Positions 1 through 64,000 of a stretch of DNA of 64,000 nt are shown here, one piece after another. A program made the translations under genes and the position numbers. The stretch covers positions 20,014 to 84,013 of the forward strand of contig CAZSLL010000002.1 in assembly GCA_964607835.1 (NCBI GenBank), in the 5' to 3' direction. The notes under the pieces were generated by a model. That model was not told the origin of the DNA. It searched no databases and saw nothing but the letters and a program-made list of their open reading frames with translations. How positions within the stretch are numbered: the first letter of the stretch is position 1; each line of letters starts with the position of its first letter. Origin of the DNA: an uncultured archaeon. GTDB taxonomy: Archaea > Aenigmatarchaeota > Aenigmatarchaeia > QMZP01.

Positions 1-3000
1 TGGCCATACCTGTACGAGCTCGGCCCGGCGCTGGTGGAGCACTCGGGCGAAACCTTCAGGGAGGCCAGGCCCTGGCAGTTCGCGGTGGACCCGGGCATGT
101 GGCTGGAGTTCGTTTCCCCCACCCCGGAGGACGGGCACTACACCAGCGACCGCTACGCCTTCATAAACGTCTCCCTGAACAGGACAGGCCAAGTCTCTGC
201 CTTCATAGACTGGGACCGCTCCCTGGTCGGGCACTGGGGCTTTGACGAGAACGCGGGCTCTGCTGTGACAGACAACTCCACCTGGGGAAACAACGGTACA
301 GTGATAGGAACCCCGGACTGGACAACGGGCGAGTTCGACTATGCCCTGGGTTTTGACACCACCAACAACATCACCATAGGAAACGCCTCTTCCCTGGACC
401 TGTCGGGAAACATGACCGTGGAGCTCTGGGTGAACTCCACATCTGACTGGTCGAACGTGGAGGCCTGGGTAAACCCCAACAGAACCTACACCACGTGGGC
501 CAACTCATCATTCAGCTACAGGATGCCCTTCGTTATTGAGTCTGACGTTGCCCAGGACGAGTACCAGGTGCTCATTGACCTCATGAACAGCGGTGAGAAC
601 CAGTTCGACTACGACAGGGTGGACAGCGAGGGAAATGACATAAGGTTCTACGACAGCGACAACAACCCCTTGCCCTACTGGATACACTACTGGTGGGACG
701 AGGGCAACTCCACGATATGGGTCAAGACCGACGTCTCTGCGGGCAACACCACCATATACATGTACTACAACTCCTCTGAAATAGACTACAGCGAGTCCAG
801 CGCAGAGGGCGTGTTCACATACGACACCACATACGAGCTCTACATGAACTTCAATGATGACGCAGAGGGTGATACATGGTACGTGGCCTCATACTTCGAC
901 GACACAGACGTTGTATTCGAGGGTCTTGACACCACGCTCTCGGCCAGGGGCAAGGACACCAGTGAGACCATCACAGATAACCACAACACTGTCCAGGCAT
1001 CAGGCCCAATAATGGGCAAGCCCTACGGCGAGGACATGGACGGCCCCATGCCAATATCAAGGTCAGGCACGAAGATAGGCATTGCCTGCAACAGGGGGAC
1101 AGACTACTTCTCTGTTTGCTCCCCGTGGGGCTCCGCTGAAGTGGACGTTGACTGCCAGTCAGGGACAGACGACACAGGCAATTCCGTTTCCGAGGGCACA
1201 TGCATCGAGATAACCGGGGCCAGCTGCTCTGACGGCTCAGGCTACAATGACGCCAGCATACTAATCACGTCTGATATCCCGGTAATCGTGAACTATGACG
1301 GAGGGACCCAGGACACCATGATGCCCGGGGGCTCTGACAGCGCAAGCTTCGCTTCCAGGGCCTTCAGCGGCCACTGGTTCGGCACGGGCAACAACAACGC
1401 AAAGATTACCTCGGTGTCCGGGACAGCCAGCTTTGATGTGTACACCCAGGAGAGCGACGGGGACTATGACTCATCCACCGGAAACTCGGTCAGCGAGAAT
1501 GACGGTGACGACCTCTGCGGATACACCAATTCAGGTACCTGCAGCAGTAACGGCGAGGGCCCTGCCTTCCACATAATCGGCGACAATGTGGCCATGAACC
1601 AGATAGCAGACGGCGACGGAAGCCAGTCCTACACCTGGAGCAAGTACGAGGAGCTTGATACAGAGTACATCATCCCCACCCCGGTCCAGTACATAACCGT
1701 GGCCGCACCGTTCAACAGCACCAACGTGACCATATACACACTCAGCGGCACCTACGTGGACAGCGACCTCATGGGGGGAAGCCAGGACTGGCCCTATCCC
1801 CAGCAGGAGTGCTTCGGCAGCTGTGACGACAGCTCCACATGGCAGAGCGACCTCTGGGTTGTGGCTGACAAGCCCATACACGTCATGTACGAGGACGATT
1901 CAGGAGGCTCGGCCAACGAGGACGAGAGCGAGGCGTGGGGCAGGATTCACGGAAGGCGCTACCACCCCAACGTGAGCCTGCCTGAGATGGGCTCTGAGCA
2001 GGGGTACGACAGGCTCACCTACATGAACACAAGCATGCTCATCGAGAAGGGAGACTCGTTCAGGCTCAGCCTCGTTGACCCCCAGGACCCGGCATCGAAC
2101 ATGGCTGATTCTGCCCTGGTGTCCAACGAATGGCAGCACGTGGCCATGACCTATGACGGCTCCTACATAAGACTCTACATAAACGGGACCCTCATGGAGT
2201 CCAGCGCATTCACAGAGCCGCTTGCCTCGTCTGCCGGGGAAAACCTGAGCATAGGCCTTAACATCAACGCCACAATAGACGAGGTCAGGCTATGGGACAG
2301 GGCCCTTGACCAGCAGGAGATTCAGGCCAGCTACAACGCCAGCGCGAACAGCCTGTACAGGAACTTCACCGGACTCGTGGAGGGAGAGTACAGTTTCTAC
2401 GCCTTTGCCATCAAGGGCGACTTCAACTACACAGAGACCAGGGACATAACCATAGACTACAATGCACCTGGCCTGGAATTCGTGTCCCCCACAGAGGTCA
2501 ACAACAGCTACATATTCCGCAACTACACAGAGGCCAACCTCTCTGTGTCTGACATGCTGAACACCTCAACCCTCATAGACTGGAACTATACCCTGAGGGG
2601 CTGGTGGGATATGGATGCGGAGGTCAATGACATCCTCCAGGATCAGTCGAGTTGGGGCAATGACGCGGAGAGGAAGGGCATAGGGCTGGACAAGCCCAAC
2701 ATCACAGAGGGCATGTTCAACAACTCCGTACTGCTGGACGGCGTCAAGCACTACCTGGATGTGGAGTCCTCCCAAAGCCTGAACATCACCAGGAGAATAA
2801 CTCTGGAGGCCTGGGTCAACACAGACAACGACACCCTCATGGAGATATTGGGCAGGGACGATGACGTAAACAATGAGAGGAGCTATGCCCTTTACATGCA
2901 TGGCGACGGGCTGGCCTCCTTTGCCCTCAGCTCTGACGGCTCCTCGGTGACAGAGCTCAACACCACCTCATCGCTCAATGACGGTGAGTGGCACCACGTC

Positions 3001-6000
3001 GCAGGAACCTGGAACGGAAGCAACATGAGCATATACGTGGACGGCTCCCTTGAGGCCTACACTGATTTCTCAGGGGCCCTGTTCGCCAGCGACGAGAAGC
3101 TCCAGATAGGCAAGCGCAATGCAGAGTACTTCGAGGGCAGGATTGACGAGGTCAGGGTGTGGTCCAGAGCCCTCAGCCAGGGCGAGCTCATGATGAGCAG
3201 GGGCACTGAAGGAATTGACACCCTGGGGAACTTCACCCTTCTGGATGACGGCATGTACAGGTACTATGCCGTATCCACTGACCTTTTGGGCCAGAGGAAC
3301 CAGACCGAGACAAGGTACCTGAACATAAACTCAACGCCTGACCTCATAACCCCGTTCTGGACCAGCAACAGCACCACCGCCATCAACGGCACCACCCACT
3401 ACGCAGAGCTCGTCAACTTTACAGTGACCCTGAGGGACAACTACGTGGGAGGCCAGTTCATATTCAGCTATGACAACGGTAGCGGCACGTTCTACAACAA
3501 CAGCGCCTCATACTGGCTTCACCCCACATACGACGTGGTGTCCCAGAAGAACATAACCGGGACCAAGGGGGATGTGGTGAGATGGCTCTGGTACTTCAAC
3601 GACTCCTACGGCAACATGAACTCCACAGACACCTGGGAGTTCACTGTCGGCAACGCCCCTCCCGAGGCGCCTACCCTTCTCACACCAACCAGCTACGGCG
3701 AGCAGTCAGAGGGTGTGGAGTTCAACTTCACATACTCCGCAGTGGACGTGGACGAAGAGCCCCTGACATACCACTTCTACTTCGACGGCATCCTCAACCG
3801 CTCCACTACAGATACCTATGTCAACATGACGCTTCCAAAAGGCAAGTACAACTGGTCTGTCATGTCGGATGACGGAATTGAGAATTCCAGCATGAGCGAT
3901 GTGTGGTACTTCTACGTCCTCGAGTGGACAGACTGGTGGAACAAGACCTGGGCCTACAGGAACGTGTTCAACATTACCAACACCGCCGGCAACCTGACCG
4001 AGTTCCAGGTCTACCTGGACGAGGTTGACACCACCACCCCGATATCAGAGGGCAAGATGCAGTCAGACTGCAGCGACATAAGGTTCGCCAACGACTCCGG
4101 GCACGAGATTGAGTTCTTCGTTGAGCCAAGGTGGTGCAACGACGACGAGAGCAGGATATGGGTTCAGATCCCGTTCCTGGAGAACGATACCACAACCCAG
4201 CTGTTCATGTACTACGGCCCGCTCTACAACGTGACCTCTCACAGCAACGAGCAGGCCACATTCAACTATACAGAGCGCACCCCTGTACTCATCCCCCTGG
4301 GAACCAACAACGCCATTGGCGGGCTCAACAGCAGCGTCCAGGCCCTGGACAACAACACCAATGCTTCCATAGGCTCCTGGGAGGAGGGGGACATGGACGA
4401 GTACGAGTTCTTCGGCCTCAGGGGCCAGACCGACTACCAGAACACACAGACCCTCAACTCCACTGGCGCTGTGTTCGCAGACCACGTGGGAAATGGTACC
4501 ACCAGCGACAACGGCGCTGCCCCGGGCGATGCCTGGGTTCCCGTGGGATGGGCAGCTTATGAGTACATGTACCCCTTCAACAGGAACTACAACTATTTCT
4601 TCATGTACTCCCCCTACTCTGACGCCTCTGTGGACGTTTACTACAGTTCGGGCACCTCCTGGCCGGGCTCTGCGGACGAGACCATAACCATTCAAAAGGG
4701 AGGCATCAACATTACCACGGTGAACACTGACGGCAATGACGAATCTGCCCTGCGGGTAATATCCGATGCGCCCATCTCGGTCTTCGTCCAGAGCGGCCCC
4801 AGCAACACAGGCATGGGTCGATACTCCCAGGACAACTTCCCTGCCCACACATATGACACAGACCTCTTCGGAATCCCGTCAAGAGCATTCAACATCGTGC
4901 CACTCGAGGACAGCACCCTCATCAGACTGTACTGGGGCGACGGGGTTTCACAGCTCACCCTGTACTTGGATGGCGGGGAGGTGTACGAGCCACCCAGTGA
5001 GTTCATGCTTCCTGACATTGACAACACTGACAGCGAGGGCAGAATTCAGTCAGCCCATCTCTCCGCAAGCGACCCCATCATGGCCGTGCAGACCGCAGAT
5101 GCTGACGGAACCGACGCCACCACCTTCCTTCCGGAGTACGAGCTCAGCTCCAGGTACGTCCTGCCCCAGGACGGCCAGTACCTCACCATTGCAACCGTGG
5201 ACTCGCACACGAACTGCACGCTCTGCACGCCCGCAGGCTCTTGCGAGGACCAGAGCTCCTCCCCTGACATAGACTACCCCTATCCTGACCACCTGTATTT
5301 CGGGAGCGGTACAGACGGTGCCAACATTCCCGAGGGCTCAGTCCTGGACTGTGACGCCGCGGTTTTCGCATACTACGAGAACCAGGGCGACCAGGGCACC
5401 GCCCATGGTGACGAGCACAACATATTCTCCTACAAAGGGATGAGGAAGTACGCGGACCCCTACCCCACCATAGAGGACACAGGGGAGCAGGACATAATCC
5501 CCGAGATTAATGACACCTCTGTCACGCCATCAGCTGACGGCTGGGGCGCGAGGCACAATTTCAGCGTTTACGCATACGACTGGGACAACCAGACCCTCGT
5601 GGTCAGACTCTACTACTCCGGTTCCTCAGGCGGGCCCTGGGAGTACCTGGACTACACGGTGGCGGAGTACGCGGCCACCAGGCACGAGGTCACTGTGGAG
5701 GACGTGAGGTTCGGGTGCTCTGACATAGGGACCCGGTACTTCTACTTCAACACCACTGACAGCGCGGGCCACTCCGCAGAGGCCTACGGCTCCTCCTTCA
5801 CTCTGCAGGAGGATGACGTCACCCTGGAGTACGTGGCAGGCGACGGCCATACCCTCAACAGGAGCGACTCCCGGACAGGCTACCAGACCGATGTCATAAC
5901 CAGGGTCTATGACGACGACAACGAGACCTATGCCTTCACCGACGATATAGTAGCCAAGCTCTGGGTCACAGAGGACGGCTCTGAGTACGACGACATCGAC

Positions 6001-9000
6001 ATAACCACCAACGACACGGGCCACCTCCAGATTCAGTCCACAGGGGGCAAGTTCAACCCTGACTGCAACTACAGCGTGGGTGCGCAGAACTGGTACATGG
6101 AGGTCCAGGAAAGCGACCCCTGCTACAAGTCAGCCATCTCAGGCATCTATGACATATACATAACAGGAGACCTGCAGAACACCATAACATCCCAGAGCGA
6201 GGGCTCTAACGAGTACAACTCAGGTGACACCATAACCTTCGAGGGAACCGTGGTTGACGACTGCGGCAGCACTGTGAGCTCTTCCGACGTGTACTTCACT
6301 GTGACCCAGGGCTTGTCCACCATAGAGGTGTGCCACGCATCCTGGACCGGTTCCCTCTTCAGATGTGTGTGGTCGGACACCTCCGGCCTGGACGAGGGCT
6401 GGTACAACGTGACCATGAACTCCACGGCCCCGTACTACAACCCAGGGGAGGACATGAGGAATTTCTCTGTGACCAGCTACCCCATACTCGAGGATGCCCA
6501 GGTCAACGACACCTCGGTCACCTGGGACAATGCCCTGAACTTCACGGTCAACGTGAGCGACTCTGCAGGGGACTCAGTGAACGTGAGCCTCTACCTCAAG
6601 AAGACCCCCTTCGACGAGTGGAGTTTCGTGGGCAGGACCAACTGCACGAGCTGCTCTGACACGGTGGTGGGTATAGAGGCCTTCTTTGACAGGGAAAACA
6701 TATCAAGCTCCTGGCAGTTCAAATTCAACGCGACCGACAGCACGGGCTACGGCAACCAGGGTGAGGACCCTGGCGGAGGGTTCGAGGTCACCAAGAAGGC
6801 CCTTGAGTGGCACTACATAGAGGGCAACTTCAGCGTGGCCAACCGGACGGGCGCGCAGACCGCCCTGCTCAGCCTGAGGGCGTACGACGCCTCAAAGGGC
6901 GCCTACCTGGGGGCTGACGAGAACGTGACATATTACGTCACCCGCTCGGGCTACCAGTTCGGCCAGTACGACAGCGGGTACAACGTCACCACCGACGCCA
7001 GCGGGTATGCAAACTACTCCTTCAGCCCCGGATGCTCGCCTGAGTACGTGGTTGGGCTCCAGGCATGGAAGGCCGAGCTCATATACCAGCAGGACTATTA
7101 CACAGGCTATGTCTCAGGAGAGTACAACGTCTCGGTGTGGACAGAAATCAACCTAACCACGGTCTATCCCCAGCAGGGCGAAAACCCCACCTACGACTGG
7201 GGAAACAGTATATTCCTCCAGGGCAGGATAACCGATGACTGCGACAACTCCATAGACAACGCTGACGTCACCTTCAACATGACCACAGGAAGCCAGGAGT
7301 ACAGCTTCTCGCCCACGGGCATAGGGGGCGGGCTGTACCAGGGCTCCTGGGACTCCACAGGCGTGGTTGAGGGCCAGTACAACGTGACCTTCTGGGCCAA
7401 CAAGAGCTACTACTACGCTAACCAGACAGTGAACTCCTTCCCTGACTCCTTCTACATCACGACCACGCCCATACTCAAGCAGGCCAACGCAACCCCGAGG
7501 AGCGACGGCTGGGGGGCCGGCTTCAACTTCACCGTCAACACCACGGACGAGCAGTACGACAACGTCACGGTCATACTGGAGACCAAGAGGTACGGGTTTG
7601 ACTGGAGCCAGACAGGTGACTCCCAGAACTGCACCTCCTGCACCAACCACACCTTCACCTGGAACGAGTCCTACACCTGCGGCCTCATGGCGGGCAACCC
7701 CACCAGGTACTTCAGGTTCACGGGCACGGACGACGAAACCAACACCCACATCACCTCTGTGACAGGCGGGGACTACGTGGACGACGACAACACCTATGTT
7801 CTTGAGAAGGACGACGTGTCCATCTCCATCTATCGGGGGGACGGTCTGCTCGTCAACCGTTCCGGGGGCTCGAACAAGGTCACTGTCTTCCTGACCGACA
7901 CTGACAGGGGGGAGTACCTGCACGACTACGAGGCCACTGTTCGAATGAACCTCACCACCAACACCTCCAACCCGGGCTCAGAGAACAGGACAGTCAACAC
8001 CACAACAACTAACGGAACAGGCCACGCCCACATGACATTCTCACTCGGCGGGGACTGCGGCTATGAGGTGGGCAACCAGACGTGGCTTGCCTACATAGAC
8101 ACAGGGGACACCTGCTATATGAACACCACATCACCCGCCTGGAACGTGACCGTGATGGGAGACCTCAACTCATCCATTGACACGGCATCATACATCCGCC
8201 ACCAGGAGGACCTCGTGAACCTCACCATCAACGTAACAGACGAGTGCGGACGATCCCTGTCCAACGTCAACGTGACCTCGATAGTGGTCAAGAACCAGTC
8301 AACCACATTCAGCTGCAACGACACCATAGACTTCGGGAACGGAACCTTCCAGTGCTCCTGGAACACCACCCAGGATACCCCGCCTGCCAGGTATGACGTC
8401 CAGCTCACTATAACCACGAACGAGTCCTACAACAACGCCACCAGGTACCACACCGACGTGGTGTGGCTCCAGAGCTATGTCAATAACCCACCCGGGTTCA
8501 CAGAGCCATCCTACGCCCCTGAGGGATGGGGCGCTGCCATGAACTTCACAGTGCTCGTCCAGGACGTGGACTACAACAACGTCTCTGTGAGGTTCTACAC
8601 CTCCCCTGACGGGGACCATCCCTGGACCCTCAGGGAGACCAAGCTATGCGAGGAGTGTTTCTACGAGTACGTGAACTTCTCCCTCTGGCACACCTGCCCT
8701 GATGTGGGCCAGACCTACTACTTCAAGTTCAACGGCACAGACCAGAACTACACAGGGGACTGGGACCTCACGGGCTCCTCCTCCCCCCAGAGCTACACCG
8801 TGCAGAGGGACAACGTCACCTTCACACTTCTCAATGGCACGGGCTCCCTGGTCAACAGGCAGGGAAGCCAGATGAACTATCCGCCCATAATCGTGAGGAT
8901 GTACGACAGCGACAACCAGACCTGGGTGGGCTCAGGCGTGAACGGCACCCTCTACGTTACCTCAAACAGGAGCGCGGGCTCTGGATACCAGCAGGCCCTG

Positions 9001-12000
9001 CTCAACACCACCAACTCCAGCGGCGGGCTGCATTTCAGCTTTGACCCTGGATGCTCATATGCCCTGGGCGAGCAGGACTGGCTGGCGGGCTCTGTGAACA
9101 ATACATGCTACAGCACCCAGAACATGAGCCTGGCCTCCAACCTGACCATTATGGGCGAGATGCTCCAGCACGTGCTCGAGGCCAACTGCTCGGGCAACAC
9201 CACGTGCTACGCAGACGAGAACGTGACCATGCAGGTCAACGTAACAGACGAGTGCGGGGTTGCTGTTCCGGACGCCTCGGTGAGCATGAACCTAACTCAT
9301 GACAGCTACACAATCAACTGCACCCCTCTGGTGAACCAGGGCTCAGGGCTCTACAACTGCACCTGGAACGTCAGCGACTCCCCTGGCGGGAGTTATGACA
9401 TAGAGCTCTTCACCAACCACAGCAGCCACAACGAGAACCTCACCACCCACGAGGACATGTTCTTCAGGCAGGTCCCTCCCTCCCTTCACACAGAGGGCGC
9501 TGCCCCGGGCTCTGCCTTCTGGGCGCGCTCTGCTGACGGAAGCCCGAGGTTCACCTTCTGGGTGAATGTCACTGACGATGACGACGAGGTCACGGTGGAG
9601 CTCTGGCACTACGACAACGAGTCAGGGGGCGACTGGGAGCTGGCCAACTCCACTGTGCTCAATGATGCAGTTGGCTACAATGTCTCACTTTCCCTGGCCT
9701 ACAGCAGCATACCAGGCGACATAGGCTACTGGAACTGGAAGATAAACGTTTCAGATGAGATGGGCGCGGGGGACGGGACCGGGGAGCACGAGATAGAGGT
9801 CCTCAGGAGGAACCTCAACATCTCGCTCTATTACGGAAACGCCTCGTCTGTGCACAGGATAAGCAACACGACCGTACTCTCTGTCATGGTAAAGGACGAC
9901 TACGACAGCTTCTCGGTTACCCAGGGCACTGGCAGGTTCTGGGTGACCACAGACGGAACAAACTACGGTCCTGAGCAGGTTCCCAGCTACACCGGAGGCA
10001 TGATGAACCGCACCTTCAACCCCGACTGCGTTTACCAGGCCGGGGTCCAGAAATGGAAGGCAGGTGTAAGGGGGAGCAGCCTCTACAATGACAGGAACTC
10101 CTCCTCCTGGCAGGTGGACGTGTTCTCAGACCTCTACCCTGAAGTGGCCTATCCATACGGACAGTCATACCCAAAAGGGAATGCAGTCCCGCTCAGCGGG
10201 AGCCTCTCTGACGAGTGCGGCCAGGTGGCCGGGGCCACCACAGAGTTCGAGGCCTGGATAGACGGGGCCCAGCTCACCCCCGAGTGCACGCCCTCAGACG
10301 AGGGCGGAGGCATGTACAACTGCAGCCAGAGCACTGCCACAGCCACCTCGGGCATAAGCGCCTGGCACAACGTCACCATGAACGCATCCAAGGTCTACTA
10401 CATAGCCAACTACACCCTTGAGGAGGACGTCTTCAGGGTTGCCCAGGAGCCCGACCTCAAGAGTCCTGGCGTGAGCCCGCCCACTGACGGCTGGGGCGTG
10501 AACTATACATTCTCTGTCACCGTCAATGACCAGGACCTTGACGACATCGTCAACGCCAGCTTCTGGACAGCCCGGGCGAGTTCAGGGCCCTTTGAGCTCA
10601 GGGGATACCAGAACTGGACCAGCGATCAGGCAGACCACGACTTCTACTATTACCAGGAGTTCACGTGCTCTGACTACACGGACGGGGTCTCCAATTCCGT
10701 TTACTACAAGTTCAACGGCACTGACACCATCAACTTCTCTGACCAGACAGGGGTCCAGACGCTTTCCCTGCAGAAGGATGACGTGGGCTTCCAGAACGAT
10801 GTCGGCGATTCCATCACTATTGACAGGGAGGGTTCTGTGACAGGGCTCCTTGGCATCCAGGTCTATGACGACGACAGGCCCAATGACCCGGTGCTGGGTC
10901 AGGGAATCAACGTTTCATTCTGGTCCACCAGGGACGGCATCAACTACTATGTCCCCATGTCAAACACAACCAACGGCACGGGATTCGCCTTCTACAGCTT
11001 TGGCCCTGACTGCAACTACTCGGCAGGCTCCCAGACATGGCAGGCCGGCACGAAAGAGAACACCTGCTATGGGGACCAGAACCAGACCAGCCTGGGGCAG
11101 TCACAGACCCTCCTCATCCTGGGCCAGCTCAAGAACTACCTGCAGCTTCCATCATCAAGCGACTTCAACGTAACCGACCAGATTGACATAAGGCTGAACA
11201 TATCCACTGACTGCCCTGTGCAGGACGGCCTGCTTTCAGGCGCCACGGTGACCATAAACCTCACCAACGATGACACAGGAAACTACTCGGAGTGCTCCTC
11301 AGTGGATGACGAGGGGGACGGCTGGTACAACTGCACATGGGACTCAACCGGATTCGAGGAGGGCTGGTGGTCAGTGAACGTCACGGCCAGCCTGGCCAAC
11401 TACAGATACAACACCACCACGTGGTCGGGCAGGTTCTACCTGGACAACCTCAACATGACAGCTGGTAACCAGACCGCACACCCAGCAGAGGGCGGCTGGG
11501 GGACAAACTACACCTACAACATTACAATCAGCGATGCCGAGAGCGACTGGGTGACGTGCTACCTCTGGACCAACACTACAGGCTCAGGATGGGTCCTCAG
11601 GGGCTCTGACGTGGTCCAGGGCTCGGGCAACTGCTCCATCGTGGTCTCCGGGTTCTCATGGACAGACGTGGGCCAGACCAATTACAGGTTCGCAATAAAC
11701 GACACCTTCAACTCCTTCGAGACCGACAACTTCACGGGCCCGCTACTGCATTATGACTACGTCACCATAGGGCACTATATAGGCAACCAGAGCAACGTCA
11801 ACAGAAGCGGCATCCAGAGCACCCTCCTCTCGGTGTTCGTTAACGACACTGACTACGGCTCCCCTCGCTCTGGCATCAACACCACGTTCTGGGTCTCTTA
11901 CACTAACGGCTCCTCTGACTACGACTCAGGCGGGACCGAGACCACAAATGCCTCAGGCCATGCAGGATACCAGTTCGGGCCGGGCTGCAGCTACACAGTG

Positions 12001-15000
12001 GGAAGGCACCAGTGGAAGGCCGGGGTCACAGACACGAGATACAACAACACCAACACATCAGAGTACCTGGAGCTTAACATCACAGGAGACCTCCTGCCTG
12101 TCATAACAGAACCCCTTGGCGGGACAGCCGGTCTGGTCCTGCAGGGCCAGAACGTGAGCCTCAGGGCGAGGCTGGACTCTGACTGCGGCTCAGAGGTCAT
12201 GAACGATACCAGGGTATCTTTCATATTCGACAACATGACATCAGAGTTCTACTGCCTTCCGCCAGATGACCAGGGAGACGGCTACTACAACTGCACATAC
12301 AACACCTCCTCCCTGGCTGCCGGGTGGTACAACATGACCTTCAACGCCTCCAGGGAATTCTACAACCCCAACTCCACCACAGAGAGCGGTGCATTCTTCG
12401 TGGAGACCGCCCCGGAGCTGTCCAGCCCGGGTGTGGACAAGCTGGTGGGGGGCTGGGGCGAGACCTTCACCTTCTCTGTTGACGTCACTGACCGCGACAT
12501 GGACACAGTGACCGTGAGGGCCTACTACAGGGTGTTCGAGGACGGAACGGGCTGGGGGGACTGGACCCAGATACTGCCGTCCAACCAGACCTCAGGGACA
12601 GGCAGGACCGTGACCTTCACAAAGAACAACTTCCTCACAAGCGAGATTGGCAACCTCACCTTCAAGTTCAACGCCACTGACGACAACACCAACTCCCCGG
12701 CAGGAACAGGAACAGGCACACAGTACTCTGACGAGGTGGCCTATTCAGGCAACCTGACGCTGGAGAAGGACGACACCATACTTGTATATTATGAGGGCAA
12801 CGAGACCAGCGTCAACAGGGTGGGGAGCGACAGCGTGACCTTCAAGCTCGGGGCCCTGGACGTGGACAAGGGATATGAGTACATCCCATACCTGCTCCAG
12901 GGCCAGGTCTGGGTGACCAGCGCTTTCGGGGTTCCTGGCTCGTACATAAAGGACGGTGACCAGGGATTCGTGAGGAACCTCACCTACAGCTTCGACCCCG
13001 CCTGCCAGTACGGCGTGGGCAAGAAGGACTGGAAGGCCAACTTCACCGGCGACTACCACAAGTCAGCGGAGTCTGATGAGTTTAACGTGACCATTAACTC
13101 CGAGTACACTGCCTCCATAGAGTACCCACACGGCCAGAGCTTTGACAGGGAGACGGATGACATACCCTTGAGCATGAGCCTTGACGACGCCGCCGGGTGC
13201 GGCCTGGTGACAGGGGCCACCACAGAGTTCAGCGTGAACGGAAAGGGCAGGGTCTGCGACGGAACTGACATGACAGACGGGCTCTACAACTGCACGGTCA
13301 ACCAGGCCCAGGTGTCCTCCTGGGACTACGGCTGGTACAATGTAACCGGCAACGCCACCAGGGAATACTACCCAGAGGACGTGAACGACACATATGAGGA
13401 CGCCTTTTACCTGGCATCCAGCCCTCTGCTCCAGAATGAGCAGCTCTCATACACCTCTTTCTGGGGGGACCAGGGCAACTTCAGCGTAACCGTATACGAT
13501 GCAGACAACGGCTCAGTTACCGTGTACCTCTACAAGAAGCTGGATGTGGGTGGCGAGTGGGTGCTCCTGGGTTCTGACTCCTGCGTCGGCTGTGACAACA
13601 GCCCGGTCATAACAATAAGCCACGACTTTGACTGCGGTGACATAGGCACCAACTACTACAAGTTCAACGCCACTGACAACTGGGGATACAGCGACGCGAC
13701 AGGTGAGAACGACAACCCATTCACCCTGCTCAAGGACAACAGCAACGTTTTCTACTACACTGACAGCGAAATGACAGTGGACAGGGAAACAGGGTCAGTC
13801 GAGCTGGCTGCTGAGTTCACTGACACAACCCTGAGCGAGCCCGTCCAGCCCGGGACCAACGGAACCTTCTACATCACATACGACGGGGTGACCATGATAG
13901 AGCTCAACAGGACACAGACCAATGCCTCGGGCCATGTCTCCTACATCTTCAACCCCAACTGCACCTATGAATCCCTGCCCCAGGAGTGGATGGTCAGGCT
14001 TGAGGACGAGGCATGCTACGTTGAGGGCCAGACCCCCGCACCCAACTACACCGTGCACTCCATGGGCAACCTCAAGATAAACATGGACACCCCCTACGAG
14101 GGCGAGGAGTTCCAGACCACCAGCCTAATAGACATAAGGTTCAACGTGACCTCTGACTGCCCGCTCGGGGGGAGGGTGAACGACACTTACACAACCATAC
14201 AACTGGTCTCGCCCAGCGGGGACTGGGAGACCTGCTCCAGGAACAACGAGTCAGGCCCGAACAACGGCCACTTCAACTGCACATGGGACTCCACTGACAA
14301 GGAGACCGGGGACTGGGGAATCCAGGTCAACGCCTCCTACGCAAACTACAACGAGAACAGGACCCTTTTCGCTGGGTGGATAAACCTCACCAACGCAGCC
14401 CCTGCCTACAGCAACGAGCAGGTCGACCCGGGCGAGTCAGGATGGGGCGACACCTTCAACTACAGCGTTGACGTGGCTGACGCAGACGCAGACAACGTAA
14501 ACTGCACGCTCTTCGTCTCAACCAACGGGGGAAGCAGCTGGGAGGAGAAGGGTTACATGCTCGTGACAGGTGGCAACAGCAGGTGCTACGTGGAGGTAAG
14601 CGACTTCTCCTGCGGGGAGATGGGAACAGACAACCAGTACTACTTCAGGCTCTCTGACGCCTACATAGAGGTTGACACCCCTGCTTACGACGGGCCCAAC
14701 CTCACCGTGGACTCTGTCAGTGTTCAGCATGTTTTCGGGGATCAGGAGGATGTTAACAGGTCAACAGAGACAATTGGCCTGAGCGTGCTCTTCACAGACA
14801 CCACCAAGGGCCAGGCCCTGGAGCCTGTCACCGCATATCTCAATGTAACCAGGAACGGCCAGGACTACACGTTCCTTGACTCCAACGCCACGGCATCAGG
14901 CTACGCCAACTTCAGCTTCTCCCCTGGCTGCGCGTTCAACGCCACAAAGCATCACTGGAACATGCTCATAAACGATACATGCTTCGAGAACACGACAAGC

Positions 15001-18000
15001 GGAGAGCTCAACATAACGGTCATGGGCCGGTACGGCATAGAGATTCTCTCGCCGCTTGGTGAGGAGTACCTCAGGGGAGGCAACATCACTGTGGACCTGA
15101 ACTTCAGCGAGGAGGGCTGCGGCGAGCTCATTCCAGCCGACCTCCCCACCACCAGGACCATAACCATGGTGAGCGACTACCAGGGCACCAGCTTCTCGTG
15201 CTCCCCTGTCCAGCACAACTCATCAGCCACCTACAACTGCACGTTCAACACCTCACTCAACCCCGGCGAGATGCCTGCCAGGGGCTACTCAATAACCGTA
15301 TTCGCCAACAGCCAGTACTTCAACCCGGAGAACAGGACCACACAGTACTCCGGGAGGACGAGCGGGTTCTGGATAGACACCGCGCCCGAGCTCGCGTTCC
15401 CCGGGCTCAACACCACGGGCTATGACGGGGACACCGGAAGGAACGGGTCCTGGTCAGAGGACAGGAACTACACAATTACAGTGACAGACGAGGACGGCGA
15501 CAACGTTGAGGTGTCCTACTGGAGGCGCCAGTGGACAGGGTCCTCATGGGGCTCATGGAGCAAGATAGACACAAAATACCCCAGCGCTCCGATTGGCCAG
15601 GAGCTGGTGTTCGGGGAGGACGGGCCAACGAGCTTCTTCAACCGGCCGTCGGACTACGGGACATGGCAGTTCAAGTTCGAGGCCGAGGACGGCGACACCT
15701 GGCCAGAGGCCGGGGGGACAAAGTACTACTCCAACACCACCGGCATGAACTTCACGGTGGAGAAGGACGACATGCTCGTTGAGTACTATGAAGGCAGTGA
15801 TGTCAGCAATTGGAGGAACGGGACAGACAGCATCGTCCTGTCAGCAAAGGTATTCTCGGTCGACCAGAACAGGTACCTGGCAGACGGGGAGGCCCAGGCC
15901 ATGGTGTGGGTCACGAAGGACGGCTCGGGCTACGAGAACATAACAACGCTATGGGACCCTCCCCTGACAGATGATGACGGCTTCATCAACCAGACATTCA
16001 ATTTCACGTGCGACTATGACGTGGGGGTGCAGTACTGGAGGATACAGGCTGTGGACAACACAGACTATAAGGACACCAACAACACAGGGAACCTCAATGT
16101 CACGGTCAGGACCTACCTCAACGGAAGCATAAACCTTCCGGACTACCAGGTATTCAGGAGGACCCCTTACAACAACGTGACATTCAACATGACGGTCTGG
16201 GATGAGTGCTCGGCAGTTGACAGCCCCGGCAACCTCCTGCTGGAGATAGACGAGTCAGGCCCTGCCCCTCCCATGCAGAGGTCTGAGGCCGCAATAGAGC
16301 AGCACGGCTCAGGAGTCTACTACTACAACTGGTCCACAGGCACCAGCTCTCCAAACATCTCCAACACAGGATGGTACAACCTCACCTTCGAGATGACCAA
16401 GCAGCATTACCAGAACCTGCACGTCCTCAAGCCTGACGGCTTCATGCTTGCCACTGCCCCTGAACTCCAGTACTTCGGGGACAGCGTTAAGTCCACCGGC
16501 GCCCCTCCCCAGACAGACGGCTATGGCGGGTGGGGAGAGGAGTACGAGTTCCAGTACTGGTGCAGGAGCCCTGACGGACTGGAGTTCAACGTGAGCGTGT
16601 GGTACAAGCACAACCAGTCATCCCAGTGGACAGATCTGGGAACCCACCCATGCGTATCCACGAGCAACTGGAACTCCACTGCATATGACCAGTTCACGAG
16701 CGCCGAGTACTTCTCGTGCTCTGACATAACCCATCCCGGGGACAGTGCCTCCTTCAAGGTCAACGCAACAGACGAGTTCGGGTTCGGTGACGAGCTGGAT
16801 GTCGTGAACTACACCATAACCAGGGACAACGTCACCGTGACCAGGGTGTCATCATCAGGCATAACCATAGACAGGGAGGGGCAGGACACCGGGCTTTTCG
16901 GTTTCGTGGTCAATGATTCTGACCGCTCTGGTGAGGCCGTGGGCTCAGGGGTCTCAGGGGTGGTCTACGTGACCACGGACGGCACGAACTACAACACCGC
17001 CTACTACAACACCACAGGAACAGGCTCCAGGATGTACTTTGATTTCGACCCTGACTGCAACCACGGATACGGCGGGCAGGACTGGCTGGGCGGCGTATAC
17101 CAGAATGACACCTGCTATGTCCAGAGGAATATGAGCTCGAGCTCCTCGCTTACAGTGAGGGGCCAGCTCAAGAACTTCATTGATGTTCCCTCTCACAGGG
17201 AGGTCTACAACGTCACTGAGCAGATTCCGGTGAGGTTTAACACAACCTCAGAGTGCTCCTCAGAGGGCATGATATCAGGCTCATCCACATACCTCAGCCT
17301 CGGCGCGCCCAACGGGAGCTGGTACCCCTGCACGCCGATTCTGGACGAGGAGGGCGCTGAGTCAGGGTTTTACAACTGCACCTGGGACTCCAGCGACATG
17401 CAGGAGGGCAACTGGAGCATAAACATGACCTCCTGGAGGGCGAATTTCCTCAGCAACATGACCATTCTCAGTGACTGGTTCTGGCTCGAGAACCTCAACT
17501 CCACGAACGAGAGCATCCATGTCTCCCCTGCCCGTGATGGCTGGACCATGCCCTACAACTTCACTGTTGTCATCAACGACTCTGACTCTGACCACATAGA
17601 CTGCTCCCTGTATATAGACACCTATGACGGCTCTGGCTGGCAGCTCAGGGGAACCGACTCACTCTACAGCCCCACGGGCGTGGTTGACATGCAGTGCTCT
17701 GTGATGGTCAGCGACTTCACAGGGGAGGACATCGGGCCCAACACGTTCAGGTTTTTCATTGAGAACGGTGAGCCCACCAACGCATTCAACACCACCAACA
17801 TATCAGGCCCGACACTCGAGCCCAGCAACATTACAATAGAGCACGTGTCAGGCAACATGAGCTACGTGAACATCTCTGATGAGGTCCCGGGCTCCAGCGC
17901 CCTGCTCTCGGTGTTCGTGAACGACACTGACAACCAGTCCCTTGCGGACAATGCAAACGTGACATTCTGGGTATGGCACAACCAGACCTCAATGGCCCCT

Positions 18001-21000
18001 GAGTTCGTCAACGCCACCAACGCCTCGGGCTTCGGCAACTACTACCTCAACCCCGGCTGCAGCTTCACCCCGGGCAACTGGGAGTGGGTTGCCGGGGTGA
18101 CTGACGGGTACTATGAGAACAGGAACACGAGCACCCTGAACATCACGGTCCTCGGAACAATAACAAACACAATACTCGAGCCACTTGGCACAGAGCACCT
18201 GCGCGGCACCAACATAACCATCAGGTTCAGGCTCAACGACAGCTGCGGAAGGAACATAACAGGGGCGCAGGACATGAACATAACCCTCACCCACGAGGAC
18301 ACTGACCAGGGCTTTTCCTGCGACAACATACAGGAGGAGGGCAGCGGCCTCTACAACTGCTCCTTCAACACCTCGGCCAACCCCTCTGAGCTGCCTGCCC
18401 AGGAATACAGCATCAGCATATCCTCGTCCAAGCCCTACTACAACAACGACACCAGGCAGGTTGCCTTCGTGGGCGACACCTCGGGCTTCTTCATTGGCAC
18501 GCGGCCTGTGCTGGAGGGCCCCAACGTCTCGGCCTCGGGCGGGGACTGGACCGTGGGCTCGTGGTCAGAGGACTGGAACTTCACGGTAAACATAACCGAC
18601 GAGGACGGCGACACGGTCTTCCTGACCCTGTGGAGGAGGCAGTGGCAGGACGGGACTGGCTGGGAGGAATGGGAGGAGGTGGACACAAAGCAGTACAGCA
18701 ACACAGACCAGACCCTTGGCTACATAAAGGACAGCGCCTACACCTCGCCGGCCAGCCTGGGCAACTGGTCCTTCAAGTTCAACGCCACTGACAGCGGCAA
18801 CCTGCCACTTTTCGGCGGGCCTGAGTTCAACTACACTGCTGACGGGTTCAACTACACAATAGAGAGGGACGACCTGGAGATAACCTACTATGCAGGCTCG
18901 GGCATGGACCTGGACAGGAACGGCTCGGCATCGCTCATGCTCTCGGTCCTGGTGTACGACTCTGACCAGAACAGGTACCTGACAGGCGGTGAGGCTGACG
19001 GCTACCTCTGGATAACCAGGGACGGCTCCAGCTACGAGCAGGAGAACAGCATCTCCACCCAGAATAACGGGTTTGTCAACTATTCATTCAACCCCGGATG
19101 CCCGTATGACGTAGGCGAGCAGCTCTGGAAGGTGGGCATAGAGGGAAACAATGACTTCAAGGATGTTAACTCCAGCGTGTTCAACGTGACCCTGCACACC
19201 TTCATAGACGGCAACATCACCCACCCACACGGCCAGACATTCTACCAGGGGGCCCAGATACCCATGTGGTTTGACCTTTACGAGGGGGACTGCGCTGGCA
19301 ACCCCCTCACGAGCCCGGCCACCATGCAGCTGGTCATCAACTCAACAGACGGCTCTGCCACGTACTACGTGCCCATAGGCCAGATAAACCAGTGGGGCAA
19401 CGGGACCTACAACCACACCTGGGACTCAGCAAGCAAGGCCACCAAGTTCTTCAACATCACAGCAGAGCTCACCAAGCCCTATTATTATGACGCCGCTGTT
19501 ACCAGGGAGAGCGCGTTCGCACTCACCACTGCCCCTGAGCTCCAGTCACCGAACTACTACTCCACGAGCGACCACGCCTCCAACGACGGGGGATGGGGCG
19601 AGCTCCATGCATTCCAGGCCAACTGCAGGGACAGGGACGATAACAACGTCACCCTGAGGCTCTACTGGAGGAAGACACCTGACCACGGCTGGGAGTACCT
19701 TGACCAGCAGACCTGCAGGGGCGTGAACTACCAGACCTACACATTCGAGGACTACTACTTTGACTGCAATGACATAACCCCGTCCGGGTGGAACTCCCAG
19801 TTCAAGCTCAACGGCACAGACTCCTACAACTTCAGCGACGAGACCAACCCCGAGAACTTCACCATAACCATGGACGATGTCCAGGTGAACTACATCACAG
19901 GCTACAACCTTGACATCAACAGGGAGGGCTCAGCGAGCGGGCTCTTCCTCATAATGATAAACGACTCTGACAAGGACTACGAGGGAGTGGGCCCGGGCAT
20001 CAACGCGACCACGTGGGTCAGCACTGACGGCTCCAGGTTCCTGACCAACTACACCAACACGACCGCAGAAGACTCCATGATGTACATGTACTTCAACCCT
20101 GACTGCAACCACAGCACAGGTGAGCAGGAATGGGTCTCAGGTACCCTGGATGACACGTGCTACAAGGACGTGAATATGACCGGGGGCTCCAGGGATTTCC
20201 AGGTCTACGGCCAGCTCAGGAACAACCTCGGTATGCCCGGCCACCTAGAGACCTTCAACGTCACAGAGAACGTGAGCATAAGGTTCAACGCTACGTCTGA
20301 CTGCTCTGCAGAGGGAAGGGTAAGCAACGCCTACACCACTGTCCAGCTCCAGAATCCCTACGGAGAGTACCAGCCCTGCGCGCCCGTCATCAACGAGACC
20401 GCGCCGAGCCAGGGATGGTACAACTGCACCTGGGACTCCACTGACCAGAGGGAAGGCTTCTGGTCAATCCAGCTGAACTCCTCCAGGGCCTACTTCAGCA
20501 GCAACCAGACTCTCTACCAGGACTGGTTCAGGCTCGAGAACCTCAACGCCACGTGGACAGGGCTCCAGGTGTCACCTGCAACAGACGGGTGGACAAGGCT
20601 CTACAACTTCTCTGTGAACATAACCGACCCTGACTCTGACCTTATCAACTGCACCCTTGAAATCAACAAGTACGACGGCAGCGGATGGGTTGCACACGAC
20701 AACATGACCCTTTACAACTCCACAGGGATAAGGGGCGAGGTGTGCTGGGTAACTGTCTGGAACTTCACCGGCGATGACATCGGACAGAACAGCTACAGGT
20801 TCTACATCCAGAACGGCGAGCCCGCCAACTACTTCAGGACAGACAACTACACAGGCCCCACCCTCCAGGTTGCCAACACCTCCCTGTCCTTCGCCACCCA
20901 GAACAGCACAGAGGTCAACATCACAGGGGATTACGAGTACCTGGCCATCCTCCTCAACGACACTGACAACGTGACAGCAGGCCCGTGGAACCCGCCCGGG

Positions 21001-24000
21001 GTCAACGTGACCTTCTGGGTCTCGCACAACCAGTCCTCTGTTGACCAGGGCAACCTCACCCAGACCAACGGGACAGGCCACGCCAACGTATGGTTCGACC
21101 CCGGCTGCTCATATTCCGTGGGCCCACAGCAGTGGTGGGCCAACGCCACTGATTCCCACTACGAGATGAACAGGACGCAAGGAAACCTCACTGTCATAGT
21201 CCATGACGACCTCAACGTCAACATCCAGAAGCCCCTTGGCATGGAGTACCTCAACGGCACCAACGTGACAGTGAGGTTTAACTTGACAGACAGTTGCGGT
21301 AACCTCATAGCAGGCGCCAACATCGCCATAAACATGACCCACGAGGACTCTCTCCAGGAGTTCTCATGCGGCCCTGTCATAAGGGAGGAGGACCAGGGAG
21401 GGGCAGAAGGATGGTACAACTGCACCTTCAACACGTCATCCATACCATCCCAGGAGTACACGCTTACCATAACAGCCAACAAGACCTGGTACAATTTCGA
21501 GAGGCACACTGACCCATATCTGGACGGTTCAACGGGGTTCTTCATAGAGACCCTTCCGAGGTTGTCCAGCCCCATGATAAACACATCAATAGACGGTTAT
21601 GAGTCAGGGGGATGGGGCGAGCACTTCAATTTCTCTGTTGAGGTCACTGACGATGACGGTGACTCTGTCACGGTCTCCCTCTACAAGAGGATCTGGACAG
21701 GCGCCGGGTGGTCGGCCTGGTCAGAGGTGACCAGCACACTGTTCTGCTCACAGTGCGAGGATACCCTGGTCTACTTCGCAGAGAACCCTGAGACCTACAA
21801 TCCCTCCACTGACCTTGGAACCTGGCAGTTCAACTTCACTGCATACGATGACGGCTCTGCACCGAGGATTGGCGGGACCACCTACACCACTCAGGTCATG
21901 GGATACAACTACACGGTGGAGAGGGATGACATCACCATAAACGAGTTCATCGGAGACGGGCTATCTGTCTGGAGAAACGGCACGGATTCAGTCACACTGA
22001 CCAGCAAGGTCAATGACACTGACCTGGGCTCGCTGCTGGAGTACAACGACATAGACAGTGAGGGTATAATCTGGATAACCAAGGACCATGCCGATTTCCT
22101 GCTGGTGGACAGCTCCCTCTCCACTGACGAGAACGGTAACATGAGCTACAACTTCAACCCTGATGGGAATTCCGAGAGCTGCGAGTACGACGTGGGTCCG
22201 CAGTACTGGAAGATGGGAACCAGCGGTCACCAGGACTACAAGGACGTCAACTCGAGCAGCAGTACGGTTGTCCTGTGGTCCTTCCTCAACGGCACAATAG
22301 AGACCCCGCAGGGAGAGCCCACCAGGAGGGGCATAGACCCTGTGAACGTAACCTTCAATGTGTTTGACGAGTGTGACAACGGCGTTAGCCCGCTCAACAA
22401 CACCATAATAAGGTTTGCCCACACGAACGAAATCTACAACATAACCTCAGGCATAACCGATTACGGAAACGGGACGTACTTCTATTCATGGGACACAACA
22501 GGTCGCCACCTTGGCATGTACAACCTCACAGTAGAGCTATACAAGGACTATTACGTTGGCCTTAATATGACCCTTGAGGACGCCTTCATGCTCGGTTCAT
22601 CTCCTGAGCTAAGCTACCCGCCCACAAACTGGTACTACTCAGACGATGACGGTGGCTGGGGCGAGGACTGGACATTCAGGGTGAGGTACAGGGACGGCGA
22701 GGTCGGGGACAACCTGAACATATCCCTCTGGAAGAGGCGCACGCCAGATGATCCCTGGGAGCATGTCATGATGAAGAACTACACAGTGGAATCAACCACA
22801 TGGAGCTCCTACCTCTACTACGAGGTGGATGACTTCACCTGCGGTAACGTGACGCCCCCTGGCTGGGAGTCGCAGTACAAGTTCAATGTCACTGACCAGT
22901 GGGGCTTCGACTACGAACATGACACAGAGAACTTAACCATATACAGGGACAACGTGAGCTTCCTCTACAGGGCAGGCGATGACGCCGGGATTGACAGGGA
23001 GGGCTCTGATATTGGGAGGCTGGGCATACTGGTGAGGGACTATGACAGGTCCAACATGCAGGTCGGGGAGAACGTGTCCGGAAGGTTCTGGATAACCACG
23101 GACGGCTCGAGCTACGAGACCGGTTTCGTCAACCAGACCAACTCCTCGGGAGAGATTAGCCTCTACTTTGACCCCAACTGCACCTACAGGACAGGGGTCC
23201 AGGACTGGGTGGCAGGGACATACGGGGACGAGTGCTACTTTGATGAAAACTTCTCTGAGTTCAGCCTCACGATATATGGACAACTCAAGAACGGCATACT
23301 ACTACCTCCATACCAGGAGGTCTACAATTTGACAGAACCTGTTCCCATCAGGGTGAACATGACCTCTGATTGCCCTGGTCAGGAGGCCTCGATTAACGCA
23401 ACCTCACTAACGGTCCAGCTCCAGAGCCCTTACGGTGCCTGGCAAAGCTGCTCGCCTGTCGCCAACGAGACCCCACCCAGCGAGGGGTACTACAACTGTA
23501 CGTGGGACTCCACTGACCAGAGGGAAGGCTTCTGGTCCATACAGCTGAACTCCTCCAGGGCCTACTTCAGCAGCAACCAGACTCTCTACCAGGACTGGTT
23601 CAGGCTCGAGAACCTCAACGCCACGTGGACAGGGCTCCAGGTGTCACCTGCAACAGACGGGTGGACAAGGCTCTACAACTTCTCTGTGAACATAACCGAC
23701 CCTGACTCTGACCTTATCAACTGCACCCTTGAAATCAACAAGTACGACGGCAGCGGATGGGTTGCACACGACAACATGACCCTTTACAACTCCACAGGGA
23801 TAAGGGGCGAGGTGTGCTGGGTAACTGTCTGGAACTTCACCGGCGATGACATCGGACAGAACAGCTACAGGTTCTACATCCAGAACGGCGAGCCCGCCAA
23901 CTACTTCAGGACAGACAACTACACAGGCCCCACCCTCCAGGTTGCCAACACCTCCCTGTCCTTCGCCACCCAGAACAGCACAGAGGTCAACATCACAGGG

Positions 24001-27000
24001 GATTACGAGTACCTGGCCATCCTCCTCAACGACACTGACAACGTGACAGCAGGCCCGTGGAACCCGCCCGGGGTCAACGTGACCTTCTGGGTCTCGCACA
24101 ACCAGTCCTCTGTTGACCAGGGCAACCTCACCCAGACCAACGGGACAGGCCACGCCAACGTATGGTTCGACCCCGGCTGCTCATATTCCGTGGGCCCACA
24201 GCAGTGGTGGGCCAACGCCACTGATTCCCACTACGAGATGAACAGGACGCAAGGAAACCTCACTGTCATAATCATGGGAAGCCAGAACAACACCATAACA
24301 AGCCCCTCTGGCGGGGAGTATCAGAGGGGCACCAACGTGACAGTGAGGTTCAGTCTCGAGGATGCTGACGGGTGCGGGAGGAACATACCAGACGCCTCTG
24401 TGAACATATCCATGGTGAGCGAGAAGACAGGGCAGGAGTTCTACTGCGCTCATGTCAGCAACGAAGGCCAGGGCTGGTACAACTGCACGTTCAACACATC
24501 CCTCAATCCGGGTGTCATGCCGGCAAGATGGTACAACCTCTCCATCTCCACAGAGAGGCAGTTCTACAACAACCACACAGAGAGGTATGACCACGCCTTC
24601 TGGATTGAGACCAGCCCTGTTCTCAGTCTGGACAGCTACAGTGTGGACCCTCAGGAATCGGGCTGGGGTTCTGAGTTCAATTTCACTGTCAATGTCACTG
24701 ACGAGGACGGCGACACGGTAACTGTCAGGGCATATGAGCGGGCCTACGGGGACTCCACCTGGAACCTGCTAATAGCATCAGGTGGTGGCGACTACTCCCA
24801 GTGCAGCGGTTGCGACAATCATACAATGACCTGGACCAAGTCAGACTATGCCTGCTCGAGCCTCGGGGGCGAGGACAACATTACCAGGGAGTTCTACTTC
24901 AACGCCACTGACAACAGCGATGTGGACGAGTTCCCTGAGGAGGACATGGAGGCCACTGACCCCATGAATTTCACCCTTCTCAAGGGGCCGGCCAGCGTCG
25001 ACCTTGTCCAGGGCAACGCCACCTGGATATACAGGCCAGGTGGCTCTGAAAGGCTCATGATAAGGATTTACGACATTGACAAGGGCGGATACGCAACCGC
25101 CCCCAACCAGAGGGTGTACTTCAACGTCACCACTGACGGCCAGGGCGGCGGCTGGACGCCGAGCTCGCAAAAGTTCTCCAACCTCACGGGCTATGCCTAT
25201 TATGACTTCAACCCCGGGTGCTCGCCCAAGTACGAGACCGGAACCCAGGACTGGAAGGCCTCCCTGGTGGGGGCCCAGTGCTACCAGGACAACACCTCTG
25301 ACCTCTTCGAGGTATACATCTGGACAGACCCGCTGAACATAACCATGGACGTGCCTGACGGTGAGCATTACAGGCGTGCCGTGGACAACATAACGGTCAG
25401 GGCCCACGTGAATGACGAGTGCTCGGGCTCTGCGGGCAATGTGGAGGATGCGACACTCCAGTTCGGGGCCCAGAACGAGCTTGCATGTGTGTACACATGC
25501 ACCCAGCCCAACACCCTTGAGGAGGGCTCGGGTTGGTACCGCTGCAACTTCACCTCGAGCCAGACCTCGGGCTGGGGCGACTCGTGCCTTGGCGACTACA
25601 ACACCACCGCTGTTGCGACAAAGGCCTACTACAACACCTCGGGCACGTTCACTGATCAGGACTCCTTCTGGCTGAGCGAGGTGCCCCAGCTGTCCTGGGC
25701 GCCCACTTGGCACACGGCAGACACCTCCAATGCATGGGGCTCTGGCCACCACTTCTACTACAGGATAAAGGACGGGGAGTCATCCATAGGGGACTCTGTG
25801 GACATATACTTCTGGAAGAGCTACGGCTCGCCAGGCAACTGGACCCTGCTGGGCAACACCACGATCTCGCCGCCCACCCAGGAGAACCACCAGTTCGACA
25901 TCACCTTCAACTGCAGCGACGTGGGAACCAACTACTACAAGATAAACGCCACAGACATGTGGAACGACACCAGCACCACGGCCACGAACAGCTTCGACAC
26001 CCTGAGGAACAGGCTTTCGGTCAACTCCAGGGTGTTCTCAATCGATTCATCTGTGGACAGGGAGGGAAGCGGTTCAGCCCACCTTGCCATGTGGTTCTTT
26101 GACCTCGACGCAGGGGAGACCATAACAGAGGAGGGCATCAACGGCACCATATGGGTAACGGTCAACGGAACCGACACCTCCACCTGGGACAGCGGCATCC
26201 AGAACCAGACCAACTCAACCGGCGACCTTGGGGCATACTTCGACCCCGGCTGCGCGCCGCTCTACATGCCCGGCCTTCACTACTACAAGGGCGGGATTCC
26301 GCTCGGGCAGGACGCATGCTACTACACCCCGGCGAACAGCACCAACCAGAACATGAGCGTGAAGGCCCAGCTCAAGGTCTTCCTAGAGAGGCCTGAGGAG
26401 GGCAACACCAGCATTGTGGGCGACCTCATCCCGTTCAGGTACAACCTGACCTCTGAGTGCGGGGACCTGGTCAACGACTCCACGACAACGATAGAAATGG
26501 GAGACTACGAGGGGGTCTGGGAGTCCTACGTGCCCAGCAACGAGGGGGACGGCTGGTACAACCATACCCTTGACACGGGCTTCCACAAGGGGGGCTGGTG
26601 GGACATCAGGATAAACGCCTCAAGGTCATGGTACTACCGGAACACCACGACCTGGTCTGACTGGTTCTACCTCCAGAACACACCGCCCACCATAGACAAC
26701 GTCTCCGTGAGCCCTGAGGAGGGTCCCTGGGGCGGGGTCTACGAGTACAGCGTCAGGATATGGGACCTTCAGCAGGACAACGTGACGTGCGAGCTCTGGG
26801 TCTCAACAGACGGCGGTGCAAATTACTACATGAAGAACTCGACTGAGATAATATGGGGAAGGGACTGGTGCAACCTCACGGTTGGGGACGCCCTTGACGG
26901 CACGGAGTTCAACTGCTCTGACATGGGAACAGACAACAGATTCTACTTCAGGATAGACGACAAGACAAACATCAACTACACTGACAACATAACTGGCCCC

Positions 27001-30000
27001 AACCTCACGGCTGACACGGCCATGATAACCTACATCCAGGGCAACGGCTCTGTGATAGACAGAGACGACACCTCCCCGGACAGCGAGGCCCTCTACAGGG
27101 TCTACGCCAACGACACGGTCAGGGTGGGCCCTGTGCTCGAGGGGACTGACATAACATTCTGGACCACCTACAACATGTCCCTCTTCGACGACGGCAACTC
27201 GAACCAGACCAACTCGAGCGGATTTTCCAGCTACATGTTCAACCCCACGTGCTCTGAGCCAAAATACGAGGTAGGCCCCCAGGAATGGAAGGCAGGGGTA
27301 ACGGATTCGTGCTACGTCCCTGTGAACACGAGCGACAACTACTCCCTGGAGATATGGGGGAGCATATACGGGACCATAGACAGGCCGAACCCGGGCGCCA
27401 ACACCTTCCAGAGGGAGGCCTCCAACATAACAGTGAGGGGCTACGTGGAGGACGACTGTGTTGACACCAAGACCGGGGTCAACGTGTCATTCAACTTCAC
27501 CCACCTCGACACAGGGAAGTCATACGACTGCCTGTACTACTACACAGAGGCCATCATATACTACAGCTGCGAGCGCAACTCAACAGGAATGAGAGCAAGG
27601 TGGTACAACAACACCATGACCTCCACCATGGAGTACCACTACCCGAACACCACGACAACAGAGTCCAACTTCGAGGTCTTCACCAAGCCCGTCATGCTCA
27701 ACCCCACTGCCCTGACAGACCCGGGCGGGTGGGGCGAGAGGTTCTACTTTACCGTGAACCTGACTGATGAGGACTATGACGAGGTCACGGTCAACCTCTA
27801 CGCAAGGAAATACGGGGAGACCGAGTGGGGCCTTCCAAAGAACGACACCTCCACAGACACAGCCCTCGGGGAGATACTCAGCCTCTCCTTCGAGGACGCC
27901 TACTGCCCGAACATAGGGACCTGGGAGTTCTACTTTGAGTCAGAGGACAACCGCACCCCAATGGGCATGACCAATGACACCGGGGCGGTCAACTTCACCA
28001 TAGAGAAGGACGATGTCTCAGTCGTATACGAGCAGGGCGACGGGTTCTACGTCTGGAGGAACGGCTCTCACAGCAGGAACCTCATAATGAGGGTATGGGA
28101 CAACGACACCAACGACTGGGCGGGCTCTGGCGTGAACTCCACATTCTGGGTTACCAGGAACTCCTCGTCAGGGACCTGGGACCCGGGCAAGTACGAGGTC
28201 AGCAACGCCTCCAGTCACCTTGTCTACGGCTTCACGAGCGAGATACCTGAGTCAGAGTGCAGCTACGAGCTCGGGCCGCACTACTGGAAGGCAGGGACAG
28301 GAGGAATCAACGATGACATGTGCTACAAGCCCGTGAACTCATCCTCATACAACCTCTATCTCAACTCCACGATGTTCCTGACCATACACGAGCCCTACGG
28401 CCAGGGAATACTCTGGGGCACACCCCTCAGCGTGGTGGGCTTCATCGAGGACGACTGCAAGCCGGTTGAGAACGTATCGGTGAGCTGGGAGTTCATCAAG
28501 GGCCAGAACTCATGGACAAGGACCCAGGACCAGGCCAACCAGAGCCAGGGCTGGTACAACTACACCTGGACCGAGACCCAGAGGAACGTGGGCTATTACA
28601 ACATAAGCATGGAGGCTGACAAGGAGTTCTACGGTCCCAACACAACCCTCAAAGAGGACGCCTTCTTCATAGCCCTTGCCCCGGACATACTCTCAACAGG
28701 CATTGACAAGCAGCTCGGGGGCTGGGGCGAGACCTATGACATATGGGTTAGGGTCACTGACGCAGACAACAACTACGTCAACATTACCCTCTGGAAGAGG
28801 CTCCTCAACGAGACAAGCATGGAATGGGGCGACTGGGAGCTCGTGGACCAGAAGTGGCAGGACCAGCTCGGCGCGACATACCTGCACTACTACGAGTACT
28901 TCACGTGCGCTGACATGGGATGGAACCAGTTCAGGTTCAGGGCAGTGGACGAGTTCAACTTCAGTGATGACACCAACAAGACCGTTATAAGCGACTCCCT
29001 CGAGCTCAAGAACAGCTCCCACGCTTTCGGAGCAATTCACGACGCCTCGGGCCAGGCAGACACGGGCTTCGGCCACACAGAGCAGGCCGCGCACTCCGGA
29101 TACTACAAAGAGTTCAACATCACTGTCCACAACCTGAACGGGACTGCAATGTACTTCGACCTCGAGGTGGGAGGGGTCCAGGTGGCCCAGAACCAGAGTA
29201 TGGATGACGGCCAGAACGCCACCATAGACGCCATCGCATCAGTAGGGGCGTTCACACTTCCCGGGGGCACGGATGTCAACCTCACTGTGAGGGACGGCCA
29301 GGGCGGTCCCGCGGGGGCCAATTACACCGCCTACCTCAACACCACCCAGGCCTATCAGGAGTACTCATACAGCGACTACTACTACCTCCCCTACGACACC
29401 CAGTCCTTCAACATCACGGTCCAGAACCACAACGCAAGCACAATGTACTTCGACCTGAGGGTGAACGGGCAGTGGGTGGCCAGGAACCTGAGCGCCGGGT
29501 CAGGGCAGAACGCGAGCTATGATGCCCGCAGGCAGGTAGAGATGGACCTCTCCACTGGCACCCAGAGCATACTCATCAACGTCACCAACAGCTCGGGCTC
29601 CTCGGCTGTCTCGGACTTCTCGGTCTACCTCGACTACGTCACAGGCGTGCACGAGTTCTACCTGCAGGAGGACAACGTCTCGGTCTACCTCTGCGACGGT
29701 TCTGTCTGCTCTCCTGCCAGCAACACGACCGTGAGGAGGGAGTCCTCTCAGGACGCCTACCTGAACATAAGGGTGAGGGACACTGACTTCGGGAGCTACC
29801 CGAGCGGTGTAGACACCAGGTTCTGGGTGACAGAGGACTTCTACAACTACACAGAGTACCTTGACTGCACCACCGCATCAGGCGGGTACTGCGACGAGGA
29901 CTATGACCCTGACTGCGATACGGTCGCAGGGGTCCAGAAATGGAAGGTCCAGACCACAGACTCATGCTACCAGCCCCTCAACACCTCGAGCAAGAACCTG

Positions 30001-33000
30001 GTTGTCTACAGCCAGCTCTACGTGAACTACACCGAGCCCGGCCAGGGCCATGTCCTCAACAGGAACGTGACCTATGACCTCAACGTGACTGTCAATGACG
30101 ACTGCGGGATGTACATAAACGACTCCAGCGTGACCTGGCAGAACGAGTCCTACAGCATCATCAACTACACTGACAACGGCAGCCTTGGCCACTACGCCAC
30201 TGAATGGACAATACCAGAGCCATACCAGCGCGGGCCTGACACCCTGACCATAAACGCCACAAAATCCTATCACGACCTGGGAACCAACACCACAGACATT
30301 CTGATTTACGGGTGGGCCAGCATAGATGCCATGTGGCCGGGCAACGGGACAGAGTACGATGCAGGGGCACTCAGCTCCTGGATAAACTGCCATCTCATTG
30401 ACGTCAACACCAGGCAGTCGATTGAGAGCTACGACGTGGGATTCTACAAGAATGGCGTCTACAATGACACTGACTCCACCAACGCGCAGGGCAACGCCAG
30501 CTGGTTCTGGTACACCGAGTACGAGGATGCCGGCTACTACAACATCTCCTGCCGCATTAATGATGAGGACGTGCTCTACTACAACGTTTCCGTGGGCGAG
30601 AGGCTGAGCAACATAACGGTCAAGAGGCAGCTCATAATCGACCAGATAGAGCTGGACAATTCCACAATATACAGGAACGACAGCTATGACCCCCACCACA
30701 CTGAGCTCAGGGTTCACGTCAACGACGCCCAGATAGGCAACGCCACTGACGCCAACGTGAGCTTCTGGAACAGCACCGCCCCCCTCGGAAACTGCACCAC
30801 AGACCAGTACGGGTGGTGCAACATAACCTACAACGCCAGCGACACCGCCCAGCCGGGCAACTACACAATAATCATAAACGCCACAAAGGTCGGTGTGACG
30901 GACTCAGAGACCGAGGAGGCCTATGTCAAGGTCAAGGGCGTGCTGATGCTGGACATCCTCTCTCCGGTGAACGAGAGCACGCACGCCAAGACAGGGAGCG
31001 TTACCCTTAACGTCAACGTCACTGACGAGGCCGGCAACATAGTCTCTGGAACAGACGTGGAGTGGTGGAACGAGACCTCCATGCTCACTGACCTCCAGAC
31101 ATATCCCAACTTCCCGCTGGTGAGCCAGGAGGCGGGCAACCGCACCATAACGGTATACTCGAGCGAGGACTACTATGACTCGGCCAGCGAGTACGCCATA
31201 ATAACCATCCAGGCCGTGGCTGATGTATATTACATGTCACCGCCAAACATGAGCCTTCTCTCCTACCCCAACGCATTCGACACCCTCTGCAGGGTCAGGT
31301 ACGCCCAGGCGGCAGGCGGCGGCCCGGTCGAGGACTACGAGGTCGAGTTGTACTACTACTGGGAGGACGCTGGGCTGCCCTGGATTTACATCAACAACTT
31401 CACCACCAACAGCACCGGCTACATCACACATTCCTTCAGCCCGTCCCAGAAGGGATACCTCAACCTCAAGTGCAACATAACCGACAACACAAGCAGGCTC
31501 ATCCAGGCAGGGGTCTCAGAGGCACAGGGATACGTAAGGCTCCAGGACGTCATAGAACCGAGCATAACCAACCTCTCCATAGTGCCCAATGCAAGTATAG
31601 AGGCAAACCTCAACTTCACCAACATCACGGCAAACGTGACAGATGACGTGGGCATATACTCTGTGTGGGCACAGATATTCCTGCCCAACGGGACCAGCAT
31701 AAACGTGACCATGACCAACGAGAGCCTTGGCGGGGACCTCTACAGGGTCTCTTATGTGCCTGAGCTCCACGGCCTGCACAGGGTCAGGGTCTGGGCGAGG
31801 GACCTGGGACCCGAGTTCAACGACGCGAGCGAGTGGGCAGGGTACTTCGACGTCTGGGGCAAGATTAGCGGCCTCATCGAGCTCAACGACACTGTGCTCA
31901 TATCGGGAATCACCTACACCCAGGGCGGCCAGTTCAATATGTCCGTAAACTTCACCAACCTCGGCCCGCCCAGCGGATACAGCATTGAGCTGAGGTCACT
32001 GGACGACCCCAATGACACCCTTGTGTTCAACGACACCTACCAGAGCCTTGGAAAGATGTACGTGAACGAGACCTACACCTGGCCCGTGACCGTTGACGTC
32101 CCCGCGGCCACGCCGCCCATCATAATACGGTCTGTGATATACGCCAACTGGACAGACCCTGACCTCACCCAGAACTCCACCATGAACTGGAGCACTGTGT
32201 ACATATCCTCCAACCCGCTACTGGACATAGTGGAGGACTCGCTCACAAATACCACCCCGCACGACAGCGAGCTTCTGTACGTGGGCAGGTTTACGGTGTA
32301 CTCCTCAGGCAACGATGCTGTGGACGACATTGAGCTCTACATGGTCGGGGGCAACCTCAGCACCATGTGCCCTGAATGCGAGGTGGACATAATCCCGTCC
32401 GGGTGGGGAAGGCTCGAGGCAGGCGGGACCTTCAACTCGAGCATATACGTGGACATCCCAGCCGGGCAGGACCCCGGGCAGTACTACACCATCGTGAGGG
32501 CAGACCCGGTCAACACGGAATACGATGACATGGTGCTCACGCTGAACATCCCTGAGAACAAGACCTGGCTCAGGACCCCGTCGAGCTTCTCCAGTGCTGA
32601 TGAGCCCATACTGGCCCTTCTGAACACCACCGACGTCATAGGCAACATCACGGCCACCAGCATAGGCAACGCCAGGATTGTCCTCAAGGTCTACAAGACC
32701 GAGAACGGCTCTGACCTCGTGACCATGGACCCCGAGTACTTCGAGCTGGGCAAGCAAGTCATAAGGAACTCCACAATAAGCTACGTGGTTCCCACCTCAA
32801 AGCCCAAGGGCATGTACTATGTAAAGCTCCTGGTAAGGAACAACACGGCAGACCCCCAGCAGTACGTCACAGACCTCTGGCTCAACGTAACTGACATACC
32901 GCCGCTCATAGAAAACGTCACAGTGGACCCGCTCATATTCGAGGCAGGCTACGAGAACGTGAGCATAGCGGCTGACATCACAGACAACTTCGATGTGGAC

Positions 33001-36000
33001 GAGGCATGGATTAAGGTAATCCAGCCCGACGACTGGCACTACACCAACGACTCCAGGATGATACACAACTCAGGGGGAAGTCCGGATGACGGATACAACC
33101 ACACTGAGCCCCTCATGAGCCAGTACGAGCCACAGCTGCTCTTCTTCAACGTGACCGTGGTCAACAACGATGCCTCCTCCATGGCCATGAACCTCACGGT
33201 AAACGGCCATCTTGTGGCAGAGGACGTGAGCATCCCCCCGGGAAGCAATATCTCTGTTGATGCTGTGGCCAACAACGCCACATTTACCATGCCCGGGGAT
33301 CAGGAAATCAACATTAGCCTTGATGGCAACTACACCTACATGGTCTGGCTGGACTACTCCCTGCTGGACGTTAGCTCGTACATCGAGTACATGAACGACA
33401 CAGAAAAACCCCATTACACCTCCATCTATACATCTGGCCAGGAGGGATTCCATGAGCTCTACATATGCGCCAACGACACAACCGGCCTGGGGGGTTGTGT
33501 GCACTACCAGCTCCTGGCCGCCTCCACCACCCCGCTTTCCATGCTCACCAACATCACCGAGGTCAACATAACAAACATAACCTTCTCCAGCTCAGACTAC
33601 TTCACATTTAACTTCACCGTGGAGCCCCAGTGGGCCAGGGCCCTGGACCTCAACCTGAGCCTGGTCATGGAGAACGGCTGGACCGCCTCCCCAGATTTCA
33701 TAAGGGCAGGGGATGTCCTCAAGGTCGAAAACCACACCAACGAAACCGAGGTGGGCGTGGCCTCGGGCACCCTCCCGGGCAATTATTCGGTCACTCTCCT
33801 CGCCAACTGGACCGAGCTCAACGGATGGACCAACGGAACCAACCAGACCAGCATACTGGTCATGGTCCAGGCCAACCCCTCCATCATAATCGTGGAGGAC
33901 TCCCTGAACTACAACATACGGGGAGGGAACTCTGACAACAGGACCATGAACCTGTTCAGCAACGGAAACGCCAACGCCACAAACGTGACCTACAACTGCA
34001 CCTGGGGCGAGGTGTGCCAGAACTTCACGGTGTCCTTTGACCCTGTCAATATCTCGGTCATGCAGCCCGGGACCACCCAGGGGGTCAACGTGACCATTGC
34101 CGTTCCCACGCTCTACGAGGCCAGCGAGACCGGGTACCCTGGCATAGTGGAGGTCACCGAGGCCAGCGGCTCCTCTGACACAGTATACATAGTGGTAACC
34201 GTGCCCATCAACCTCTCCTGGGAGCACGACCCCGAATCCCTTATCGTCAACCTGAGCCACGACACCTCAGGCGTGCTGGGGGAGATAGACGTCAGGAACA
34301 TAGGCAACGCCCATGTGCTACTGGAGGTGGTGCAGTCAGGCAATGGGACCCCGTACATGCCCCTGGACAGGGATGAGCTCTCCCTGGATATCCTGGAGAG
34401 GGACACCATAACCGTGAACTACAGCCTGCCCTACCTCGCGAACGTGGTGACCTACCAGAGCATGATAAGGACAGAGAACCTCACAGCAGACCCCACCTTC
34501 AGGCAGACCATGGTCACGGCAAATATCTTCCCGTTCTCCATGAACCTCACCTACCCCACACGGCAGAATCCGGTCATGAACGTGTCCGGCAACAGCACAG
34601 TGCACGCCCTCATCAACGTGACATATGCAGGAGAGCCCCTCAACACGAGCGTGGCCTTCAATCTCACCCTGTTCAACGCAACAGGGAGCTGGCCCCTCAA
34701 CATCACCAACGCGACATACTCGAACTACACCGGGCTCTGGAACGTGACCTTTGTGGCGCCCAACATAAGCGAGAACAAGGGATATGACCTCAACGCCAGC
34801 GCCGTGTACGAGCCCGCGAACATATGGCTCCATGACATGGAGCAGAAGGCCGTTATTTACATAGACCGGATCGCCCCTTATGTGGCAATAGACGTGGCCC
34901 CCAGGGTGCCCCAGAACTCCACTGCATACATATACATCAACGTCACTGATTCAGGAGGGGTCTCCAGGGCAGAGCTCAACATGTCCTTCCCTGACAACTC
35001 CACCACGGGATTCCAGGCCGAGCTTGTTAGCAAGAGCGGTGACCTCTACCGGTTCCTGGTCAAGACCAACCTCACAACCCAGATAGGCATGTACTACCTC
35101 AACGCCACTGCATGGGACCTCTCTGAGAACTGGAACTACTCAGAGGCCACCTTTGAGATATACCCGGCAGTGGTGTGGTCAGGCAACTCGGTGGACATGG
35201 AGAAGATACACAGGCCGCCCTTCAACCTCAATTTCACTTTCTGGCTCTCCGGCACCTCTTTCGAGGCCTACAACTTCACCACAGAGCCCGCGGGCCACTA
35301 CAACGAGACCCTTGACATGAGGCCCTATGATATTGGGGTGGGCTTCAGGAACGAGACCCTGACCATGTACGAGGCAGACCTGGTGCAGGACGTTTACAAC
35401 CCCGTGCTCTTCGGAAAGATACCAAGCGTCAAGCTGCCGAGGAAATCCCTGAAGGGATACTATATATACACCACCCCGGTCAACTACAGCTACGCAGGCC
35501 TGGTCATTGACTGCGAGGAATGCTATATTGACGGGGAGTGCAAGGTTTCTGACTTCACCCTTCAGAACCTGGGGCTCTACCGCTGCGACGCCTGGCAGCC
35601 CATGGAGGGATGCACAGGCACATGGTCTGCCATGGACAGCAGCGTGAACGCCAGCCTCTATACCATATCAGTAAACTCCACCTCCATGACCGGGGCATAT
35701 GTCCTGGCCGAGTGGCTGTGCGGGGACGGCGAGTGCGAGGAGGACAAGGGGGAATCCTTCGCCACCTGCCCCACTGACTGTGAGCTGGACATACCAGAGG
35801 AGCAGGAAGGGGGCGAGAGCGGCGGTGGCGGGGCCTCAGGCGGCGCGGCAGGAGGCGCGGCAGGCGGAGCAGCAGGCGAGGAGATATCCCTGTCAGGCCC
35901 TGTGGAGGTCAAGACCACACTCATTGACATAATCCTGGGCCAGGGCGAGTACGAGATACACTCCATGGAGATAGTGAACAGCCAGCCGACCTCCATATCC

Positions 36001-37758: not shown

Positions 37759-37791
37759 CAAGGGAAATCATGAGCATTAGCAGGGAGCGGT

Positions 37792-37821
37792 CTGGCGCCG
37801 CGCAAACATGACTCGCGCCAG
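37792..37821 (+). other. Inverted repeat (7-bp stem CTGGCGC/GCGCCAG, 16-nt loop) 34 nt after the giant-gene stop
   Basis: Seen directly in the sequence. No oligo-T tract follows, so a terminator role is uncertain. Confidence 0.3.
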
Positions 37822-37855
37822 TCGCATAGGAGCGTATGCAGGTGTCAGAGATACC

Positions 37856-37926
37856 TGACTGAAAGCAACGCATGCCGCTTCGAAGGAGCGGACTGAAAGC
37901 AACGCGTGCCGGTTCCGGAGGAACCG
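37856..37926 (+). repeat. Two tandem ~34-nt units 'GACTGAAAGCAACGC[A/G]TGCCG' + short hairpin, in the giant-gene/coiled-coil-gene intergenic region
   Basis: Unit 1 spans 37856-37889 with hairpin CCGCT-tcgaagg-AGCGG. Unit 2 spans 37890-37926 with perfect hairpin CCGGTT-ccggagg-AACCGG. A GGAGGA Shine-Dalgarno-like element lies at 37941-37946, 8 nt before the ATG at 37954. Confidence 0.5.
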
Positions 37927-37953
37927 GGTTGAAAGGAAACGGAGGAGATTCGA

Positions 37954-39903
37954 ATGGGAGAGGATTTGACTGAACTGCAGAAGCAGAGGGAAGACATAAA
38001 GATACTGCTCTCCACCCTTGAGGAGGCTTACAGCGACGCTAGCATAACAGAGGAGCACTACAAGGAAGTGAAGGGCAAGAACGAGAAGAGGCTCAAGGAG
38101 CTGGACGCGAAGATTTCAAAGCTTGAGGCTTCCTCAGCAGGGCCTGCTGAGAAGGAAGGGCCTGCCAAAGAGGGGGCCGAGAAGGCAGAGAAGGAGAAGC
38201 CCGAGGAGCCAAAGCCAGAGAAAGCCAAGCCCAGGAAGAGGGGAAGGCCAAAGGGCTCCAAGTCCAGGCCAAAGCCCGCCCCTGCACATGCATCTCCCTC
38301 CCAGCCCTCTCCTGAATCCGCTCCCGCGCAGCCTTCAACTTCCACAAGCGAGTCCGCCCCCTCCTCAGGTGGGGAAGCCGGGAGCGGGGGCCAGTCCGAC
38401 TACTCGGGCATACCCCAGCCCCTCACTGACATCGCGGGTGAGGGCGGGGGAGCCCTCGGGAGCGGGCCGGACAAGGGCTCAGGTCCGACTGCAGAGCCGG
38501 GCAGCCTGAGGTACACTGCCCAGGAAGTCAAGGACATGCTGGACAAGGTGCTCAAGGAAATCCGGCCTGAGGGTATAGAGGTTGCCCCCAAGGTCGAGAA
38601 GCTTGAGGTCCAGCTCGAAAAGCTCAGGGCCTACATTGAGGCCATGAAGGATGAGAAGTCAGGGTCCAAGGAGGGTATCCAGAGGCTCACCGAGGAGCTG
38701 GGAGAGATGCGCTCCAACGTCTCGGGCATAGACCGCAAGGTGTCAGAGTCCGAGATGAAGGTGCAGGAAATTGACCAGGCCCTGGGAGACCTCAGACCCC
38801 AGAGGTTCACCAAGGCCCTGCAGGACGAGGACAAGACCATCAAGCTCCACGAGGCCAGGCTGGACAAGCTGGACGACCTCAACTCTGTGGTCATGAAGAA
38901 GGTTGGCCAGATAGAGGAGGTGCTCAAGCGGCTGGGAAGCCTGGAGAAGATTGTGAACTTCTCCAAAGAGGCGGCCAAGAGACTCATCGAAATCGAGAAC
39001 AGGGAGAAGAAGATAAATCGGGTGGCTGACAAGATTGACGGCATATTCGTGGACCTCAACAAGAGGCTCCAGGAGTTCGCCCTGTACAAGGCCAAGCAGG
39101 ACACAATGGACGAGCTCTCCCAGGAGATGATGAAGTCCATGGACGAGCTCAACACCAAGATGGAGAAATACGTGGAGAAGTCAGAACTGGAAAGCTTCAA
39201 GGATGCCATCCAGGCTGAGCTGGCCAGCATCAGGACAGCGGGAGGGGCCAGCCCAGAGGTCCAGAAACTGGAGTCCCAGAAGACCGAGATTGAGGGGCTT
39301 ATCGCTATGCTGGACGAGCAGTTCAAGGCTGGTGCCCTGCCAGAGAAGGAGTACAAGAAGACCAAGGCCATCAACCAGCAGAGGCTGGAGAGCATAGACA
39401 AGAAGATACAGGCGGCCCAGTCCGGTCAGGCCGTGTCCGGGGAGACCGAGTCAGGCGCACCTGCACCAACACCGGTTTCAGGGGAAGCCGGCTCCGTGGA
39501 GGCTGCCCCCGAGGAAGGTGGTTCCCCAGAGTCCGCAGCCCCGGAATCCAATCGTCCCGGGGAGAGCGGGGCCTCGGGTGCCAGGCCTGGCGATGGCAAG
39601 GGCCCGGAAGCAAAGCCCACTGAGGAAGGCGGAGCCCCGGAGGGCGGGAGCCAGCCCGCCGGCAGCGAGGCGACCGGGCAGGAACCTGGCCAGGCAATGC
39701 CCAGCCCGCCGGCACCTGAGAAGCAGGGAACGCCCGGGAACGAGGGGGCCTCTGGTACCAAAGACCAGCAAGCCGGAGAGAATGAGCAGACCCTGACCAG
39801 GCAGCAGGAGCTTCTGGCAGAACTCGAGAACTCCTATGCCAGGGGGCTCATAAGCAGGGAGGCCGCGGAAAAGGCAAGGAAACTGGTGAAGGATGACGAG
39901 TAA
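37954..39903 (+). CDS. Cytoplasmic coiled-coil protein with K/E/P-rich and P/G/E/A-rich disordered segments and three SHOCT-like helical motifs (N-terminal, central, C-terminal)
   Basis: A 649-aa ORF with an SD-like site upstream and no TM segment. Coiled-coil heptads run over about residues 190-470. SHOCT-like stretches are 'IKILLSTLEEAYSDASITEEHYKEVKGKNEKRL', 'IEGLIAMLDEQFKAGALPEKEYKKTKAINQQRL' and 'LLAELENSYARGLISREAAEKARKLV'. The stop overlaps the start of the next gene by 11 nt. Confidence 0.78.
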   Translation: MGEDLTELQKQREDIKILLSTLEEAYSDASITEEHYKEVKGKNEKRLKELDAKISKLEASSAGPAEKEGPAKEGAEKAEKEKPEEPKPEKAKPRKRGRPKGSKSRPKPAPAHASPSQPSPESAPAQPSTSTSESAPSSGGEAGSGGQSDYSGIPQPLTDIAGEGGGALGSGPDKGSGPTAEPGSLRYTAQEVKDMLDKVLKEIRPEGIEVAPKVEKLEVQLEKLRAYIEAMKDEKSGSKEGIQRLTEELGEMRSNVSGIDRKVSESEMKVQEIDQALGDLRPQRFTKALQDEDKTIKLHEARLDKLDDLNSVVMKKVGQIEEVLKRLGSLEKIVNFSKEAAKRLIEIENREKKINRVADKIDGIFVDLNKRLQEFALYKAKQDTMDELSQEMMKSMDELNTKMEKYVEKSELESFKDAIQAELASIRTAGGASPEVQKLESQKTEIEGLIAMLDEQFKAGALPEKEYKKTKAINQQRLESIDKKIQAAQSGQAVSGETESGAPAPTPVSGEAGSVEAAPEEGGSPESAAPESNRPGESGASGARPGDGKGPEAKPTEEGGAPEGGSQPAGSEATGQEPGQAMPSPPAPEKQGTPGNEGASGTKDQQAGENEQTLTRQQELLAELENSYARGLISREAAEKARKLVKDDE

Positions 39904-42900
39904 GGGAAGCGGGAATGCAAGGAGAATTGGCCTCCTCTTGGGGGCGCTGGTGCTGGCAGCCCTGCTGCTACACAACCAGAACGCTGTGCAGCAGGAGTAC
40001 GGTGAGGAGTGGTGGAACGGGAGCTGGCACTACAGGGTCAAGATAGATGTCAGCACCGAGAGCATGGAAAGGACTGACTGGCCCGTGGAGTACGAGGCCA
40101 ACTTCACCAGCCTCTTGAATGACCTGGGCGTGAGCGGTGAGTTCGACCCTAACTCCACCAGGGTGCTGGAGGTCAACTCGAGCGGGGGCATCCTCAGGGA
40201 GGTCCCCAGCCAGTTCGACCCTGCACTCGATTACAACTCCACCAGCAACGCAGCCGGTGAGTTGGTTTTCATGCTCAACGGCACCAACGCCCCCGGCACG
40301 ACCAGGTGGTTCTACGTGTACTTCGATACCACGAGCCATGCCAAGTCAGGGGCCACATACGACAGTGAGCTTGAGGCCCAGTGGGACGGAGAGGAGTTCA
40401 ACATCACATTCAACAACCAGGACACAGAACACTACGGATTCTTCGCTTTTGACACCGAGAGGGGAGAGAACACCTCCGGTCTCTACCAGTTCAGGCTCTA
40501 CGACACCTGGAGATTCACCTATCCCAACAGCAACCAGAAGACCAGGGAGTACATACGCACCACTGACGGCTCGAGCGACTTTGGATATGACCTCAGGGAC
40601 AACGCCACGATGGTCGATGGCCCTGCAAGGGTCACGGTGCGCCAGGAGGGCTACGAGGTCTACTTCGGGGAGGCAGACAACCGGACCAACAAGACCTACA
40701 TCAGGAAGACCTATTACTTCTACCCAAACAAGACCTGGTTCGTTGTTGAGCAGGAAATCTTGAACATCAACGGCTCCAGCGTGGACAGGGCCTCCTATGC
40801 AGGGCTCTCGGGATTCGACCTTGAGGGAGCCTACGGAATAGGCTACAAGTGGCTCACCAACTACACCCAGGACCCCGGCTCCTATGTCTCGGGTGGCGGT
40901 GGTACGGGAGTGGAGAGGGTTGGCTACGCCAACCTCTGGGAGAACTCGACATCGAACTTCATGGCAGGCAACTCCACTGACGGGGGGAGCCCTGACTACG
41001 ACCTCATCGGCATCAACCTGAGCATGACCACCATAGAACCCGGCGAGTCCATCAGGAACAGGTTTGTCATGGTTTTCTACCACACCGTGAACAGCCCCAC
41101 ACTGCTCCCTGACACAATGAGAGGCCTGATGAACGGCGTGAGCATAGCAGAGGAGGAGCCTGAGATGTGGGTCATCACCGCCCAGCCCGAGCCTGACCAC
41201 GGAATCTACAACCGCAACGAGTCTGCCATACTGGTGGCAAACGTCACCAGGGATGACTGGTACATCGTGGACCACGCCAACGCCACCCTGGACATGGGCA
41301 CCCCGGGCAGCTCGGCAGACGACATCACCGTGAGCCTCAGGGACGACGGGGCATGCCCTGACCAGGCCGCGGGGGACGGATACCACTCAGCATACTACAA
41401 CTTCAGCGACTCAGAGGCCACTGGGGAATGGAACATGACCGTCAGGCTCTATGACAGGGACGGCGCCTTCCTGAATGAAAGCTATTATACATTCAACATC
41501 ACCGACGTGCTGGAGCTCTCCATAGACATCTGGAACGTAACAGGCATATGGAGGGTGGAGAACGCCACGGTCAACGTGACCAACTACATGCAGGACATCC
41601 AGGTCCCGGGAGCCACCCTGAACTGCACCTCGAACCAGGGCCAGATACCACAGGAGAACATAACTGACAACGGTGACGGCACCTATGTTGTCACCTTCGA
41701 GACGCCCCTGGACTACGGCCTCTACCCCCTCAACTGCTCTGCCCAGAAGGACGGGAGCTGGGGATGGCAGCTCGAGAACTACACGGTCGAGGCCCCTGAG
41801 ACAAACATCTCCCTGACCACAGACCCGTCACTCTACCATGCCTACAACGTCACCTATTTCAGCAACGAGTCATTCGGTCTCAAGGTTACCCTGAGGAATC
41901 TGGAGAACTCCACTGCCTACTGGGCCAACATTACCCTGGATGTGCCCGGCAACCTTACCTCGAACTCCACGCTCGAGACGTGCGGGGAGAACCTCCTCAT
42001 CGGCCTGACCTGCGTCAGGCACTTCAACATCACTGTTCTTAACAACACCATCAACGACACCTACCAGATAGGCGTCACCATAAACTGGACAAACAGGGTG
42101 GGGACCCAGGACTCCAACACCACCGCAGTGGACGTGATTGTCCACGAGACCCCAACTCTGAACGTGCTCGAGGAGAACGTGACAGGAATCCTCCCGCCAG
42201 GGGCAAACAGCCAGAAGATAGAAACCCTGGTTGCCAGGTCAGACGGTAACAACAGGGTATACAACATCAACTTCACCAAGGTGGGCCTGGGAAATTTCAC
42301 CATTGGCTTCTCCCCGCAGGAGACCGGGATGCTCGGGCCGGGCGAGAGCCAGCCTGTCGAGGTAACGGTAACCGTGCCCGAGGGCCAGTTCCCGGGAATC
42401 TACTACGGCTTCATAAACGCCACCTCTGACAACGGGGGCTACGATGTACTGAACACCACCATAATAGTCACAGGGACCAACCTCACCATAAACGCCAGCC
42501 CCGAGACCTACTCTGCCATGTACGTCACGGCATTCACCAACGAGAGCATGGAGATTGCGGTCAATGTCACCAACATCGGCAACACCACGGCCTTCAACAC
42601 CTACGTCAACATGACCTTTCCCGGGAACTGGTACATCAATGAGACCAGCCACTCCTGCGGGAACATGACCAGGGGAAGCACGTGCATGTCCTACTACTAC
42701 ATAAACATAACCGAGCTAACCCACGCCGGGAGCTATGACGTCGAGGCAATGATATTCTGGGAGGACATAGGAATCTCCTGGTTCGACCGCAACGACACCG
42801 TGAATGTGACAGTGGTCTCCAATGCCACCCTCGAGGTGCTGGAGGACCAGTTTGTCAAGACCATGGAGCACGACAACACATCTCTCCTTGGTGAGCTCAC

Positions 42901-45778
42901 GCTTCGCTCCACAGGCAACGATGATTTGTCAGATGTCAACTTCTCCATATCAGGCATATTCAGCGAGTTCGTGATAGGCTTCAACAAGAGCTACCCGTTC
43001 ACCATGGCCCCGGGCGATGTGTTTACTGTCAGGGTGAACGCCACCACCTATCCCGGATTCTCCCCAGGGGATTATGACGGATACATCAACGTGACCTCGT
43101 CCAACGACGGCTACAAACCAGTTGAGCTCAACATAACCGTGCCCCAGAATGGCTCCTGGACCATGAACACCACCTTCTGCGAGCACGCCCAGAGCCCCAA
43201 CTCAGGCACTGTTTGCGATGTGCTCATAAACAACACCGGCAACATAATGCTCAACTTCACCATCGAGCCCCCGGCAGGCGCCAACCACACAACGCCCAGC
43301 AACGCCACCCTCAACATTAGCAAGCAGTCATCTGACGTGCTGTCCATATTCTACGACATGGGCACAGAGGCAGGGGAGGGCTTCTTCTTCACCAACTACA
43401 CCGTTGCCCCCAACCAGAGCGCAGGAGAGCCCGGCAACCTGATCCTTTCCATACTCCTCAACCCCTTCGTCGAGCCCCTGGTGGAGATAGGCCTGACTCC
43501 TCCTGACCAGCAGCAGGCAGGCAGCACCGCCATGGTCATCAATGTCACCAGCCAGTCAGGGGCAGAGTTCGACGATGTGAGGCTCACTGTTCAGAGGCCT
43601 GACGGCACCAACGACACCATGTTGCTGGGTTTCAGCCACCAGGTGTTCTGGTACGGCTGCGACTTCAGCATCAGCGACCCTGGCGACAAGCTCTGCTTCC
43701 AGGTAACGTACCCGGGAACCCTTCCTGGCAACACCAGCGAGCGGGGCAACTACACCGTGTTCGTTTACGCCAACGACACTTACAGGGTCAACACCACCAA
43801 CACCTCCACGCTCAGGATTTTCACTCGCTACATGGCCAACGTCAACATGCCCGATGTTATCCAGGGAAGCTGGGAGAGCATTGAGTACAGGGCCACAGAC
43901 TACCTGGGCGCCGCCCTGCCCTACGCCTCGGTCAACCTCACGGTTAAGGACCCCAACAACCGGATAGTGTACATGCTCTCGGGGAAAGAGTACACAGCCG
44001 ACGAGCAGGGCTGGGTGGGGGACAACATATTCGTCATCCCGGGCCATGCCACAGAGGGCGAGTACAGGGTTCTCACCAACGGCTCCTGGACTGACCCTGA
44101 CCTGGGCATGCTGGTGAGCAATGAGACCGAGGCCATGTTCAATGTGACGGCCAACCAGGAGCTCACCGGAAAGGTGGCCGTGCCCAGCCCCATATACATG
44201 GACAACACCATGACGGTCTCTGTTATAGTGCTGGAGAACCTTCACGAGCCTGTGGACCCTGACGAGATAAACGTGACCATATACTACACAGAGGGCTACG
44301 GACTTCAGGAGTGGAGGACGCTTGACCTCTCTGACTTCAACCGCACCCAGGAGGGATTCTATGAGTACTCAGAGGTCCTGAGCAGCGTGCTCACGGGCAG
44401 CTACCTGGCCCTGCTAAGGGTCTCCCTGGGAGAGAGGGAGACCTATGACATCCAGCCCTTCAGGGTGGCCTCAGGAGGGCCCTACGACGTCATCCTGGAC
44501 CTTGGCGAGAGCGAGGTTCAGCAGGGAAGCACCCTTCCCTTTGACATCACCATATGGAACAAGGGAGAGGTGGACCACAAGGACGTGGTTGCCACCTACT
44601 GGGTGTACGGCAGCGGCCAGAGCTGGGACTCTTCCAGCTTCTCCACCAACATAGTGGGAGGTCAGAACAAGACATTTGGCAGGACTTCTTTCATATACTC
44701 CAATCAGCCCCCTGGCCTCTACACCCTCAACGCAGAGGTGCTCTACGACCCCAACCAGCCTCCTGCCACCGCAAACGCCACTTTCCTGGTCACCAGCACC
44801 GCAGAAGAAGATGAAGGAGGCGGCGGGGGCGGGGCTCCTGCCCCCGGAGGCGCAGCGCCCGCGGCCCCCAGGGGTACCCTCAACATCACAGAGGCCCCTG
44901 ACGTTATAGGGGCAATGGTGGGGCTTCCCAAACTCTTCAGTATAGAGGTGGAGGCAGTGGGCGGGCCGGTGACAGGAGTGGAGCTGGACTTCCAGGGAAT
45001 CCCTGAATCCTGGGTAACCGTGGAGCCCGTCAACCTGAGCAGGATTTCCTCAGGAGGGACAGCAATATTCACGGTCCAGCTCCTGGTTCCCAGGGGGGAG
45101 TCAGGGGACAGGAAGGTCAAGGTGGTGGCCCGCTCCAAGGAGTCCACTGACGACAGCGATTTCACGCTGAGGATATTCACATCCAGGCAGGACCTCATCA
45201 GCTTCGAGCTGGCCAGGCTCAGGGCCAAGCTCGAGGAGCTCAGGGAGCGCTCAAGGAAGGCGGCTGAGGCCGGGTTTGACACAGGCAGGGTGGACGACAC
45301 CCTGGATGATGCCGAGAGGGAGATAGAGCTCGCAGAGCAGTACCTGAGGGAGGAGCTCTACGATGCCTCCCTGGAATCAGTCTATACTGCCTGGAAGCTC
45401 CTGGACAAGGCCGAGGATTTGCTCGACCTGATGCTGGCAGGGTTCTCGCTTCCCTGGTGGCTCATTGTCATCATAATTTTCGCCCTGGTAACGGTGGTGC
45501 TGTTCTTCCTGTACAGGAAGATAAGCAGAAACCTCTCGGTCATGGTCAGGGGAAGGCTCTCCGAAGCCAGGCAGGTGGCAGGTACCATAAAGGGCTCAGG
45601 CGCTGAGGTGGACTCCCTCAGGGACGAGAAGGCCAGGGTCACCAGGATGCTCAAACTCCTGGAAACCCAGCACAAGCAGGGCATAATATCCAAGGAGGCT
45701 TACGACAGCCTGAGAAAGAGGAGCGAGCAGAGGCTGGGGGATATTGACAAGAAGATAAGGCAGTCCCTGTCAGGCTAG
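39893..45778 (+). CDS. 1961-aa surface protein: N-terminal signal/anchor, DUF2341-like domain, sequon-rich CARDB/Ig-like repeats, Gly/Ala/Pro linker, membrane-proximal helical stalk, TM helix, SHOCT-like cytoplasmic tail
   Basis: The N-terminus 'MTSKGSGNARRIGLLLGALVLAALLL' is followed by 'WHYRVKIDVS..TDWPVEYEANF...' (DUF2341-like). The linker is 'EEDEGGGGGGAPAPGGAAPAAP'. The TM segment 'LPWWLIVIIIFALVTVVLFFLY' is at nt 45445-45513. The tail '..RMLKLLETQHKQGIISKEAYDSLRKRSEQRL' is SHOCT-like. Confidence 0.85.
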   Translation: MTSKGSGNARRIGLLLGALVLAALLLHNQNAVQQEYGEEWWNGSWHYRVKIDVSTESMERTDWPVEYEANFTSLLNDLGVSGEFDPNSTRVLEVNSSGGILREVPSQFDPALDYNSTSNAAGELVFMLNGTNAPGTTRWFYVYFDTTSHAKSGATYDSELEAQWDGEEFNITFNNQDTEHYGFFAFDTERGENTSGLYQFRLYDTWRFTYPNSNQKTREYIRTTDGSSDFGYDLRDNATMVDGPARVTVRQEGYEVYFGEADNRTNKTYIRKTYYFYPNKTWFVVEQEILNINGSSVDRASYAGLSGFDLEGAYGIGYKWLTNYTQDPGSYVSGGGGTGVERVGYANLWENSTSNFMAGNSTDGGSPDYDLIGINLSMTTIEPGESIRNRFVMVFYHTVNSPTLLPDTMRGLMNGVSIAEEEPEMWVITAQPEPDHGIYNRNESAILVANVTRDDWYIVDHANATLDMGTPGSSADDITVSLRDDGACPDQAAGDGYHSAYYNFSDSEATGEWNMTVRLYDRDGAFLNESYYTFNITDVLELSIDIWNVTGIWRVENATVNVTNYMQDIQVPGATLNCTSNQGQIPQENITDNGDGTYVVTFETPLDYGLYPLNCSAQKDGSWGWQLENYTVEAPETNISLTTDPSLYHAYNVTYFSNESFGLKVTLRNLENSTAYWANITLDVPGNLTSNSTLETCGENLLIGLTCVRHFNITVLNNTINDTYQIGVTINWTNRVGTQDSNTTAVDVIVHETPTLNVLEENVTGILPPGANSQKIETLVARSDGNNRVYNINFTKVGLGNFTIGFSPQETGMLGPGESQPVEVTVTVPEGQFPGIYYGFINATSDNGGYDVLNTTIIVTGTNLTINASPETYSAMYVTAFTNESMEIAVNVTNIGNTTAFNTYVNMTFPGNWYINETSHSCGNMTRGSTCMSYYYINITELTHAGSYDVEAMIFWEDIGISWFDRNDTVNVTVVSNATLEVLEDQFVKTMEHDNTSLLGELTLRSTGNDDLSDVNFSISGIFSEFVIGFNKSYPFTMAPGDVFTVRVNATTYPGFSPGDYDGYINVTSSNDGYKPVELNITVPQNGSWTMNTTFCEHAQSPNSGTVCDVLINNTGNIMLNFTIEPPAGANHTTPSNATLNISKQSSDVLSIFYDMGTEAGEGFFFTNYTVAPNQSAGEPGNLILSILLNPFVEPLVEIGLTPPDQQQAGSTAMVINVTSQSGAEFDDVRLTVQRPDGTNDTMLLGFSHQVFWYGCDFSISDPGDKLCFQVTYPGTLPGNTSERGNYTVFVYANDTYRVNTTNTSTLRIFTRYMANVNMPDVIQGSWESIEYRATDYLGAALPYASVNLTVKDPNNRIVYMLSGKEYTADEQGWVGDNIFVIPGHATEGEYRVLTNGSWTDPDLGMLVSNETEAMFNVTANQELTGKVAVPSPIYMDNTMTVSVIVLENLHEPVDPDEINVTIYYTEGYGLQEWRTLDLSDFNRTQEGFYEYSEVLSSVLTGSYLALLRVSLGERETYDIQPFRVASGGPYDVILDLGESEVQQGSTLPFDITIWNKGEVDHKDVVATYWVYGSGQSWDSSSFSTNIVGGQNKTFGRTSFIYSNQPPGLYTLNAEVLYDPNQPPATANATFLVTSTAEEDEGGGGGGAPAPGGAAPAAPRGTLNITEAPDVIGAMVGLPKLFSIEVEAVGGPVTGVELDFQGIPESWVTVEPVNLSRISSGGTAIFTVQLLVPRGESGDRKVKVVARSKESTDDSDFTLRIFTSRQDLISFELARLRAKLEELRERSRKAAEAGFDTGRVDDTLDDAEREIELAEQYLREELYDASLESVYTAWKLLDKAEDLLDLMLAGFSLPWWLIVIIIFALVTVVLFFLYRKISRNLSVMVRGRLSEARQVAGTIKGSGAEVDSLRDEKARVTRMLKLLETQHKQGIISKEAYDSLRKRSEQRLGDIDKKIRQSLSG

Positions 45779-46602
45779 GATGGCGCGCCGGAAGCACCGA
45801 AGACCTCCTGCTCAGGGAATACCTCGATGCCCTTTCCTGTGATTATCTGCATGGCCACGACCTTCTTCCTGTGCTCAGCCCCCCTCATCTTGAGGACCTC
45901 GACTGCGGATTCCCTGACGTCCCCGCGCCGTATGTTGTAGAAGACTATGACTCCGTCAGCCAGGAACTCCTCCACCCCGGTCCTGCTGAATGCCGAGGGG
46001 CTCTGGTCGGTTTCTGTGATGAGGAAGGATGTGGCCCCGCTCTTCTCGAAGAACCGGAAAAGCTGCTCTATGTAGCTCCTGTAGTTCTGCTCCCTGCTCA
46101 CGAAGTATGACGATATCGCGCTGAGCGAGTCAAGGACAATTATATCGGGCCTGAAGCCCTTGGGAATGATTAGGGGCTCCACGTTTATCATGAGCTCGCC
46201 CCTCTGCTTGGCCATCATGGCGTCCATGGACTTGCTGATGTCGTACGACCTGAACCTCTTGAGCACGAGCTTTCCTGAGGCCTCCATCTCTCTTGGGTCC
46301 CAGCCAAAGTCCTCCATGTGCTCCCTGAGCCTGTCCTCGTGCTCCTCGAATGACATGTATATGCATTTCTTTCCTGCCTGGACCGCATTGGTGATGAGCT
46401 GGAGGCAGCCTATGGTCTTTCCTGAGCCCGCTCCACCAGAGACCAGGACGTTGGAGCCCACTGGAATCCCTTTGGTGAACAGCCTATCCAGGCCCTCGAT
46501 GCCTGTCCTGATGAAACCCCTCCTCAGGGGCTTCTCCTTCTTCAGGGCCTTTCCAGAGCTGCTTTTTTGCTTCCCCTTTGCCTGGCTCTTTTCCTTTGCC
46601 AC
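45775..46602 (-). CDS. KaiC-like / RecA-superfamily single-domain ATPase with Lys-rich N-terminal tail
   Basis: 'GIEGLDRLFTKGIPVGSNVLVSGGAGSGKT' is the classic KaiC/RadA P-loop context. The stop overlaps the convergent upstream gene by 4 nt, and the gene lies 36 nt downstream of the 46639..50742 gene on the same strand. Confidence 0.85.
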   Translation of the reverse strand: MAKEKSQAKGKQKSSSGKALKKEKPLRRGFIRTGIEGLDRLFTKGIPVGSNVLVSGGAGSGKTIGCLQLITNAVQAGKKCIYMSFEEHEDRLREHMEDFGWDPREMEASGKLVLKRFRSYDISKSMDAMMAKQRGELMINVEPLIIPKGFRPDIIVLDSLSAISSYFVSREQNYRSYIEQLFRFFEKSGATSFLITETDQSPSAFSRTGVEEFLADGVIVFYNIRRGDVRESAVEVLKMRGAEHRKKVVAMQIITGKGIEVFPEQEVFGASGAPS

Positions 46603-46638
46603 GAAATCACACTACATTAGTATTGTCCTGACGGGCTT

Positions 46639-49600
46639 TTATATCCTGACGCCCTGCCTCATCATGTATATCGCCTTCTCCACCCGTACAAGCCTGGACC
46701 TGTGCCTGTCCATGACTGCCTCATAGTCAGCCCTTCCCAGGGAGCCAATGCTGAAATACCTCTTCTGGGCATGGGACATCAACTCCTTTATGGAGCCCCT
46801 CTCTGACTCCAGCTCCCTGAGCTTCTTCCTGAGCCTGGCCCCACTCCTGAGCCTCCTGAGCCCGAGCCATGCAGGCGGAAGGGCCAGCGCCGCAGCCAGG
46901 AGGTATGCCCAGTTTTCCGTTGCTGCCCTGGAAGCCTGCTCCAGGGGGGAGGAGCTAAGGCCCCTCTCCATGGCAGCCTCTGCCCTGGCCTCCTCCACGA
47001 GCTCCAGTGCCTCACCCAGCCTCTGTTCGGCTTCTATGTAGCTCTCTGAACCGAAAAGGGAGATTCCTTCCTCAAGGGCCTCCCTGGCCTCCAGCACATC
47101 AAGCCCTTCCTCCCCGGCCCCGAGTATTTCCTGCTCTGCATGGTCAATAAGCATGTCCGCTTCCCTGGCTGCATTGAATATCACGCCCACCTGCCTGGCC
47201 AGGGCCAGGGCTGCCGATTCCTCTCCCCTGGCCTGCATCAGCCTGGCTTCGTTGAGCACGTCCGAGACGTGAGAGGTCTTGAAGCCGCTTCCTGCCATGT
47301 CCGCTATGACCAGCTCTGCCTCCCGGATCTCCTGCTCCAGCGTGGCCTGGACATCCTGGGCCGCTACCAGACCTGACATCAGGACAATGCCCGCCAGGGC
47401 GACTGCCGCGATTCCCAGGCCTAATGAACCCTTCCTCTTCCTGAGCATGTCCATACTCTTGTCGATTTCCGCGGTCTCCTGCCTCATCCTCTTCATTATG
47501 GCCTCGTAAAGCCCTCTTCCGACACCGTCCCCGCTGAAGTACCTCCTCTGGGTGTCCTTCATGAACCTGGATATCTCTTCCCTTTCTCTCCTGAGGCTCT
47601 TCAGGGTCTTCCTGACAGAGCCCCCTCCTGATATTAGCCTTGCCTTGGCCCTCTTTATGTCAGCCAGCCTTGCCTCGTAGTCCTGCACTGCCCTGGAATA
47701 GGTGTCCTTCCCCACCCGGGGCCTGGCGCTGAAGTAGGCCTTCTGCAGGTTGACTATCATTCGCTCCAGTCCCCTCTCCTCCAGTCTGAGGCTGCTTATC
47801 CTTGCCCTGAGAAGCCTGGTTGCCGTATACCTCCTTCCCAGAAGCAGGGCCGCTGCCAGCCCTGCGGCCCCCATGCCAAGGAACACCCAGTTCTCCCTGA
47901 TACCCGAGAGCACCCACAATAACCCGTAGGTCTCCAGTGAGAAGGAGGCCCTGGCACTCAGTGCACGCTCCTCTGCCCTCTGGTAGTCCCCCCTCTGGAA
48001 TGCCATCTCAGCAAGCCTTAGAAGACTCTCTGACTCCGGTGCCTCTATGCCGTTCTCCTTTGCGCTGGATATGTCCCCCTCCAGTCCAGCCATCATGCCC
48101 TCGACCCTGAAGGCCAGCTCTGCCTTCTCGATTACCTGCTCTGCAATCTCCCTGGCTGCCTCGTAGTCCCACTCGCCTGCCAGGGCATCCATCCTCTCTA
48201 TGCTGGCGTTCATGTTCTCTGCAGAGTACCCTGCCTCCTGCATTTCCGCGGAAAGCTCCCTGGCCCTGTCCAGCAGGTCTGACTCCTCTCCTGTGCTAAC
48301 CACTGACACAGTCATGGAGTGAGAACCCGAAAGGGTCCGGTTGAGGGTCCTCCCCCCGCCCGAGAGCTCCATGGAGAGGTTGTACTGGCCCTGGGAAATG
48401 TACCCAGGCGCCTCAAGGGTAACTATGAACCTCACGGTGTCGCCCTGGTTCACCCCGTTCCTCTCCTCAGGGGACACTGTGACATATGTCAGGGGGTAGC
48501 CCGAGACCTCCAGGGACAGGCTGTCTGATGTAAAGCTGAGGCCGTACTCTATGTTCACAGAGAAGCTATGGTTGCTCCCCCTCTCAAGCTCCAGTCTTTG
48601 CGGCGCGCTCAGTGAAAGGGCGTTCTCGGTTACCGGTGCCCCTCCCCCGCTTATGACCGTGGTACCGGCGGAGCTTCCTCCTCCTCCGTCCTGGCAGTCG
48701 CTGTCAGTGGAGGAGCTGCAGCCCAGGCCGCACACCCCGTCAGTGCTGCTGCATGAGACCCCGATGACAGCAGAGTCAGATGCGTTGGAGCCCTCTGAGC
48801 AGCTTGAGTTCACCATTAGAGCAACTGCCCCTGCGCCGGCGCTGGCCGGGTCTATGCTAAGGGACAGTGTGCTGGTGTAACTGGCCCCCTGGGAGAGGCT
48901 GCCCACGAAATGGCTGGCATTGCCTGATGTGTTGGAGAACCCTGAAGGAAGGCTGAAATTCAGCCGCACTCCGGTAGCGGTCTCGTTCCCGATGTTCTTG
49001 ACCCTCGCTGAGACGTTCACCCCTGTATCGCTCTGGCTTACAGATGTGGGGGCCCGGGTTATCTCGAGCTCAAGGTAGGGCCCGCCCACGTATGATATGA
49101 GGGTGGCGTTGGCCACCCTCTCGGCAGGCTCTGCGTTTTCGCTTGCCGCACCTATGGTGAGGTTGACCGCATACTCGTAGGCCTGGGAGGTGGCGGTGGC
49201 GTTGACCATTATGCTGAGGTTGCTGCCTGCAGCCACGTCAAAGCTGTCAGGGTTGGATAGGTTGTACTCGGTGTTGGTGTAGGTTGAGGTTATCCCGAAG
49301 CTGAGGGGATAGTCCCCTGTGTTGGTTATGGTGAGCACCCCAAGGGCGCCCTCCTCGTTGATGTATACGTAGGTTGTCCCGAGCCCCTGCGGATTCACGG
49401 ACCACGTGTAGTCGTAATCAACTGTGAGGCTGTACTCGCTGGAGTTGCCAGAATGCCCCATGGTGTCATTGGCCCATATCCTGTAGTACCACATACCGTC
49501 AGGGGCGGGCACGCCGAAGGAGGCGTTGTACTGGCCAGAGAGGTTGCCCATGGTCACATTCGACCACGTGGAGACCGACTCCCTCCTGTACTGGAGAATG

Positions 49601-50742
49601 GCGGTGTGCACCCCGCTGGGGTCTGTGATGTTGGCCGTCACGTTGACGTCTATCCCCGGGTCGAGCAGGTCATTACCCTGGGGGGAGCGCTCCACTCCTG
49701 CTATTCCGGGCGGGGTGCCCGAATCGATGAAGAAGGTGCGGTTGGTGTTGTTCCAGGTGCTGTTGCTCTGGTTGTCAACTGCATAGCAGGTCCATAAATA
49801 CTCCCCGTCTGCCAGGCCTGTTATGTTCCATGTCCTGCTGAGATATCCGGGCGCGCCCAGGCCGGACTCATAATGCCCCTGAATCTCGTCCCTGGCCACC
49901 GCGCTTGTGAATACGATGAGCTCATCAAAGGCGGCGTCCAGCTGGTCGTTTGCCTGGTAGTCGCTCCCTATGTAGGCCGTGGATGGGGTCCATGATGGGT
50001 AGTAGGCCCCTCCCATGTAAGGGTTCGCTGTTGTCGCGTTGCTGCCGTCCACCATGAGGTCCATGTTGCTGTTGTCATAGTCCCAAACCGCTGCCACGTG
50101 ATGCCATTCATCCGATGACCATGATATGTCCTGGTAGGTGAAGCTCCTTGAGCCGTAATCGTCATACCATTCGAACACCAGCTGTCCTGTTGAGTTTATG
50201 AAAAGCCTTACCTGGTTTGACTTGTCCCCGTGGCTCTCTCCCATCATGAAAAGCCATGCTGTGCCTGATATGGAAGCCCTGGGCCTCACCCAGAACTCGA
50301 CTGTGCCTACATACGAGCTCATCCTTCCCGTTGTGCTGAAGCTCAGGGAGTCCCCTGAGCCCACCCTGGCGGCCTCCCCTGTCTTGCCGGGCTCCAGGCT
50401 GGCGCCGCTCTGGGTCAGTGTTCCTGCTGAGCCACCGCCTGAGTTGTAGCAGCTGTAGTTCTGCATGTGGCATAGCATGGTGTGGCCGAGCCCTGGCTGT
50501 AGCTCTCCGTAGAGCACTCTCTTCAGCCTTTCCCAGCTGTCCCCTGTATCAGCATAGAGGGTCAGTTCTGAAACCGCCTCATCGTCAGTGGCGTTGCATG
50601 TAATCCCGGTGTAGTTCACCGGGGACACATATGAGTCCTGAGGAGAGACCATGAGGGCCTCTGGCGGAGCGGCAGAGCAGGTTCCTGCAAATATGACAAG
50701 CCATACGATAAGTGCCAAAGCCGTTAGTGAAAGCCGAGCCAT
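46639..50742 (-). CDS. 1367-aa surface protein: signal peptide, LamG-like domain, Ig/CARDB-like sequon-rich repeats, Cys-motif + Gly/Ser linker, membrane-proximal helical region, three TM helices separated by SHOCT-like '[KR]YFS...Y...RL' cytoplasmic repeats
   Basis: The N-terminus 'MARLSLTALALIVWLVIFAGTCSAAPP' is a signal peptide. The LamG signature is 'TVEFWVRP...SDEWHHVAAVWDYDNSNMDLMVDG...FDELIVFTSAVARDEI'. The Cys motif and linker are 'DGVCGLGCSSSTDSDCQDGGGGSSAG'. The three TM segments are 'LLWVLSGIRENWVFLGMGAAGLAAALLLG', 'LGLGIAAVALAGIVLMSGLVAA' and 'WAYLLAAALALPPAWLGL'. The repeats are 'QKAYFSARPRVGKDTYSRAVQDYEARL', 'TQRRYFSGDGVGRGLYEAIMKRMRQ' and 'AQKRYFSIGSLGRADYEAVMDRHRSRL'. Confidence 0.85.
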   Translation of the reverse strand: MARLSLTALALIVWLVIFAGTCSAAPPEALMVSPQDSYVSPVNYTGITCNATDDEAVSELTLYADTGDSWERLKRVLYGELQPGLGHTMLCHMQNYSCYNSGGGSAGTLTQSGASLEPGKTGEAARVGSGDSLSFSTTGRMSSYVGTVEFWVRPRASISGTAWLFMMGESHGDKSNQVRLFINSTGQLVFEWYDDYGSRSFTYQDISWSSDEWHHVAAVWDYDNSNMDLMVDGSNATTANPYMGGAYYPSWTPSTAYIGSDYQANDQLDAAFDELIVFTSAVARDEIQGHYESGLGAPGYLSRTWNITGLADGEYLWTCYAVDNQSNSTWNNTNRTFFIDSGTPPGIAGVERSPQGNDLLDPGIDVNVTANITDPSGVHTAILQYRRESVSTWSNVTMGNLSGQYNASFGVPAPDGMWYYRIWANDTMGHSGNSSEYSLTVDYDYTWSVNPQGLGTTYVYINEEGALGVLTITNTGDYPLSFGITSTYTNTEYNLSNPDSFDVAAGSNLSIMVNATATSQAYEYAVNLTIGAASENAEPAERVANATLISYVGGPYLELEITRAPTSVSQSDTGVNVSARVKNIGNETATGVRLNFSLPSGFSNTSGNASHFVGSLSQGASYTSTLSLSIDPASAGAGAVALMVNSSCSEGSNASDSAVIGVSCSSTDGVCGLGCSSSTDSDCQDGGGGSSAGTTVISGGGAPVTENALSLSAPQRLELERGSNHSFSVNIEYGLSFTSDSLSLEVSGYPLTYVTVSPEERNGVNQGDTVRFIVTLEAPGYISQGQYNLSMELSGGGRTLNRTLSGSHSMTVSVVSTGEESDLLDRARELSAEMQEAGYSAENMNASIERMDALAGEWDYEAAREIAEQVIEKAELAFRVEGMMAGLEGDISSAKENGIEAPESESLLRLAEMAFQRGDYQRAEERALSARASFSLETYGLLWVLSGIRENWVFLGMGAAGLAAALLLGRRYTATRLLRARISSLRLEERGLERMIVNLQKAYFSARPRVGKDTYSRAVQDYEARLADIKRAKARLISGGGSVRKTLKSLRREREEISRFMKDTQRRYFSGDGVGRGLYEAIMKRMRQETAEIDKSMDMLRKRKGSLGLGIAAVALAGIVLMSGLVAAQDVQATLEQEIREAELVIADMAGSGFKTSHVSDVLNEARLMQARGEESAALALARQVGVIFNAAREADMLIDHAEQEILGAGEEGLDVLEAREALEEGISLFGSESYIEAEQRLGEALELVEEARAEAAMERGLSSSPLEQASRAATENWAYLLAAALALPPAWLGLRRLRSGARLRKKLRELESERGSIKELMSHAQKRYFSIGSLGRADYEAVMDRHRSRLVRVEKAIYMMRQGVRI

Positions 50743-50825
50743 CTTGAACCGCGCCGCATTACTATAGTAATTAATATTTGGATGGCCGCGTATAAAACCT
50801 TTGTATAGCTAACCAATTAAAACCC
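50743..50825. promoter_or_regulatory. AT-rich divergent promoter region with TATA-like boxes for the 46639..50742 (-) and 50826..52070 (+) genes
   Basis: The island reads 'ACTATAGTAATTAATATTTGG...CGTATAAAACCTTTGTATAG' in an otherwise ~60% GC context. 'GTATAAAA' lies 30-37 nt upstream of the + strand ATG, and the reverse-complement 'AATATTAATTACTATAG' lies about 20-35 nt upstream of the - strand ATG. These may be short-leader or leaderless transcripts. Confidence 0.5.
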
Positions 50826-52070
50826 ATGAAAGAAAAGGGAATCATGAGGAGAATCGATTTTCTGGTCATCCCTTCCATAATCATCCTTTTCCTGGCTGCC
50901 CTGGCCATAGACTCCTATCAGCCAGGAGCCCTCAGCCTTGCGGGAAAACCGCATGATGGGAGGCTGCTCATGGCCATGGGAAGCTTCGAGGGCAATGTGC
51001 CTGGGGAGGCCCTGATATGGGTGCTGGGGCCGGATGGCAGCCACGAGGAGCTCTCCCTGGAGGGCTCCAATGTTTGCCACAGGGTGCTGTCAGCTGACCT
51101 GGACCATGACGGTGTGCCTGAGCTATATGCCGCCACTGGCCAGAACGCATCAGTGTTCTCTCTCACCCCATCAGGTAATGGATGGGATACCCAGTTGATA
51201 TGGGAGCCGGACTGCAGCAGGGTGAGGGACCTGGAGGCAGGGGACGTGGACGGTGACGGTGCACAGGAGCTGGTGGCAGTGACCCACTTGCCAGGAAAGA
51301 TTGCCGTCATCAGGCCGGATGGTGCCCAGTGGCAGGTCACAGAGCTCCTCTCGCTCAATGGCACCTACATCCATGAGGTCGAGCTGTATGATGCCGACCA
51401 GGATGGGTCAGACGAGATATTCTCAACTCCATCAGAACCCAACCAGGCCAAGGGCCTGAGCCAGCCCGGAAGGATTCTCATGCACAGCTGGAACGGCACG
51501 GGCTTCTCTGTGAGGGAGCTGGCCTCCTTCAGCACCACCCACGCAAAGGAGATTTCTATGGGAGACCCTGACAACGATGGCCTGCCTGAGCTCCTGGCCG
51601 CTGTCCAAGGAAATGCCACCCGCCATCAGGTCCCTGGGGAGGGTGTGGTGAAGCTTGTCATAGAAACTCCCCTTCGGATAATGCTCTGGGACATGGCTGA
51701 CCTGTCCGCAGAGGGGAGTGTCATTACAGAACTCCCTGGCATAGGGGCAAGGGCGCTTGCAGTTGGTGATGCTAACAATGACGGCCTGAACGAGCTCCTC
51801 TTGGGCACCGAGACCGCAGGGCTCCACCTTCTCATGCACAGGAATGGCTCCTGGAAAACGGAGTCCATCGACTCCTCCTTAAGGGGCAACATAGGAGGCG
51901 CCATCATCGCAGACCTTAATGGCGACGGCCTCAATGAGGTGGTGGCCAGTTCTGATTCCCTGGGTCTGGTCAGGTCATACTCCCGTGAATCAGGCGTTTG
52001 GCAAGGCGAGACCGTGCTTGAAACAGGGGGGCACTGGGTATGGGCCATGTCATGGGGGGATGCCCTGTGA
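50826..52070 (+). CDS. Membrane-anchored FG-GAP repeat (integrin-alpha-like beta-propeller) protein
   Basis: An N-terminal TM segment 'IDFLVIPSIIILFLAALAI' is followed by at least six 'D.D.DG..EL' Ca-binding-type FG-GAP repeats: DLDHDGVPELY, DVDGDGAQELV, DADQDGSDEIF, DPDNDGLPELL, DANNDGLNELL and DLNGDGLNEVV. Confidence 0.8.
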   Translation: MKEKGIMRRIDFLVIPSIIILFLAALAIDSYQPGALSLAGKPHDGRLLMAMGSFEGNVPGEALIWVLGPDGSHEELSLEGSNVCHRVLSADLDHDGVPELYAATGQNASVFSLTPSGNGWDTQLIWEPDCSRVRDLEAGDVDGDGAQELVAVTHLPGKIAVIRPDGAQWQVTELLSLNGTYIHEVELYDADQDGSDEIFSTPSEPNQAKGLSQPGRILMHSWNGTGFSVRELASFSTTHAKEISMGDPDNDGLPELLAAVQGNATRHQVPGEGVVKLVIETPLRIMLWDMADLSAEGSVITELPGIGARALAVGDANNDGLNELLLGTETAGLHLLMHRNGSWKTESIDSSLRGNIGGAIIADLNGDGLNEVVASSDSLGLVRSYSRESGVWQGETVLETGGHWVWAMSWGDAL

Positions 52071-53449
52071 GAAGGCTCGCCCTGCTCCTTCCCGCCATCG
52101 TTGCTGCCATGGCAATCCCCCTGGCCTACACCGGCCAGCTCGCCCCTGCAGAGGAGTATTCGTGCGAGGGGTGCAGCCTCCTCCTGGTCACAGCCGACAC
52201 CCTGAGGGCAGACCATGTCTCCTCCTACGGATACTTCCAGCAAACCACCCCCAACATTGATGCTTTGGCCTCCAGGGGCATCCTTTTCGAGCAGGCTTAC
52301 ACCCAGGTTCCCTTCACCCCGCCCTCGCACTGGACCATTATGACAGGGCTCTACCCCTTCCATCACGGAATGTACCTTCCCACCAACGAGAGCAGGCTCG
52401 AGACCCTGGCCACAAGGCTGTCCAGGTCAGGCTATGACACAGCGGCCTTCACTGCCAGCTACATGGTGGGCAGGCTGGAAAGGGGGTTCGGTGTCTTCGA
52501 GGTCCCTGCCTTCAGGACAGAGAAGGAGTACAGGCCCGCCACGAACGTCACCGAATCAGCGCTCAGCTGGCTCATGCAGAGAGACGGGGAGGGACCATTC
52601 TTCCTCTGGGTGCACTACTTCGATGCCCACAGCCCCTACCAGCCCCCTGATGGGCATGACATATACGACTATTCCATGGAGCCCAGGTACGCGGATGAGC
52701 GGTACTCCAGAGCGGGCATAGACAACTTCAGGCCCATCAGGGATGACATCGCAAGGTATGACGGGGAGGTCCGCTACATGGACAACCAGCTCGGCAGGCT
52801 CCTTGGCGAGCTGGAGTCCCTCGGCCTCTCTGAGAACACAATGGTGGCGGTAGTGTCTGACCACGGGGAATGTTTTGGCGAGCACCTTTTCTCTGACTTC
52901 GGGTATGAGATGACCGGGCCCTGCCTGTTCCATGACAAGACCCTCTACCAGGAGGAGGTGCATGTCCCCATGGTCTTGTACAACCCCAGGGCCAGGAGGT
53001 CTTCAGGCACCAGGATTGGCGAGATAGTGGAGACCGCTGACCTCGCTCCCACGCTGCTCGAGACCCTGTGCCTCATTCCCCCTGAGGGACTGGACGGCAG
53101 GAGCATGGTCCCTCTCATAGAGGGCAACTCCTCGGGCTTCGGAAGGGCGTTCATGCAGATAAGGCCGGGAGAGACCGGCATATTCGCCTACGGCCTCCTT
53201 TCGCCTGAATGGAAGTTCGTGAGGGCAGGCCTCTCACTGGACCGCCAGGGTCATGTCCAGGAGCACGAGATGCTGTTTGACAGGAAGAACGACCCGCGTG
53301 AGATGGTCAATGCCCTGGGTCAGAGGCCGGGCCCTGCACAGGAGATGGAGGAAGAGCTCGCGGAAGTCATGGGCAGCGGGCTCTCTGAAAGGGTGTACAT
53401 AGACAGCAGGACCGAGGAGATGCTCAGGATGCTGGGGTACCTTGCCTGA
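52040..53449 (+). CDS. Sulfatase-family (alkaline-phosphatase superfamily) exported enzyme with Thr/His substitutions at the formylglycine-motif positions
   Basis: An N-terminal signal-like segment is followed by 'LLLVTADTLRADHVSSYGY' (sulfatase metal-binding N-terminus) and 'VPFTPPSHWTIMTGLYP'. The latter sits where the sulfatase signature C/S-x-P-S-R...LTGR lies, but reads T-P-P-S-H. Downstream sulfatase-like blocks include 'PFFLWVHYFDAHSPY' and 'VVSDHGE'. The start overlaps the preceding gene by 31 nt; an in-frame ATG 12 nt downstream is an alternative. Confidence 0.75.
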   Translation: MGHVMGGCPVRRLALLLPAIVAAMAIPLAYTGQLAPAEEYSCEGCSLLLVTADTLRADHVSSYGYFQQTTPNIDALASRGILFEQAYTQVPFTPPSHWTIMTGLYPFHHGMYLPTNESRLETLATRLSRSGYDTAAFTASYMVGRLERGFGVFEVPAFRTEKEYRPATNVTESALSWLMQRDGEGPFFLWVHYFDAHSPYQPPDGHDIYDYSMEPRYADERYSRAGIDNFRPIRDDIARYDGEVRYMDNQLGRLLGELESLGLSENTMVAVVSDHGECFGEHLFSDFGYEMTGPCLFHDKTLYQEEVHVPMVLYNPRARRSSGTRIGEIVETADLAPTLLETLCLIPPEGLDGRSMVPLIEGNSSGFGRAFMQIRPGETGIFAYGLLSPEWKFVRAGLSLDRQGHVQEHEMLFDRKNDPREMVNALGQRPGPAQEMEEELAEVMGSGLSERVYIDSRTEEMLRMLGYLA

Positions 53450-53464
53450 TATTACACTACGCCA

Positions 53465-53521
53465 GCACTACGGTTAAACACATCATCTTAAAAGTTATAT
53501 ATTTCACAGAATAATATAAAC
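53465..53521 (+). promoter_or_regulatory. AT-rich putative promoter (TATA-like 'AAAGTTATATATTT') upstream of the 53522 gene
   Basis: An AT-rich island sits directly 5' of the ORF, with the TATA-like element about 20-32 nt before the ATG. Confidence 0.45.
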
Positions 53522-53857
53522 ATGGCTGAACTCAGGAACGTGGACATACAGGGAAGCGACATCATCGTCAACATGCGAATCACCAGGGACGAGTACAATC
53601 TCCTGGGTCAGAGGACAGGTGACATTGCGCTCATTCCCGCTGGCGACAGGGAGCTCGACCACACGCTGACCTCGGGCAAGCTCGGCAACAGCAACCGGAT
53701 AATGCTGCCCAAGAAGCTCCTTAACATGGAGGGCATAGTGCATCTGGAGAAAAAGCTTGCCTCCAGGTTTTTCAGGGTGAACGGAAGCGTGTACCTGCTC
53801 ATAAGGCTCAGGGAATCCGATGTGGGCATTCCCATGTTCATGGAGGAAGGCAAATGA
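53522..53857 (+). CDS. Small hypothetical protein (111 aa), possibly AbrB/SpoVT-like swapped-hairpin DNA-binding fold
   Basis: 'NRIMLPKKLLNMEGI' resembles the AbrB/SpoVT 'grvtIPkeiReklgi.eGd' motif. A 4-nt ATGA overlap with the downstream KaiC-like gene indicates an operon. The fold assignment is weak. Confidence 0.55.
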   Translation: MAELRNVDIQGSDIIVNMRITRDEYNLLGQRTGDIALIPAGDRELDHTLTSGKLGNSNRIMLPKKLLNMEGIVHLEKKLASRFFRVNGSVYLLIRLRESDVGIPMFMEEGK

Positions 53858-54522
53858 GCGTCACCACTGGCATCAGGGGCCTGGACAGTCTCACGGGAAA
53901 GGGCTTTCCCAGCAACACCGTGGTTCTTGTCTCGGGCCAGCCAGGCACAGGCAAGACCCTGCTGAGCCTTGGCTTCCTCATGGAGGGGGCCAGGAAGGGC
54001 GAGAAGTGCTGCTTCGTGTCCCTGAGCGAGAAGAAGGATGAGCTGGTCAGGGCGTGCAAGGGTATAGACTCCATGAGGGACGTGGAGAAGCATCTGGGAA
54101 AGAACCTTGCCATTGAGCATATAGAACTCGGGGAGAACATCACCCTCAAGCGCTTCCTGGAGATAATGTCAAAGTACCCCAAACTGGACAGGCTGGTCAT
54201 AGACAACGTCAACAAGCTCCTCATATTCTCAGAGAGCCCCAGGTATTACAGGCTCAACCTGGCCGAGCTCGTCAAGCACATCAAGGTCATGGGGTGCAGT
54301 CTCCTCCTCTGCGAATCCAACGGCGACGCCATAGACTCGGGCAACCACGAGGCCTTTGAGTGCGACGGGGTGGTCCAGCTCTCTTTCCTCGACTTCGATG
54401 AGAGGCCCATGCGCTCCCTGTCCATACACAAGATGAGATATGCTGAGTTCCAGCCCAGGGTGCACCACAGGATTGACATAACCAGCAAGGGCATATCCCT
54501 CTCCCGCCAGAGGGCAGTGTGA
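53854..54522 (+). CDS. KaiC-like / RecA-superfamily single-domain ATPase
   Basis: 'GIRGLDSLTGKGFPSNTVVLVSGQPGTGKTLLSLGF' is the Walker A in KaiC context. A 'RLVIDNVNKLL' Walker B-like strand follows. Confidence 0.85.
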   Translation: MSVTTGIRGLDSLTGKGFPSNTVVLVSGQPGTGKTLLSLGFLMEGARKGEKCCFVSLSEKKDELVRACKGIDSMRDVEKHLGKNLAIEHIELGENITLKRFLEIMSKYPKLDRLVIDNVNKLLIFSESPRYYRLNLAELVKHIKVMGCSLLLCESNGDAIDSGNHEAFECDGVVQLSFLDFDERPMRSLSIHKMRYAEFQPRVHHRIDITSKGISLSRQRAV

Positions 54523-54538
54523 CCTGAGACCGGTTGGC

Positions 54539-55546
54539 ATGAGGCTGTCAGAATCCCTTCGAAGGAACGTATTGGAGGCGTCAGGCTCAGGCATAATCAA
54601 CCGCTTCAAGATGACCCTGAGGAGGGACGTCCTGTGCTTCGAGTCCATTCTCGCCGGCTACATCAGGGAATGCGAACGCTCCGGCCATGCGGAAACAATG
54701 TCCGCCGTGGCGAGGGAGTGGGCATTCCTGTACGCCGGCAATTTCATGCCCAGGGCCGCCCTCAGCCTTCCCAGGACACTTCTACTCAACAGCCTTCTTC
54801 CCAAGGTGTGGAGGAACATTGGTCTTCTGGAGGCCTTCCATGCCTCCTTGGGGAACGGAAAATTAGAGATAACTGTCAGGGGTGAGGGTATAACCAGGAC
54901 CATAGGGAGGAACAGCTTCTGCCAGGGCCTCTGGCAGGGGGTGCTTGAGAGCGTGCTGGGAGAGGGTCTCTTCCTCAGGAGCTCCTTCCAGGACAGGGAG
55001 CGCTCCAGGTACTCCTTCTCCAGGGAAGGGGAGCCCCCCTCTTACACGGCCAGGGGGCTTGACGAGTACAGGAGGCTCAACGACATCACCCACTCCAGGG
55101 AGGGCCTCAGGACACATGTCAGGAAGGGCTCCATATCGCTCAGGGGGAACAGGCTCTTCTACCGGGGCAGACCCATCGTCCTGGGAGAGAACACGCTTTT
55201 CCATCTCCTGGGGAGGGAGGGCATCATGCTTGAGAGTGTAAGAGAAATATCAGGGGAGCTCTTCACATCACTCCTGGGGCCAGGCTCATCCCATGATGAC
55301 AGCATGCTCTTCCTCAAGGCCATGCTCCAGACCTTTGGCTGGGGAAGCGCCTCCATAGCTATGGACGGGAAGAAGATTTCTGTGAGCATAAGGAACCCGC
55401 CCTACGGCATCCAGGCATCAGATGACTGCTGGGACTTCCTGGCCCGAATGGTGCAGGGCTTCCTGTGCGCCAGGGTTCATGACTGTTCAATGGACAGTGC
55501 TGGCCTGTCAGGGAGGTCTCTGTCCCTGAGGTACTCATGCAGGTGA
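54539..55546 (+). CDS. Hypothetical protein with two V4R-like (4-vinyl-reductase-type) halves; possible small-molecule-binding regulator
   Basis: Both halves carry Gly/Cys-containing motifs that I read as V4R-like: 'TRTIGRNSFCQGLWQGVLESVLGEG' and 'DDCWDFLARMVQGFLCARVHDC'. This is recognition from memory only. Confidence 0.35.
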   Translation: MRLSESLRRNVLEASGSGIINRFKMTLRRDVLCFESILAGYIRECERSGHAETMSAVAREWAFLYAGNFMPRAALSLPRTLLLNSLLPKVWRNIGLLEAFHASLGNGKLEITVRGEGITRTIGRNSFCQGLWQGVLESVLGEGLFLRSSFQDRERSRYSFSREGEPPSYTARGLDEYRRLNDITHSREGLRTHVRKGSISLRGNRLFYRGRPIVLGENTLFHLLGREGIMLESVREISGELFTSLLGPGSSHDDSMLFLKAMLQTFGWGSASIAMDGKKISVSIRNPPYGIQASDDCWDFLARMVQGFLCARVHDCSMDSAGLSGRSLSLRYSCR

Positions 55547-56452
55547 CCTAACGAGCCCGGGCAGTTCACTCTCCAGCCTGGTTTTGGCCAGCTCCGCTGC
55601 CTGCCTGAATCCCGCTGCCATGGATAGGAGCCTGTCCCTGGACGGAAAGGCCCTGGCAACCCGCTCAGCTTCCCTTATATGGCTTTCTATCATTCCGTAT
55701 ACCACTGAGAAGGGCTGCCCTGAATCCAGAAGGAACATGGGAAGGGTTACCGGGTTGTCATAGTTCCTGAGGTCGTCCCTTAGGTCTATGAGGTCATCTA
55801 TCAGCTGGAGAACCACGCCCAGCCTTTCCCCTATCCTCTCTGCGTGGGCCAGGTACTCCCTCCCCCCACCCAGCAGGGCGCCCAGCCTCAGGCCGTGCTT
55901 GATAGGGCAAACTGTCTTGTGGGTGGCCCTCAGGTATTCTGTGATGTCGAACCCCATCTTCCTGAAGGCCTCCATGTTTCGGGCGTCCATGAGCTGGTAC
56001 ATGGCCACATTGTGCATGGTTCTGGCTATTTCGTCCATGACCATGGAGCTCTCCGGGCTGCCCGCCTCCCTGAATATCAGCTCATATGCCCTGTTCTGGA
56101 GGAGCTCTGAGGCAGAGAGGTGGGCGACCATGGAATAGTGGTCCTCCCTGAACTCGTCAGCCACGTCATCATCCACAGACACAGCCAGACCTATCAGACC
56201 GAAGCCTGTTACAGGGTTCCTGAGGGACCCGGGAAGGAGCCTCCCGGTCACTGCGTGGTGGCCGTACTCTGCTGACATGTAGGGGAACAGGAACCCTGTC
56301 CTGCTGAAGCAGCCCCGGAAGGTCCTGGAAAGAAACGGGTTCTCTCTTGAAAGGGAGGCTACCACCCCGTTGTAATGGCCCAGTATCCGGTTCAGGTCAC
56401 TGCCGAAGAGCAACTTCATGAGGGCAGAAGTGGAGCGCGTGGTCAGGTCCAC
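55535..56452 (-). CDS. trans-Isoprenyl diphosphate synthase family protein (polyprenyl synthetase-like)
   Basis: The second Asp-rich motif 'GVVLQLIDDLIDLRDD' matches G.aFQi.DD.lD. 'KTVCPIKHGLRLGALLGG' matches the KT...a.lg block. The first Asp-rich region 'VSVDDDVADEF' is atypical. A 10-nt overlap with the upstream UbiA gene indicates an operon. Confidence 0.65.
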   Translation of the reverse strand: MDLTTRSTSALMKLLFGSDLNRILGHYNGVVASLSRENPFLSRTFRGCFSRTGFLFPYMSAEYGHHAVTGRLLPGSLRNPVTGFGLIGLAVSVDDDVADEFREDHYSMVAHLSASELLQNRAYELIFREAGSPESSMVMDEIARTMHNVAMYQLMDARNMEAFRKMGFDITEYLRATHKTVCPIKHGLRLGALLGGGREYLAHAERIGERLGVVLQLIDDLIDLRDDLRNYDNPVTLPMFLLDSGQPFSVVYGMIESHIREAERVARAFPSRDRLLSMAAGFRQAAELAKTRLESELPGLVRSPA

Positions 56453-57240
56453 AGCAGCACCGCCAGGAATACAGGAAGGGTGGAGAAGGAAAGCAGTATG
56501 CAGGCCCTGGCCATTTTCATGTCATCCCTGGCCAGGAACAGGGAGAGCAGTACCAGGAAGACCGAGAGCGAGGCCATTCCGTGGTAGGCCACGGCGGCCA
56601 GGGCGGCACCGCACCAAAGCATGATGTGCAGAATGAGCGAGGCCCTGGCCGGCCCCAGAAGCACGGGGAGGGTCCTCAGCCCGGCTGCCCGGTCTCCTGC
56701 GAGGCCCCTGATGTCTCCCAGCAGGTTGAGGGAGAACCCCAGCAGGAAGGGAAGAGGAACCCAGGCCGCTGCTGCATGGAGGGGTTGCCCTGCTGCAAGG
56801 GCTCCTGCCAGGAAGACCAATGACATCACCGACCCTGTATACGGGTTCTTGAGGAAGTATAGTGCCTTGAGCCTAAGGGCAGAGTAGGCCAGCCCCAGTC
56901 CGAGTGCAGCGAGGCAGCAGGCCCCTGCTGGGAGGGGAAGCATGATGGCAGAAAGCCCTGCCCCGGCACCTGCCATAACCGGCACATACCTTCCGGCTTT
57001 CCTGTACGAGAGCGGGTTCACGCCCCCGTTGACAGAGTCCTCCTCCCTGTCAGTGAGGTGGTTGTATGAGTAAATGGAAGAGCTGGAGAGGAGCGCCCCC
57101 AGGAACAGTGGTACAAGCAGGAACCCGGGAGGGCTGAATACAAGGAACCCCGAAACCGCAATGCCTGCAGAGAAAAGCCCTGTCTCCAGCCTCATGAATC
57201 TGGAGAGCTCCGCCAGGCCTTCCTGCCATCCTACGCCCAT
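56443..57240 (-). CDS. UbiA-family prenyltransferase (DGGGP-synthase-like integral membrane protein)
   Basis: 'YNHLTDREED' matches N...D...D, and 'GDIRGLAGDRAAGLRTLPVLLG' matches the D...DR..G..TLPv pattern. The whole 265-aa protein is multi-pass hydrophobic. Confidence 0.8.
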   Translation of the reverse strand: MGVGWQEGLAELSRFMRLETGLFSAGIAVSGFLVFSPPGFLLVPLFLGALLSSSSIYSYNHLTDREEDSVNGGVNPLSYRKAGRYVPVMAGAGAGLSAIMLPLPAGACCLAALGLGLAYSALRLKALYFLKNPYTGSVMSLVFLAGALAAGQPLHAAAAWVPLPFLLGFSLNLLGDIRGLAGDRAAGLRTLPVLLGPARASLILHIMLWCGAALAAVAYHGMASLSVFLVLLSLFLARDDMKMARACILLSFSTLPVFLAVLLWT

Positions 57241-57335
57241 GTTTTATTATTAATTGGTATTCATGTTTATATAATTTATAAAATTGTTTAAACATAACAC
57301 CCAAAGATATAAAGCAAGCTACCCAAGGATTTACC
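57241..57335. promoter_or_regulatory. AT-rich divergent promoter region (multiple TATA-like boxes) between the UbiA (-) and 57336 (+) genes
   Basis: 'TTTATTATTAATTGGTATTCATGTTTATATAATTTATAAAATTGTTTAAAC...AAAGATATAAAG' is about 80% AT over 95 nt. Confidence 0.5.
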
Positions 57336-57851
57336 ATGGTCATGAAAGGCCTTACCATGGTAATTGCTGACGAGGAGAGTTACCCTGCCAGGCTCGGGCT
57401 GGTCAGGGAGCTGGAGAACCACAGGAAGATATGCTATGTCTGCCTCAACAGCCTGGCCTGTGACGTAAAGGATGAACTCGATTCACTTGGCATTGACACG
57501 TCCAGATACCACTTCATAAACACCCTGAATCCACCTGGGGGCCACCATGCCACCAGGCCAGGGTTTTCTCAGGTGTCCTCGCCCTACAACACCCAGGAAA
57601 TCCTTGACGAGATGAAGAGGCTTGGGGAAGAGTGCAGCGCCTTTGTCTTCGACCCCATAACCAGCATGCTTCACTTCCACGACGTGTCCTCGATGGTGCT
57701 ATTCACCAATGAGGTGGCGGGCAGGAGCAGGGTTCTTTTCATTGTGCTGCACGACGGTATAGTGCCCGAGTCTGAACTGAAGAGGTTCATCGCTGACGCA
57801 GGCATGTTCGCCATGTCCATCAGGGAACTCTCCTCAGGCAGACGGGAGTGA
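57336..57851 (+). CDS. Walker-A-less KaiC/RecA-fold paralog (degenerate pseudo-ATPase), hypothetical
   Basis: It aligns by eye to the 53854 KaiC-like protein. 'LTMVIADEESYPARLGL' sits where 'VVLVSGQPGTGKTLLSL' would be, so the P-loop is lost. 'AFVFDPITSML' and 'VLFIVLHDG' match the core beta-strand positions. Confidence 0.5.
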   Translation: MVMKGLTMVIADEESYPARLGLVRELENHRKICYVCLNSLACDVKDELDSLGIDTSRYHFINTLNPPGGHHATRPGFSQVSSPYNTQEILDEMKRLGEECSAFVFDPITSMLHFHDVSSMVLFTNEVAGRSRVLFIVLHDGIVPESELKRFIADAGMFAMSIRELSSGRRE

Positions 57852-57894
57852 ATATTTTATTAAGGCTCGCGGATAAATATAATGCAGGTAGAGT
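57852..57894 (+). promoter_or_regulatory. T-rich tract after the 57336 gene stop plus TATA-like 'GGATAAATATAAT' before the receiver gene (terminator/promoter)
   Basis: 'TGAATATTTTATTAAGG' directly follows the stop. 'TAAATATAAT' lies 13-22 nt before the ATG at 57895. Confidence 0.4.
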
Positions 57895-58266
57895 ATGGCA
57901 AAGAGAATCATCATGGTGGTCGATGACGAGGAGAGCCTTCTGGAGCTCCTCAGGGGCGTCCTCGAGTCCGAGGGCTTCGACGTGGTGACCGTGGCCTCTG
58001 GGCAGGAGTGCCTCACCAAGCTAAGGACAGTCAGACCTGATCTCATCCTCATGGACATGATGATGCCAGGGATGTCCGGGCGGGAGACCACAGAGAAGAT
58101 ACGCGAGGACCTCAAGCTCAAGACCCTCAGAATCGCCTTCCTCACCGTGGCCAGGTTCTCTGAGTCAGGCATGAAGAGCCTCAAGGATCTGGACGTCAAG
58201 GATTACATCACCAAGCCCTTCGAGAACCAGGACCTGGTCAAGAGGGTAAAGAAGATTCTGGGCTAA
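57895..58266 (+). CDS. CheY-like single-domain response regulator receiver
   Basis: The acidic pocket is 'VVDDEE', the phospho-acceptor context is 'DLILMDMMMPGMSG', and 'TV' and 'ITKPF' are conserved. There is no output domain. Confidence 0.9.
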   Translation: MAKRIIMVVDDEESLLELLRGVLESEGFDVVTVASGQECLTKLRTVRPDLILMDMMMPGMSGRETTEKIREDLKLKTLRIAFLTVARFSESGMKSLKDLDVKDYITKPFENQDLVKRVKKILG

Positions 58267-60629
58267 TCCTTTTCGAAAAGGCCTGACTGCGCAGCCATCT
58301 TCCTGGTATCCTCGCTCTCCTTCAGGGCCTGCCTGGCCTTTCTTTCCTCTTTCTTCATCCCGTCCCTGGGAGGGCCGTCTATGGGAACAGTGAACCGGAA
58401 GACAGTCCCCTTTCCGACATGGCTCTCTACCCATATCTCCCCGCCCAGGAGCTCTATGTACTCCCTGGATATGGCCAGGCCAAGTCCCGTGCCGCCTGCA
58501 GACCTGGTGTACGAGGAGTCCACCTGGTAGAACCTGTCGAATATCTTTTCCTGTTCGCTCTTGGGTATGCCAACGCCAGTGTCGCTCACGCTGAAGTTTA
58601 TGAACCTTCCCTTGCGCTTGACTTCCAGTGACACCTTTCCCTTGTCCGTGTACTTGAAGGCGTTGTTGGTGAGGTTGAGCAGTACCTGGGTGAGCTTCTC
58701 CCTGTCAGTCCTTATGCTTGGAAGGTCTTTCTGCATTTCAGCCTCGAATATGATGGATTTCTTCCTTTGGGACACCATCCCCATCTCGTCCTTAACGGTA
58801 TTGTATATCTCTTCCAAGTCCACGCTTTCAGGGGCAATCCTGATGGTTCCGAGGTCTATCCTGGACAACTCCAGTATGTCTGTGACCAGCTTGGAGAGCC
58901 TCCCTGTCTCCTTGTCCATTATCCTGAGATAGTTGTCTCTCTTGCTCTTTATACCAGCCACTTTCCTGTTCATGAGCAGCTGGGAGAACCCGTGTATGGC
59001 AGTGAGCGGGGTCTTGAGCTCGTGGGCTGCCACTGATATGAATTCGTCCTTCTTTTTGTCCATGACCCTTATCTTCTCCAGGCTCTTCCTGAGCCTGGCC
59101 TGGGTATCCATGAGGTCCTTGTTGGTCATGTCCACGTCCTCCATCATGTTGATGACAGCGGCCGTTGTGTCCTCAAGCTCCTTCACCTTGCTGTCAAGCT
59201 CCCTTGTCCTCTCCTTCACCTGGTCCTCGAGCCCACGCTCGTGCTCCCTGACCATTCTCTGGGATTCCCTCAGCTTCACTGTCATCCGGTTGAAGGCCTT
59301 GCACAGTTCGCCTATCTCGTCCCTGGTCCTGACCTCCACTTTCCTGAACCTGCCCTCCATTACCTGTGACACTCCCTCCTGGAGCCTTCTCAGAGGAGTG
59401 GTTATGGCGTTGGTGAAAACGATGCCCACGAACATGGCAATTACCATCATTATACCCCCCAGGGGAAGGATTCCCTGGAACACCAGAAGGTTCGCCGAAT
59501 CGCTCAGCTCGTCTACCAGCGCATCCACTACCCCGAGAATGTCAGCTGACTCCACTATGCTTGCCATTATCCATCCGGTTTTGTTCATCACACTGAAGGC
59601 CACGTAGTGTTCGCTGCCTCCCAGCTCTGCCTTCATGAAGCCGCTATCCTTCTGCTGCATCATTTCCAGAACCGGAAGGAACTCTGGCACTGCTCCGGAG
59701 AGATTGGTGCCGAACTCGCCTTCGGTGGGCTCCCTGTCCATCACATCTAGGTAGCCCTCCCTGGGAAGCACCATGGAATTCCCCTCTCTGTCTATCATTA
59801 TGAAATATCCGCTGCCCATGATGTCAGAGTCCTCCAGGTATTCGGTTATCTGGCTGAGGTCCAGGTCGAATCCCACCACGCCTATGAACCCCCTTTCCCT
59901 GGTATATACTGGTGCAGAGGCCGTAACCATGAGTCCTTTGCCAGTGGCGTCCAGGTAAACATCGGTCCACACTACCTCCCTGTGGGGGTTGCTCTCCGGC
60001 GCTGCCTTGACGTACCATGGCCTTTCAGTGACAGTGAAGTTGGGGGAAACGAAATCACCCAGCCTTATGTCAGGATAGTACCTGGTGGATTCGGTCTCTG
60101 AGCAGAAATATGCCGCGGCGAGGTCGGGCATGGAGTTCATTATCCCCGGGACTATGAAGTCGAGGTATGCCCCTGTCTCGATATCTGCAATGAGCTCATC
60201 GCTCCTTTCAGCAAAATCAGGGACGAATACCGAGCTCGTCTCCTCCCTGTCGTTCATGTACACTCCGTTCTCCCTGGTTATCATGCTCTGGTTTGCTGCC
60301 CAGTATTCGCCCGGGGCAAAGACTGCCGGATTGTCGAATACCTGCTGGGCATGGAGCGCAAGTTCCCTGATCTCCTTGGATACCTCGCCCATTATGAACT
60401 CGCTCCTGACCACGTTCTCCTCAGTAATCTCTGTCATGTGCTCCCTGAACTTCTCGGCCAGTCCCTGGGAGCTCATGCTCATGGAGTACTCCCCTATGTC
60501 ATAGACCGATTTCATCCCCAGATATGATATGGGGATGATTATCATCATGCTAATCATTACCAGGAACAGCATGACCCTGGTCCTGATGGAAAGCGATTTT
60601 GTAAAGCCCTGCTTTTCTTTCCCTCTCAT
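58263..60629 (-). CDS. Sensor histidine kinase: TM - dCache_1 - TM - HAMP - coiled coil - HisKA - HATPase_c
   Basis: The Cache block is 'RPWYVKAAPES..VVWTDVYLDATGKGLMVTASAPVY..GFIGVVGFDL'. The H-box is 'ISVAAHELKTPLTAI'. The N, G1 and G2 boxes are 'LLNLTNNAFKYT', 'DTGVGIP' and 'GGTGLGLAI'. Confidence 0.9.
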   Translation of the reverse strand: MRGKEKQGFTKSLSIRTRVMLFLVMISMMIIIPISYLGMKSVYDIGEYSMSMSSQGLAEKFREHMTEITEENVVRSEFIMGEVSKEIRELALHAQQVFDNPAVFAPGEYWAANQSMITRENGVYMNDREETSSVFVPDFAERSDELIADIETGAYLDFIVPGIMNSMPDLAAAYFCSETESTRYYPDIRLGDFVSPNFTVTERPWYVKAAPESNPHREVVWTDVYLDATGKGLMVTASAPVYTRERGFIGVVGFDLDLSQITEYLEDSDIMGSGYFIMIDREGNSMVLPREGYLDVMDREPTEGEFGTNLSGAVPEFLPVLEMMQQKDSGFMKAELGGSEHYVAFSVMNKTGWIMASIVESADILGVVDALVDELSDSANLLVFQGILPLGGIMMVIAMFVGIVFTNAITTPLRRLQEGVSQVMEGRFRKVEVRTRDEIGELCKAFNRMTVKLRESQRMVREHERGLEDQVKERTRELDSKVKELEDTTAAVINMMEDVDMTNKDLMDTQARLRKSLEKIRVMDKKKDEFISVAAHELKTPLTAIHGFSQLLMNRKVAGIKSKRDNYLRIMDKETGRLSKLVTDILELSRIDLGTIRIAPESVDLEEIYNTVKDEMGMVSQRKKSIIFEAEMQKDLPSIRTDREKLTQVLLNLTNNAFKYTDKGKVSLEVKRKGRFINFSVSDTGVGIPKSEQEKIFDRFYQVDSSYTRSAGGTGLGLAISREYIELLGGEIWVESHVGKGTVFRFTVPIDGPPRDGMKKEERKARQALKESEDTRKMAAQSGLFEKD

Positions 60630-62419
60630 TTGCCTGCCCCCTTCTCCAGCTCCCTTATCCTCTTCTTGAGCTCAATCATCCTGAGCTCCCTGCCGGTGGA
60701 CATCCTGTTCAGCTTCTCCAGCTCCTCGACCTTCTCCTCGAGCTTCCTCTTGGAACTCTCCAGCTCTTTGGTCCTTTCCCTTACCTGCTTCTCGAGCTCC
60801 CTCTCGTGCTCCCCTATCTCGCTCTTGTACCTCTTTATCTCATCAAGCATGCTGTTGAATGTCCTGGCCAGTTCGCCGGTCTCGTCCCTTGAGCGCACCC
60901 TGACCTTTATCGGCTTCCTCTCACTGACCGCCCTGCCCGTGGCGTCCCTGAGCATGAGTATGGGCCTGGTTATGCTCCTCGAAACAAGGGTGGAGGCCAG
61001 GAGAGAGATGGCAGTCAGGAAGGCAACAACAATAATGGATATGCCTGTGCTTGACCTCACGGTTGCCAGGGCCTCCCCCTCGTCTATCTCTGCGAGTATG
61101 CACCAGTCCATTTCAGGGATGTATATGTGGGTCCCCAGTACCCTGGTTCCCCTGTAGTCGGTCATGAACCCGACCTCCTGGTGCATTTCCCTTATTTCCT
61201 CCTCAGGTAGCACAGCGTGGAGGAAGCAGTTCCTTGCATTCTCTGTCCTGATTTCCTCAGAAAGCACTGCACCGTCCCCGAGGAACCTTGAAGACGACCT
61301 CATGGTGTAGTCGCTGCCGACTATGTAGGTCTCGCCGGTCTCACCCATGCCTGTTGTGTCGCTCATTATTCTGTTTATCCTGTGGGTGTCGAACTGCAGG
61401 GCCACGGCACCCGCAAAGGAGCCCCCTTCGTGCAGGGGCATGACCGCAAACATGGCAGGCATGCCTGTGTGCCGGTGAATCTCGAAGTCTGACAGGGTCA
61501 CGTTACCTGAGGCCCTGGCCTCCTTGTAGGCAAGGGCGAACTCTGAGCCGTTGAACAGACCGGTCTCGAGGTTAGTTCCCTGCTCGCCCTCGTTCTTTGC
61601 AGTCCACCACACCTTTCCGTCAGAGCCTATCAGGAAAACGTCATAGTATCCATGGATGCTGGCAAAGCTCCTCAGGCCTGTCTCAGGCCTCTCCTCCAGC
61701 TCTGCCTTTATGGAGTAGTCATCCAGGTAGGTGGTGGCAGCGATGCTCAGTCCCACACCGTCGGCTGTCCTGCCGTCGGCGATGGCTATGTACATGTACT
61801 TCTCCCTTATGCTCCCGTCAGGCTCCTCCCAGCCGTAGAATCCCTCTGCATCCTGCCCGCCCCGGGTCCTTGACATGACCGACCAGAAGCCGGGGAGCCT
61901 CCCGGAGAGTTCATGCAGGTCCAGGTCAACTATTCCCGGGCTGGAGTGGAACCTGCACACGAGCGTCTCGTAGTCAGTCAGCGCGGTGTAGCCGGTCTCC
62001 CCCACCTGCTGCACGGCGATTTCCTGGAATGCGGGGTCTTCCTGCAGCTGCTCTATGGTCATTCCTGGGTGGCTGCTTATGTATTCCCCCACCTCCAGGG
62101 CCACCTCCTCTGCCCTTGCCCTGATTCCCTCCTGTGCAAGGGCCTTCTCTGCCGTGAGCTTGCGCTCAAGGATGCTCTGCACTGCCAGGGAGGACTCGAG
62201 GCCCTTTATGTCGTTCATCCTCTCGGTGAAATATGAATCCAGCCACAGGGCCCTCTGCTGAGCCGCCACCAGCAGGTGCTCGCTGGTCTGGTCCTTGACG
62301 ATGTCCGTTGATATTATGCTGGAGAAATGGAAGCCCGCGCTGAACACTATCACAGGCAGCAGCATGGCCAGGGCTATCTTCTTCCTTATGCTCAGGGAGA
62401 GCATACCTCTGGCCTTCAT
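60626..62419 (-). CDS. Membrane sensor: TM - double Cache - TM - HAMP - coiled coil, ending without a kinase or other output domain
   Basis: The Cache-like blocks are 'DGKVWWTAKNEG..' and 'GETYIVGSDYTMRSSSRF'. The HAMP is 'ITRPILMLRDATGRAV...GELARTFNSMLDEI'. The protein stops after 'LEKLNRMSTGRELRMIELKKRIRELEKGAGK'. A 4-nt overlap with the HK gene indicates co-transcription. Confidence 0.8.
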   Translation of the reverse strand: MKARGMLSLSIRKKIALAMLLPVIVFSAGFHFSSIISTDIVKDQTSEHLLVAAQQRALWLDSYFTERMNDIKGLESSLAVQSILERKLTAEKALAQEGIRARAEEVALEVGEYISSHPGMTIEQLQEDPAFQEIAVQQVGETGYTALTDYETLVCRFHSSPGIVDLDLHELSGRLPGFWSVMSRTRGGQDAEGFYGWEEPDGSIREKYMYIAIADGRTADGVGLSIAATTYLDDYSIKAELEERPETGLRSFASIHGYYDVFLIGSDGKVWWTAKNEGEQGTNLETGLFNGSEFALAYKEARASGNVTLSDFEIHRHTGMPAMFAVMPLHEGGSFAGAVALQFDTHRINRIMSDTTGMGETGETYIVGSDYTMRSSSRFLGDGAVLSEEIRTENARNCFLHAVLPEEEIREMHQEVGFMTDYRGTRVLGTHIYIPEMDWCILAEIDEGEALATVRSSTGISIIVVAFLTAISLLASTLVSRSITRPILMLRDATGRAVSERKPIKVRVRSRDETGELARTFNSMLDEIKRYKSEIGEHERELEKQVRERTKELESSKRKLEEKVEELEKLNRMSTGRELRMIELKKRIRELEKGAGK

Positions 62420-64000
62420 TCCCTCGCCTCCCTGCCGGGGCCTTCATTCTCCTTGCCCCCGGAAGCTGCTGTTTTGGCGCCGGCCGCCACTCCCTCCAGC
62501 TCCCTTATCCTCTTCTTGAGCTGTATCATTCTCAGCTCCCTTCCCACGGCGAGCCTGTTGAACCTCTCGAGCTCGCTCTGCCTACTCTTGATTTCCTCTT
62601 CTGTTTTCTTCTTCCCTGTGATGTCCTCCACCACGGCCACAGCGCCCGTGAACCTCTTGCCAATCTGTATTGGCGACATCTTGGCGTTGTACCAGCTCTT
62701 ACTACCATGTGTCTCAAGGCTGTACTGAAACTCTGACGGATGGCCCTGTCTGCTATTCTCGAGTGCTCTTTCAAATGCCTGGCTGACGTCTGCCGGCATG
62801 ACCTCTTCAGGCCTCCTGCCTGTGAGCTCACCTGACTTCTTGTTAATGCTGGAACCATCAGGGGCGTGTATATATGTGAACCTCTTCTGGCGATCGAACA
62901 CAAACACAGTGTCCACCATGGACTGGAGGATGCTCCTGAGCATGTTTTCTGACTCCTTGAGCTTTTCCCCTGCCCTTTTCCTGTCTGTAATGTCAATCCC
63001 CGTCCCTATGAGATAGGCCTTCTTCCCCATACTAATCCTGTGCCCTGTGAGTATGAAGGCCGTCGCCTTGCCCTGTTTTGAGACCAGGCTTGCCTGCACA
63101 GAATCGCTTCCCTTCCTGAACACGCTTGCTATCTTTTCGCCCACCAGCTTCTTCTCCTCGCCCCTGAACAGTTCAGTTGGATGGGTCTTCTCGAGCTCCT
63201 TTCCAGAGAGGCCCGTTACCTTCTCGAAGTTCTTGTTCCACCTCAGGAACCTCCCGCTCCGGTTGAACATGTAGAAGACACCGGGAAGGCTGTTTATGAC
63301 AGATTCTGATATGTTCCTCTCGCTGACAATCCTTTCCTGTGCCCGCCTGGCCCCTGTAACATCCCTGAAGTTCCATACCCTTCCTGTGACCCTGTCGCCC
63401 AGTCTTTGAGGTTGTGAGTACCTCTCGAATACCCTCCCGTCTTTTAGCATTATTTTGTCAAAGCTCTCTTTTTTGGGATGGCTGTTGAGGTGCCTTACCT
63501 TTGACAGAAAGCCTTCTGTGTCCGCAAGCTTTGAGCACATGTACCGAAGCAGCTTGTCGTTATCCCCCTCCCTGAGCAGCTTCCTATGGATGTTCCACAT
63601 ATTCCTGAATCTGTCGTTGTAGAATGATACCCTGCCCTTTCTGTCAACCACGAGTATGCCGTCGTCTGTTGACTCCATGGTGGCCCTTATGAGGGAAAAG
63701 CTCCTCTTCATCTCTTCCTGTGCCTTCTTCTCCTGTGTGATGTCGCTTCCGGCTACCAATACCCTGGTTACCTTTCCGCCAGTGTAAAGTGGTATACCCA
63801 CCAACTGGATGAGCCTCTCCTTCCCGTTCCTGAGCTTCAGGCGGTAGACGGTCCTTTTCGTGACCTCTCCCCTGAGGTTCTTCCGGAACTCCATCCAGGC
63901 CTTCATACCATTCTTCCTGTCAAGGCTCACCAATTTCGAGAATGCCCCGCCGGAGCTGTCTTTAAGCCGGATGCCCGTGAATCTCTCTGCTTCTCTATTG
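62416..64000 (-). CDS. Multi-PAS-domain signalling protein (at least 4 PAS repeats), 5'-partial at window edge; no catalytic output domain
   Basis: PAS repeats carry 'DG..VVDRKGR..FYN..F', 'GRFLRWNKNFEKVTG' and 'D.ITDRK'-type endings. The frame stays open to nt 64000 and the N-terminal fragment is the end of a PAS fold. The C-terminus 'ELERFNRLAVGRELRMIQLKKRIRELE' is almost the same motif as the C-terminus of the 60626..62419 protein. Confidence 0.8.
   Translation of the reverse strand, partial: NREAERFTGIRLKDSSGGAFSKLVSLDRKNGMKAWMEFRKNLRGEVTKRTVYRLKLRNGKERLIQLVGIPLYTGGKVTRVLVAGSDITQEKKAQEEMKRSFSLIRATMESTDDGILVVDRKGRVSFYNDRFRNMWNIHRKLLREGDNDKLLRYMCSKLADTEGFLSKVRHLNSHPKKESFDKIMLKDGRVFERYSQPQRLGDRVTGRVWNFRDVTGARRAQERIVSERNISESVINSLPGVFYMFNRSGRFLRWNKNFEKVTGLSGKELEKTHPTELFRGEEKKLVGEKIASVFRKGSDSVQASLVSKQGKATAFILTGHRISMGKKAYLIGTGIDITDRKRAGEKLKESENMLRSILQSMVDTVFVFDRQKRFTYIHAPDGSSINKKSGELTGRRPEEVMPADVSQAFERALENSRQGHPSEFQYSLETHGSKSWYNAKMSPIQIGKRFTGAVAVVEDITGKKKTEEEIKSRQSELERFNRLAVGRELRMIQLKKRIRELEGVAAGAKTAASGGKENEGPGREARE

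Follow-up and report, generated by a model that had tools for sequence, protein, structure and literature searches.

We asked whether the KaiC-family ATPases encoded in a stretch of DNA from an uncultured archaeon are functionally tied to the large surface protein encoded beside one of them and, if so, whether they power or regulate it. The window (the whole analyzed stretch of 64,000 nucleotides) contains two KaiC-family genes, K1 and K2, and a third related gene, K3, exactly at the positions claimed in an earlier sequence-only reading, which had proposed that one of the three may power or regulate the surface system (Table 1). The cluster to which they belong is kept across the DPANN archaea, which are tiny symbionts, and comprises two-component sensors, an active/inactive KaiC pair and a large membrane-anchored surface protein. 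Because the three-gene co-location recurs in many related genomes, it is not a matter of chance. We consider it reasonably probable that the window represents a conserved DPANN signalling cassette whose most likely output is the membrane-anchored surface protein complex next to it; such a conserved cluster suggests that DPANN cells control outer adhesin-like proteins via KaiC signalling. We found no published description of a KaiC–surface protein cluster, the 2017 proposal of Makarova, Galperin and Koonin being considered here in the form summarized in PMC5847659.

Table 1. Features of the window (TM, transmembrane segment)
Feature	Position	Strand	Description
Giant ORF	1-37758	plus	12,585 aa or more, with the frame open at window start; LamG, DUF2341, MG2 and NEW3 domains
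C649	37954-39903	plus	Cytoplasmic coiled-coil/disordered protein with tail motif copies; convergent with K1
B1961	39893-45778	plus	Signal peptide, TM 1855-1873, cytoplasmic tail motif; convergent with K1
K1	45775-46602	minus	Single-domain KaiC-family ATPase, 275 aa, GTG start; core conserved cluster gene
S1367	46639-50742	minus	Membrane-anchored surface protein, 1367 aa; Pfam LamG_3 and NEW3, signal peptide, TM segments
FG-GAP repeat protein	50826-52070	plus	Pfam; N-terminal hydrophobic anchor (hydropathy); divergent from S1367, upstream of Abr
Sulfatase	52040-53449	plus	Pfam; N-terminal hydrophobic anchor (hydropathy); divergent from S1367, upstream of Abr
Abr	53522-53857	plus	111 aa; end overlaps K2 start by 4 nt
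K2	53854-54522	plus	Second KaiC-family ATPase, 222 aa; PF06745, E = 1e-37
V335	54539-55546	plus	Conserved 335-aa protein, last gene of Abr-K2-V335 operon
Polyprenyl synthetase-like	55535-56452	minus	Pfam; between K2 module and K3
UbiA prenyltransferase	56443-57240	minus	Pfam; between K2 module and K3
K3 (iKaiC)	57336-57851	plus	171 aa; RecA/KaiC fold, without P-loop or catalytic glutamates
RR	57895-58266	plus	Stand-alone receiver (REC), 123 aa; PF00072, 94.6 bits
HK	58263-60629	minus	Membrane sensor histidine kinase, dCache-HAMP-HisKA-HATPase (Pfam); convergent with RR
dCache-HAMP sensor without kinase	60626-62419	minus	Pfam; operon with HK, 4-nt overlap
Multi-PAS sensor without kinase	62416-63933	minus	Pfam PAS families; first gene of PAS-Cache-HK operon

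The assignment of K1 and K2 to the KaiC family was borne out by Pfam (for K1, PF06745 with E = 1e-53). K1 carries the Walker A motif GGAGSGKT and the catalytic pair SFEE, and in the alignment of its family, in which members across DPANN are 57–78% identical, the Walker A motif, the EE pair, the Walker B Asp and a KMRG..H motif are invariant. The Lys-rich tail previously noticed is present and is N-terminal, a basic segment of about 28 residues that is probably disordered; the tails of the family have a median length of 46 aa and a median net charge of +7, with 78 out of 102 reaching at least +5. The top PDB matches of the K1 profile were KaiC CI domains, and a weak match to the GvpD P-loop domain was obtained (PF07088, E = 1.3e-5, 25.6 bits with a cut-off of 24). 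With the ArlH model NF052589, K1 reached 49 bits (cut-off 215); its scores were 94.6 bits for TIGR02655 (cut-off 546) and 132.8 bits for PRK09302 (cut-off 408), and it fell far under the cut-offs of the RadB and RadA models; these curated cut-offs rule out K1 as an ArlH, a RadB or a circadian KaiC.

K1 starts 36 nt downstream of the S1367 stop codon on the same strand, as had been reported, and no terminator-like site was found between the two genes. The sequence-only reading had made its proposal depend on synteny of K1 with surface-protein genes in relatives, and such synteny was clearly found: in the 36 loci where K1 is flanked by 5 kb or more on each side (well-flanked loci), a homologue of S1367 (hereafter S) lay no more than two genes from K1 in 18, often 0–20 nt away, and an ORF of at least 1000 aa lay within two genes in 24. 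Among all 79 genome loci of the K1 neighbourhood survey, which are phylogenetically non-independent and some of which are duplicated by metagenome loci, 40 contained an S homologue, and 8 of 16 K1-to-S gaps fell between –4 and 20 nt. As a within-locus control, S homologues accounted for 24 of 273 ORFs up to two genes from K1, compared with 9 of 584 farther away (Fisher test, P = 1e-6). The reciprocal test on metagenome loci centred on S agreed, since K1 was located no more than three genes away in 9 of 19 evaluable loci, and K1 or K3/RR/HK was present in 14 of the 19. Gene order varies while the linkage is kept: S-K1 here and in loci L002 and L010, K1-S elsewhere, and S-Sc-K1 in L031 and L063, where Sc is the C-terminal module of S, which in Woese-, Pace- and Nanoarchaeota forms a separate gene overlapping the end of S (10 of 13 pairs). 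The synteny spans Aenigmatarchaeota, Woese-, Pace- and Nanoarchaeota and, judging by name, Micrarchaeia.

It could be argued that there is no specific functional link, archaeal KaiC genes being numerous, and that the adjacency reflects inherited gene order or a shared variable ‘envelope’ island. The expansion of the KaiC family in archaea is well known (the 2017 hub proposal, as summarized in PMC5847659), and about 40% of the well-flanked K1 loci lack S within 10 kb, an example being L017, whose K1 is followed by ribosomal and RNA polymerase genes; several S homologues likewise have no K1 nearby. However, the linkage holds between phylum-level lineages despite divergence of S to 25–30% identity and outlasts gene-order rearrangement, the spacing is operon-like, and S is enriched beside K1 relative to the remainder of the same loci. 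We accordingly regard this explanation as highly improbable. Because K1 is far more conserved than S (about 60% against 25–35% identity), the sequences would fit a housekeeping or hub role for K1 at least as well as that of a dedicated partner of S.

S1367 begins with an ordinary Sec-type signal peptide and a LamG/Ig-like ectodomain, followed by a TM at 951–969 (Pfam, hydropathy and sequence), two cytoplasmic helical tail motifs (981–1031 and 1045–1103, motif HMM), a TM at 1109–1127, a helical, roughly 170-aa ectodomain and a TM at about 1296–1315; a third tail motif was detected at 1306–1365 with the same HMM. This cytoplasmic motif is also present in B1961 and C649, and L002 and L013 likewise have this pair convergent with K1; B1961 also occurs in L049, L054 and L010. 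In the giant ORF, a TM (12190–12208) is followed by a cytoplasmic HerA/DUF87 P-loop ATPase domain with a Walker A motif at 12272, and a homologous giant of 5380 aa in L083 also matches DUF87/HerA_C. A sulfatase neighbours S in five loci and an FG-GAP protein in two, and a UbiA homologue occupies the matching relative position in nine.

Single-domain KaiC-like ATPases such as ArlH (FlaH) act in archaellum assembly, which raises the possibility that K1 serves a filament or secretion machine as an accessory ATPase and helps to assemble or export large surface proteins. K1 appears to share an operon with a secreted-protein gene, and DPANN pilus clusters contain KaiC genes (PMC9563170). However, we found no ArlI/PilB-type ATPase, ArlJ/TadC platform, pilin or prepilin peptidase among the window genes or the annotated recurrent neighbour families, the signal peptide of S1367 is of the normal Sec type, the giant neighbour carries its own HerA-type ATPase domain, and K1 falls well short of the ArlH model. 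This role is therefore very unlikely, and the likeness to ArlH suggested earlier survives as an analogy only. Of the two functions originally proposed, powering is not supported, given the Sec-type signal and the HerA domain, and regulating is the better fit, K1 being part of a cassette of histidine kinase, receiver and inactive KaiC.

K3 had been described as a paralog that had lost its P-loop, with ‘ADEESYPAR’ in its place. On its own K3 matched no Pfam or NCBIfam model, and BLASTP detected no similarity to K1 or K2. In its family, gathered by exhaustive phmmer, weak matches to KaiC (41 of 52 members), DUF835 (33), DUF7090 (25) and DUF7504 (16) were found. An AF2 model built from the family alignment (pLDDT 92) gave Elp456, PH0250, KaiC-CI and RadA as its best PDB matches in Foldseek (TM about 0.6), and in this model ‘ADEESYPAR’ runs from strand 1 through the loop into the first helix, the position of the P-loop. 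Its family and this confident model support K3 as a P-loop-less RecA/KaiC-fold protein. No Walker A motif was present in any of 71 K3 neighbourhood copies, and since the family uniformly lacks the P-loop and the catalytic glutamates, K3 is an ancient ‘inactivated KaiC’ and not the product of a recent loss. K3-like genes are the commonest neighbours of K1 (47/79 loci).

The claimed proximity of K3 to a CheY-type receiver was confirmed: K3 ends 43 nt upstream of RR, apparently in one operon, and the REC domain of RR is intact (DD10-11, D54, T84 and K106). RR was found in 37 of the 79 loci, and RR and K3 are adjacent in 29 gene pairs, most of them 0–8 nt apart. In a single case (L025) the two are fused into one ORF, which may be a frameshift because P0133 represents the unfused form. 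HK homologues occur in 36 of the 79 loci, almost always on the opposite side of K1 from S; HK and RR are nearly always upstream of K1, and S is mostly directly downstream. Both kinase-less sensors end in a conserved helix that resembles the H-box of HK and lacks the His, and 22 ORFs from 20 loci carry the motif ELE+F..L.VGRELKMIELKKRI at this C-terminus. The frame of the multi-PAS sensor is open from its TTG start at 63933 up to the window end (64000), so its N-terminus is uncertain.

K2 retains an intact Walker A motif (GQPGTGKT), and its first catalytic Glu is replaced (SLSE), SL[SN]E standing in place of FEE throughout a family that is 55–70% identical and whose member names are only those of Aenigmatarchaeota. 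K2 had been placed in an AbrB-like/KaiC/V4R-like operon, of which the operon and the KaiC gene hold and the other two labels are weak. PF04014 matched 6 of 18 Abr family members (best E = 0.0029), which share a conserved LTTGKLGNSNRIMLPKK motif, and Abr is possibly an AbrB/MazE-type swapped-hairpin DNA binder. V335 had no Pfam, NCBIfam or PDB match; V4R was matched marginally by 1 of 13 family members (E = 0.11), and hhalign with a V4R protein of L083 gave a probability of 12.8%. V335, whose family alignment of 13 members has a mean column identity of 51%, may contain V4R-like repeats. Abr adjoins K2 in 14 loci, mostly overlapping it, and the Abr-K2-V335 operon is kept in 15–20 loci, in Aenigmatarchaeota only, divergent from the K1/S unit.

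Starting from observed features (the family assignments, the missing catalytic motifs of K3, a linkage that is conserved and spacing like that of operons), we infer the protein–protein steps and the direction of signal flow as follows. Extracellular and cytoplasmic sensors (dCache, HAMP and PAS; hemerythrin in other lineages) would feed the histidine kinase, which would phosphorylate the stand-alone RR. RR, presumably co-translated with K3, would act through K3, which could be an adaptor or a non-catalytic ring subunit for K1. K1, as the active single-domain KaiC ATPase with a basic flexible tail, would then either act on the cytoplasmic helical motifs in the tails of the S1367-type protein and of its partners or control S in another way; the surface (adhesin-like) layer would thereby change in assembly or activity. 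The Abr-K2-V335 module probably regulates K1/S transcription. The earlier interpretation is, overall, partly supported.

The basic tail, however, could point to DNA and not membrane targets, as could one K1-family member (P0114) in which a winged-helix-like domain is fused at the N-terminus. K1 might then be a nucleic-acid-associated KaiC/RecA-like regulator that binds DNA with its tail and governs transcription, the neighbouring surface-protein gene included, so that its link with S would be regulatory at the DNA level and not a membrane contact. The family-wide charge of the tail, the very high conservation of K1, which suggests a central cellular role, and a divergent AbrB-like gene next to K1 in 13 loci are consistent with this. 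Against it, a DNA-binding domain is absent from K1 itself and most of its family, basic tails also bind acidic membranes, the 0–20 nt gaps from K1 to S point to shared operons and not to a regulator-target layout, and the RadB and RadA scores are low. We hold this alternative to be unlikely, and the signalling cassette acting on the surface protein complex to be the preferred reading.

This cassette resembles several known systems in part. Like ArlH, K1 is a KaiC-family ATPase with one domain whose gene accompanies that of a cell-surface structure, and it would ultimately be controlled by a CheY-type receiver; however, it fails the ArlH model, genes for ArlI, ArlJ and archaellin were not identified nearby, and its partner is a membrane-anchored protein of 1100–3000 aa and no filament. 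GvpD, likewise a P-loop protein of the KaiC family, regulates how a cellular structure, the haloarchaeal gas vesicle, is produced, but its match in K1 is marginal, gvp genes are absent and the partner proteins differ. Elp456 subunits have the RecA fold and assemble into a hetero-hexameric ring. The K3 model has its best structural matches in the Elongator Elp456 ring and Pyrococcus PH0250 (PDB 4a8j and 2ekd), and by this likeness K3 could be a non-catalytic ring subunit, although identity to K3 is only 12–14% and TM about 0.6. The cyanobacterial KaiABC clock, with its SasA/CikA-RpaA output, also couples a KaiC-fold ATPase to a histidine kinase and a response regulator, and its KaiC CI domain fits the K1 profile best among solved structures. 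In contrast, K1 has a single domain instead of two and scores far below the circadian models, no KaiA or KaiB was identified within the window, and the signal here likely runs from the two-component system to KaiC and not the reverse.

The closest parallel is the 2017 proposal by Makarova, Galperin and Koonin, in the form summarized by Galperin et al. 2018 (PMC5847659), in which KaiC-like ATPases serve as hubs of archaeal signal transduction and have iKaiC partners as well as REC-iKaiC fusions; REC is fused to inactivated KaiC domains in other archaea as iKaiC-REC, REC-DUF835 and MEDS-REC (PMC5847659). Here, too, sensor kinases feed an active KaiC ATPase of one domain that has an inactivated KaiC-fold protein and a receiver domain next to it. 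However, REC and iKaiC are two coupled genes here and a single polypeptide elsewhere, the lineages are DPANN, K1 represents a very conserved basic-tailed subfamily, and the linkage of K1 to a large surface protein anchored in the membrane, and to the tail-motif partner of that protein, is consistent.

We scored the two putative ATPases of the window, K1 and K2 (coordinates in the table below), against curated profile models, and both exceeded the gathering threshold of the KaiC family (PF06745, cut-off 26.6 bits), with 182.5 bits for K1 (E = 1e-53) and 130.2 bits for K2 (E = 1e-37). The sequence-only reading had placed both proteins in this family and K1 36 nt after a surface-protein gene on the same strand; our ORF map reproduced the coordinates, strand and spacing of K1, as well as the position and intact Walker A motif (GQPGTGKT) of K2. 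No terminator-like site was found in the 36-nt gap between the 1367-aa surface-protein gene (S1367) and K1, and a sigma-70 promoter scan, which uses the bacterial consensus, was uninformative for an archaeon.

Coordinates of the genes and ORFs discussed, in the window and in related loci
Feature	Sequence	Positions	Strand	Remarks
K1, KaiC-family ATPase	window	45775-46602	minus	275 aa, GTG start, single domain
K2, KaiC-family ATPase	window	53854-54522	plus	222 aa
K3, inactivated KaiC-like protein	window	57336-57851	plus	171 aa, 43 nt before receiver gene
S1367, surface protein	window	46639-50742	minus	1367 aa
B1961	window	39893-45778		
C649	window	37954-39903		soluble
Giant ORF	window	1-37758	plus	at least 12,585 aa, open at window start
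Sulfatase/FG-GAP observation beside S1367	window	50826-53449	plus	
Polyprenyl synthetase and UbiA prenyltransferase genes	window	55535-57240	minus	
Kinase-less sensor	window	60626-62419		helix at aa ~565-590
Kinase-less sensor	window	62416-63933		helix at aa ~475-500 from window end
KaiC, V4R and DUF116 operon	L083	4085-5972	minus	KaiC 256 aa, V4R 187 aa (PF02830)
Fused K3-like and REC ORF	L025	4869-5825	minus	318 aa
RNA polymerase subunit gene	L085	12207-14804	minus	1.1-Mb aenigmatarchaeal contig

The K1 family is large, with 57-78% identity to K1, and its source names, where given, are all of DPANN lineages (Aenigmatarchaeota, Woese-, Pace- and Nanoarchaeota and the Anstonellales of Micrarchaeia). 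The Walker A motif (GGAGSGKT), the SFEE catalytic pair, the Walker B motif (LDS) and KMRG..H are invariant across the family, whose alignment contains 62 invariant columns, including GVEEFLADGV and the C-terminal YPEQEVF; in one member, P0011, the N-terminus of KaiC is partly duplicated. Members of the K2 family (55-70% identity) have source names from Aenigmatarchaeota only, and the first residue of the catalytic Glu pair is substituted throughout (SL[SN]E), so that activity may be altered. The occurrence of the K2 module suggests an aenigmatarchaeal source for the window.

Placement relative to ArlH and RadB was judged by the cut-offs of curated HMMs. K1 scored below those of ArlH/FlaH (49.2 versus 215 bits for NF052589, 59.8 versus 194 for NF004723), RadB (18.7 versus 172.4, TIGR02237), RadA/Sms (22.9 versus 403, TIGR00416) and the models TIGR03880 (KaiC_arch_3, 117 versus 249), TIGR03877 (100 versus 307) and TIGR03881 (89 versus 248). 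Circadian KaiC is defined by two tandem KaiC domains (~500 aa) together with an equivalog score, and the single-domain K1 reached 94.6 versus 546 bits (TIGR02655) and 132.8 versus 408 (NF006799). K2 was likewise below the cut-offs of ArlH (28.4 versus 215), RadB (17.9 versus 172.4) and TIGR03880 (91 versus 249). By sequence criteria, K1 is a KaiC-family protein below the cut-off of every named subfamily model scored, and since both proteins fall under the cut-offs of the archaeal KaiC subfamily models, K1 and K2 appear to represent distinct subfamilies. The best solved-structure match of the K1 profile was to KaiC CI domains. The earlier suggestion that one of the KaiC-like proteins might be an assembly ATPase resembling ArlH found little support for K1: besides the low ArlH score, neither the window nor the annotated related loci yielded an identifiable archaellum gene, and no pilus or archaellum components occurred among the annotated recurrent neighbor families. 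We therefore consider such a role unlikely.

The Lys-rich segment of K1 comprises its first ~28 residues. Across the family, the N-terminal tail has kept its basic character but not its sequence (median length 46 aa, K+R fraction 0.31, median net charge +7, compared with -2 for the protein body). In one relative, P0114 (405 aa), a winged helix-turn-helix-like N-terminal segment and a charged linker precede the KaiC domain. Because of the basic tail and this single winged-helix-like fusion, the main rival to the signaling role developed below is that K1 acts on DNA.

We fetched 80 genome loci around K1 relatives, called ORFs mechanically, labeled them by BLASTP against the window proteins and by de novo clustering, and counted neighbors within 10 kb of K1 over 79 loci. 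Exact-sequence look-ups with proteins encoded in the window recovered only contigs of ~2 kb, or nothing; sample SRR7048225 contains the sequence. The most frequent neighbors were K3-like genes (47/79 loci, 71 copies), followed by S1367 homologs (hereafter S; 40/79), receivers (37/79), histidine kinases (36/79), K2 (20/79), the AbrB-like protein (17/79) and the 335-aa protein (15/79). The order of the cluster is polar: sensors, kinase and receiver are almost always upstream of K1, and S is mostly immediately downstream. Thirty-six loci extend 5 kb or more to each side of K1; S is found within two genes of K1 in 18 of these, and an ORF of at least 1000 aa in 24. In a within-locus control, S homologs account for 24 of the 273 ORFs within two genes of K1, compared with 9 of the 584 further out in the same loci (P = 1e-6), a control that is conservative, on loci that are not phylogenetically independent. 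The spacing from K1 to S is operon-like, half of the pairs falling between -4 and 20 nt. The order of the two genes varies while adjacency is kept: S precedes K1 in the window, L002 and L010, K1 precedes S in most loci, and in L031 and L063 a separate gene (Sc) for the C-terminal module of S stands between S and K1. The reverse test started from S in metagenome contigs, of which some are the same DNA as the genome loci. Nineteen of these loci had 2 kb or more on each flank; K1 occurred within three genes of S in nine of them, and K1 or a K3, receiver or kinase gene was present in 14. Adjacency, spacing, the within-locus control and the reverse test thus bear out the proposed synteny of K1 with the surface-protein genes in relatives, and an association by chance is excluded for practical purposes. 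Both the absence of S near K1 in about 40% of the well-flanked loci and the much stronger conservation of K1 than of S count against a partnership dedicated to S.

Other genes accompany the cluster. In loci from Woese- and Nanoarchaeota (e.g. L023, L027, L036, L038 and L043), hemerythrin-domain proteins (~135-145 aa) adjoin K1 or the kinase and, together with HAMP sensors, are the recurrent extra neighbors; they suggest an input from O2 or iron. A UbiA prenyltransferase gene between the K2 module and K3 keeps the same relative place in nine loci, accompanied by a polyprenyl synthetase gene in the window and L013, whereas L017 has a radical SAM gene instead. A link to signaling is not obvious, and the presence of isoprenoid lipid genes in DPANN genomes is itself of note. 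A membrane-anchored sulfatase adjoins the S gene in five loci and an FG-GAP (integrin-alpha-like) repeat protein in two (observed in the window, L006, L021, L010, L014 and L078). In L085, K1 is followed by an RNA polymerase subunit gene with a LAGLIDADG-endonuclease intein.

K3, the most frequent neighbor, had been read as a paralog with a lost P-loop. The window protein matched nothing in Pfam at E ≤ 0.01 (the KaiC threshold included) or in NCBIfam, showed no similarity to K1 or K2 by pairwise BLASTP, and recovered only itself in a word-indexed homolog search. An exhaustive phmmer search gave 67 cluster representatives including K3, mostly of 170-200 aa, of which 52 were aligned. Scanned singly, these 52 relatives weakly matched KaiC (41 at E ≤ 1, best 1.2e-5) and the iKaiC-type families DUF835 (PF05763; 33, best 1.5e-5), DUF7090 (PF23365; 25, best 1.5e-7) and DUF7504 (PF24336; 16, best 4e-11). 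Comparison of the K3 and K1 families by hhalign gave a probability of only 4.5%, in the register of the expected strand 2; in this weak alignment K3 reads NS at the position of the K1 catalytic EE. An AlphaFold model built on the family alignment had a pLDDT of 92 and a pTM of 0.88 (a single-sequence AF2 model was poor, pLDDT 51), and its best solved matches, at TM ~0.6, were the RecA-fold subunits of Elongator (Elp456), Pyrococcus PH0250, the KaiC CI domain and RadA. In the model, ADEESYPAR forms the end of strand 1, the following loop and the first helix, which is the P-loop site in KaiC. A Walker A motif is present in 0/71 K3-like genes of the related loci, compared with 101/104 K1/K2-like genes. 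The predicted fold, the weak family matches and the Walker A count suggest that K3 is an ancient inactivated KaiC-like protein with a RecA/KaiC fold. This agrees with the pseudo-ATPase assignment but not with a recent loss of the P-loop in a paralog.

The stand-alone 123-aa receiver beside K3 belongs to PF00072 (94.6 versus 30.2 bits) and is intact, with D10, D11, D54, T84 and K106 all present; it is not an ortholog of CheY, scoring 58.9 versus 200 bits on the CheY_Halo model. Receiver and K3 genes are adjacent in 29 pairs, often spaced by 0-8 nt. In L025 a single ORF joins a K3-like segment (5-180) to REC (196-318), possibly a natural iKaiC-REC fusion; the same K3 also exists unfused, as the 204-aa P0133, so that a frameshift may be the explanation instead. 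Other archaea are known to carry fusions between REC and inactivated KaiC domains (iKaiC-REC in Methanosarcinaceae, REC-DUF835 and MEDS-REC; PMC5847659).

Several PAS or Cache/HAMP sensors in the loci lack a kinase and have at their C-terminus a strongly conserved helix, ELERF(S/N)(K/R)L(A/S)VGREL(K/R)M(I/V)ELKKRI, found in two window ORFs and in 20 others (loci L002-L127). It aligns with the H-box of the neighboring kinase (FISVAAHELKTPL), with Arg replacing the phospho-accepting His. The helix looks like a truncated pseudo-DHp helix, which might pair with the true kinase.

S1367 contains a signal peptide, LamG and NEW3-type domains and membrane segments, and had no match among PDB sequences. 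An HMM built on the conserved C-terminal 60 residues of S matched it three times (981-1031, 1045-1103 and 1306-1365), and also matched B1961 (aa 1906-1955) and C649 (aa 5-60 and 436-488), two proteins convergent with K1. The motif is helical, ~55 aa long (…Q..YF….ISK..Y……RL..I…, with Q, F and Y invariant), follows transmembrane (TM) segments and is shared by S1367, B1961, C649 and, in other DPANN lineages, by the separate Sc genes. In Woese-, Pace- and Nanoarchaeota such an Sc gene (~310-330 aa), overlapping the S gene at its end, encodes the C-terminal module of S. A SHOCT label given by eye was dropped, as Pfam returned no SHOCT and only sub-threshold matches to the CdvA-like coiled coil PF18822 (E = 5e-4 to 0.025). 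Motif matches and hydrophobic segments are most consistent with a topology of signal peptide and ectodomain, TM 951-969, two cytoplasmic motifs, TM 1109-1127, a helical outside domain, TM ~1296-1315 and a third cytoplasmic motif. These motifs are obvious candidates for contact with cytoplasmic K1, and the motif may be a common cytoplasmic docking or oligomerization module.

The giant ORF of the window, with LamG, DUF2341, MG2 and NEW3 domains, contains just one strongly hydrophobic stretch, at aa 12190-12208. KSKKKKKSR comes next, and beyond it lies a P-loop ATPase domain of the HerA/DUF87 type, whose Walker A motif GSTGAGKS is at 12272; the protein is predicted to join a huge ectodomain to a cytoplasmic ATPase. 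Its homolog in L083 (5380 aa), beside the same genes, also matches DUF87/HerA_C.

K2 forms a tight operon with the genes of a 111-aa protein (Abr), whose end overlaps the K2 start by 4 nt, and a 335-aa protein (V335), which begins 16 nt past the K2 stop. The operon agrees with the sequence-only reading, whose AbrB-like label is weakly backed and whose V4R-like label is almost unbacked. PF04014 (AbrB/MazE/SpoVT) did not match the window protein and matched 6/18 relatives weakly (best E = 0.0029), and a PDB profile search with Abr gave nothing significant. V335 had no match in Pfam, NCBIfam or PDB profiles; PF02830 (V4R) matched 1/13 relatives (E = 0.11), and hhalign against the bona fide V4R protein of L083 gave a probability of 12.8% over 28 columns. 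Pairing of KaiC with V4R does occur in these genomes, as the separate operon of L083, inside the same cluster, indicates. In most Aenigmatarchaeota loci the Abr-K2-V335 operon and K1 are divergently oriented, Abr lying 55-280 nt from K1, and the operon is probably a transcriptional controller of the divergent K1/S unit in this phylum.

The family assignments, the inactivation of K3 and the conserved linkage and spacing are best accounted for by a signaling cassette running from sensors through kinase, receiver and K3 to K1, with an S-type surface complex as the likely output; the protein contacts and the direction of signal flow are inferred. A more far-reaching reading, which we hold only tentatively and regard as rather improbable, is that DPANN archaea have a dedicated 'inside-out' switch for giant surface proteins. 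The sensor kinase would then phosphorylate the receiver, which would set the state of a K1 KaiC ring through the inactive subunit K3. The ring would dock on the coiled-coil motif that S, Sc, B1961 and C649 share in their cytoplasmic tails, and would control clustering or deployment of adhesin-like ectodomains that mediate host-cell contact.

The presumed lifestyle of DPANN archaea is attachment to host cells, a contact in which large surface proteins are the usual suspects. The cluster recurs from Aenigmatarchaeota to Woese- and Pacearchaeota, ties surface proteins to a two-component system via an active/inactive KaiC pair, and yields a concrete, testable pathway with named genes. K1 is a good marker and target for biochemistry, since it retains ~60% identity across fast-evolving lineages.

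A full-text literature search on KaiC and DPANN lineages found no description of the cluster, the 2017 'KaiC hub' proposal lying outside its coverage and possibly mentioning the neighborhood; kaiC genes were mentioned only in nanohaloarchaeal pilus clusters, in one paper (PMC9563170). If our interpretation is correct, the cluster would be a clear example of such a hub: its input, the kinase and receiver, is identified, and a membrane protein bearing a defined motif on the cytoplasmic side is a candidate for its output. Judged against the archaeal hub proposal as summarized in PMC5847659, the cluster works alike, with iKaiC and REC partners. It differs in that K1 represents a DPANN-wide, highly conserved, basic-tailed subfamily, that REC and iKaiC are split within an operon, and that a large surface protein, anchored in the membrane and bearing a shared cytoplasmic motif, is consistently linked to the cluster.
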